A stretch of 64,000 nt of DNA from Paragordius varius (GCA_964247055.1 OZ176056.1:8928001-8992000); one strand, 5' to 3'; positions 1-64,000 are shown, counted from the stretch's first letter. A program made the numbers and translations. Notes: a model not told the origin generated them from the sequence alone.

Positions 1-2369
1 TCATTTCTATCACCTCGGAATTTTGATCAAGAGTTAGTTTGTTTTCAAAATCGGGTGATTTAAAAAAAATATAATATATATTCCACTAAAACTTAGGACA
101 AACCAATTTTTTTATTGAAAATTCTCTTATATAAATGTTAATCATTAAATTATCTAGAAAAGGTCTTTTTATTATATCTTAAAGCGTTTTTATACGATTC
201 ATATAATGCTTTCAATACCATCAAATACACCAACAAAATTTTGCTACAATTTATATTTTAATATAAAAACCAGCATTTTTCAAAAAATTTATTTTTACAC
301 AATCTCGAAATTTATACATATAAGAAAATTAGCCCTTTTTAGGGGGTTTCAAGATTTTCGACTTTTAGGGCCTAAATCTAAAATTCTCTTAATATAAATG
401 TTTTAAATAAATGGCAATAACTTTAACAATCGTAGGAACCAAAAACAATTGCACATACGTTTTTTTATCAAAATAACTATTATATTTTTAAGCCCTCGAT
501 TTTGTACAGAGTATAATTTAAATTCACAATTTTACAGTTAGAAATTTAAATTATACAAATTCAACATAAAAATTCAAAAAAAATATTTTGTCAAAAATGC
601 TAGCACACTTTTTAAAACTTAAATTTCCTTAACTATAAAATTAATATTTCAAAATATATAATAGAATAGTGTTAACAATTTACATTTAAATCACTTATAC
701 AGAGCAACATCAAACGATGACTATATTTAAAAATATTTAAACACAGGGATGGCAACACTCCTTTTCGGTTCGCAAAATTGCTTTAAAAAATTCTAAAAAT
801 TGCATTTGGATTTCCGATTATTTAGAAGATATATCACCCCAAAATGAAAAAACTAAAAATTATCATAGCAGCTGCGGAGATTTTTGTGTTCGCCTATGGT
901 TATCCTTTTATAAAAAATTTTTTACTTTGTTTTAACGTTTTTCCTGTATAATTTTGTCTAGTTCTTAAAAACAGGGTTATATGCGCTGTCTGCTTAAATT
1001 GATTTAAAACAAAACATGAAAATTATACTGTAAAAAATAACCATACCATAAGTCAATATTATATATGATAATGTTTTATTTTCTATTTTGTATATTATGA
1101 CCCCAATGGAGTTAAATATAGAATATTTAATAAAACAATTCAATAAAATAACTATCAAAATTAATGGGTAGAAATTTTTTTGTCATTGGCTTGAAGAGTT
1201 GAGGCATAAGATTTAATTTTGATAAAAAAACTATGAGTGAGATAGGTAATTTTGAACTCCATATTTTGCAATCATACGATACGTTATATTAATAAAATCA
1301 GTGTTAAAGTATGGTTGTCTCTAATATATATTAGTCTTTTTATTTTAATTTTTTTAAACAATTTGTATATTTAAGGTAACATTAGGTGTATTACCTATTC
1401 TCAATTTTTAATTTTGCGACCCAAAACAATCGTTAAATCGAAAAAAATATGGTTGGGAATTAATATTATAACTTTATTATTACTCTAACAGTAAAAATTG
1501 AAATTGCACAGACAAAATGTAAAATACATAATTTTTTTAAAGAGACCATTTTTTGTAAAACTTAATTCTTTTTGCAAAAAATGTTTGATTACAATCGTAA
1601 AACACATAGTTGATTATGTTAGCATTAAACATTCCTATTTCATATTTCGCAAATTAAAACATATTTGTATCGAGCGGCCTTTTGATATTTTTTTACGTTT
1701 TCTCCGTATAATTTCAATTTTTAGTGTAATTTCCAAAAAACTTTAAATGGTTTTACCCAATGTAAGTTCCACCACAAAATCTTCCATTAACAAGGTGGTG
1801 CTTGCCAATCAGATCCTAGAGCCTGAAACTCAGCTGATCCGCCTTCAATAAAAATTGTGCGTCAAGCCATACTTAACAATATTCAACAATGTATAGCTAT
1901 ACATTATGCCAATATTTATATCAACAAATTTAATCTTTTCATTTATAGATAAGCTATCATTTAATAAAATCACTTAATAAATTTAATGATGCTCCCTTAT
2001 TTAATTAGAATCAATAAATGGACATATGTATAAAATTTATGGGCATTTAAATCAATTGTTCATCTGTGCATTTATTTCGGCATTTATTTGGCCGATAAAC
2101 TCAGCAATTGTATTTTGTTAAAATAATCCCCTTTTTGCAAATTAGAATTAAATAAATTAACAATATGTCAAATTAACTATTTCTTTCCAATGAGATCTAA
2201 CAAATTATGATCTTTCATCACGAACGGATCCAAAACAAACATAACACCTAATATATTCATCTATAAAATGCTGATTAGCGATTACATTTATACAATTTTC
2301 TGTAATTAATATTGGCATAGATGATGAGCGATGTACATTAACAATTTTATTCATGTATGATTGGTATTT

Positions 2370-4964
2370 TTAAATGGGGCAAGGACAGTCAGAGAGAACA
2401 TCTCTTCCACTAGCAGATTTTGGGAAAGCTATTACATCTTGAATTGTTTGACAACCTCTAGCGAGAGCCACAATTCGATCACATCCCAGAGCTATCCCAG
2501 CGTGGGGTGGACACCCGCCTGACAATATCTCCAGGAAGTAACCGATATTATTTGGTGGATTTGATCGTCCATCACCAAATAGAATTGAAAAAACACCAGT
2601 TTGTTCAATTCTATTATGGATTCGGACTGAACCACCCCCAATTTCAACGCCATTCACAACGAGGTCATAATGTTGTGCCCGTAGCGCTAAAATTTGCTCA
2701 ACCAATTTGTCATCTTTCATCATAGTATTAAAGTTATCTTCTTTGATACTAAAGATAGCGTTTAAAGTTGATTTATGTTCCGGAATAACTGCAGTAAAGG
2801 GATGATGAACTGAACCTATGCTGACAGCGCCGTTGTTAATATTAAGATTCTTTAATTCAAACATGGGGAAATGTGTTATCCAAACAAACTCAAAATCTTT
2901 CGTCGTGTTTGATGAACGTAGAGTTTGGAGCTCTTGTTGTGAAAAGCAGTATGAAAGTAAAAGGTTCCCGAGTCTTCCCATAGCAATTTGAGCATTCTTT
3001 AAGCTATATGAAGAGTTAAAACACAGTTGAATATTTGAATCGATTTGATTTATATCAATATTGTTTGGGTTAAAATCAAGGGTATGTTGCATATGATCAT
3101 AACTTATTATAGGAATAAGGGAAGTTGTTTCGTTATTTTGATTAAAACAGTATATTATAGATTGTGATTTCTTTTTCTCAATATTAACCGTGTGTATGTC
3201 ATCACTAATAAATATTTTGCATAACAAATCTTTGAATAGAGTTGAGTCATTTCCTTGGTTTTCTATCAGGAGTTTTTCGATGTTTCGTAAAATTTTGCCA
3301 TTAATTTGCAAGCCGACCATATTTGTTTGCTTTAGATTGTCATTGTCAAACTTTTTAGTTGAAAAATATTGGAGTTGTAAAACATTGCGATATCTCAGAT
3401 CGGGTTTATCGGACCCAGAAAGTCTCATAGCTTCGTCATATGTCATTGTGGGGAATGGGGTTTGTATATTCTGTGGATTATCTATATGGAAATAAAATAG
3501 GACATCGTAAAATTAAAATATAAATCATGTTTCTTAAGGTCAAATAATATAAAAAATGAGGTTTATTTCTCACAAATGGTAAATATTGGGATTTTTACAT
3601 AAAACCAGTTGAATGATACCAATGAAGTAATATAAAACAAAAGACAAAACTTCAACGAGTGAACAAAACAAAGATAATAACGAAACTATTTTCTTATTAA
3701 ATTTTGGATTTAAAGCAATAATTTTGAATAAAAAAATGTCAATGATTTAACATTAAGATCGATAATATATAATAAAAAGCAAAAATTATTATATAAACTA
3801 AATTATAGGAATAAGCAATAACGACATGTAATTCAGAGATTTTTTATTTAACATTTTCGTGGTTTAGAATATTTAAGCTTCGATTCCGCAAACTTAACTA
3901 AAATTTTGAAAGTATATAACAATTTTTCGTTCGAAAACAACAATTGTTTAAATGTATTTACATGTATAAAAGATATATGTTCACACCTGTATCAAAGAGC
4001 GTAGGCCACGAATGTACAAGCATTCGTTCGATCAGCTGCATGATATCGTTTGGTGTTGCAAATGAAGCTTCCAAATCTATTTGAGTGAATTCGGGTTGGC
4101 GTTCAGACGAGATTCGCGTTTCATTGCGAAAACATCTAGCAATTTGGTAATATCGATCAAAACCACTAGCCATCAACGCTTGTTTAAGGATTTGCGGACT
4201 CTGGCAAAGGGCATAATAAGATGACTGATTTGATTCAAGTTTATCTATTGCATCATCGGTAGATTTTAGGGAAGATTTAACGAGAAATTCTGAGGCACCC
4301 ATATTGGGCGGTGATGGTTTATGTAGGTAGGGTGTTTCAATTTCAACAAAATTCTCAGCATCCAAAAAGTTTTTTACGCTAGACAAAAATTTAGCGCGTT
4401 TCCTTAAATTGTTTTGCATAAAATTTGTTCTGAGATAGGCATATCGGTATCTCAACTTTTCATATTCCGTATAATTGTTATCATGATTATCCATAAACAT
4501 GGATTGTGTTTCGGACATATAATTTTTGTTGATTAATTTTAGGGTTTGAGCCAAAATTTCAATTTTTCCAGTCGGCATTTTTGGATTCTCGGTTGGACGT
4601 TTAGAAATTAAGCCCTCAACCTCGATAACGCTTTGAAGCGGCATTTCTAAATCTTTGAAATCAATTGCGCTTTCACCCGCAAAAATTTGAGTAGAAAAAT
4701 TATCTAGCAAAACTTGTACAGTACCAGTTTCATCTTTAACCACCAAAAATTTATGATCGTATCGAGAATGAATAAGCCAACCCCGTATTTTTACTGCATC
4801 ATTTAGATGATTTATTGAAAGTTTCCCACATTTAACCAAGCGAAAAGTTTTCGCAGTCACGGAGATATTTGGTTTAACTATAATTATACAAATAAATACC
4901 TACATGTGCAGAAAGATTCAAAAAACGTTTGAAAAAACGCTCTACCATGCGGTACTTTTAACAT
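2370..4964 (-). CDS. DARS2: Mitochondrial-type aspartyl-tRNA synthetase, 3 exons (left-arm copy)
   Basis: Motifs match bacterial-type AspRS: OB-fold VKIRGW, FVEIETPYL, GASEFLV, YALCQSPQILKQALMASGFDRYYQIARCFRNE, RQPEFTQIDLEASF, GSDKPDLR, WITHFPMFE, HHPFTA, HYDLVVNGVEIGGGSVRIH, PPHAGIALGCDRIV, DVIAFPKS. Proposed exons are 4964-4946 (ATG TTA AAA GTA CCG CAT G|GTAGAG), 4877-3987 and 3481-2370. All introns are GT-AG with compatible phases; the total of 2022 nt gives 673 aa. The 5' micro-exon is the least certain part. Confidence 0.93.
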
Positions 4965-4992
4965 GCGTAATAGACTAATCAAGAAGGGTGAA
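4965..4992. promoter_or_regulatory. 28-bp interval between the divergent DARS2 and CIAO1 start codons (inferred bidirectional or overlapping promoter); mirrored at 63658-63685
   Basis: The minus-strand ATG is at 4964 and the plus-strand ATG at 4993; the same spacing occurs in the right arm. Promoter function is inferred from gene geometry only. Confidence 0.5.
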
Positions 4993-7900
4993 ATGCATCT
5001 GGATTTAGTGCATACTTTGTCAGATGGGGCGCATGAGGATACGGTTTGGGATATAAATTGGAGTCCTGATGGGAAATATCTGGCATCTTGTGGAACTGAT
5101 AAAATTGTAAATATTTGGGCTTTTAAAGATGGTTTACCTTTTTTTTTACTAATTATCCAGAAAGTTCTTTAAGTTGTGTGGCCGCTCTTGAAGATGGACA
5201 TAAAAGAACGATTAGGTCGATCGCTTGGTCTCCAGACAGTAAAATTTTAGCATCCGCAAGTTTTGATTCAACGATATGTATTTGGGAGCGCTCAGAAAAT
5301 GGGTACGAAGCAATTGCATCTTTGGGTAAAATTTAATTTTTTTTCTTATCGATTTTTTAAATACTCGTTAATGTTTAATTTGTTGTAATCATTTTTTATA
5401 TAAAGAATTAATATTTAATAGAAATACCTAAAATAAAGAAATTTTATTTATATAAAATTCTATATTTTTATATCCTTTTAGATTAGACAATTTTATAAAA
5501 CATAAAAATGAGTTTTTGACCAACCCTATTATATTATATTTGAAAAATAAAATCGATAGCTTATATTAAAAAATTTGAAAAATACTTTTTTAACAAAATC
5601 CTTCATTTCATATCTTATGTTTTGTCTTTATAATTTTGAACGAATATAAATTCCCATTTTTTGCATATATATGTTTAGAGGGCCATGAAAATGAAGTTAA
5701 ATGTGTAAGTTTTTCTCCTTCAGGAAAATATTTGGCAACTTGTGGTCGCGATAAAACTATTTGGATTTGGGAAAGTTAGTTATCAAAAAAACTTTTATAT
5801 TTAGAAAACTTATTTTTTAAAAAATTAACATTTATACATTTAAATAGTTGATTGTGAGATGGAATTCGAATGTTCTGGAATAATTAATAGCCACACGCAA
5901 GACGTTAAAAAAGTTTGTTGGCATCCTACTTTAGATGTAATATTTAATTTAAGTTTATTACAAATATATTTTTATAATTGTAAAATTTTAGCGTTTTTGA
6001 CTCAATAATTTTAAAAAAACTGTTGTTTTAACAAAAGAACCAGCAAAATACTTTTGGTTAGGATTTGATTTTTACCGCTTTAATGTGGATTTTATTTTGA
6101 AAAGATTATTGTTTTTCAATGGTATGTAAAATTATCGGGGTTATTATGGTTCACGAATATTCATAAATATTTAATGATTTATCTTTAAAACAATTCTCCA
6201 AAAAAATATACCATTTAATTTAAAGTTCAAATTCAAAATTATACCTTATTTTTTATCAACGGATTCATGAATGAAATTTTAATCCGGTTTTATATCAAAA
6301 ACTGAATCAACCATTTTTTACGTATGTTTCTTGTGGTTCTAAAAGCCGTCGTTATAAAAAGATTGAAACGCTTTATAAATTTATTTTTTACTCTTTTTTT
6401 CGCCTAATTTTGCGTTATTAGTCAATTTTTGTAAGATATTAATTTTAAAAACGGTTTTATAGAAGATTATTCAATGCGATTTTAATTCAAAATTAACATT
6501 TTATCATTTTTAGAACCATATTTTAATATTTTTTTTAATCTAAAACAATTTCTGTAAAGGTGTTAATCCCAGTTAAATATTTCAACTTTTTAACTGTAGA
6601 TTTTGGTTTCAAGTAGCTATGATGATACAATACGTATTCACTCTTACATGCCAGAAAGTATGGATTGGGAAACTATTCAAACTTTGTATGGTCATAACGG
6701 GACAGTTTGGTCTGCAAAATTTGCTCCATCTTATGTCACACCCTCAGATCAGCTGATTTCTCAAACTTCAAATTATAATCAATTATTATTATGGTTGTTA
6801 ATGGCTTCAGTAAGTTCAGATCAGAACCTAAAAGTTTGGGCTAATGGAACAATTAACTCCTCTAATGTAGAGAATTCTAGTCCTCAATCATTAACTGGTT
6901 TCCTATTCTTTTTGTATTGTTTTTATAAACAAGGCTTTACGGCATTTGGGATGTTTCAAATGTTTTTTAACTTAATGTTTTAAGAAATTATAAGAAAAGC
7001 AAAAAAGACTGATATTTTTATGGAATCAATCATATTTTCTGTACTCTTGATTAAATAAATCTATCTTTCCCATAATATAATTTAAATTCGTAAATATATT
7101 CTGTCTTTAAAAAAATCATGGTGTATTAAAAGTAGGGCTGTCGCTTTATACAAAATAGCTTGTCTTTAAAAACTTTTGAATTTTTACTGTATATATAAGC
7201 TTTTCTTGTTATTGTAGATTCCATAATACTTAAACCTTGGAAATGTGTTTCGACAGCTCACAAATTACATTCAAGACCAATTTATGATTTAGATTGGTAA
7301 TATTTATGTTAAAGTGAAAATAAATGATAAATTTTATAAAAAAAAATTTAAGAAAAATAATTTAAAGTAAACCACATTTTTATCCTTGAATTATTTCTAT
7401 ATAATAAATTGCTTCTATAATTTAGTTTTCTATTTCTTCTATCCCAGCCCAAAACTATAGGCTATATTAATGATATTTGAGTTTAATTTTCTTTTTAATA
7501 ATATTACCTATTACTTTTTGTTTTATCTTTACAATTTTGATTTTTACTGTAATTGTGTCCTTATAAAATGTTCTATTTTTCTTTAAAATATATTTTTAAC
7601 CATTTTTATTTTATTTTGCATAATAAAGGCACCCGAAAATACCATATCTGGTAGCTACCTGTGGAGGCGATAATGCTATAAGACTAACTCAAATAATTCC
7701 TAATAATAATGAAACACATCTTTTTTCAGCAGATAAAGACCAACAAGATTCATTAAATGAAAATCTTTATATGAAATGTAATGAAAAAGAATTTGGTAAT
7801 CAAACGAATAGTATAAACAGCGATAATAAAAGTTTGACCAACCAGAAAAGTAATTTTATAATTACAGTATAAACATTGAAAATATATACGGACTGTAAAA

Positions 7901-8440
7901 ATATAGACAATATTTTTTCCAAAAGACCACGCTGTACTTTTTGAAATTTATTTTTTTATATATAATATTGTTTTAAACTGCACAGTATGAAATAATAATG
8001 TATTGGTAATACAATTTCATAATAAAGAAAAAATTAATTATATGTTTGCCTCTTGAAAAAAAAATCATATTATACGTTTTGTCCATATAATTGTAATTGT
8101 TACTATAAATAATAATTTTATGTTAATTCAAGTTTAAATAAGCTCTCTCTTTTGTTTTAGATTTTTCTGTTAAACTTCAAATTTTAACAAAAGATAGAAA
8201 TATGTATCGTAAATTAATCCATGGAATTCCAGTATCTGGGCCAAACCAATAATACATATTATTCATTTTTATAATTTTATTTTTATATCTCTAGAATTCA
8301 CGAGTAAAATGCAGCATGAAATATTAGATGCCCACACCTCAGATATAAACGCCATAAGGTGGAATCCTGTAAAACCCCAATATTTAGCTTCCTGTTCAGA
8401 TGACTCTACTATAAAAATTTGGAAACTTTCAATATCTTAG
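4993..8440 (+). CDS. CIAO1: Cytosolic iron-sulfur assembly WD40 protein CIAO1/Cia1 (left-arm copy); exon 1 has a +2 frameshift or a 29-nt intron at 5132-5160
   Basis: WD repeats typical of Cia1: [162 protein letters not shown]. Exons are 4993-5325, 5679-5774, 5848-5936, 6600-6897, 7218-7296, 7629-7849 and 8295-8440, with consistent phases. The CDS is 1233 nt (410 aa) only if 5132-5160 is removed. Confidence 0.9.
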
Positions 8441-8649
8441 CGACAATTTAAAAATATTTTTTCGATTTAATAATAAAAAGAATTTGTATAAATTTGTATA
8501 ACTGTTTTTATTTTTTATGATAAATACCAAGGTGTTTATTAAATTAAAAAAGACAATAATTTAATATTTCAAGTATTTATAGGAATAGTATAGTTTTTTC
8601 ATCACGGTATATTGATTGTTCAATGTAAATTCTTTTGATTCCTTATTGA

Positions 8650-9345
8650 ATTGATAAAATATTTTAAAAAAATTAGGTATGACTATTTTAGGCTTTTTGT
8701 AAATTAACTCTTTAGTTATTAAAAGTATCTATTTTTTAATAGTTAATTTATGTTAAAAATCTGTTTCTTCATGTTATCATATAAAAATGATGTGCCAAAA
8801 AATACACCATTTTTTAGGAAATAAATAAATAATAAGCTGAAAAACATGGGCTAGTATCGAAGTATCAAAACAAAATCGAATCTTTGATTTTAATTTATTT
8901 TACTCAGAGAAATGCACCCGAAATTACGATTTTTCGGTTAAACGGTTTAAATGATTAGTCATCTTGAGAACTAAAAACACCATAAGATTACCGTAAAAAA
9001 GCAAGTTTATTATTTTATATTAAGTTTTAATTATTTCAATGTTTTGTAATTGTTAAAAGGAAAAATTCCAAAAAATTTAATTCATTAATCACGGAAAAAC
9101 TGATATTTTCCGAAAATATCGAGTCTATTACGATTTAACATGTTTCAATGTCTTATTAATTGGCAAAAATTTATCCTTTATTAAAACTTCTCTTAATCGC
9201 TGATTCGGGATGTTTTTCATTATCAAGAGAGATACTATGATAAATAAATAATTCAAATTTAACCTTAATACAAATGGTTATATTAGGTTAAAAATTCTAA
9301 ATCAGAGCGACAAGTTTGTACGCAAAACGTAGAGACTACACCAGG
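8650..9345. repeat. Dispersed ~650-bp repeat, with an inverted diverged copy at ~38780-39330
   Basis: Shared blocks include CATGGGCTAGTA, TTTACTCAGAGA, TTACCGTAAA and GCGTACAAAC.TGTCGCTCTGATTT. It is not part of the colinear arms. Confidence 0.6.
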
Positions 9346-10028
9346 GATTTGATCTAGCAGCCCTTCCAAAACTTTATTGAGGCCGCGAGAAATTTCACAA
9401 GCGAAATTTTTATGAAACCTAAGTGAAAAAAAATTTTGAATCAGTAAATTCAAATTTTGGCAATAATCTAGCAAAGACTGAAAAATATTGGTTTTTACAA
9501 AATATTTAAACTTTTCTATATATATCACGAATGCGTCCCGTCTTATTTTTTGATGCGAAAATGCGGTTCGCGAAGCCTTTTGTGTTGGACATTCTTGATC
9601 TAAAGTAAAAAAATAATAGATATTTGAATCTTAATTACCAACTTAACTATAATAAATTCTAGGTTTTATTCTTTTCTGTCTGTAAGGTTTTTAAAAATAA
9701 AAGTTATTTTTGTGGATAAAATTGAAAATATGTATTCATTATCGGGACAATGGTTTACTCATCTCGCCGACGCTTAAACAAAGAAGAATATCGTTTCATA
9801 TTGGCAAATCGCATTGACTTAAATGTCTTAAATCCCCAAAACATGCCGAACCCTAGTTATAACTTTAAGTGATATTTTTTGAACCCAGGATTAAATATTT
9901 GAATGACATGAAAGAGTTTAATAGTAATGCTTAAGATGCAAATCCCTGACATTTATTAGAGAGTTTTCGAAAAAGTATATAATAATCACATTAGATAATG
10001 GGTATTTTTACATATTTTATGATTAATA

Positions 10029-13000
10029 TTAAAGAATTATTATTTTCCAATGCGAGTCAGACACAAATCTAATGCTATAGTTCCCTTTCCGAATAAAATT
10101 GTTAGGATTGGAAGGGTACGAATTCATTTTGCCATAAACGACATTGAGGATATTTCCTTTAGGTTCTACATCAAATTCTGGATACGTAACTTGAATGGTA
10201 TAAGCATTACGTCCTGTCTCATTCAACTTAACTTGATAAGTTTTGCTAGATTCATTCACCTATTTAAGGTTTATTCATAAAATCACATATGGAATTAAAA
10301 AATTCAATTGAGTCTTTCTTATTATTAAGAGAGCCTTTTTGTCACCCATTTTATAAAAACGAAATATCCCCAATTTATAGCTCTATATTGACATTAATAA
10401 TTTAACACTTCGATTTAAATTTCCTAGGGACGCCAGACTACATTTAAGTTGATATATCTATAATACTTATGAAGGAAATGGTTTTAATTTAAATATTATG
10501 CTTTTATCATAATAAAATATAAATAAGCCAAAATATCTAGATAAAGTTTTGTCATGATTTTTACCTTGGGATTTATACATAAAATACGTAATATCAAGTG
10601 TTTAAATGAATCTTATTTTATATTTCGGTGCATCAATGTTATATATATGCCAACTTTCTAAATAGTATATCGCTGTTTAAAAATATTTGATCAAAAATAG
10701 GCCTGGGCTCCCCAAAAACCCCAATTTGTATTGGAGGACTGAAATAAATGCCTTTTATTCAAGTGTTTATTACTTCAACCATATTAGAAAAATTTATGTC
10801 AAATTATATTGAGAAAAAAGAGGCCAACATTATTTCATAAGATAAAAAATGATATAAAACCTAAAAAATAAAATGAATAATTGATAGAAACCCGTCAAAC
10901 TAAAAAACTATCAAAACATTTTTATTAAATACAGTTTATTATTAAGTTTGTTCCTTTAATTGATTAATAATTAGTTAAAATAGGAGCTATAGTCAAGTAT
11001 CCTATTACATGGTAAACTCATCATAACATTTGAATACAGTATATTCACATATATGCTGGCTTATTGTTGGTTAATCGGTAATACAGTAGCGTGTGTTATA
11101 AAACAAATTTTGTCCATAATTAAATAGATAAATTAATGTGTTGTAAGATAGGAAAATTTGTTTTATTTCAAAATTTCTGATTCCCATATACTACTGTGTT
11201 GCCAACTGATCAAAAATAATGTCAATAAGCCAATATAAACCTGCCTAATATGGTTTTTTCATTTTACTATAATAATATTATTTTTCAATATTTGGAAAAA
11301 GCAATACCTCTAATTCAGTTGTGTTTCCACTCAATTGATTTTGAATTTTAATAAGGGCATGTTCATGTAACAAACCAATTTCAATCGTGTTATAATTCAA
11401 AGGCTTAAAAACGGCGTCTCTGTGGAGAAATTCCGGATTGGAAACTAAAAAGTTAACAAATTAATTTTTTTCTAAGAAAACTATTGTTAGACTGGATTTA
11501 ATTATATAAATCAAAATTTTAAATATTTAGAAGGAAGTTAAAAATAGGACTTACTGATATATCCACTAAATTTGTGGTGCAGATTAAGGTTAAATTGATA
11601 GGTGAAGTAAAGGAAAAATACCCCATAGACTCCTATAAGAATTTTAATTAAAGTTGAAGACATATAAATGATAAAATTTATCAAGATTTTAAACACCGAT
11701 TAGCACTATACCTCAATAATTATTAGATCGTCATAAAATTTTTCTTGGATTTCGACACTGTGTTCTTTAGCACTGCAATTCGGGTAACTAATTATAACTC
11801 CAACCGTCGTTTCATCAATATTTTGGAAAAATGTTTTAAACTTGTGAGTTTCAGGATAGAATAATCGATTACATTCTATATTTATATGGTGGATATATAA
11901 TCTGATAGAGATTTTTTGTTTTTTAGAGTAAATTAAGTTTTTCCAAAACAAATTAACTGCGAAAATGGTTTGCATTTATTGCGATTGACATTTCATTACC
12001 TTATCTTTTGGTCCTAGGTTACTTTTTGGGGTAGTTTTATATATTCCTGAGCTCAATTTTGTAAATAAAATACAATTTAAAAAGATATTTTAGTTAAATT
12101 TAATTTTTAAACATTGTTCTTAGGTTGTAGACTAAAAAGATCATATTTTTTACAGTTTTTTTGACTTCTAGAGTCTGAAATTGGGACAGATCCAAAATAT
12201 AATTGAAACAAACAGCTGACATAAAAATACATATTAAGTTGTTGTTGGAAAATGTAACATGAAAGCTTTTTAAAGTTAATTATTTACATTTTCAAATAAT
12301 ATAATTTATTTGCCCGTTGTATAAGCAAATAAAAAAATAGAAAAACGGCAAAAAAGTTGGAGATGAGGATTTTTTTACAATTATACATTTTTAAAAACAC
12401 AATTTTGTATGATTTCTTAATTTGGCTTAGTACCTTAAATATTTTTTAAGATATTCAAATTTCAAATCGCTCTGGGTTACAAAACTATCCCAAAAGGTAA
12501 TGGAGTGTAAACAATATAAAAGTCATTACTGTTAATAAATTTTTTAATTAAACATAAAATTACAACTGTTGTATTGTTACCAAATTATATACAGCATGAG
12601 TAAAAGTATACATTGCTAGAAAGTTATAATTATTGCCAATATTAAATACAACAAAGGGGGCAGTATTATTGGCTTATACTTATTTTTACTTTTTGCTATT
12701 AACCAATATTAATTCTCTTTGTTGTACAGGCTACTTGGCAATAATTAATACTTTCTAGCAATGTATACTTAATCATATTGTATTTCATTGCGCGCTCAAA
12801 ACAATAGTGTACACATTCAAAAAAATTAATCTTAAATTTAATAATATAGTTGTTTGTCCTAATAGAATTTCCTTTTTTTATGTTCTTTTTTTGTCAATAA
12901 TTTTATTTTTTTACTGTATTAAATTTTATACCATTTTCACGTCCTTCTTTGTATTCGATCCAAAGGTAATTATTGTATTCAAATTCACAAGTATCCTCAT

Positions 13001-14284
13001 ACGATATATTGAAATGTGTGCCATCCATTAAGTCTATAAATGTTAGAATATTTAAACGTTAATTTATAGTAAAAAAATGTTTTTTTAAACGCCCTTTACA
13101 CTAAAATTATAAATATACGGACATAATGTAAAACTAAGATCTTATATATTTTTTTGAAATGAAATACCTTGAGGATTTTTTTTATATAACTCATCGTTTT
13201 GCAAAATGGAGAATAAAACTTTATATTTTAACACATTGTTGGTATTAAATAGGTTATATAAGATAAATCAAAGATTTAAAAAATATAGTTTTATTTTTTG
13301 CAAAAAACATTTGTCTTTTTTCCGTATAATTTAAATTTTTAATGTTAAAATACCTCATAATATTATATATTGAATTATGGTATTAAATAAGGAACAATAT
13401 CTGACCTTTGCGTTCAAAATAATAAAATGCTACACGAATCGCCCTAACTTCAGTTTCTTATACCGGAAAATTATTAATTGGTAGTTTCTCATCTTTATTT
13501 TTTTTTATTGAATATACCATTTACAATTCAAATTCCCCCTTAAACAATCCAAAATCACCCTTGAACAATTCAAATTTACTCTCGAACAATTCAAATTCCT
13601 CAAATATATATGTTTTTTAAGATTAAAAATTACCCATATCTTTAATTATTTTTAGAAAAATTTAAATTTTGTTTAAAATTAAATTAATACTGAAAAAATA
13701 AATTATGCCATAAAGAAATATTTTATATTAGTAATAAATTATATTAGTTAGAAATCGCATAATTTATTTTTTGGGTAAATTTGAATTGTTCGAGGATGAA
13801 TTTGAAGTGTAAATGGTATATTTATTATTTGGGTTTCAACGACAATCGATTTTACAGTAAAGTATGAAATATAAATAAAAGATATCAGGGTTTGAAAATA
13901 TATGGTTGTCTTATGAAAAAAATATTTATCTTTTTTTACTGTATTGCTCAAATCCAATCATCACTGTCAGGCCTGGACAGGTATGCGAGTGTTAAAGCTT
14001 TCACAAACTCTGTTACAAATCTGCCTACCCTTTAATTAAAAAAGAGACGAATTAATTTGTCCAACATCGAAAAGTCAAACAAAAATTATTTTATTTAATA
14101 AATAGTTTCTTCAAAGAAATACCATATGTTTTCGCTATGATCATTGGATATTTACCATATTATATATAAGTTGGTATATCTGTGTATCAAATACGTAGAT
14201 CACACAAAACCAGAATTTAACATTTTTCCCAAAAATAATGAAACTATAATCAATATAATTCTTTATCAGGAGCGTGGCGACGCG

Positions 14285-14315
<31 letters not shown>

Positions 14316-17300
14316 ATCGGTGAGATTTGAGACTTTGGCTAGATCTAATTCATAAGGGTATAAAAGGGCAAATTTTAACGATTCCTAATCAAAATGTTGT
14401 TTTTAATGCATATTTTGGCTATAAGTATTAAAATTGTCAAAAATGGTTGAAACATACTTTCTTTAACAAGTGTGGGTAGAGAACGAGGTATCATGCCAGA
14501 TCCGGGCGCATTAACGCCTAAACACATACAATAAAATCAATTAAAAGATATATATAATAAATATTTTTTAGCCCTAACGAATTTCAGAAAACTTTTAACT
14601 TACCAGAAATTTCAGAATCGTGTTTAACTCCTGACAATTCTGACCCACTAGAAGAATAGTTGGAAGTCCCTGAATGTGAAATTATTTCTGGGTTCCTACC
14701 ATAAAAATAGTTTTGTTCTTCAGCAAGCCACGTCGTTTCAATATTCTCTAAAACGTATTCACTTGTAATGGCGTACAAGTTAATGGACATAATATACATT
14801 TCTTGGGTAAATTGGGTAAAACCAAGATCATACTTTAACTCTACATTGCGCCCATTAACACTTTCTTTATTTATGGTTAAGGTGGAATTCTGTATTTAGG
14901 AATTAAACTAAAATTAAAGTCTTTTGAATAGTAGGTATATAGTCCTATGTAAATTACATACAAATCTTATTTTAAATTTTTTGGGGAAATATTAAGCAAT
15001 AATTAATTTAACAATTTTAAACGAATTCTATGGTCTTTTATGATTTTTTATTTAATCTAAATGTTAGTATGTTTTATATTTTCCTTTGTATTATAGTTAG
15101 TAAAATCAGTTATTTGTTTGAATGGATCTGAGAAATATCATTTTTAAATTTGTTGCAAAATTGTTAAATTAAGGTTTTGCGTTATATATACAGTGCACAA
15201 ATATCTTGGTGAAATATATATATTTTGATAGATAAATCTACGATTATAATAATGCGTTTGATTTTAAGCCTTACGGATAAGTAATAAAATATTTTGCTGA
15301 ATATCGAAAAGTTGCAAAACTAGCCCACATTATATCAAATGAATATTTTTGGTAAGCTATATGGTTGATTCGAAATTACTGCTTTTTGGCTCATATTATT
15401 ATATATTTTGCAATATCTCAGAAATGAATGTCCTAAAAATAAAATTGATACAGTATAAACCTGCATTGTTCTTTATTTGGTTAATGTAATATGTAAGTTT
15501 AATAAACTCAAAAATTAAATATGATTAGGCGGTTATCACATATGACACACTAAAACCGCGCATAAAGTGAAAATCTGTTTAATACCAAAAACAAACCTTA
15601 TTTTTTAATATAAATTTGATTCAATTGATTGTGAATAATCAAAAATCACTGTGGTACTGTGTTAAAAATAACGTCTTAAAAAATCAAAAAATATTTGTAT
15701 TTAATACCTGCAATGTTTTTTGATTCATATAATCAAACGCGTAATATATTGTCGCGTTCGGAATATTCAAAGCATGCATGCTTACATCGCAATTGGGCAA
15801 AACTGTAAAGTTTGGTGGTATTTTATAGTCAATATCGCCTATCATACATATAATATATATATATAATGTATAAAATTTGTTTAATCAAAATATTAGCACA
15901 TTGAGTATAAAGCAAGATTTTTGAAAATATCAATTTTTTACACAAAGCCATCAAATTAAGAAAAAAATTTTGATTTAATAGTTTTCTTAAAATTGAAGAA
16001 AATAGCAAATATGATGTACAATACAATTGAATTAATTAAAATTTAATTATGAATTTATCATCTGGCCCGAAGAAGTTTGTGGGAATAAAACTAAAATAAT
16101 TTAAGGCATGCAGTTTTATCTATTTTAATACAATTTTGTCCCATATTTGAATGTAATCGTATTAAGTTTTTATTTATAAATAGCCCGAAATCAGCTGTTC
16201 CGTTGCTATTTTATAGTTATGCATTTCTATTAAGTGAATATAATTTTGTTTTTAAATAAAAATAACCTAATTTACAATTATTTCACTCTAGGAACGGGTC
16301 TGAATGTTTTTAGTTCTATTTTTATCTTTTATGTTAATAATTCGTTAATTTATATAATTTAAATTATATTTTTAATTTTGGAACATATAAATAAAGCAAA
16401 TATTATATATGTTTATATAACCTTAAACTGTCTGAAAATTTTTCTAAATCTTTTTTATTATATATGCCGATTTTCAACAATTTTGCGTGATTAACTGATA
16501 TGCAAATACCTTTTGTTTAAATTAATTAATATTTCTAATAGCTGAAAAAATGAAGTATCAATATGTAGTTATTATCATGAATTAAATATTTTTGGATAAT
16601 TTTTAGAAAACGATTATTCGATAAGGCCTAAGTAACATTTTTGACACATATTGTTTAATAAATTATACATATTAGTGGTAAAGTATTCATCTTTTTTATT
16701 TAGATAATATTAGCGGGTTTACATCAAAGCTTTTTTAAATAGTTGTTAACCTGTTGTTTGTGAAGCAAGCAATGTGTCATTATCAAGCATTTTGAACCAA
16801 TTTATGTAATTTTTTTCGATGGTAATCGCCTTGAATTCCAACGAATGGTTCCACTTTATGTTTGAATAATAATATGTTATGTTATAAGATATATTTTATA
16901 AATTGTAACTCTTATTTAACAAAATGATCGCGATTTCGGTTTTGGTCGGTCGAAAGATATTAACCGATTTCACTGATACACTAATAATTGAAATTATAAA
17001 GACAAAACGAATATTTTAAAAAAGACAGCTATTTTTAAACTATGATTTTTTGGTACCTATAGTTCTGGGTTCCAAAATATGAAAGAGAGTAAATTTACAC
17101 ATTTAATTATAAATCTTATATAGTTTTATCATATATAACGAAAAAAATTATGTATGAAATATAGCTGTCCGTCCTCCTGTAAAAATATTTATTTTTGCGT
17201 GTTGTCTGTATATATTCAATTTGGAAGTTATGTAATATAGCAACAACTAATAAAAATTTATATATGTAATTATTTAAATATTTGAGGTTCCCCCCCCCAA

Positions 17301-20300
17301 ATATCAGAGTTAAAATAATATAGGCCAACGGAAATCGCTTCAAACCGTGTCCAAAAAAATAGTCAAGCAGCTATTCAAAAAATATTATATTTTGTAACTA
17401 AACCAAAATTCATTTAAATTGTGTCAATAATAAATTAAAATTGTTTAATTTTTAAAAAAAATTTAATTTGCAACTTATTTATACCATTAACAATTTAAAT
17501 TCACCCTAAAACAATTTACATTCCCTCTCAAATAAATTATGTGATTTTTGAGATTAAACATACCTATATTTTAATATATTTTTAAAAAATAAAATTTTGT
17601 TTCAAAAATACTGAAAAAATAATAAAATAAGCCATAAAGATATAATATTTCATATTAATAATGAGGTAATTATTAGTACGAAATAACATAATTTATTTTT
17701 AGGGTGAATTTAAATTTTAAAGGGTGAATTTGAACTCTAAATGGCATATATAATACTATCACATGATATACATATGTTATTTAAAAATGGTTATTCTTAT
17801 AAGCGCCCATAGTCACGTTCATATAGGCAATGTATTGATAACCAGCTAAACCCCAACCCTTATCGCAATATAAAACACCGTTTATATTTTTTAAAAAATT
17901 AATACTAATCCTTTTAACCATTTAAACAATCTTAACTCTACTAATGAGATTTTTACTTTGTGCATAATGCTTTTTGTATCATTCCCAAAAATATTGAGAC
18001 TTTTATGTTGGAATATCAATGAATTTTGAACATCCATTCCCCAAGAAAGATATATAAGGTTGTCCAAATGGGTATTTGACATAAATAGCATATTGTGACC
18101 TAAAATTATAGATAAAAAAGTTTGAATTTTTTTTCAATTTTATAGAAAGCGGTGTAAATACTATAAGTCCTTTCGCTTTTTTCGAAATCTTCTGATTCTA
18201 CAATAATTGTGTAAACAGTATTTGCTCGAAATTGTACTTCAATATGATCCGCCGTTGTCTTAAAAACATAAAGTAAAAATTATGTAGGCTAAAGGTAAAA
18301 ACTAAAAGACATGTTTTTTGAAAAGACAACAATAAAAATATTAAAGTTTTGATTTTTCAATATATAACTCATCTCTTCGGGTGGTATAATAAGTTCTAGA
18401 TTGCTTAATTTTAACCATAAAAAAGTATGGTTGTATTTACATATAAAACATGTCTTTTAGTTTTGGTATAATTTTATTATTACGATTTACTAAAATTTGT
18501 TAGTTTGTAAAAAAAGGTATTTATAAACATACATTATAAGTGACTTTATTAGTTGTTTCATTACTGGTATCTTTCCATGAAATAGTCCATTTGTAATTTG
18601 TTAAAGATTGGTGGATCGTTTTTAGAATCCTGGTTGTAGGGTTATCACTCAAATACAAAACTGATATTTCACCCCTAACTATTATAATAATTAAACTCAT
18701 ATTTAGAAGATGAAAGTCATGTAATTATTATGTTCGCGTTGCGTAAATTTAAAAAAATTACCAAATAAAATCAAAATGCCACCGCAAAAGTATTTTATTT
18801 GCAAAATCTTGGTTGAAAAAAAATGTTTTATTTATTAATTTACCCATATCTATTCGATAAAGGCTTAAATTACAATTTTAAACCAGTGAATATTTATTAA
18901 ATTGGTCATAGATCAATACATAGGTTCTTAATGTTTATATTTTCTAAAAATTTGGCCTTTCATTCATGTTAGGCACAGTCTAATATAAGACCATTTTAGT
19001 ACCAAAATATATCATTGCACCAATTTTTTTAATAATAAAAACTTAAAAACTAAATAACTTTTTATTTAACCATAGATTTAATAAAAAAAACTTAATATAA
19101 AATTTAAAGTATACCCTCATAAAATCGAAGGTTATGTATAAGGGTGTTTTCCTTGTGTTCAACTATAGTTATGTCTACATCCTTTAGCGGGAGCGTAATA
19201 GGTCCCTACAAACACAAAATTATTTTATCAAAAACTTGTTATCTAAAAAAAAGAATATATAAATTTTTTTTTCATTTTGTGATAAATGCAGAGAACCAAT
19301 CCAGTTAAGGAATATGGTTAACAAAAAATTAGATAATCCCTTTTTAATAATTATTTAATTGGATATCCCAATGAAATTTTACCTTTAACCAGACAAATTT
19401 ATTCCCATTCCTTACAAATCACGGTAATAGTTTTAGTAATTTAATAAAATAAATATCTATTAGATAAGGATCATTCTGGACTGACTTATATAACATAAAA
19501 AATAATTTTTCTTTAAAATGATTTGTTTGAATATAAATGTTTAATTTAAGTAATATTTTGTGATCAAAGCTATCATAAAAAGATTTTATATGTTAAAAAT
19601 ATATATAAATTATACATTATCCACACGATGTTGTTTGTGGGAATCTCTTTCCAGAATGTAAAAGCTTGAGTTAATTGCTGTATGTTGTGGTCTCTAAATA
19701 TATTATTATAATATAATTATTTAATCTTCAAAAAAGTGAAGTTAATTGCTAAAAACTGATGGTAATTTTAAGGGGAGTAATTATTTTTTTTAATATATAT
19801 TAAAAATGATTGCATATACTAATTGGGGAATAGCGTTGCATTCTAAAATATTGTTATTGCTGAAATTTAGTATTTATGTAAATTGAAATAAAAAGCTGGT
19901 CTTATTTTTCCCAAAATTTAATAATAATAATAAATTTTTAAATCGGACATGACAATTAATGTTTAAAAATATTGATTATTATGTGGATTTTTTTTTATAA
20001 ATAATCTAGGAGTTTAAAAATTTATGGTTTATTTATCCAATAGATTTTACGAGCGTTTCTTATAAGATTTTTTGGAATTTTTAATTTTTAACATTGTTTA
20101 ATATACTTCATAGGTAAGGGAGCCTTCATTGTCGTACATTTCCATTTCAAATATCACATTAGTTGGTTCTAGTGACACATAATATATAAATTATAAAATA
20201 TTTACAGAATACCATATATTTATAATCCTCAATTCTATTAAATTATTATGTAGCCTAAATTGTATTTAGTATAAATACATGAACCCCTCACAAAAAAACA

Positions 20301-23300
20301 AAAAAAAGCCCAGATGAAAAAAAAACTCCAAACAATGTTGAAAAATATCTTACAGCTACAATATAGACTTTCCAACTTGAGTTATTTGTTAAAATCAAAA
20401 AATACAAAGATTAACAAAATTAAAACATTCTACCAAATATTTGTCTCTATCGAAACTTCACTATTACAAAGTATCTCGATTCCCTGCGATTTGATATATT
20501 TTGAAAATAGCCTATAACTTAATATAAAATTCATTTTATATTCATGTTAAAAAATTTAGCACATCCTTACCGTTTCACCTTTTTGTCCTATTTTACCTTT
20601 TGGGTTGGTTTTATATCCCAGAGCTCAATTTTGTAAATAAAATACAGTTTAGAAAGTTACTTTAGTTAACTTATTATCAAAGATTGTTCGCATGTAGTGG
20701 ATATAAAGTAAATTATACAGTTTTGACTTTTACAGTAATCGGGACAGCACTAAAACACGATTGAGACGATCAGCTGATATTTATTCAAAATATATCAAAT
20801 TCTGATTAAAATGTTTTTTTAACCTTAATCTATTCATTTATCTGTTCCATTATTGATTTAAAAATTTAATAAATAAAAAATGGTCACAAAAAAGTTTATG
20901 CTGATGATTTTTTACAATTTTTAAAAAATATTTTTGCGTAATGCGCCTCAAAGTCTAAAGAAAGCATATTTCTGCTTAATTTAAATGCTTTTAAATATCA
21001 ATCGCTTTTGGAGCTAAAACTACCCAAATAGTAACAGAGTGTTCAATAAAATTCAAAAATAACGTTTTAACACAAATACGATATGTATTCAATTAATAAA
21101 TAGTTTTGTGCATAAATTGTGTCATAAATTTAGATCATGTCTCTAGGTTAAAAAAATATTCAAAAATTATCTGATCAGGTGCGCTTTTTTTCTAACTTCT
21201 CCCTTAAAAAATCATGTTTTTTTACCATCTTTAATTTTCTATCATGTGCCAAACATGAAGATTTTAACAAATAAAAAAATTATACTACTATTTAACTCAT
21301 AAATTTCGATAAAATTTATTGTATAAAATGGCAAAATATGAGATGTATGTGGGTGTAAGCTTTACAATCAATTATATACCATTCATAATTACCCTGGAAA
21401 AATAATTCACTTTTAAACAATTCAAATTTACCCTTAAATTCAAATTCACCCTTAAACAATTAAATTCACCCTAACAATAAATTATGTGTTTTTGGGCAGC
21501 TAATATAACTCATCATTGATATAAAATATATTCTTATAACGTAGTTTATTTTTTCAGTATATATTAATTTTAAACAAACATTTCAATATTAAAATATAGT
21601 ATTTTTTTTAGAGAACATATAATTTACTTTTAGGGTGAATTTGAATTATTCAAGGGTGAACTTGAATTGTTTAAAGGTATATTTGAATTGCTCGAGGGTG
21701 AATTTGAATTGTTCAAGAGTGAATTTGAACTTTAAATGGTATATATTATCCAATTTTAATTAAATAGTTAATAAGGAAATTTAAGGTTTAAAAAGTTTTA
21801 TTTTCCGTTTTATGCTAAATTTTTAGTATACATTTTAATAGTTTCCCCTAATAAAGCATTTATTTAAAGAAAATATTTTTATGGAGGGCCTATAACTTAC
21901 TATAGGTTTGTCTTTCCAATAATGTAGATGTTTTGTAATTCCACAATTCTACTTTATAGGTTGCGTTTGGGATTGTGTGCAGATAAACACTAAATTTTTC
22001 CTGAAAAATTTATAAAATTTAAATTAACAACATTAAATTATTGGGAGCCTATTTTGTTAACATAATAATATATTAAAAAATGTTTGCTGTCAAGAATATG
22101 TTCTATAACCACTTTAAATATTTTATCAAAATAATTACAGTAAAAATTTAAATTATACGGACAAAACGTAATAATACGAAGACAGATATTTTTTCTACAA
22201 GACAGCCATATTTTTTAAACCGTAATTTTTCTAATATAAGCTATTTAGTTACAATTGTAATATATGGAAATGATTGTGTTAATCATTTATATCTCTATTT
22301 CACACTTGGTCAATTAAAACAATATGCTATTTAGAAATAAATCATGATTTGAAAACTATGGTTGTGTTTTAGAAAAAAACATTTGTCTTTATATTTTTAC
22401 GTTTTGTCCGTATAATTTCAGTTTTTACTGTATTTTACAAAAAAAATTTTTGAAAAATAAAATTTTACTTCCTCATTGGATATATAAACTTATTTTCACA
22501 TCAAAAATTTTGTATTTCTGGATATATAAAGTCTTAATTTTTTTAAGTAAGACTATTAAATACGAGACAGTATCATACTTTCTGCGAATATTTGTGTATT
22601 TAAAAACAAAAAACTTACAAAGTAATATATGGCATTGAGTGAGTTAGTTTTATCTTCAACGTAAAGTAAAAGTTTTGATTTCTGATCATGAAAAGCTTCA
22701 GACAAAGTAACTATCGTTGTGTTGTCATTTCGGAAAAAGGCTATTTGGGAGATCGGAGTATGGTTTTTAAAAGGATTGCTACTTCTTGCGGTATCTATAA
22801 ATAAAATAAATAAGAAATGTAAAAATATGGTAAGTAAAGGATTAAAAAATGTTAAATAAATTACTTATAATTTTGGATATGTAACGGTCAGAATCAGTAT
22901 AGATTTGAAAATGATATATGTTATCCCCTGCAATTTGGAATTGGGAATCATTGATATGGCCACTATTGTTCTGTAATGCCAAAAACATAATTTATTTATA
23001 AATCAAATCAAATATTTTAGCCAAAAAAAATTTTCTTATATACCTGACATTTCGGTTTCGAATCACTTTGGATTAGCATCAAAGGTGTAAAACAAATTTT
23101 TTCCCATGCTTCGATTGCGGAAACATTTAAAAATAATTGGAGATACTTTTGATTAGATAACTCAGTCGTATTATTAATAGAATAATAATTTAATTCCATA
23201 GGATAATTTTCAACTATTGCGCCTTTCTGTGCCAATATATCATTAGACATTACACGAGATACATATATTACGACCCAAAGTAAAGGGCTTAAGGTATATA

Positions 23301-23310
23301 AATTTAACAT
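10029..23310 (-). CDS. Orphan secreted/surface glycoprotein (left-arm copy), possibly frameshifted near 11608
   Basis: Inverted copy of 41998-56610. Exon 1 is 23310-23044, and matching ORF fragments lie at 17891-18091, 14584-14799, 11706-11975 and 10029-10259. It lacks 13 nt present in right-arm exon 54688-54778. Confidence 0.6.
12019..12500. mobile_element. MITE family 3 (~450-480 bp, TIR TTACTTTTTGGGGTAGTTTT)
   Basis: Terminal inverted 20-mers at 12019-12038 and 12481-12500. A diverged paralog lies at 20593-21034, sharing GAGCTCAATTTTGTAAATAAAATAC, GGGACAG and CAGCTGA. Mirror copies lie at ~53818-54302 and ~44290-44728. Confidence 0.6.
12604..12770. repeat. ~37-bp-stem hairpin (small MITE-like)
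   Basis: AAGTATACATTGCTAGAAAGTTATAATTATTGCCAA ... TTGGCAATAATTAATACTTTCTAGCAATGTATACTT. The right-arm counterpart (~53640-53720) keeps only one stem arm. Confidence 0.6.
17484..17744. mobile_element. MITE family 2 insertion present only in the left arm
   Basis: It has CCATT...AATGG ends and 21-bp repeats. The mirrored right-arm site (~47550-47565) is an empty (TA)n run. Confidence 0.7.
21379..21739. mobile_element. MITE family 2 (foldback-like): TATA|CCATT...AATGG|TATA with subterminal 21-bp tandem repeats
   Basis: Five units of AGGGTGAATTTGAATTGTTCA-like 21-mers at 21632-21736, with inverted units at the other end. Other copies lie at 13517-13816, 17484-17744 (left arm only), ~34620-34830, 43579-43939, 52572-52880 and ~55500-55880 (right arm only). 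Confidence 0.8.
22138..22430. mobile_element. MITE family 1 (TA|CAGTAAAAA...TTTTTACTG|TA, pogo/Tigger-like), representative copy
   Basis: ~60-70-bp TIRs (CAGTAAAAATTGAAATTATACGGACAAAACGTAAAAATATAAAGACAAAT) with a TA TSD. Other copies lie at 1489-1726, ~13090-13350, 30135-~30418, 33281-33552, ~34050-34320, ~37560-37842, 42889-43178 and ~53050-53300. Confidence 0.85.
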
Positions 23311-24543
23311 GGTTATTTCTGATTTTAAAAAATAGGAAATAAAAAAATTGTTATTATTAATTATTTTTACTACCCTTTATATAATATATATATATGTTAA
23401 ATATCAATACCCTATTTATCAGGTAGCTCAGACGTGTAGTTTTTATTACACTATCTATTATACAGGCGTAAATCAAAGGATACACATTAGAAATAAGGCG
23501 AAACCTAGGTCAGCAATCAATAGCAAAGTAAATGTTTTTAGATTTGTTTTATTGTTAAATTATTCATCAATTTATTTCAGGGCGAAATTATGCAATATAT
23601 TATCATGTTAATATTGTTGATAATAGGTAGTATAAAAAAAATTTGTAATTTTACAGCTCTATAACATATATATTAAATTCGTAATAATAATATTATACGC
23701 CATACAAAGCTGAAACGTATATTATTCGTTACCATCTTAAATAATTTCTACGCAATGGCTAAATGTTATGTTTAATTGAGTAAAAACAAGATAATTAGGT
23801 TATAAAAAACTTGCTTAAATATTTTTTGACATTCAATAAAAGCCGTTTATTATTGAGTTTGCCAATTTTGAGCATTGTAAAGTATGCGTTGATATAAAGT
23901 TAACTATTAATCTGAAAAGTTTATATTTATAAAATTAAATTTTTAGTTTATTTAATTTTGTGTGACATTTTTATAATACATGGATTAAAATTTTAAAAGC
24001 CCTGATATATTTATCCTTGAAAGAAAGTTTTATATGGATTAAAATTTTATTTTCATAAACATCAAAAGAAATAGCCTTATCTAAAGTAATCAGATATTTT
24101 ACACCCTGACGCAATATACTTAGCGTATTTTTTAGATATTTTAGTTGGTATAACACATTACTTAATTATTTATAACCTTATTAGAAACAATTTTGTCCAA
24201 AAAATAGATTAAACTGACACTTAAAAGAAACAAAAATCGAACTTTCAAAACATGATCATACTCTAACTAAAATAACATAAGGTTATTTGGGAGCCCTGTG
24301 GGAAATGGCTATTAGCCTGCGGTAGAGTTTGAGTTTATGGCTGCCTTCATAAGCAAATTCTTCTGTCTGAAACCCGATATGCATAATACGAACAGAAAAT
24401 AAAATTTAAGCAATTAAAAATAGACCAATCTTATTTTTTACCGCAAAATGATCATTTGTTTTACTATTTGGAATTATTTTAACAGAGGCTATTCTCTTAA
24501 ATTCTTTTATAATATTTTGTTTAAATAATATATAGTAAATTTG

Positions 24544-26383
24544 TATTGCGTCTGAAATTTGGAGGTCTAAAAAATATCGTTATGAAATATATTAATTTCG
24601 ATAGGAAAATGTATCAGGATTATCATGCCTTTGGTTTTGGGCCCTTACGAGTCATATAAGAAAGTTAATAACGATTTTAACTTCATACAAGAAATGGCAA
24701 AATTTTCGCACATTTTGTAGAAAAATTTTTGATGTAAGCTAATTGCTTCATTCCAAAAACTAAAATATATCATAAACTACATTTTAAAAGCAAAATAGTA
24801 ATAATATTATATTCAGATTAACTACCCCTAATTCTAGATTCTTCTACTGGGGCAGTTCTCATACAATAAATGTAATAATGCCGTATTTGAACCGTACTTC
24901 AATTATTTTGAGGCATGATGGAAACGCCATAATTACGAATAAATATATCATAAAAACACTTTTTCTATATAAATAATGCTAAATATTCCTATCATCTCAG
25001 AATTTCAATAAAATTCGTTAGTCTTCAAATTAATTTTAAATTGATATTTACCTATATAGCCACGAAAACTAGCGATAGAAATGTTCATCATCACCAAATT
25101 ATGAATAGTGTTTTAATAATATGTTAAAGCAATACAGTTTTCATCCTACCTCAAAATAGATGAAGTAAGCTTCAACAAAATTTAAATTTATAAAGCATTT
25201 TTTTAAAAAATATTTTTAGTTGATATCAAAATTTAGCTTATTTAAAATTTATGGCGCAATCTCAGCATTGCGTTTATCATAACACTTCCATACAACACAT
25301 CCATTTTAATCCTTTGATTCAAATTGGGGTGGTTAGATACCCCTGGCTTAATTAATTTTAAAAACTTGGAATTAATTGTAACTATAGCAGAAGTTTGAAC
25401 TTATATAACACTAATAAATTAAAATATAAAAATCATATAAAAATACTTGATATTACTTGTTCTGAGGTAAAACCAAGGGTATTTTAGCCAACATCACATG
25501 TGTGCAAGCTATACATAAAATGATGCAAAATATACCACTTCGTCTTTTTATATCAATAATGCGATTTTAGCATTTCGATTCAAATTGGTGTATCTAATAC
25601 CCCCAGACTTATAAGTTACGACTCTTAAAAAACTACTGAAGGAAACGGTTTCAATTTAAATTTATGCTTCTATCCTAATAAAAATATAATATCTGAATAA
25701 AATTTTCTTTTGAAAAACAATTTCATAAACTACTTCTATGCTTTTTTTATTTGCAAAATATCGTCTTCATTTAATTTAAAGGGTAAAATTAAAGCTAATT
25801 TTTTATTTAAATTACATCTAACATTGATAGAAATTTAAAAAGCGGTTTATTTTGTATATTTTTCAATTTTATCATTGAGCACATGTCACGTTGACTAAAT
25901 TTTTTAGGCTTAGAATAACAAAACTCAATATTTGCAAAAATGTTGTACAATAAAAATGGCGCATAATTAGTTTGATAATTTAAATATTTTGGCATTTTAA
26001 TGTAATTTTTTTAGGGTGAATCATAAAATTAAATTGTAGTCGTTTTTTTCAGTAGTTTTTAAAATTTCAATTGAAATAACTTTCGGACCCCACATCTGAA
26101 TATTAAATTTTTTAAATATATTGTTTTGATATTTATATGTAGTTTATTGATTAATTTTATTAATTTTTGGAATGAAGCATTTACCTTTCGCCAAAAAAAC
26201 TTTTCTACAAAATGTGCGAAAAATTTGCCATTTTCTTATATAAAGTTAATACAAAAGCGATAATAACTTTATATCACTCGTAAGGGCCAAGACCAAAGGC
26301 ATCATAATATTCCTGGTACACTTTCTTATCGGAATACATATATTTTATCAGGATATTTATACCCCTATATTTCGGACGCAGTG
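24544..26383. mobile_element. Tc1/mariner-like non-autonomous element, ~1.84 kb, with ~300-bp TIRs
   Basis: 24544-~24830 is an inverted repeat of ~26080-26383. The intact end reads TA|CACTGCGTCCGAAATATAGGGG and the decayed end TATTGCGTCTGAAATTTGGAGG. A partial copy lies at ~39570-40736. Superfamily is inferred from the TA flank and CAC/CAG-type terminus only. Confidence 0.6.
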
Positions 26384-26740
26384 TATAGAGCAATTAGCAT
26401 AAAAGTAGTAATAATTCTCTGTATCAAAACCAAAAGCTCAATCATAATTGATAAAGTATATTAATAATAATCCCCCTCCCCGGTTTTGTGCGCAGCGAAG
26501 TACAGTGAACAATGTTTGATAATATATTAATCAATAAACAATTAGTATATATTTAAATTCTTAACTATCATTTATTTTTGTCATATCAAACCATCTGAAA
26601 ATAAATTTTTCTACAAATCTCCACTTTTTCCACTATACAACAAACATGGGCTTGTTTTTAGTAAAATATAAAAATTATATACCATGCGTTTTCTATACCA
26701 TATGCATACACATTTATATATTTACCTTTACACCTGAAAT

Positions 26741-28770
26741 ATGAAAACACCTTTGCACACCGTTTTAAACAGTTTACAAAAAATAAATCGAAAAGATGTT
26801 GGATTGGATGATGACGAAATGAAAAGTTTGTTTAATTTAGCCAAGGATAAGAAGATTGTTAGCATGATGAATGTTCATGAGCTTTTGAATCAACATTCTC
26901 ACAATCATTTGCCTCTCAGTACAAATGCTCATACAATATTTTTATCCATATATAAATGGTTGAAGAAACAAAACAAAGGGAATTCTTTGGAAAACTTTGT
27001 TGAATTGGAAGGTGTTCTTAAAGCTCACGACAATGTGGCATCCCAAATTATTATTCATGACACGGATTCGATTACAAGTGAGGAGAGAAATAAATCAGCT
27101 AACAACATTAACTATAATAGCAAAGATGCCTTTGCTTATCAACTCAACGGTTATGAAGCTCAAAATTTAATTCCTAACAACCATTCGATTCAAAATCATT
27201 CTAGAACCAATACCATCACCACCACTAATTCCCTCTTAGATGAATATATCCCTGTTCCGGGTGCTAATGGACAAGGTGGTATAGGTTTATTGTTGCCTCC
27301 TTCTTCAAATAATAACGCTCATGCAATGTTACGACTTATTGGGATAAAACTTGTCCGAAATCAACCGCTGGGCATAACTATTCGAGAGGAAGACAATGGC
27401 GATTTCGTTGTTGCTCGAATACTCCAAGGCGGTTGTGTTGACCGTCAAGGTCTCTTACACCCCGGCGATATAATCCGTGAAATAAATGGCGTCCCTGTTC
27501 GCACCATGGAACAAATTAATCAGGCTTTGCGCACGGCTCTGTTTAATTGTAATAACCCTAACCTAAACAACAATCAAAATCGTAACAGTAATGATTATGA
27601 TAATACTCCTTGTCCAAGAGAAACGGATGACACCATGTCAAATTATAGCGCCACAACTGCTACTCAAACAGATCATCGAAGCAGTTGTAGCATAACGCTA
27701 AAAATTGTCCCCAATTATGCGGAAAAAATTGCGCCTGCCCCTGTGTACGTTAAAGCACTATATGATTATGACCCACGAAAAGATAACCTTATTCCCTCCC
27801 GGGATGCCGGTCTACGATTTCGACAAGGCGATATCCTTGAAATCGTAAACAAAGAAGATCCCAATTGGTGGCAAGCTCGTAGGATTAAAAGTTGTACCTA
27901 TCATCATGTCACTAACATGGGAACAGGCAGCCAAAACATAACAACCAAAGACACGTCAAATAATAATCATATTAACATGTCTAAGAAAAATCATAAAACG
28001 GGGTATGACTATATTTTTGTGGATAATTTAAATATTTGTATAATTTTATCAACACGCAATTTCAAAACAAATAATAATATATAATATAAATACTTTTAAA
28101 ATTAATTGTTGATTTCCCTAAAATACAGTCTTTTCTCTGAGAATTTAAAATTTTTCTCTATTATTGATGTCATTACATATTATTAAACACATCCTTAATT
28201 ACCTATATAATATCTAATTTATAAATTTTATAAAATAAAAAGAAAATTAATTTATACATAGTATTATTTGTTAATTTAGAGAGGAAACAATAAAATTTTA
28301 AATTATAAATTTAAAATTCCCTTTCTTTCATTAAAATTTATACCTACAAAACATAAAAAATCCTTGTTTAATTTGGATAGTATTTTTGACATAAACGCAT
28401 CATTTTTATTAGAACCGCCGAAAAATTATTTTAAATTGTTAAAATATTCAATGGCATGATTTAAAATTGTCATTTTAGGGTTCATGTGGGAAAAAAATTA
28501 AGATTTTAAAAAAGTATGCCTTGCCTATCTTTATAAAAATATCTGTCTTTATAATTTTTACATTTTGTAATTTTTTCCTTAGGAGTATAAACACTGGCAT
28601 GTCAGAAGATGGCATTTCAATGGGAATCGATGATACCAATTCAATTTCCACGTCTTTTGGGGGAGGAAATAGTAGTGTAGCTAGGCTTATACCATCTGCC
28701 ACGTTGGCCGAAACTCGAAGGGCCTATGCTAAACCAACCCTCGATATAATTGGTAAATATTTATATATAA

Positions 28771-28805
<35 letters not shown>

Positions 28806-31800
28806 TTTAGATAGATTTATTGGTAGATTTTATAGAATATTTTGAAAAAATGTGGGAATTTGGCAAGTTTATTTATGTAAGCTTATTTTTATAGATAAGG
28901 TTTTTATAGAAACAATGTAATATATCTGTAGAAATATGTTAGGCTAGGTTAGGTGTGCTATTAGGAAACACCCTATACTAAAGTTTTGGTAATTTATGGT
29001 TTTATTACACAAAATTAGCGCGCGCTTTCTATGATTTAAAATTTTTGATTCTCAGTTAAAAACAATGCTTTAAAAAATTTTGGTTTTGATTATTTTTGTA
29101 AGTCAACTTTTTTTCTCCAAATCTTGAGACCTAAATAAGCGCAAACTTTGTATGATTTAAAAACTATAAACATGTTATTTTATATATATATATATATATT
29201 TTAAATTTTTAATACTATGCCGATCATTTTCAATTATTAATTAACTTTTTGGTAAAATATCCGCCGAACAGAATCTATTTTTTACATTTGGAATTTTATA
29301 ACTTTATACACTCACATGTTAGTTTTCACACATATGATTTTATGATTTCAATCCATCACAGGTGATTTTCCAGATGGTCTTTTAGCGCACACAGCTGTTC
29401 CCTTGCCTGCTAGTCAGCGATTGCTGGCTTGTGGAGCTGTAGTGACGCGGACACAGGCCCGCAAAGATTATCGCGTGGGCGAGAAAAACGCCATCTTCGA
29501 TGAATGTGACGTCAAGGCTTACCTCGAGGTTAGTCGCATGCCTCCTTTTCAACGCAAATGTCTCGTGCTGATTGGCCCACGGGGTGTGGGAAAAGCATGC
29601 TTAAAACATATGTTGGTTGCCCATAGCAACCATGTGGCGGCCAGCTGGTCGAATGGAATCAATAGGGGTAAATGGTTCTGAATGTATTAATGAGTTTCAT
29701 ATACATATAGAGATACTATTTTTGATAAAAATATATTATATGTTTAGATTTTTAGAGTTAAGATTTTATTAGGGGCATTTGATTTTTATTTTTTTCCAAA
29801 ATCATTGGTTGAAAATTTAGAGCCAAACTATAATAGTGTAACACTTTCGGACCTATATCGTTTGAAAGTTTTTTTTAAGTTAGAATTAACTTAATATTAT
29901 TAAAAATATCCAAAAAATTAAATAAGCGATTAAGGTTATTACTTTATCTTTGAACCCTAATTATCTTAGCCAATATTGTATAAAATTTTGTAAATAAGCA
30001 GCATTATGTGGACAGTAAAATGATCCTTTTGTAGGGACAGTTTTGATTTTGAATTTATCTATCTTTACTCTTTTCCTCCAGTATTTTGGCAATCGATATC
30101 ATGGTTTAAAGTTAAAAGAGGAAACAATACACTACAGTAAAAACTGAAATTATATACGGACAAAACGTAAAAATATAAAGACAAATATTTTTTTCTAAAA
30201 GACAATTATACTGTTTGAATCTTAATTATTATATATATAACTCATTATTTTTAACTGGAAAGTAGGAAATTGATTATCGGTACAATCAATTATATATTTT
30301 ATTATTGTAGTTATTATATATTGTATATAAGAAAAATTAAGGTTTGAAAAAGTATGGTTTTCTTTTGATATTTATCCTTATATTTTTACGTTTTTGACCG
30401 TATAATTTCAATTTTGACTACTTAAATGCGTCATTTAGGGTAGTCTCTTGTTTCCACGTGTTTTAAACAGTCATTTTATGTATATATAGAAGAAAACAAT
30501 AGTACGACGACGACCCTATTTGGAAGTGCCATACCTCATACTTCACGAGCACCGAGACCAGGTGAAATCCATGGGCAGAGTTATCATTTCGTTACGGATC
30601 GCGGTCAAATGGAGGCTGATATAGCTCAAGGTGACACATACCTCGAACATGGCACTTTCAATGAACACTTGTATGGCACACGGTTTGATTCAATCCACGC
30701 CGTTATTAATGAAAAGAAAATGTGTATTATAACTTGTTCGGAGGGAACGATAGCTCAAGCCTTATGTAACCCTGTTTATACGCCCTACGTCGTTTTCATC
30801 GCCGCTCCGCCCATCGATAAATTCCGGGGTTTATGGCGTACCATAAGTACGCACACTTATCCTTTTCGCACAAATACTCGTTCTAGTGGTCAAGGTAAAG
30901 GTAAAGATACTATAAGTAATTGATTTTATGATTTGGTTGAATTAGATTGAATTTGAGTTATTGATTGATTGAAATTTTGGTTTATTTGATTGGAAGAGTT
31001 AGGGCTTTTTTGCTTAAAATTTGATATTTGTAAATTTTTTTTTACAATTATAAAGATGATTAAATGATGTAACCCACTGCAAGCTCCTTTTATATGGTAA
31101 TGATCGGTTATAATTGGCATTTTGTATTTTCAATAAATTTGATTTTTGGTATCTAAAGACGCTTAAATGCTATATTACACAAGGATAGCGTGTAATAGAG
31201 CTTAAAAAAATTTGAATATACGGCGTAAATAAATTCATTTGCATTATTTCAAACAATAATATGTTGTTAAAGTAACATGATGTCATGGTCTTTTTATCCA
31301 AAAAATATTTGCCATACTTTTTTTGGCTTTTTGTTTTGTCTTAAAAGGATTGCAAATTTAAAAATTTAAATTTTTAGATCGAAATAGCGACACCTCATCA
31401 GATAGCAACAGCGATAGCGATACAGAAAGTGAGGATATTTTAACATCAGAAGAGACCTCTGGAGATGATTTGAAATATGAAAAAAAGAAAAAAATCAAAC
31501 AAAAGCAAAATCAAAATCAAAATGGAAAAAATGAATCGCCTTCAAGTTCGCATGGTGAGAATAGTGGAGGGAGTTATGATTTAAATGGTAATTTTTAAGC
31601 AAATATTGATGATTTATTTTAAAAACCTAAAAAATGTTGTTTAAAAATGGCGTTATCTTTTATATAAAAGTTATGAAAGCACTAATAATTTCCCTGCTAA
31701 AACAAAGCTCCAAAATAGGTGGCTCAAATAAAAACGTATTATATCTTAATCTGAAATAAAAAATATTTTTTTCATAAAAATTATATATAATCTGTATTTG

Positions 31801-32415
31801 AGATATTAATATTATATAATACAAATTTTTATACCAAAGACTTACACGATTTGCGTTTTGAAATTTTTTAATCTGTAGAAATTTAACTTTAATTAATAAA
31901 ACCATATTTTGTGCGGGTTTTTCATAAATTTAAATTGATTTTTATTCAAGAATATAACACTTTTTGCTATTAAATTTATCGAAAATTTAGGTTAAAAAAT
32001 AGTTTTTACAAATGGTATTTTTACATTATTCCATATATTAGCGGAAAAATCATGGAAAAACGGACATCCTCCAGCTAATATACCCCTATCGAGTAGGCTT
32101 AATTCCATGGCTATTTCATCTGCAAATTCAAATCTTTTCTCAAATAATAACCACCATCATACTGCCACTAAAAAGGAACATAAAATTTCAAAAAAATTGC
32201 CCCCTGCCCTTTTATTAAGTCCCCTAAGGAATCCTGGCGATATTGATTCACATGAAATATTTGAGGAGAGTTGTCAACTTAAACGACAATACAGTCATTT
32301 GTTTGACCTTTCCATAGTTAATACAAATATTATGGACACATACGCGCTCATTATTGAACACGTTGAAAAACTAAGGACTGAAACTCAATGGGTTCCTACA
32401 GATTGGATCTTTTAG
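26741..32415 (+). CDS. MPP6: p55-subfamily MAGUK (L27-L27-PDZ-SH3-GuK), MPP6/MPP2 (PALS2/varicose)-like, 6 exons
   Basis: Domains: L27 (LEGVLKAHDNVASQ); PDZ (PLGITIREEDNGDFVVARILQGGCVDRQGLLHPGDIIREING); SH3 (VYVKALYDYDPRKDNLIPSRDAGLRFRQGDILEIVNKEDPNWWQA ... ARLIPSATLAETRRAY); GuK (MPPFQRKCLVLIGPRGVGK, IPHTSRAPRPGE, YLEHGTFNEHLYGT, PYVVFIAAP); C-terminus QWVPTDWIF. Exons are 26741-28002, 28583-28752, 29362-29667, 30490-30894 (or 30900), 31378-31587 and 32042-32415. Phases are consistent and 2727 nt gives 908 aa. The symbol denotes the nearest vertebrate paralog group, not proven one-to-one orthology. Confidence 0.9.
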
Positions 32416-33280
32416 ATTTACTTTTGTTTTAATTTTGATTGATTTTACAATATGAGTTTGCGTTTTAAACATTATTTAATAGGTCCACAAATATATTTTT
32501 TATATATTATCTACCAATTTTCTGTCAAAAGCAACATTTGTTAAGCAAACGAAACATTTAGTTAAGGTTGAAAAAATGTTGAGTTAGCCTGAATAAATGT
32601 TGCTTTTAGATGAAATTGCTCTTGACTGAAAAATGATCTATAATAGGTATGTGAGAAAACTATTTTCAGTATATTAATTTAGAATAGTTTGTTTAAAATG
32701 TGAATTTTTCTTTATCTATTTTATATACTCATTTTAATTTATTGTTAGATATACATAATTAAATAATCAAATCTCTTTAAAATAATCGGATTCCAAAAGC
32801 GTAGTGATTCATTTTTCATTGCATTTAAGTTAAACTAGCCATTTATCATTTTTTTATTTTTTTATGTTTTTATAATTTTTGTCCATGCATCATTTATTCC
32901 ATGGAATATGTGATCTAATTCAATCAAATTCTTATCAAAATTTTTATTCACCATATTTCTGCATTCTTAGATAAAAATATTTTGATTAATATTTTTACTA
33001 CTAAAATATCGTTTTTTAAAACCTACTTATCATTTGTATTTATCTCAGATAACCAGGCCATATCAACTCACAACAATATTTATTTTTATAAAGCATTTTT
33101 TTCATATTTCTTATTTATTTAAATTTTTATCAAATAATATCTTTATATATTTTTATATGTGTGATTTTTAGGCTACATTTTATAGACCAATATAATAAAT
33201 ATTTTTTTCGTATTGATTGAATATTAAGCAATGACTTTCAATATTCAATAAAAAGTTTGTTAACATTTGTTGTATACTTA

Positions 33281-33552
33281 CAGTAAAAATTATGCGGACA
33301 ATATGTAAAAATAAAAACAATTTTTTTTCCTAGAGACACCTTACCTTTTTAAATTTTAATTTATTCTATAAAAAAAATTTAATAACAATCGTAAAATACA
33401 CAATTAATTGTGTTACTAATTGATATTTCTTATGTTATACTTTGTAGTTTAAAACAAAGAGTTATATCTAAAAATATTAAATTTAAAAAAGTATAGTTGT
33501 CTTTTTGTCCTTACTTGTTCAAGTTTTGTCCGTATAATTTCAATTTTTACTG
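33281..33552. mobile_element. MITE family 1 copy between the MAGUK and CBM14 genes
   Basis: TA|CAGTAAAAATTATGCGGACAA ... TTGTCCGTATAATTTCAATTTTTACTG|TA. Confidence 0.85.
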
Positions 33553-33766
33553 TAAATTTAAAAGGCATCCGTATATAGATTGAAATGATTGATTGTAGAT
33601 GTATTATCCAGAGTATAAAAGTTTTACAACAAAAATATTATCAATAATCCACTAAAATTTATTATTAAATTATTATAATTATCTCAAACATTAAGTCAAA
33701 TTGAGAATAACAAAGATATATCTAAAATTTTGTAAAATAATTTCTATAAACCAAAAATGTTTATAT

Positions 33767-36700
33767 TTAATTGTAAATTATCTTATTATCGGGGTTAGAG
33801 TTATGATTAGTATTGCCATGTTTTAAGGTATATCTTTCAATTGCAGCTTTAAGATCATCGATTAGCCTTTGCTTTCCTGTGCAAACCCCAAGGAATGGAT
33901 TAAACCAAAGGGTGGGTGGACACGCTTTTATAGTATAAGAACCAGACTCCTGACATAAAACATACTTTGTCAAATCCGAGGGGAAAATATTAACGTATCG
34001 ATTGCGTTTTAAAGCACTTTCTGGACAATCTTTTTTATGAGTGAATAAAAATTGAAATTATACGGAAGGACAAATGGTAAAAATATAAAGACAAATATTT
34101 TTTCTTAAATAAAACCATCATACTTTTTTAATCTTGATTTATTTCATTATAACAAATTGTTTTAAACTCCAAAGTATAGAAGAGAGATGTATATATTAGT
34201 AACATAATCAATGATTGTATAATGTTTATAATAGAATAAATTAAGGTTTTAAAAAGTATGGTTGTCTTTTGAAAAAAATACTATCCTTATATTTTTACGT
34301 TTTAATTTCAATTATTACTGTAAAAATTAATAATGATTGTATTTTTTTGTTTGGAAGATGTACCAAGGACATTAAAAATATACAAAGGCAAAATGGAAAA
34401 CTTAAAGATAAATATTTTTATTAACGACAACCATATATTTTAAATCATGATATTTAAAATATTGCTTATGGAGTAAAGATGTAAATGTGTTGTAAACCAA
34501 ATTATATATTTTAATTGCAATAATTTATACTATATCAACCAATATCATAAAAAAGTATGGCTGTATTTACAAAAATATGTTTTTAGTTTTAACGTTTTGA
34601 TTTTTACTATATATCATTTAAACTTCAAATTCACCTGTAAACAATTCAAATATACCCTGAAATAAATCAAGTTTTTTTAAAATTAAAATTTTGCTATATT
34701 TTTTATATTTTAGAGGTTTTTGTTTAAAATTGAAATAATACTGAAAAAATAAAAAATTAAGTCATAAATATATATTTTATCCCGAAAACACAATTTATTT
34801 TTAGAGTGAATTTGAATTGTTAAGGTTTAGATTGTAAATAATATACATACATAAGGTGACCAAAATAAAAAAAATTTTTTATTAAATACATTTAAATTTT
34901 TTATAATAAATTAATTTTTATCCGTTTAAAATCATTAATGATCTTTAAAATCTATATGAGTACAAAAAGAGGTCGTAAACGATGAATTAATGAAAGATTT
35001 TTTTTTATCAAAAAAAAAAAAACAAAGAATGAATCATTTGTTAAATGTTTATTATGCGAGGGGGGAATTCACCCTAGTACATGGCGGAAAGCATGATATA
35101 ACAAAGCATATGGAAACACAGAAACATAAAAAATGTTTAGATATGGCGGCATCATCTTACAAAATAAGCGATTTTTTTTCGAAAAACCGCTTATGGAGAG
35201 GAAGAAAAGAATTTGGCACTAGCTGAAGGCGTTTTATTTTTCTCGCCGTTAATCACAATCATTCCTTTAGATCTATGGATGGTACTTCAAAGGTTATTAT
35301 TCGTACCATTTAATAAAAAATTTCCATGTGCCCGTACAAAAGCTGAAGCCATTGTGTGCAATGTCCTTTCGCCACATGCATTTTCTGAAACACAAAAAGA
35401 TTTGCTGAAAATTAATTTCATATCGCTATACTCTTATGCATCAAATCATAAAAAAACAATTATTTCCCACTTTAATGAGATATTTTGATCCAGAAACTGG
35501 AGTAATTGAAATATTAGATTTTATATCGCTTCCCGGTGTAAATTCAGATATTATTTTTACTTCAATTAAGAATATTCTAGAAAAAAAATAAAATAAAAAC
35601 AAAATCATAGCATGTTGCGCTGACAACACCAATACGAACTTCGGTGGAAAAGCAAGGAGGGGAACAAAAATATTTTTCATAAATTAGCAGATAATCTTAA
35701 AACATCATTACAACATATTCAAACAGCTGCTGATTTGTTACCTCTAGATGTGGAAAATGTAGTCGTTAAAATTTATCTATTTTTGAATATGTAAAATTCG
35801 CACTATCTTTACCTCGAACCAACGCTGCTACTGAGCGCGTTTTTTCCACAATAAATCAGGTGTGGACATCGGAAAAATCAAATATAAATGTTAAAATTTT
35901 AATGGCCATTTTATCTGTCAAATATAATTAGACAAATTGTGAAGACTTTTAAAAATGATGATCTGGTAAAACGCATTCATCAAATAAATAATATACCAAA
36001 GAATAAAATAAATTTTTATATTTATAATATACTAGCGTAAATCTCGCGCTGCTACTTAGCCCGAGGAAGTCCTTCGGACTTCTGGGGGGGTGGGGGCATA
36101 TTTGAAAAAAGGGATCAATAAAATGATCCATATATGTGGATTATATCGAAACATCATTTAATAGCGATATCTCATAGGATTTTCAAAACGGTGCTGATAC
36201 TAATATATTGTTTACTGGTGTAAAGGCCACAAATTGACGGCTAACGAAAAAAACCGCTTTACTATAATTAGCTTTTTATGGGTAATATTTAAAGCCATTA
36301 TTGATCTCATATGGCTTCTTTTTGAAAATTAGCACCAAATCCACGCCATTTTTGTATGACATCTCAGTTTTAAACCGGTACACCCCTACCCATAGGCCTA
36401 TATGGAAAAAGCACTAGGTTAAATTTTTTGCCTTTATAGGGAAATATTTGGAATTATCTTTGAGACCATCGTTTCATGGGTTATTCGAAAACATACCTCA
36501 ACACTAAATGTTATATGATGGCGTATTTTTAGGGCATAAAGGCCTTAAATTAACAGCTAATAAAAAAAGGCCTGACCTTAATTTTCACCTAGTTACGGAT
36601 AATATATCAGACCCTTATTAAACTTATATGGCCTAATAATTTCTGAAAATTGTCTTCTAAACAACGCAATTTTGATATGGTGGCCCAGTTGTAGGCGGGT

Positions 36701-38025
36701 AGCTCCCTAGCTGGTGGCTGATACAAAAAAGCGCTTGAATCAAAATTTTGCCTTTTTACGGAGTATACCTGGAATTATAATTGATTCCATATAGTTTTTG
36801 GAAAATTGCCCCAGAACTAGAAATTCATTCTATGGTGGCGCATTTAGGGCGTGAAGGGCTTAATTAATGTCAACTGCACAATCGAAATTCTTGCCTTGTT
36901 ACGGGTAATATTTTAAGCAGCTATTGAACTTATCTGGCATGAAATGTTATAGCCCCAAAGGTACGCTAATATGACAGGGTTTTTAGCGGATATCTCCTTA
37001 CCCACAGCCAATATAAAAGAAGAGCACGACTAAAATTTTTGAATTTTAACAGGGATACCTGGAATATTTATAATTTTTACGGTCTCATACCTTGGGCGAA
37101 AAATAGATTCAAAAAATTATTTTTGTGGATGCTTTTTGAAATAAATGGCATTTTACGGGGGGAGCGGATAAAAAGAGGGCCTTAATTAAAAAAGTGAACC
37201 GAATATGTTCGGCACAATCGAAAACAGGAAAAAAATCATATTTGAAATCGAATGGTTCAACACGTTTCCGGAAAATTGTCTCGAAGACACAATTTTTGTG
37301 GACTTATATTTTAAAAAAAGCGTTTTTTACACGGGGTGGGCCCGAACTGGGGACCTAATTCAAAAAAGGGCGTAGTTATTGTCGGGGTTTTCCATCCCAA
37401 AGCCACCACTTTCCATTTTTATTAATATATAAATTTGTGTTAAAAATAAATAAATATTACAATAAATTTTTTATAAAAATTTTTGGTTGACCCCCCATGC
37501 TCCCCCTTTCTTAAATTTATCCCGCTTTTTCCTTCAAAAAATCTGGTCACCCTATATATAAAGTAAATATGGAAATTATACTAACAAAACGTTAAAATAT
37601 AAGGACAAATATGTTTTTCTAAAATACAACCATGCTTAAATCATGATTTATTTCAATATAACTCATTGTTTAAATGGCTAAGTGTGAAATAGAGATATAT
37701 AAAACTAACACAGCCACTATGTTTTACAATCGTAACTAAGGCTTATATGAGAAAGATTAAGGTGTTAAAAAGTATGGTTGTCTTTTTAATAAAATTATTT
37801 TTCTTTATATTTTTACGTTTTATCCGTATAATTTCATACTGTATATATATAGTAAAATTTTGATAAAAAATGCTTACATTTGCTAAAATCTGTCGTTTGA
37901 TAAGGAATTTCATAGAATATGGTTGATGGGCCATTTTCTTGACATATAACGAATCCTAAGGAAAAAATAGCAAACAAGAAAAGCATTTTTATGATGGAAT
38001 TTCGTTTCAACAATATATTCTTCAT
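33767..38025 (-). CDS. Secreted chitin-binding type-2 (CBM14/peritrophin-A-like) protein, 2 exons, ~136 aa
   Basis: Exon 1 (38025-37878) has a signal-peptide-like MLFLFAIFSLGFVIC and ends AAA T|GTAAGC. Exon 2 (34029-33767) follows AAAAAG| in matching phase 1 and gives YCPESALKRNRYVNIFPSDLTKYVLCQESGSYTIKACPPTLWFNPFLGVCTG. The K-Y-x-x-C ... CP-x-x-L-x-F-N-P-x-x-x-x-C pattern is typical of ChtBD2. Confidence 0.75.
34852..37554 (+). mobile_element. Degenerate hAT (Blackjack-like) DNA transposon inside the CBM14-gene intron
   Basis: TIRs are TAAGGTGACCAAA and TCTGGTCACCCTA (TAGGGTGACCA type), with a possible decayed 8-bp TSD (TACATACA/TATATAAA). Frameshifted transposase remnants at 34990-35930 read HGGKHDITKHMETQKHK, KFPCARTKAEAIVCNVLSP, ASNHK, IIACCADNTNTNFGG, LPLDVENVVVKIY and TNAATERVFSTINQVWTSEKS. 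Confidence 0.8.
36032..37433 (-). mobile_element. Non-autonomous Helitron nested in the hAT element, with ~315-bp diverged internal tandem repeats
   Basis: On the minus strand the 5' end is A|TTTATATATTAATAAAAATGG and the 3' end is ...CTAG|T. There is a subterminal hairpin GAAGTCC-GAA-GGACTTC. It shares both ends with the copy at 59719-60366. A motif resembling AGGGCATAAAGGCCTTAAATTAA recurs near 36217, 36530, 36846 and 37165. Confidence 0.7.
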
Positions 38026-41000
38026 TTTTATTAAACGATATTATCCTTATGTTTATGAAAAAAAGTTTACAAGTACTTTACAATAGTAAGCATAACCAAT
38101 TTTATAGTTTTGTAAACACTTAAATTAACCATTAACCAATTAACTATTTTTATGTATTTGTTCATTTTATATAGAAGTTCTTCCATTAAAATGTTGTCTT
38201 TCCTGTATAATTATTTAATTATTGGAAAATTGGCATTTGAAATGTATGTTGAATTCCGGATTAAGTTTATCGGTTGTTGTGTTCACAAATAATTTGGTAT
38301 TATTTTTAAAATATCAGATATTTTAATTACATTTTAAAAAAGTGGTAGGATTGAGTCAATAGATATATTAATATATAAATTAAACGTTTTTAATATATAC
38401 TTAAATTTGAAGAATTGAGATATTTTAATAAAGAGTAATGGGGAAAAGGATTAAATTGTTTATTCTTATTAAATCGTAAAATATTTTTAAGTAAGGAAGT
38501 TAAAATTTTAAATAAAACCATTTGATATCCTCAACACTTGTGATTAATAAAAACTTTTTAAAACAAAAACTCACTTTTTTCAAATTTCGGTTATGACATG
38601 TTTGATATTTTAACATTCAATGATCATACAAATATAGTTCTGCTTTATATGACCGTATAAGAACGATACTAACTCTACCTGTTAACATATTAACTCAATT
38701 AAATATTAGACAGCTAATGTGACATACATAGAGGGGGACAGAATATTAATCTTTTTATATGGGCCTTTTCCCCTAAATTGCGTACAAACCTGTCGCTCTG
38801 ATTTGGATTATCTCACCTAATATAACCATTTAATTTAAGGTTAAAAATATTCCTAAATCGGCGATTAAGAGAAGTTTTTATAAAGGATATTTTTTGCCAA
38901 TTAAGCATGTAAATCGTAATAAACTCGATGGAAAATATCAGTTTTTACGTGATCAATGAATTTTTTTCAAATTTCTTAAAATTATTCCTTTAGCAATTGC
39001 GAACTTTATAAAATAAAAAAATACTAAAAATTATATATACATAATTTACGGTAATCTAATGGTACTTTTAGTTCTCAGGATCACTAATCATTTAAAACGC
39101 CGAAAACCTGCAATTTTGGGTGTCTCTGAGTAAAATAAATTTAAATCAAAGAATCGATGTTGTATGATACTTTGATTGTACTAGCCCATGTTCATTTTTT
39201 TCTTAATATTATTTATTTACTAAAAAATGTTGTTTTTTTGTGGCACAAATTTAATATGATAACATGAATACACAAAATTTTAACTAAAATTAACTATTTA
39301 AAAATGAAATAACAATCCTTATAATAACTAAAGAATTAATTTACATAAAGCTTAAAAACAGTATCACCACTTAAAAATAAATCAATATTATATAGGTAGA
39401 GAGAATTGTGATAATTATTATAAAATATTATATCAATTCAATTAGGTTTAATCAAAAAAAGTTAGTTTAATAATTTGATGAAAATGTAAACATATGATTA
39501 TTTAACCAGATAAATATTTAAATAATTATCAAACTACTTAGGCGCCATTTTACAACACATTTGCAAAATATCGAGTTTTTTGGATTTTAAGCCTAAAATT
39601 TATTTTTATTCTTTTAAAATCGCATTTAACATTAAAAAGAAATGGTATATTTTGCATTATTTTATATTTTATGCACACGTGATGTTGGATAATATTTTAC
39701 CTATGGGTTTTACCTCTAAATATCAAGTATTTTTGAATCAATTTTTAATTAAGTTCATTTATTGTGTTATAAGTGCAAACTTTTACCATGTTTCAATTGA
39801 TTCCATATTTTTTAAAATATCTAATTTTAAACATGTCCGGGGTAACTAACAACCCAATATGCAAAGGACTGAAATGAATGTGTTGTATCCAAGTGTTAAA
39901 ATGAACGCAATTGCTGAGATTACGCGATAAAATTTTGATATCTAAAAATATTTAAAACAATGCTCTCATTTCTTGAAAATGTAATTTGTAGCAAAGTCTT
40001 GTTGAAGCCTACTTCATACAATTTTAAAAGATAAAAACGATATTACTCTTTAAAATATTATAAATTATTCTAAAATTTGATTTGAACTTTGCTATCACTA
40101 GGTCTACATAGGTAAATTTTATAAAAAAAACGCAATATCAGATTTAATATAAATTTGAAGATGAACTAATTTTAATCAAATTTCTCAGATGATGTATTCA
40201 TCATCATTAATTATAAGGGTTATTGTCATATATTTATTCGGAATCATACCGTTTCCAGCATGCATCCAAATATATGTGCGGTTGACAAAATTTTTCTACA
40301 AATTAAATTTTTTAAAAAAAGTATGCATTTGGAAAAAATATTTTTGGTTGATATCAAAATTTAGCATATATTTTAATTTTTATTGTGCAACTACGGCATT
40401 ATTACAATTATTTTAGAACTTCCCCATTAGAAGAGCCTAAATTAGGGACTTTTGTAGCCCAAATATAATTATTAAAATTTTTTAATTATTGTTTTGCTTT
40501 TTATATGTAGTATATATATTTTAGTGATTTTTGGAATGAAGCATTTAGCTTTCACCAAAATTTTTCTACAAAATGTGCGAAAATTTTGCCATTTCTGATA
40601 TGAAGTTAATACAAAAGCTTTATTAACTTTCTTATATAAAACGTAAGGGCCTAAAAAGGCACATCATACATTTCCATATCGAAATTAATATATTTCTTAA
40701 CGATATTTTTTAGACCTCCAGATTTCAGACGCAATACAAATTTATTATATATTATTTATACAAAATATTATAAAAGAATTTGAGAGAGTACCCGCTGTTA
40801 AAATTATTCCAAATAATCGTAAAAAATGGTTCATATTGCGGTAAAAAATAGATTGGCCTATTTTTATTTGCTTAAATTTTATTTTCTGTTCATATTATAC
40901 ATGGAATCGGGTTTCGGACAGAAGAACTTGCTTATGAATGCAGCCATAAACTCAAACTCTACCGCAGGCTAATAGCCATTTCCCACAGGGCGCCCGCAAA

Positions 41001-41997
41001 AGAGTAATACAAAATAACCTTATGTTATTTTAGTTAGAGTTTGATCATGTTTTGAAAGTTATTCGATTTTTGTTTCTTTTAAGTGTCAGTTTAATCTATT
41101 TTTTGGACAAAATTGTTTTTAATAAGGTTATAAATAATTAAGTAATGTGTTATACCAACTAAAAAATCTAAAAAATATTCAAAGTATATTGCGTCAGGGT
41201 GTAAAATATCTGGTTATTTTAGATTAGGCTATTTTTCATCAATTGATGTTTATAGAAAATAAACTTTAATCCATTTAAAATTTCCTTTCAAGGATAAATA
41301 TATAAGGGCTTTTAAAATTTTAATCCATGTACTAAAAAAATGTCACACAAAATTAAATAAACTAAAAATTTAATTTTATAAATATAAACTTTTCAGATTA
41401 TTAACTTTATATCAACGCATACTTTACAATGCTCAAAATGGGCAAACTCCATAATAAACGGCTTTTATTGAATGTCAAAAAATATTTAAGCAAGTTTTTA
41501 TAACTTAATTATCTTGTTTTCACTCAATTAAACATAACATTTAGCGATTGCGTAGATATTATTTAAGATGGTAACGAATAATATACGTTTCAGCTTTGTA
41601 TGGCGTATTTTATTATTATTACGAATTTAATATATATGTTATAGAGCTGTAAAATTACAATTTTTTTTTTATACTACCTATTATCAACAATATTAACATG
41701 ATAATATATTGCATATAATTTCGCCCGGAAATAAATTGATGAACAATTTAACAATAACAAATCTAAAAACATTTACTTTAATATTGATTGCTGACCTAAG
41801 TTTCGCCTTATTTCTAATGTACATTCTTTGATTTACGCATGTATAATAGATAGTGTAATAAAAACTACACGTCTGAGCTACCTGATAAATAGGGTATTGA
41901 TATTTAACATATATATATATATTATATAAAGGGTAGTAAAAATAATATTAATAATAACAATTTTTTTATTTCCTATTTTTTAAAATCAGAAATAACC

Positions 41998-44900
41998 ATG
42001 TTAAATTTATATAACTTAAGCCCTTTACTTTGGGTCGTAATATATGTATCTCATGTAATGTCTAATGATATATTGGCACAGAAAGGCGCAATAGTTGAAA
42101 ATTATCCTATGGAATTCAATTATTATTCTATTAATAATACGACTGAGTTATCTAATCAAAAGTATCTCCAATTATTTTTAAATGTTTCCGCTATCGAAGC
42201 ATGGGAAAAAATTTGTTTCACACCTTTAATGCTAATCCAAAGTGATTCAAAATCGAAATGTCAGGTATAAAAGAAAATTTCTTTTGGCTAAAATAAATTT
42301 TTGATTTGATTTATAAAAAAAATTATTTTTTTTTGGCATTACAGAACAATAGTGGCCACATCAATGATTCCCAATTCCAAATTGCAGGGGATAACATTTA
42401 TCATTTTCAAATCTATACTGATTCTGACCGTTACATATCCAAAATTATAAGTAATTTATTTAACATTTTTTGAATCTTATAATTGTCATAAATATTTTTA
42501 CTACATTTCTTAATACTTTTATTTATAGATACCGCAAGAAGTAGCAAGCCTTTTAAAAACCATACTCCGATCTCCCAAATAGCCTTTTTCCGAAATGACA
42601 ACACAACGATAGTTACTTTGTCTGAAGCTTTTCATGAACAGAAATCACAACTATTAATTTACGTTGAAGATAAAACTAACTCACTCAATGCCATATACTA
42701 CTTTGTAAGTTTTTTGTTTTTAAATACACAAATATTCGCAGAAAGTATGATACTGTCTCGTATTTAACAGTCTTACTTAAAAAAATTAAGACTTTATATA
42801 TCTAGAAATACATAATTTTTGATGTGAAAATAAGTTTATATATCCAAGAAGTAAAATTTTATTTTTCAAAAATTTTTTTTGTAAAATACAGTAAAAACTG
42901 AAATTATACGGACAAAACGTAAAAATATAAAGACAAATTTTTTTTTCTAAAACACTACCATAGTTTTCAAATCATGATTTATTTCTAAATAGCATATTGT
43001 TTTAATTGACCAAGTGTGAAATAGAGATATAAATGATTAACACAATCATTTCCATATATTACAATTGTAACTAAATAGCTTATATTAGAAAAATTACGGT
43101 TTAAAAAATATGGCTGTCTTGTAGAAATATCTGTCTTCGTATTATTACGTTTTGTCCTTATAATTTAAATTTTTACTGTAATTATTTTGATAAAATATTT
43201 AGAGTTGTTAAAGAACACATTCTTGACAGCAAACATTTTTTTAATATATTGTTATGTTATAAAAATTAAGCTCACAAGCATTTAATGTTGTTAATTTAAA
43301 TTTTATAAATTTTTCAGGAAAAATTTAGTGTTTATCTGCACACAATCCCAAACGCAACCTATAAAGTAGAATTGTGGAATTACAAAACATCTACATTATT
43401 GGAAAGACAAACCTATAGTAAGTTATAGGCCCTCCATAAAAATATTTTCTTTAAATAAATGCTTTATTAGGGGAAACTATTAAAATGTATACTAAAAATT
43501 TAGCATAAAACGGAAAATAAAACTTTTTAAACCTTAAATTTCCTTATTAACTATTTAATTAAAATTGGATAATATATACCATTTAAAGTTCAAATTCACT
43601 CTTGAACAATTCAAATTCACCCTCGAGCAATTCAAATATACCTTTAAACAATTCAAGTTCACCCTTGAATAATTCAAATTCACCCTAAAAATAAATTATA
43701 TGTTCTCTAAAAAAAATACTATATTTTAATATTGAAATGTTTGTTTAAAATTAATATATACTGAAAAAATAAACTACGTTATAAGAATATATTTTATATC
43801 AATGATGAGTTATATTAGCTGCCCAAAAACACATAATTTATTGTTAGGGTGAATTTAATTGTTTAAGGGTGAATTTGAATTTAAGGGTAAATTTGAATTG
43901 TTTAAAGGTGAATTATTGTTCCAGGGTAATTATGAATGGTATATAATTGATTGTAAAACTTACACCCACATACATCTCATATTTTGCCATTTTATACAAT
44001 AAATTTTATCGAAATTTATGAGTTAAATAGTAGTATAATTTTTTTATTTGTTAAAATCTTCATGTTTGGCACATGATAGAAAATTAAAGATGGTAAAAAA
44101 ACATGATTTTTTAAGGGAGAAGTTAGAAAAAAAGCGCACCTGATCAGATAATTAATTTTTGAATATTTTTTTAACCTAGAGACATGATCTAAATTTATGG
44201 CACAATTTATGCACAAAACTATTTATCAATTGAATACATATCGTATTTGTGTTAAAACGTTATTTTTGAATTTTATTGAACACTCTGTTACTATTTGGGT
44301 AGTTTTAGCTCCAAAAGCGATTGATATTTAAAAGCATTTAAATTAAGCAGAAATATGCTTTCTTTAGTCTTTGAGGCGCATTATGCAAAAATTTTTTTAA
44401 AAATTGTAAAAAATCATCAGCATAAACTTTTTTGTGACCATTTTTTATTTATTAAATTTTTAAATCAATAATGGAACAGGTAAATGAATAGATTAAGGTT
44501 AAAAAAACACTTTAATCAGAATTTGATATATTTTGAATAAATATCAGCTGATCGTCTCAATCGTGTTTTAGTGCTGTCCCGATTACTGTAAAAGTCAAAA
44601 CTGTATAATTTATTTTATATCCACTACATACGAACAATCTTTGATAATAAGTTAACTAAAGTAACTTTCTAAACTGTATTTTATTTACAAAATTGAGCTC
44701 TGGGATATAAAACCAACCCAAAAGGTAAAATAGGACAAAAAGGTGAAACGGTAATGATGTGCTAAATTTTTTAACATGAATATAAAATGAATTTTATAAT
44801 AAGTTATAGGATATTTTCAAAATATATCAAATCGCAGGGATTCGAGATACTTTGTAATAGTGAAGTTTCGATAGAGACAAATATTTGGTAGAATGTTTTA

Positions 44901-47900
44901 ATTTTGTTAATCTTTGTATTTTTTGATTTTAACAAATAACTCAAGTTGGAAAGTCTATATTGTAGCTGTAAGATATTTTTCAACATTGTTTGGAGTTTTT
45001 TTTTCATCTGGGCTTTTTTTGTTTTTTTGTGAGGGGTTCATGTAATTATACTAAATACAATTTAGGCTACATAATAATTTAATAGAATTGAGGATTATAA
45101 ATATATGGTATTCTGTAAATATTTTATAATTTATATATTATGTGTCACTAGAACCAACTAATGTGATATTTGAAATGGAAATGTACTACAATGAAGGCTC
45201 CCTTACCTATGAAGTATATTGAACAATGTTATAAATTAAAAATTCCAAAAAATCTTATAAGAAACGCTTGTAAAATCTATTGGATAAATAAACCATAAAT
45301 TTTTAAACTCCTAGATTATTTATAAAAAAAAATCCACATATTAATCAATATTTTTAAACATTAATTGTCATGTCCGATTTAAAAATTTATTATTATTATT
45401 AGATTTTGGGTAAAATAAGACCAGCTTTTTATTTCAATTAGTTTTACATAAATACTAAATTTCAGCAATAACAATATTTTAGAATGCAACGCTATTCCCC
45501 AATTAGTATATGCAATCATTTTTAATATATATTAAAAAAATAATTACTCCCCTTAAAATTACCATCAGTTTTTAGCAATTAACTTCACTTTTTTGAAGTT
45601 TAAATAATTATATTATAATAATATATTTAGAGACCACAACATACAGCAATTAACTCAAGCTTTTACATTCTGGAAAGAGATTCCCACAAACAACATCGTG
45701 TGGATAATGTATAATTTAAATATATTTTTAACATATAAAATCTTTTTATGATAGCTTTGATCACAAAATATTACTTAAATTAAACATTTATATTCAAACA
45801 AATCATTTTAAATAAAAATTATTTTTTATGTTATATAAGTCAGTCCAGAATGATCTCTAATAGATATTTATTTTATTAAATTACTAAAACTATTACCGTG
45901 ATTTGTAAGGAATGGGAACAAATTTGTCTGGTTAAAGGTAAAATTTCATTGGGATATCCAATTAAATATTTATTAAAAAGGGATTATCTAATTTTTTGTT
46001 AACCATATTCCTTAACTGGATTGGTTCTCTGCATTAATCAAAAAATAAAAAAATTCTTATATATTCTTTTTTTATAAATAATAATGTTTTTAAAAATAAA
46101 ATAATTTTGTGTTTGTAGGGACCTATTACGCGCCCGCTAAAGGATGTAGACATAACTATAGTTGAACACAAGGAAAACAGCCTTATATATAACCTTCGAT
46201 TTTATGAGGGTATACTTAAATTTTATCTAAAAACTATGGTTAAGTAAAAAAAAGATATTCAGTTTTTAACTTTTATTTTTAATTATGTATTTGGTTTACT
46301 AAAATGTGTCTGATATTAGACTAGGGGTGCCTAACACAAATGAAAGGTTGAATTTTTAGATAATATAAACATTAAGAACCGATATATTGGTGTATGACCA
46401 ATTTAATAAATATTCACTGGTTTAAAATTGTAATTTAAGCCTTTATCGAATAGATATGGGTAAATTAGTAAATTAATTTTTTTCAACCAAGATTTTGCAA
46501 ATAAAATACTTTTGCGGTGGAAATTTTATTTGTAATTTTTTAAAATTTACGCGAACAGAATAATTACATGACTTGTTTTTTTCTAAATATGAGTTTTATT
46601 ATTAATAATAGTTAGGGGTGAAATATCAGTTTTGTATTTGAGTGATAACCCTACAACCAGGATTCTAAAAACGATCCACCAATCTTTAACAAATTACAAA
46701 TGGACTATTTCATGGAAAGATACCAGAAATGAAACAACTAATAAAGTCACTTATAATGTAAGTTTATAAATACCTTTTTTTACAAACTAACAAATTTTAG
46801 TAAATCGTAATAATAAAATTATACCAAAACTAAAAGACATGTTTTATATGTAAATACAACCATTCTTTTTGAACCTGGTTAAAATTAAGCAATCTACAAC
46901 TTATTATACCACCCGAAGAGATGAGTTATATATTGAAAAATCAAAACTTTTATATTTTTACTGGTTGTCTTTTCAAAAAACATGTGTTTTAGTTTTTAAC
47001 TTAAGCCTACATAATTCTAATTTTTACTGTATGTTTTTAAGACAACGGCGGATCATATTGAAGTACAATTTCGAGCAAATACTGTTTACACAATCACTGT
47101 AGAATCAGAAGATTTCGAAAGCGAAAGGACTTATAGTATTTACACCGCTTTCTATAAAATTGAAAAAAAATTCAAACTTTTTTATCTATAATTTTAGGTC
47201 ACAATATGCTATTTATGTCAAATACCCATTTGGGCAACCTTATATATCTTTCTTGGGGAATGGATGTTCAAAATTCATTGATATTCCAACACAAAAGTCT
47301 CAATATTTTTGGGAATGATACAAAAAGCATTATGTACAAAGTAAAAATCTCATTAGTAGAGTTAAGATTGTTTAAATGGTTAAAAGGATTAGTATTAATT
47401 TTTTAAAAAATATAACCGGTGGTTTATATTGCGATAAGGGTTGAGGTTTTAACTGGTTATCAATACATTGCCAATATGAACGTGACTATGGGCGCTTATA
47501 AAAATAACCATTTATAAATAACATATGTTTATCATGTGATAATATCAATTTATATATATATGAGTTGTAAATTATAAAATTTTTAAAAATATAATTGTTA
47601 TCTTTTAAAGATGAGGAGATAATATAAGAAATGTGAAATGAACTGAATTTATTAGGTTTTTTAGGGTGTATATATAGCAATTTTGATTGTCCATGATTTG
47701 CATTATATCAATAAAATTTCAAGTAACAAAGGTTATGTATTTACATATAACACAAAAAATATAAAAAATAATACAATTCAAATACGGTGAAAGTTATGAT
47801 ATATAAGCAAGGTATGTATTTCACATTTGCATATAACACAGAAAAATATGATATAAAAATAAAGTATATCTTTCCGATTTGCATAACATCACTTCCCCCT

Positions 47901-50900
47901 TAAGAGAACCCGACCGGCTTCCGCCGAATTCTCTCGGGGTAACGACGCTCGTGCGGATTTTCATTGATATTGTCATTATTGCTATTATGTTATTATTATC
48001 AATAATGTTACCATTAATATTAGTGTTATTGTCGTGATCATTATCATTACTATTGTTTGAGTGACCGGTGTCGTGGGTGTGTCGACGAATCTTAGTTTGA
48101 AAGATAACATTCTATGTTATGTGTGTCGACGTGTTTCATTTGATCTCTGCCTGCCACCCTAGACCATTCCTTTGAAACTGGTCCAGGCGCACTGATATAC
48201 TATGGGCGCTGTAACGAATCTAAACAGTGTCCTTTTGTAACTGACACAAACTCTTATTGTTGAAATCGTCGAGGTGTAGCTTTAACTCGGCCTGGGGAGG
48301 TAGGCGTCTTACCGATCAATCCTATTACAAGTTTGTCCGCGCCAATCTTACTTACCCATCCATCAATTGTTGAATGATGTGGGAGTCCTCCCCAGCCATT
48401 TGTTGATAATGATTTCAAAGTTGCTATAGATTATTAGCCCGTTCGCTTTCAGTGCAATGGCGGTTGAACATTTTTTTTGGCAGTTTGATCTACATTCGCG
48501 AAGTGGTTGGGTTTTCCGCATTTGCAATTGCGGTTCCAGGCGGGACATTTGTTTGGCCCATGAACACTCCCATAACCCTTGCGCGAATGTGTCAGAGGTT
48601 GATTGTTGTGATCGAAAAATTATTACCATTGTTCTAATTGGTATTATCATTAAATTTTTTACTGGACATGCTGGTAATATTGGCAATTGACATTGTCATG
48701 GTTGTGGAACTTTGGACTCTAACTCCCCATCCGAGTTTGGAACCCGGGGGTTCCACTGTTGTGTTAGATTAGTTCGGATTCGCTTGGTTACTAGATATTC
48801 ACTTGAAGTGATGAGGGGAGATAATATAAGAAATGTGAAATGAACTGAATTTATTAGGTTTTTTAGGGTGTATATATAGCAATTTTGATTGTCCATGATT
48901 TGCATTATATCAATAAAATTTCAAGTAACAAAGGTTATGTATTTACATATAACACAAAAAATATAAAAAATAATACAATTCAAATACGGTGAAAGTTATG
49001 ATATATAAGCAAGGTATGTATTTCACATTTGCATATAACACAGAAAAATATGATATAAAAATAAAGTATATCTTTCCGATTTGCATAACAATAATTGATA
49101 ATTATTAATGTTGACACAATTATAATCAACTTTGATTTGGTTAAATATATAATACATTTTTTGATAGCTGATTTGTTTGGTTGGCCTATATTATTTTAAC
49201 ATTTCAGATTTTACGGCGAGAAACCTTAAATATTTAAATAATTACATATATTAATCTTTATTAGTTGTTGCTATTATTACAAAACATCCAAATTGAATAT
49301 AGAGACGAAAATACTATAAGACAAATATCTTTTAAAAGGACAGCCAAAAACTTGAATTTTTTCTTAATAACCTAGATGTTAGCACTTGTAAAGGATATGG
49401 ATGTGTAAATTTACGTCTCTATTGCCTTCTGCGACCAACCCAAAACAATAGATACCAAAAAATTAAGGTTTAATAGCTGTCATTTCTAAGATATTCGTTT
49501 TTGTCTTTATAATTATAATTAGCAATCTATAAGCGAGATCAGTTAACATTGTTTGACCGGCCAACCCAAATTGCGATCATTCTGTTAAATAGGAGTTACA
49601 ATTTAGAAAATATATCGTATAACATAACATTATTATTCAAACATAAAGTGGAACCATTCGTTGGAATTCAAGGCGATTACCATCGAAAAAAATTACATAA
49701 ATTGGTTGAATATGCTTGAAAATGACACATTGCTTGCTTCACAAACAACAGGTTAACTATTTAAAAAAGCTTTGATGTAAACCCGCTAATATTACCTAAA
49801 TAAAAAAAATGAATAATTTACCACTAATATGTATAATTTATTAAACAATATGTGTCAAAAAAGTTATTTCGGCATTCTCGAATAATCGTTTTTTAAAAAT
49901 TATCCAAAAATATTTAATTCATGATAATAACTACATTTTAATTACTTCATTTTTTCACATATTAGAAATATCAATTCTGCTTTTCAGTTAATCACACAAA
50001 ATTGTTGAGATAGTTTAAGGTTATATATACATATATAAAATTTGTCTTATTTATATGTTCCCTAAAATTAAAAAATATTATGTAAATGATATAAATTAAC
50101 GAATTCTTAATATAAAAGGTAAATATAGAATAAAAATTCAGACCCGTTCCTAGAGTGAAATAATTGTAAATTAGGTTATTTTTTATTTAAAATTCAAAAT
50201 TATATTCACTTAATAGAAATGCATAACCATAAAATAGCAACGGAACAGTTGATTTCGGGCTATTTATAGATAAAAACTTAATGCCACGATTAAATTCAAA
50301 TATGGGACAAAATTGTATTAAAATAGATAAAACTGCATATTGCCTTAAATTATTTTAGTGGCTTTATTCGCACAAACTTCTTTGGGCCAGATGATAAATT
50401 TATAATTAAATTTTAATTAATTCAATTGTATTGTACATCATATTTGCTATATTCTTCAATTTAAAAAAAAACTATTGTTGGCTTTGTGCATAAAATTGAT
50501 ATTTTCAAAAATCTTGCTTTATACTCAATGTGCTAATATTTTGATTAAACAAATTTTAAACATTATATATATATTATATGTATGATAGGCGATATTGACT
50601 ATAAAATACCACCAAACTTTACAGTTTTGCCCAATTGCGATGTAAGCATGCATGCTTTGAATATTCCGAACGCGACAATATATTACGCGTTTGGTTATAT
50701 GAATCAAAAAACATTGGAGGTATTAAATACAAATATTTTTTTTAATATTTTGACGTTTTTTTAACACAGTACAACAGTGTTTTGATTTTCCACAAAAGTC
50801 AATTGAATCAAAATTATATTTAAAAAATAAGGTTTGTTTTTGGTATTAAACAGATTTTCACTTTTATGCGCGGTTTTAGTGTGTCATATGTGATAACCGC

Positions 50901-53900
50901 CTAATCATATTTAATTTTTGAGTTTATTAAACTTTAAAAATAATTCTTTTTCACGCAAACATATTACATTAACCAAATAAAGAACAATGCAGGTTTATAC
51001 TGTATCAATTTTATTTTTAGGACATTCATTTCTGAGATATTGCAAAATATATAATAATATGAGCCAAAAAGCAGTAATTTCGAATCAACCATATAGCTTA
51101 CCAAAAATATTCATTTGATATAATGTGGGCTAGTTTTGCAACTTTTCCATATACAGCAAAATATTTTATTACTTACCCGTAAGGCTTTTTAACAATTAAC
51201 AAATTTAAAAATGATATCTCTCAGATCCATTCAAACAAATAACTGATATGCTAATAACTATAATACAAAGGAAAATATAAAACATACTAACATTTAGATT
51301 AAATAAAAAATCATAAAAGACCATAGAATTCGTTTAAAATTGTTAAATTAATTATTGCTTAAATAGATATTTCCCCAAAAAATTTAAAATAAGATTTGTA
51401 TGTAATTTACATAGGACTATATACTTACTACCATATTAAAAACTAAATTCAAAAGACTTTAATTTTAGTTTAATTCCTAAATACAGAATTCCACCTTAAC
51501 CATGAATAAAGAAAGTCTTAATGGGCGCAATGTAGAGTTAAAGTATGATCTTGGTTTTACCCAATTTACCCATGAAATGTATATTATGTCCATTAACTTG
51601 TACGCCATTACAAGTGAATACGTTTTAGAGAATATTGAAACGACGTGGCTTGCTGAAGAACAAAACTATTTTTATGGTAGGAATCCAGAAATAATTTCAC
51701 ATTCAGGGAATTCTAACTATTCTTCTAGTGGGTCAGAATTGTCAGGAGATAAAGACGATTCTGAAATTTCTGGTAAGTTTGAGGTTTTCTAAAATTTGTT
51801 AGTGCTAAAAAATATTTACTATATATATATATTATGATTGATTTCATTGTATGTGTTTAGGCGTTAGTGCGCCCGGATCTGGCATACTATCCCAAACACC
51901 TCGTCGTCTACCCACTATTGTTAAAAAAAGTATGTTTCAAACATTTTTCATAAAATTTTAATACTTTTAGACAAGTGTAAAATTTAGAAAACATGCATAA
52001 AAGCAACATCTTGATTAAAAATGGTTAAAATTTGCCCTTTCAACATTATGGATTTTTAGTTAAATTCTCAAATCTGACCGATTATATATATATTTATATA
52101 TGATGGCCGCGTCGCCACGCTCATAATAATGTTTTTTAAAAACTTATCTTGATTGCAGTTTTATATTGCCGAAAAAAATGTTAATTTTGGTCTTGTTTTC
52201 TTGTTGTGATCTAGAAATTTGATACGATATACCAACTTGTCTAATATGGTTAATATCCAATGATCATAGCGAAAAAATATAGTATTTCTTTGAAGAAACT
52301 ATTTATTAAATAAAATAATTTTTGTTTGATTTTTCGATGTTAGACAAATTAATTTGTCTAAATGGTAAGCAGTATAAGAGTTTGTGAAAGCTTTAACACT
52401 CGCATACCTGGCCAGGCCTGACAGTGATGATGGGATTTGAGCAATACAGTAAAAAAAGATAATTATTTTTTTCATAAGACAACCATATATTTTCAAACCC
52501 TGATATCTTTTATTTATATTTCATACTTTACTGTAAAATCGATTGTCGTTGAAACCCAATTAATAAATATACCATTTACACTTCAAATTCATCCTCGAAC
52601 AATTCAAATTTACCCAAAAAATAAATTATGCGATTTCTAACTAATATAACTTATTACTAATATAAAATATTTCTTTATGGCATAGTTTATTATTTTTTCA
52701 GTATTATTTTAATTTTAAACAAAATTTAAATTTTTCTAAAAATAATTAAAGATATGGGTAATTTTTAATCTTAAAAAACATATAATATATTTGAGGGTGA
52801 ATTTAAATTGTTTGAGAGTGAATTTGAATTGCTCAAAGGTGATTTTGGATTGTTTAAGGGGGAATTCGAATTGTAAATGGTATATAAATGATAAAAATTA
52901 AAGTTGAGAAACTACCAATTAATAATTTTCCGGTATAAGAAACTGAAGTTAGGGCGATTCGTGTAGCATTTTAACATTTTAAACGCAAAAGTCAGATATT
53001 GTTCCTTGTCTAATACCATAAAGCTTTTAATATATAATATTATGAGGTATTTGAACATTAAAAATTTAAATTATACGGAAAAAAGACAAATGTTTTTTGC
53101 AAAAAATAAAACTATACTTTTTAAATCTTTGATTTATCTTATATAAACTATTTAATACCAACAATGTGTTAAAATATAAAGTTTTATTCTCCATTTTGCA
53201 AAACGATGAGTTATATAAAAAAATCCTCAAGGTAAGCTTTTCATTTAAAAAAAATATATAAGATTTTAGTTTTACATTATGTCAGTATATTTACTGTAAA
53301 GGGCGTTTAAAAAACACATTTTTACCATAAAATAACGTTTAAATATTCTAACATTTGTAGACTTAATGGATGGCACACATTTCAATTTGTCTTATAAGGA
53401 TACTTGTGAATTTAAATACAATAATTTCCTTTGGATCGAATACAAAGAAGGACGTGAAAATGGTATAAAATTTAATACAGTAAAAAATAAAATTATTGAG
53501 AAAAAACTGGAACATAGAAAAAGGATATTCTATTAGGACAAACAACTATATTATTAAATTTAAGATTGATTTTTTATGAATGTGTACACTATTGTTTTAA
53601 GCGCGCATTAAAATGCAGTATTCAAAATAAATATAAGCCAATAATACTGCCCCCTTTGTTGTATTTAATATTGGCAGTAATTATAACTTTCTAGCAATGT
53701 ATACTTACTCATGCTGTATATAATTTGGTAAAACAATCATACATACAACAGTTGTTATTATGTTTTAAATTAAAAAATTTATTAACAGCAATGAATTTTA
53801 TATTTTGTAAACACTCCATTACTTTTTGGGGTAGTTTTATATCCTAGAGCGATTTAAATTTGAGTATCTTAAAAAATATTTAAAAGCCGAATTTAAAGTA

Positions 53901-56610
53901 TCATACAAAATTGTGTTTTTAAAAGTATTATATTGTAAAAAAATCCTCATCTCCAACTTTTTTGCCGTTTTTCTATTTTTTTATTTGCTTATGCAACGGG
54001 CAAATAAATTATATTATGGTTTGAAAATGTAAATAATTAACTTTAAAAAGCTTTCATGTTACATTTTACCAACAATAACTTAATATGTATGATTTTTATG
54101 TCAGCTGTTTGTTTCAAACATATTTTGGATCTGTCCCAATTTTAGACTCTAAAAGTCAAAAAAACTGTAAAAAATATGGTCTTTTTTGTCTAATACCTGA
54201 GAACAATGTTTAAAAATTAAATTTCAACTAAAATATCTTTTTAAATTGTATTTTATTTACAAAATTGAGCTCAGGAATATATAAAACTACCCCAAAAGGT
54301 AACCTAGGCAAAACGATAAGGTAATGAAATGTTAATCGCAATAAATGCAAACCATTTTCGCAGTTAATTTGTTTTGGAAAAACTTAATTTACTCTAAAAA
54401 ACAAAAAATCTCCATCAGGTTATATATCCACCATATAAATATAGAGTGTAATCGATTATTCTACTATCCTGAAACTCACAAGTTTAAAACATTTTTCCAA
54501 AATATTAATGAAACGACGGTTGGAGTTATAATTATTTACCCGAATTGCAGTGCTGAGGAAAACAGTGTCGAAATCCAAGAAAAATTTTATGACGATCAAA
54601 TAATTATTGAGGTATAGTGCTAATCGGTGTTTAAAATCTTGATAAATTTAATTTATATGGCATAAACTTTACTTAAAATTCGTATAGGAGTCTATGGGGT
54701 ATTTTTCCTTTTTGGCCCGCAAAAACTTCACCTATCAATTTAACCTTAATCTGCACCACAAATTTAGTGGATATATCAGTAAGTCCTATTTTTAAATACT
54801 TCTAAATATTTAAAATTTTGATATAAATAATTAAATCCTGTCCAACAATAATTTTTTAAGAAAAAAATTAATTTGTTAACTTTTTAGATTCCAATCCGGA
54901 ATTTCTCCACAGAGATGCTGTTTTTAAGCCTTTAGATTATAACACGATCGAAATTAGTTTGTTACATGAACATGCCCTTATTAAAATTCAAAATCAATTG
55001 AATGGAAACACAACTGAATTAGAGGTATTGCTTTTTCCAAATATTATAAAATAATATTATTATAGTTTAAAAAACCATATTAAGTAGTTATATATTGGCT
55101 TATTGACATTATTTTTGATCAGTTGGCAACACAGTAGTATATGGGAATCAGAAATGTTGAAATAAAAATTTTTTCTTATCTTACAACACATTAATTTTTC
55201 TTAATTATGGACAAAATTTGTTATCCGATTAACCAACAATAAATGAATAAGCCAGCATATATGTGGCATACTGTATTGATATCTATTTTTTGGAACCTCA
55301 CGGTAAATATACCATTTGCACGTCAAGAGTGTCTTTAAACACTTCAAGTTGGTCCTTGAAAACTTAAGTTGGTCCTTAAAATTTTTATATTTTGATTTAA
55401 TCATAATATTTGCATCCATATTTTTATTTATTATTTTTTAACCTAATTTTCTTCATTTATTATATATTTATTTACTTAAAAATAAATTTTTATTCAAAAA
55501 CCACTTTTTTGTTTATAACTAATTTTTTTCCAATTCAACAAAATTATTAACTTTTAAATGTTTTCAATGAAAAATTGTAAATAATAACCCAGAAAATTTA
55601 TATATTTTTTAATTACGTGTTAAAATATTATAAATATCCAAAATAATTTTAAGAAAATAAAGATATACAGTTTTTCAATGATAAAAAGATATTAAAATTT
55701 ATGTGAAATGATAGAAAATAGGTTAAAAACAATAAAATAATTGAATAATATGATATGATTAAAAAAAGTTATAGACCAAACAAAAAAGTCAAAGGAACAA
55801 CTTGAAGTGTTCAATGACACTCTCGAATTGTTCAAGGACCACCTTGAAGTGTTTAAAGGCACTCTTGAAGTAGAAATGGTATATTTAGTCAAAAAGACAT
55901 GTGTGGCATTATCTAATGTAAAAAATCCAAAATATACCACTTTTTCTGTTTATATTATTTTTAGATGTGATTTACATAAAAAAATATCAATTTAGCATTT
56001 GAATAAAAACACAATATTTTGCAAAAATGTTTTAAATAAAATGGTGTCGAAGTACTTTGATATGGAATTTTTTTTCATGACAAAACTTTATCTAGATATT
56101 TTGGCTTATTTATATTTTATTATGATAAAAGCATAATATTTAAATTAAAACCATTTCTTTCATAAGTTTTATAGATATATCAACTTAAATGTAGCCTGGG
56201 GTCTCTAGGTACCCCAATTTGAATCGAAGTGTTAAGTTATTAATGTCAATATAGAGCAATAAATTGGGGAAAAATCTCGTTTTTATTAAATGGGTGACAA
56301 AAAGGCTCTCTTAATAATAAGGAAAACTCAATTAAATTTATTAATTCCATATGTGATTTTATGAATAAACCTTAAATAGGTGAATGAATCTAGCAAAACT
56401 TATCAAGTTAAGTTGAATGAGACAGGACGTAATGCTTATACCATTCAAGTTACGTATCCAGAATTCGATGTAGAACCCAAAGGAAATATCCTCAATGTCG
56501 TTTATGGCAAAATGAATTCGTACGCTTCCAATCCTGACAATTTTATTCGGAAAGGGAGCTATAGCATTAGATTTGTGTCTGACTCGCATTGGATTATAAT
56601 AATTCTTTAA
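41998..56610 (+). CDS. Orphan multi-exon secreted/surface glycoprotein (right-arm copy); 3' end and some internal exons uncertain
   Basis: Starts with a signal-peptide-like MLNLYNLSPLLWVVIYVSHVMS. GT-AG exons read by eye: 41998-42264, 42345-42450, 42529-42704, 43318-43417, 45152-45213, 45631-45708, 46119-46209, 46612-46757, 47042-47135, 47198-47340, 49649-49751, 50589-50719, 51487-51772, 51861-51929, ~52379-52425, ~53361-53461, ~54419-54611, 54688-54778, 54888-55024 and 56380-?. Most junctions are phase-compatible. Arm-to-arm indels in these exons are mostly multiples of 3, and many substitutions are synonymous. I recognised no family. Confidence 0.7.
47596..49090 (-). mobile_element. Non-autonomous, internally deleted Ty3/Gypsy-type LTR retroelement (TRIM-like), 1495 bp
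   Basis: 272-bp direct repeats at 47617-47888 and 48819-49090 look identical by eye. Element ends are TGTTAT...ATAACA, with a 5-bp TSD ATAAT (47591-47595, 49091-49095). A polypurine tract AAGGGGGAAGTGA abuts the 3' LTR on the minus strand. The interior encodes a broken gag zinc knuckle (HGPNKCPAWNRNCKCGKPNHFANV, with CRS in the shifted frame) and an integrase C-terminus (IRRH ... ERRYPERIRRKPVGFS*). It is absent from the left arm. Confidence 0.9.
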
Positions 56611-57029
56611 TATTAATCTTAAAAATATGTAAAAATACCCAATATCTAATGTGATTATTATACTTTTTCAAAAACTCTCTAATAAATGGCAGGGATTTGC
56701 ATCTTAAGCATTACTATTAAACTCTTTCATGTCATTCAAATATTTAATCCTGGGTACAAAAAAATTCTATTATAGTTATAAGTAGGGTTCGGCATGTTTC
56801 AGGCATTTCTCAATGCGATTTGCCAATAAGAAACGATAATCTTCTTTGTTTAAGCGTCGGCGAGACGAGTAAACCATTGTCCCGATAATGAATACATATT
56901 TTTGCTTTTATCCTCAAAAATAACTTTTATTTTTAAAGACCTTACAGACAGAAAAGTATAAAACCTAGAATTTATTATAGTTAAGTTGGTAATTAAGATT
57001 CCAATATCTATTATTTTTTTAGTTTAGAT

Positions 57030-58250
57030 TATTAAAGGTGTCCAATACAAATGGCTTAGCGAGCCGCATTTTCCCAATTAAAAAATCTGACGGGCCGCAT
57101 TCGCTAATATAGGCATTTTATAAATATTTTGTATAAACCAGTGGTACCCACCAAAAATATTTGACGGGCCAAATAAAATATATTATTTTTTCGAGGGCCA
57201 TGAACCTTATAATGGCAAATCCATAGCTATTTGAGACATATGCACATATTAATACTCTAAATCTGCACAATGAATTTAGCATGTAAATCCAGCTAAGAAC
57301 CCGTTTACCATTTAAAAAATAATATTTCGTTAATATTTATTTTAATATTAACCAATAATTTTTGACAAATTTAGTTTCGCCTCATGTCAGGCCAATCTTA
57401 ATACGTCGTCCAAATGATCATCGGTTAAGCGATTTCTGTATGTATTCTTAATATACTTCATTTTTGAATATGCCGCCTCACACGTGTATATTAAAAGTTA
57501 AGATAACCTGAGCACATTCTTTATATTTTCGTATTTGGCACATCTTGCCAAAATACATATCGTTCTTCCCTACAATTTTCTTGAAGATAGCCTCCCAACT
57601 AAAATCATTTTTAAAATTTAGATTTTTTAATGAAAGCGCCTGTTAAAACCAAAATGCAAGTTGCTTAATATTGGATATATCCATATGCCATGGATTTTCA
57701 ACGAGTTTTAAGCAATTTCTAAATTTTTTAATTCTTCTGAATTTCATATCATTAGATAAAAATTTCAAATCCGTCAAACTTTCTGTTATTTTTTATAAAT
57801 AATAGAATTTCAGCATTAAAACAAAAAATCTATTTAATACTTTGGTAAGGTAAGGCTTAGCTATCCACAGTGGTGTACAAAAGAATATCATCAAATTCAC
57901 TTGGGAAATCTTTCAGAAGGTTTTTGAATTAACGGCGGTTGAATTCTTTGCCACGGATGTGGTTAATATCGACAACCGATTTAATTATTGAATTGAGTGC
58001 TTTATCTTTTACACGTGAACCAAGTTGCTGATGAATAAAGCAGTAAAAGGATAAAATATTTTGCAAATTATATTTGTTTTTCAAAAGAAAAATCCTTTGT
58101 TTATTCCAGTCATAGAGGAGGGTGCCATATGTGCACGAAACCAATTTTTTCATAAATTTTTGCTACTTTATTGCCAAAATTTGGATATACCGATTCGAAA
58201 TATTTGTTATAGAAAGCAATTACATTTAGATTTCGTAAAATTTTGCAAGT
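57030..58250 (-). mobile_element. hAT (Charlie/SPIN/GTF2IRD2-like) transposase remnant
   Basis: The frameshifted translation reads APSSMTGINKGF, FYCFIHQQL and NHIRGKEFNRR*FKNLLKDFPSEFDDILLYTTV, matching the TDGAP..G / HCIIHQ / YHTEVRW region of this family. A hAT-type end at 57035-57100 contains GTGTCCAA, GCGAGCCGCA and GACGGGCCGCA. The left-arm counterpart (~9385-9600) is internally deleted. Confidence 0.7.
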
Positions 58251-58848
58251 GAAATCGAGAGCTGCTGAATATTTTTTGGAGGGGGTGAGTTGCTACGTAG
58301 TTCCTTTGTTAATTTCTTAGTGCAAATAATTAAACTGATCTATGTTAATAACTAAGGTCTAATAAAAGTACCTTAGTTATCTTATTATGGAAAAAAAACA
58401 ATTTACCAGACACATGGTCTACTTAATCACCTATTACACGGTGCGCAACAAAAAGTAAATGTTAATGAATCATTTATCATTTGAGAGCTAAAAGCTACAG
58501 GATAATGAATATCGAAATGATATATGCGGTTATAATATAAGAGAAAATTTTTTTTCTGATATTAGCCAAAATCAAACAATCTCATTTTTAACGCTTAGTC
58601 AAACAGAATTAAATACAACTAAATTTTATTTGAATTACTATAACATAAGAATGATTCAAAACGCAAAATATTATCAAAAAAGGGTTTTTTTCTTCAGAGG
58701 CACCTATAAAGACTTGCAAGAGTATAAGCTAGAAAATCGCACGCTTGGGCGACAAATTTGAATAAAAAAAAACTTGTTAATATGTGGTAAAAGATTTCAA
58801 TTTTATTTAAACTATATATTAATTCCATACATAGGGTTTGCCCAATAT

Positions 58849-59266
58849 CTCGCTTTCAAAAAAATTAAGCCTTATATAAAAAAGATATTTTTTTGATAAT
58901 TTGCACCAAAGCGAAAGGTGCTTATAATTTTTACAAAACATCCAATACATATATTATCAATATTTTTTCCAGACATTTCGATGTAGATATCTATCATCGC
59001 AGGTTTTTGATTCAAGGAATTCTTTTGCCCGAAAATTTTGATTATATATTTTTGGCGCCATTTTGGCTTTTAATACCGGCTTTAGGGCATATAAATTCCC
59101 CAAACTAGAATGATTCGATAGATCCTTTTTTCTGAATTGAATTGTATGGAAAAGGCCTTGATAATATATATTGAATGTTTTGTTAGAATTATACGCAACT
59201 TCCCCTTTGATGCAATTATCAAAAAATATCTTTTTTAGAAAAGGCTTAATTTTTTTAAAAGGCGGT
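58849..59266. mobile_element. MITE-like inverted-repeat element, right arm only
   Basis: ~110-bp imperfect inverted repeats at 58849-58960 and 59159-59266, e.g. AAGCCTT..AAAAAAGATATTTTTTGATAATT versus AATTATCAAAAAATATCTTTTTT..AAGGCTT. Confidence 0.55.
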
Positions 59267-59439
59267 ATATTTAAATTCTTTATATAGAGTATCTTTGACA
59301 AACACGCTTAAAGCTAAATTATTTGAATCAGTACGTAGAATTTTCAATACAATCTTATATTTGCACGATCCCAAGAAGTTTAATTCCACAACGAATCATG
59401 ACGCCCACACTGGCCAAAAAATATAATGAATAACCGCTA

Positions 59440-59640
59440 TCATTCAAATGGGTAGGTTAATATGGGCAAATCATATATATCGTAGAAATCCGTCTCACAT
59501 ATTAAAAACCATGCTTTACATTACAAGGTCAAGAAGGCAGACCCATAAAACATAGCCGCAAACAATTCAAAAGGAAAAAGCATAACAGATATAAACTTGG
59601 CTCTCCTAATAGAACGTTATGGAGAAAACAACTATGAGAG
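59440..59640 (+). mobile_element. Possible decayed 3' fragment of a non-LTR retrotransposon
   Basis: The frameshifted reading WANHIYRRNPSHILKTML ... GRP ... NRTLWRKQL resembles the W.GHV.R ... GRP ... DR..WR C-terminus of RTE/L2-type ORF2. It is short and degenerate. Confidence 0.3.
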
Positions 59641-59718
59641 AAATACGGTCCTTTTGGGACAACCAACCTCTTTAATGAACATTTTTAAATATATTAATCA
59701 ACACCTTGGTATTTATCA

Positions 59719-60366
59719 TCTATATATTTATAAAAATGGAAAATGCTAGCTTTGTGATCTGGTACAGGAAAACCGGTAGACCCATTCAAATACAAACTTC
59801 GAAAAAATATAATCATTAATGAATGCCCCGACAATAGCTTCGTCCTTTTTATGAAATAGGCCCCAAGTTCGGGCCCACCCCGTGTGAAAAACGTGAAAAC
59901 AGAAGTCCACAAAAATCGGTCTTTGAGACAATTTTCTGGAGAACGTGTTGGTCCATTCGATTTCAGATATGATTTTTGTTTACTTATTTTTGATCGCGCT
60001 GAACATAGTCGACTCACTTGATTTAGGCCCTCTTTTTACCCGCTACCCCCGTAAAATGCCATTTTTTTCAAAAAAAACAAATTCCACAAAAATAATTTTT
60101 TAATTGTATTTTTTTGCCCAGGTATGAGACTGTAAAAATTCAATATGGATTCCACGTATTCCCTGTTTAAAGGCAAAAATTTTAGTCAGGCGTTTCCTTG
60201 ATGATAGCTGCTGGGTAAGGAGCTACCCGCTAAAAACTGATTCCTCATGTAACTTTGTGATCTGGTACCGGAAAACCGGTAGACCCATTCAAATCCAAAC
60301 TTCGAAACCCCCCCAGAAGTCCGAAGGACTTCCTCTGGCTGCGTAGCAGCACGAGATTTAGGCTAG
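59719..60366 (+). mobile_element. Non-autonomous Helitron, 648 bp, right arm only, just downstream of the CIAO1 stop
   Basis: It sits between A (59718) and T (60367), starts TCTATATATTTATAAAAATGG and ends CTAG. Hairpins are GAAGTCC-GAA-GGACTTC (60316-60332) and GCTGC-GTA-GCAGC (60338-60350). Arm-to-arm homology breaks exactly at its 3' end. Confidence 0.8.
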
Positions 60367-60437
60367 TATAAAATAAGTTATAAAAATTTACATAAATTTT
60401 TTTTATCAATAAATCTCAAAAATATTTTAAATTGTCG

Positions 60438-63400
60438 CTATGATATTGAAAGTTTCCAAATTTTTATAGTAGAGTCATCTGAGCAGGAAGCTAAATATTG
60501 GGGTTTTACAGGATTCCACCTTATGGCATTTATATCGGAGGTGTGGGCATCCAATATTTCATATTGCATTTCAGTGGTGAATTCTGGAGATAAAAAAATA
60601 TAAACTATTTTATGTGCCATCGATTTAATAGATAATTTTGTTATTAACATGAAATTTTTGTTAAAAACTAAAAATATTCATTAGTCTTAAAACGGTTAAA
60701 AAAATAAAACAGCCAAAAACAAACACATAATTAAAACGACATTATTTCAACTTTCATTTCAAATCAATAATATTTATAAACAAAATATATACTTTGTTGG
60801 GGGGTGAAACTTTTATTATCGCTGTTTTTAATATTCGTTTGATTATAATATTCTCTTTCATTGCATTTCATATTAGGATATTTATTTAGAGATTTTTGTT
60901 GGTCTTTATCTGTTGAAAAAAGATGTGTTTCATTATTATTAGGAATTATTTGAGTTAATCTAATAGTATTATCGCCTCCACAGGTAGCTACCAGATATGG
61001 TATTTTCGGGTGCCTTTATTATTAAAAAATAAAATAAAAATGGTTAAAAATATATTTTAAAGAAAAAAGAACATTTTATAATGACACAATTACAGTAAAA
61101 ATCAAAATTATAAAGATAAAACAAAAAGTAATAAGGTAATATTTTTAACCAGAAAATTAATCTTAAATATGATTAATATAGCCTATAGTTTTGGGCTGGG
61201 ATAGAAGAAAAAAATTAAATTATAGAAGCAATTTATTATATAGAAATAATTCAAGGATAACTTTAAATAATTTTTTAGACGTTTTACATTTTGTGAAAAA
61301 TTTTATTTTTCTCTTTAACATAAATATTACCAATCTAAATCATAAATTGGTCTTGAATGTAATTTGTGAGCTGTCGAAACACATTTCCATGGTTTAAGGA
61401 TTATGGAATCTACAATAACAAGAAAAGCTTATATATACAGTAAAAATTCAAAAGTTTATAAAGACAAACTATTATTTATAAAGAGACACCCATACTTTTA
61501 ATGAACCCCTGATTTTTTTATAAACAGAATATATTTACAAAAAAAAATTATATATAGGGACAAAATAAGGTATATCAATCAAGAGTACAGAAAATATGAT
61601 TGATTCCATAAAAATATCAGTCTTTTAGTTTTTACTTTTCTTATAATTTCTTAAAACATAAAGTTAAATAAAATATTTAGAATAACATTTCAAATGCCGT
61701 AAAGCTTTGTTTATAAAAACATTACAAAAATAGGAAACCAGTTAATGATTGAGGACTAGAATTCTCTACATTAGAGGAGTTAATTGTTCCATTAGCCCAA
61801 ACTTTTAGGTTTTGATCTGAACTTACTGAAGCCATTAACAACCATAATAATTGATTATAATTTGAAGTTTGAGAAATCAGGTGATCTGAGGGTGTTACAT
61901 AAGATGGAGCAAATTTTGCAGACCAAACTGTCCCGTTATGACCATACAAAGTTTGAATAGTTTCCCAATCCATACTTTCTGGCATATAAGAATGAATACG
62001 AATTGTATCATCATAGCTACTTGAAACCAAAATCTACGGAAAAATTGAAAAAAAAATAGAATTAAAATCTTTTCAGAAACTGTTTTTAAATTTACAAGTT
62101 CAAAAAATGGTTCTAAAAGTGGTAAAATGTGAATTTAAAAATATTTTGGTATAAAGTGTTTTAACAAGTCAAAGATAATATGTTATAAAAACTATTGTGA
62201 AAGCAATAATTACTAGAAAAAACGACAAAATATTAAACTTTTTGATCGCACAAAGTAATGTATATTAAATATGGTTTAATTAAACCACAAATAATATTTC
62301 CAAATAAGCCTAAAAAATGGTTGATTCAGTTTTTGATATAAAACCGGATTAAAATTTCATTCATGAATCCGTTGATAAAAAAATATAAACAAAAATCCAA
62401 GAAAAAGGCGAATAACGGTATAATTTTGAATTTGGTGGTATATTCTTTTTTTGGAGAATTGTTTTGAAGATAAAGCATTAAATAGTTATGAATTTTCGCA
62501 AATTATAATAACCCCGATAATATATTTTACATACCATTGAAAAACAATAATCTTTTCAAAATAAAAATAAAATCCACATTAAAGCGGTAAAAATCAAATC
62601 CTCTAAAAGTATTTTGCTTTTTGTTAAAACAACAGTTTTTTGAAAATATTGACTCAAAAACGATAATATTTTACAATTATAAAAATATTTTTGTAATAAA
62701 ATTAAATTAAATATTACATCTAAAGTAGGATGCCAACAAACTTTTTTAACATCTTGCGTGTGGCTATTAATTATTCCAGAACATTCGAATTCCATCTCAC
62801 AATCAACTGAATATATAAATTTACTATTTTAAATTTAAAAAAATAAGTTTTTTAAAATAATTTTTTTTAACAACTAACTTTCCCAAATCCAAATAGTTTT
62901 ATCGCGACCACAAGTTGCCAAATATTTTCCTGAAGGTGAAAAATTTACACATTTAACTTCATTTTCATGGCCCTCTAAACAAATATATGAAAAAAATGGG
63001 AATTAAATTCGTTCAAAATTATAAAGACAAAACAGAAGATATAAAATGAAGGATTTTTTTAAAAAAGTATTTTTTAAATTTTTTAATATAAGCTATCGAT
63101 TTGACTTGAAAAATATAATAGAATATGAATGTAAATTAGTAAACACTCATTTTAATATTTCGCAAAATTGTCATCTAAAAGGACATACAAAGCATAAATA
63201 TAGAATTTTATATAATATAAATTTCTGTATTTTAGTTGTTACTATTAAATTTCTCTATTATAAAAAGTATTTAAAATATAAATTAGTAACATTATCGTGT
63301 TTATAAAATAAACTAAATTTTACCCAAAGATGCAATCGCTTCGTACCCATTTTCTTCTGAGCGCTCCCAAATACATATCGTTGAATCAAAACTTGCGGAT

Positions 63401-63657
63401 GCTAAAATTTTACTGTCAGGAGACCAAGCGATCGACCTAATCGTTCTTTTATGTCCCTCTTCAAGGGCGGCCACACAACTCAAAGAACTTTCTGGATAAT
63501 TAGTAAAAGTAACTAAACCATCTTTAAAAGCCCAAATTTTTACAGTTTTATCAGTTCCACAAGATGCCAGATATTTCCCATCAGGACTCCAATTTATATC
63601 CCACACCGTATCCTCATGCGCCCCATCTGACAAAGTCTGCACTAAATCCAGATGCAT
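60438..63657 (-). CDS. CIAO1: CIAO1/Cia1 (right-arm copy), exon 1 fully in frame
   Basis: Inverted copy of 4993-8440. ORF fragments 63313-63657, 62556-62795, 61722-62030 and 60438-60650 carry the same WD motifs. Exon 1 (63657-63324) is open from MHLDLVQ to YEAIASL with the same donor GTAAAA. Confidence 0.9.
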
Positions 63658-63685
63658 TTCACCCTTCTAAGTTTATCTATCACGC

Positions 63686-64000
63686 ATGTTTAAAGTACCG
63701 TATGGTAGAGCGTTTTTTCAAACGTTTTTTGAATCTTTCTGCACAGCAGTAGGTATTTATTCTTATAATTATAGTTAAACCAAATATCTCCGTAACTGCG
63801 AAAACTTTTCGCTTGGCTAAATGTGGGAAACTTTCAATATATCATCTAAATGATGCAGTTAAAATACGGGGTTGGCTTATTCATTCTCGGTACGATCATA
63901 AGTTTTTGGTGGTTAAAGATGAAACTGGTACTGTACAAGTTTTGTTGGATTATTTTTGTACTCAAATTTTTGCGGATGAAAGCGCAATTGATTTCAAAGA
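63686..64000 (+). CDS. DARS2: 5' part of a second DARS2 copy, truncated by the window end
   Basis: ATG TTT AAA GTA CCG TAT G|GTAGAG (63686-63704) is followed by a 70-nt intron. The exon from 63775 reads VKPNISVTAKTFRLAKCGKLSIYHLNDAVKIRGWLIHSRYDHKFLVVKDETGTVQVLLD and is the reverse complement of 4652-4877 with scattered substitutions. Confidence 0.85.

Follow-up and report, generated by a model that had tools for sequence, protein, structure and literature searches.

On mammalian sex chromosomes, large palindromes (human Y P1-P8 and those of the primate and mouse X) are defined by arm identities above 99%, and above 99.9% on the Y (10.1101/800185, PMC3723533). Like them, the locus described here appears to have inverted arms, each exceeding 10 kb, on either side of a unique spacer, to retain protein-coding arm genes as pairs under purifying selection, and to have undergone structural change mainly at the spacer and the inner arms (10.1101/800185; PMC3723533; PMC8327919). 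Arm-to-arm gene conversion, another trait of the mammalian palindromes, is suggested here by divergence strata. In contrast, the arms are only ~91% identical, with no more than 2.5 kb above 98.5%. Conversion would be patchy and episodic rather than arm-wide, it carries no GC-biased signature, and the cargo includes the housekeeping genes DARS2 and CIAO1 instead of testis gene families. The analogy with Y-chromosome palindromes drawn in an earlier, sequence-only reading is therefore loose, as it holds for the inverted arms and spacer but not for arm identity above 99%.

The palindromic (inverted) segmental duplication SD12A1 on an autosome, mouse chromosome 12, is also reported to have intrachromosomal, diverged arms; it extends over megabases in a mammal, whereas the present structure occupies 72 kb in a compact invertebrate genome (PMC13688818). 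False heterotype duplications likewise place diverged duplicates of single-copy genes near each other on the same scaffold (PMC9516828). Our locus differs from them in having no gap between the copies, unique sequence beyond each end, very high dS values and differing transposons. The locus is thus an example of an already known type of structure, not of a new one. It suggests that large palindromes that carry genes and undergo arm-to-arm conversion also occur outside the sex chromosomes of vertebrates. The host genome is AT-rich and compact (110 Mb), and the databases that were searched contain no sequenced species close to it.

Architecture of the inverted duplication

Within the window, i.e. 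the whole stretch of 64,000 nucleotides analysed, self-BLAST yielded collinear reverse-strand matches between 4,652-25,569 and 64,000-39,615. The HSPs had E=0 over 1-7 kb, which excludes chance. With 30 kb of assembly flank added on each side, self-BLAST and a MAFFT alignment of the arms delimited a left arm of 25.6 kb (outer end at 413/418 in the HSP chain), a spacer of 13.5 kb without arm homology, and a right arm of 32.4 kb that ends 8 kb beyond the window (71,957, which is position 8,999,957 of contig C7). The whole structure covers ~72 kb (Table 1). The inverted duplication of at least 21 kb initially proposed was a true lower bound, limited by the window edge, and the unique spacer of about 14 kb was correctly recognised.

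The gene order is mirrored: DARS2, CIAO1, a third, large gene, the spacer, then the large gene, CIAO1 and DARS2. Of the exact mirror recurrence first described, this order stands but identity between the arms does not: it ranges from 80 to 99.7% at aligned bases, the arms differ by 7 kb in length, and each carries private insertions (LINE, LTR-like element, MITEs). By the conventional criterion, inverted segmental duplications are intrachromosomal and no shorter than 1 kb, with an identity of 90% or more. With its length, 91.3% identity over 20,443 well-aligned sites, reverse-strand orientation and location on one contig, the locus is an inverted segmental duplication. Judged from the assembled sequence, we regard the large mirror-image duplication as confirmed.

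Table 1. Coordinates of the features in the window
Feature	Position	Strand	Remarks
Left arm	418-25,989		Collinear reverse-strand HSP chain, MAFFT arm alignment
DARS2, left copy	2,370-4,948	-	Pfam tRNA-synt_2 and anticodon OB fold; frames open
CIAO1, left copy	4,993-8,440	+	8 coding pieces; PDB 3FM0/6TBL/2HES matches collinear
Low-divergence stratum, left arm	9,600-24,360		K ~0.02-0.06; right-arm partner 40,927-57,027
Large gene, left copy	10,029-23,310	-	At least 15 candidate exons
Near-identical core, left arm	19,559-22,011		K ~0.003-0.015; partner 43,307-45,765; mostly intron with MITEs
Innermost arm segment	24,361-25,989		K 0.12-0.3; MITE-rich; outer-arm-like divergence
Spacer	25,990-39,511		Without arm homology; unique except for dispersed transposon copies
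MAGUK gene, spacer	26,741-30,920	+	PDZ, SH3 and guanylate-kinase exons (Pfam)
CBM14 (peritrophin-A) chitin-binding exon, spacer	33,770-34,057	-	Pfam
Dispersed transposon copy, spacer	34,865-37,560	+	Holds one ~570-580-bp satellite unit
Right arm, in-window part	39,512-64,000		Continues to 71,957
Large gene, right copy	41,998-56,610	+	Without Pfam family
Right-arm-only element, 1.48 kb	47,610-49,090		281-bp direct terminal repeats, 99.3% identical
Right-arm-only insertions between CIAO1 and large gene	57,105-58,044, 59,720-60,377		Span 57,105-60,377
CIAO1, right copy	60,438-63,657	-	27-nt mini-intron at 63,492-63,518
DARS2, right copy	63,686-64,000	+	On to ~70,116 beyond the window; frames open

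We consider it probable (about 80%) that an old inverted segmental duplication was followed by divergence of the arms and then by patchy arm-to-arm gene conversion. In a single event, ~25 kb with DARS2, CIAO1 and the large gene would have been copied in mirror orientation across the MAGUK/CBM14 spacer. The arms would then have diverged to ~15-17% at neutral sites, each gaining separate transposons after the duplication. Later gene conversion would have re-homogenised a 14.8-kb block coinciding with the large gene, and most recently a 2.5-kb tract within that block would have been converted again. This is the order of duplication, divergence and conversion that we infer.

The arms might instead represent two haplotypes of a heterozygous locus, one of which was wrongly placed, inverted and at a distance of 13.5 kb, or have been joined through a chimeric read. 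False heterotype duplications arise in highly divergent regions, often on the same scaffold (PMC9516828). The arm genes are allele-like in several respects: the 110-Mb assembly contains DARS2, CIAO1 and the large gene exactly twice each, open reading frames are intact in six of six copies, and evolutionary rates are equal, with substitutions relative to a relic outgroup fragment symmetric between the arms (46 vs 54). Nevertheless, a gap separating the duplicates counts among the hallmarks of such errors (PMC9516828), and there are 0 N in the 124 kb from 30 kb before the window start to position +94 kb. A misplaced haplotig needs two clean joins to unique sequence, but the outer seams at 418 and 71,957 adjoin unique DNA, and no relatedness was found between the sequences beyond them. 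The dS values of 0.15-0.18, the differing LINE, LTR-like and MITE insertions and the length gap would be extreme for alleles, the spacer with its MAGUK gene is present as one copy, and haplotypes would not be expected to show nested blocks whose divergence varies 50-fold. As for fold-back read chimeras, they yield identical arms without a spacer, unlike this locus. A misjoin is quite unlikely, and annotators should presumably treat DARS2 and CIAO1 as true two-copy genes here.

Divergence strata between the arms

Non-coding divergence (K) takes values of 0.167, 0.115, 0.059, 0.022 and 0.175 in successive strata (chi2 p=5.5e-88). It is ~0.17 at the outer arm end and again in the innermost 1.6 kb, where the alignment in the last 1 kb consists partly of MITE-family sequence of uncertain orthology. 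The low-divergence block of 14.8 kb corresponds to the transcription unit of the large gene, extended by 0.43 kb on its 3' side and by 1.05 kb on its 5' side. Only the near-identical core within it exceeds 98.5% arm-to-arm identity. The longest run identical between the arms is 411 bp, compared with a few tens of bp estimated at mean divergence. MITEs common to the two arms reach 99-99.7% identity in the core, but near the inner seam their identity is 85%; as the identity of orthologous MITEs varies with place, position rather than sequence class sets divergence. The large gene has a dS below that of DARS2 (Fisher p=3e-8), and the introns of DARS2 and CIAO1 have K values of 0.11-0.17. Indels in exons are multiples of three save for two, one located in a mini-intron and the other in the presequence exon, and the reading frame continues through them in both copies. 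Together with the dS and omega values of DARS2 and CIAO1, the private insertions and the symmetric substitution counts, this speaks for a long independent history of the arms.

Such nested strata would be well explained only by non-reciprocal exchange between the arms, that is, by gene conversion, even though 14.8 kb is long for one tract. The arm-to-arm recombination put forward by analogy in the sequence-only reading thus gains support from the non-coding strata. Alternatively, the palindrome is real but its mosaic stems from staged duplication, or from regional differences in mutation rate or constraint. The coincidence of the low-divergence block with one transcription unit could suggest transcription-linked repair or constraint, the tract is long for conversion, and we found neither a GC enrichment in the converted strata such as mammalian palindromes show nor a GC difference between strata. 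However, a younger inner copy would reach the seam, whereas the innermost 1.6 kb has a K of 0.12-0.3 compared with 0.167 in the outer arm; because high divergence flanks the low-K block on both sides, a two-step duplication is disfavoured. Constraint on selfish intronic repeats is implausible in view of the MITE identities, transcription as such has no lowering effect in the DARS2 and CIAO1 introns, and multi-kilobase conversion tracts are on record in palindromes (PMC3723533). We therefore regard a mosaic without conversion as unlikely. With gene conversion as the preferred reading, the locus would hold a readable record of an old duplication, a gene-sized conversion and a recent 2.5-kb conversion, in which three adjacent gene pairs follow different regimes.

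Spacer and transposable elements

A MAGUK exon occurs once in the assembly, as had been claimed for the spacer gene. The spacer transposon block is one member of a dispersed family, of which the genome contains at least 40 copies (83-85% identity). A related transposon and satellite block lies outside the right arm, in direct orientation, at 74.0-76.6 kb (80-82% identity). In this flank, self-BLAST offsets show a satellite period of ~570-580 bp with higher-order periods. Among the right-arm-only sequences, the 1.48-kb element appears to be a young insertion, and the insertion at 59,720-60,377 contains a satellite unit. One MITE, at 25,564-25,904, is private to the left arm. Each inner seam has a MITE cluster, and beyond each outer seam there are repeats at a distance of 95-140 bp.

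The duplication could accordingly be imagined to have arisen by transposase-mediated alternative transposition, or by a complex event that co-duplicated the transposon and satellite block. The repeats at and near the seams would fit this origin, as would the presence of transposase-like ORFs with a satellite unit both in the spacer (34.9-37.6 kb) and in the right flank (74.0-76.6 kb). Yet no seam falls exactly on the end of a cut-and-paste element, the ORFs of the spacer and flank gave no transposase Pfam match, and the repeats beyond one outer seam are unrelated to those beyond the other. The spacer copy is closer to the dispersed copies than it is to the one in the right flank, and the spacer and flank blocks are therefore independent insertions. 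Transposition is thus a highly unlikely source of the palindrome. We also rejected the idea that the duplication event itself generated the directly repeated block, given the size of the dispersed family. A hAT-type seam is likewise unsupported, as the seams lie within MITE clusters or at the above distance from repeats.

The arm gene pairs

The assignments of DARS2, CIAO1, MAGUK and the chitin-binding gene made at the outset are supported by Pfam and PDB matches. A look-up found no independent record of the exact MAGUK and DARS2 exon products. As for the large gene, its ATGs at 23,310 (minus strand) and 41,998 (plus strand) agree with the claim that both copies are transcribed outward from the spacer. 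The N-terminus of the left copy is hydrophobic and signal-peptide-like. In protein searches run exon by exon, not with joined spliced models, no Pfam family was found for this gene, and its 103-aa exon had no credible relative among 1.84 billion representatives. One candidate, P0121, comes from bacteria and carries InlB B-repeats together with an FGE-sulfatase domain. It was rejected, as its score was summed over its repeats and pairwise tblastn gave E=0.6. The large gene is predicted to be lineage-specific and of secreted type.

Between the arms, the large gene has a dS of 0.043 and an omega of 0.56, compared with 0.146-0.180 and 0.11-0.25 for DARS2 and 0.106 and 0.11 for CIAO1. These values indicate that the large gene evolves fast and that the DARS2 and CIAO1 pairs are under strong purifying selection. 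It had been suggested that palindromes can maintain or diversify paralogs, and both outcomes occur here: the large gene has stayed similar between the arms, and DARS2 and CIAO1 have diverged. Both copies of the arm genes are probably expressed. A possible but doubtful reading is that selection determines where in the palindrome conversion is tolerated. Exchange would then persist only over the transcription unit of the fast-evolving, lineage-specific secreted-type gene and preserve two near-identical copies in divergent orientation, the DARS2 and CIAO1 duplicates escaping it because they have subfunctionalised, as the unrelated, frame-shifted N-terminal targeting peptides of DARS2 might suggest. 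If this were true, the locus would serve as a natural experiment in which concerted and divergent evolution can be compared side by side in one duplication, in an animal lineage that has received little study.

DARS2 combines PF01336 and PF00152 across two exons, as in a class II AspRS with an N-terminal anticodon OB fold. Its closest matches are named mitochondrial aspartate-tRNA ligase or msd1 and are of the mitochondrial/bacterial type, which identifies the gene, at the level of sequence similarity, as the mitochondrial, bacterial-type class II aspartyl-tRNA synthetase. The best relatives are ~31-34% identical over the full exon, and the databases contained no sister-species locus. The left copy comprises exon 1 (4948-4900), a 22-nt intron (4899-4878), exon 2 (to ~3970) and exon 3 (3494-2373), and the right copy harbours a 3.5-kb LINE (65,300-68,846) with endonuclease and RT domains in its first long intron. 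The idea that the right copy lacks a start was rejected, since removal of the 22-nt intron gives an ATG-initiated frame in each copy. These frames use different frames of exon 1, and the N-terminal presequences are unrelated to each other.

For CIAO1, the best PDB match among natural proteins is human CIAO1 (3FM0, E=2e-51, residues 13-99). Exon 4 aligns with residues 164-205 of the same structure, and fly Ciao1 and yeast Cia1 are also among the best matches. The gene is thus closer to CIAO1, the seven-bladed WD40 protein of cytosolic Fe-S assembly, than to other WD40 proteins, and most probably encodes it. The left copy is not a frameshifted pseudogene: its apparent +2 difference sits in a GT...AG element of 29 nt (5132-5160), compared with 27 nt in the right copy. 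This element has a branch-point-like motif, and its excision restores the frame. After excision, the loop length is presumably near that of human CIAO1. Annotators may thus find that apparent frameshifts in this genome are introns of 22-29 nt.

Extent of the inverted duplication

The locus (C7:8,928,001-8,992,000, in an assembly of 110.6 Mb and 44 contigs) has a G+C content of 26.5%; the contig is non-human, and its genes are animal genes. Self-BLAST of the window returned collinear reverse-strand matches (4,652-25,569 versus 64,000-39,615), which bears out the large interrupted palindrome proposed in the sequence-only reading. Positions 1-4,700 also match, in reverse, the DNA immediately past the right window end. 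After 30 kb of flank had been fetched on each side and the comparison rerun (124 kb in all), the full repeat could be delimited as listed in the table. No mirrored sequence was found beyond the outer seams, i.e., the distal arm ends, in the 124-kb comparison. The right arm owes its greater length to insertions absent from the left: a LINE (with domains for an apurinic-type endonuclease, a reverse transcriptase and a PHD-like finger), a smaller element, and further sequence between CIAO1 and the large lineage-specific gene.

Features of the palindrome (window coordinates; those above 64,000 lie in the right flank) and arm-to-arm divergence at non-coding sites (K)
Feature	Position	Size or K	Remark
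Left arm	413/418-25,989	25,572 bp
Spacer	25,990-39,511	13,522 bp
Right arm	39,512-71,957	32,446 bp
Large gene, left copy	23,310-10,029		strand -
Large gene, right copy	41,998-56,610		strand +
LINE, right arm only	65,300-68,846	3.5 kb	sense to DARS2, in first long intron of right copy
Element, right arm only	47,610-49,090	1.48 kb	terminal direct repeats of 281 bp, 99.3% identical
Insertions, right arm only	between CIAO1 and large gene	~1.6 kb total
MITE, left arm only	25,564-25,904
DARS2 putative GT-AG intron, left	4,878-4,899	22 nt
DARS2 putative GT-AG intron, right	63,753-63,774	22 nt
CIAO1 GT...AG element, left	5,132-5,160	29 nt
CIAO1 GT...AG element, right	63,492-63,518	27 nt
3' flank and DARS2 introns		K 0.167
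CIAO1 introns		K 0.115
Large gene, outer half		K 0.059
Large gene, inner half		K 0.022
First 1.1 kb upstream of large gene		K 0.045
Innermost 1.6 kb of arm		K 0.175

It is unlikely that this architecture is an assembly artefact. A fold-back read chimera would yield identical arms and no spacer. As for a misplaced haplotype, it is difficult to reconcile with outer seams that both run into clean unique DNA, a synonymous divergence of 0.15-0.18, arms with different sets of transposons and a length difference of 7 kb, a spacer collapsed to one copy, and nested divergence strata. The hallmarks of false duplication are half read depth, gaps between copies, discordant linked reads and one-copy k-mers (PMC9516828); the one of the four examined here, gaps, is absent, and the 124 kb contain no N bases.

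Duplicated and single-copy genes

Pfam matches identified a class II AspRS with its anticodon OB fold, WD40 repeats, a PDZ-SH3-guanylate-kinase MAGUK and a CBM14 domain. The AspRS (DARS2) is of the mitochondrial/bacterial type, and its closest relatives are ~31-34% identical over the full exon. The WD40 gene is collinear with human CIAO1, fly Ciao1 and yeast Cia1. The whole assembly has exactly two copies each of DARS2, CIAO1 and the large gene, all of them inside the palindrome. The sequence-only reading describes the spacer's MAGUK and chitin-binding genes as single-copy; for the MAGUK this is borne out, its exon occurring once in the assembly. The MAGUK gene has, between its SH3 and guanylate-kinase exons, an open frame of 111 codons (29,346-29,678), unusually rich in G+C (51%) and with no Pfam match; it may be a HOOK/linker exon or something else.

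The two large exons of DARS2 are open in both arms, every indel being a multiple of three, with dS values of 0.146 and 0.180 and ω values of 0.11 and 0.25. The small first exon shows a 2-nt difference between left and right. With the putative 22-nt intron removed, both copies can still be read from an ATG into exon 2, but they share neither the ATG nor the frame used in exon 1 (4,900-4,948 on the left, 63,686-63,752 on the right). The presequences, 16 codons in one copy and 22 in the other, are therefore unrelated; downstream of these, the mature N-terminus is identical in both copies. CIAO1 comprises eight coding pieces in each arm (dS 0.106, ω 0.11). The left copy seems frameshifted by +2, but the difference falls inside its 29-nt GT...AG element, whose excision restores the frame, while leaving it unspliced leads to a stop codon. 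Judging from their sequences, the four GT-AG elements of DARS2 and CIAO1 (22, 29, 27 and 22 nt) would be ultra-short introns, and the 2-nt difference between the arms in the CIAO1 mini-intron would be bearable only if it is spliced out.

The large gene, with at least 15 candidate exons whose boundaries are approximate and ~800 codons, is open in both copies (dS 0.043, dN 0.024, ω 0.56). Its N-terminus is hydrophobic and signal-like, and it has 24 N-X-S/T sites, versus roughly 13 estimated from composition; its product would be a glycoprotein. None of the 12 exons tested matches a Pfam family. An exhaustive search of 1.84 billion representatives with a 103-residue exon returned a single match, a bacterial repeat protein, which we judged to be a chance match. 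Its denomination as an orphan thus holds at the level of exons, which were searched singly: the 12 tested have no Pfam family, and the 103-residue one has no credible relative.

A mosaic of divergence between the arms

K was computed from non-coding, well-aligned sites only and is reported along the left arm. It is strongly heterogeneous among regions (χ² p=5.5e-88), and synonymous sites are concordant with it (DARS2 versus large gene, Fisher p=3e-8). The low-divergence block (~9,600-24,360) covers the large gene and extends past it by 0.43 kb on the 3' side and 1.05 kb on the 5' side. In its near-identical core (19,559-22,011, in the inner half of the gene), bins differ at only 0.25-1.5% of sites, and the arms are identical without interruption for up to 411 bp. 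MITEs found at the same position in both arms reach 99.0-99.7% identity in the core; this falls to 97% in the stratum with K≈0.05 and to 85% close to the inner seam, relative to a baseline of ~76% for unrelated members of the same family. As their identity varies by place, it is arm position and not sequence type that governs divergence. No excess of G+C was found in the converted strata.

A young block with old sequence on both sides is expected from non-reciprocal exchange between the arms. A later, smaller duplication might also have generated a low-divergence block, but it predicts youth right up to the seam, whereas the innermost 1.6 kb of the arm are old. We therefore favour gene conversion, and we infer from these sequence comparisons that one old duplication (K≈0.17) would have been followed by a conversion of ~14.8 kb and then by a recent one of ~2.5 kb. 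The former could possibly comprise two tracts, since the alignment is poor near the arm-specific insertions, at ~16.8-17.9 kb.

Multi-kb conversion tracts and instability near the symmetry centre are features of the large palindromes found on mammalian X and Y chromosomes (10.1101/800185; PMC3723533; PMC8327919). The analogy with Y palindromes drawn in the sequence-only reading stands in part: the locus resembles the mammalian palindromes in its architecture and in the proposed arm-to-arm conversion, these two features among them, but it lacks the >99% arm identity that defines them. It is best classified as a palindromic segmental duplication with episodic, regional conversion, and adds another member to a kind of structure already known.

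Seams and surrounding repeats

The inner seams, at the arm-spacer borders, sit in MITE clusters, and both outer seams have abundant repeats 95-140 bp beyond them. No element end was found at any of the inner or outer seams. Located 140 bp beyond the right outer seam, a ~290-bp repeat (72,098-72,387) is young and abundant, with copies 91-94% identical. As these are often paired on the same strand, at spacings of 1.2 or 4.3 kb, they are probably the terminal repeats of a longer element. One 2.7-kb block with transposase-like ORFs and a satellite unit lies in the spacer, and a second copy, in direct orientation, a short way beyond the right arm. We rejected a joint origin of these two blocks in the duplication: they belong to a dispersed family of at least 40 copies with 83-85% identity, and must therefore be independent insertions.

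A decayed, frame-shifted piece of the DARS2 C-terminus (~97 codons and ~0.7 kb of 3' flank; 71% identity) is found at C7:1,080,881-1,081,859. Its start coincides with the terminal motif of a MITE (window 1,686-1,732), so that the fragment may have been captured by a transposon or be what is left of an older duplication. When 1 kb of it serves as the outgroup, the two arms show equal numbers of changes (46 versus 54, p=0.42).

The locus lies ~0.55 Mb from the end of contig C7. A long tandem array begins 4.3 kb past the right arm and extends from 76,300 to at least 94,000 (C7:9,004,300-9,022,000+). Its units measure ~570-580 bp, with higher-order periods of ~1,140, 1,720 and 2,280 bp. Further single units occur at 36,970-37,387, within the spacer, and at 59,720-60,377, within an insertion confined to the right arm.
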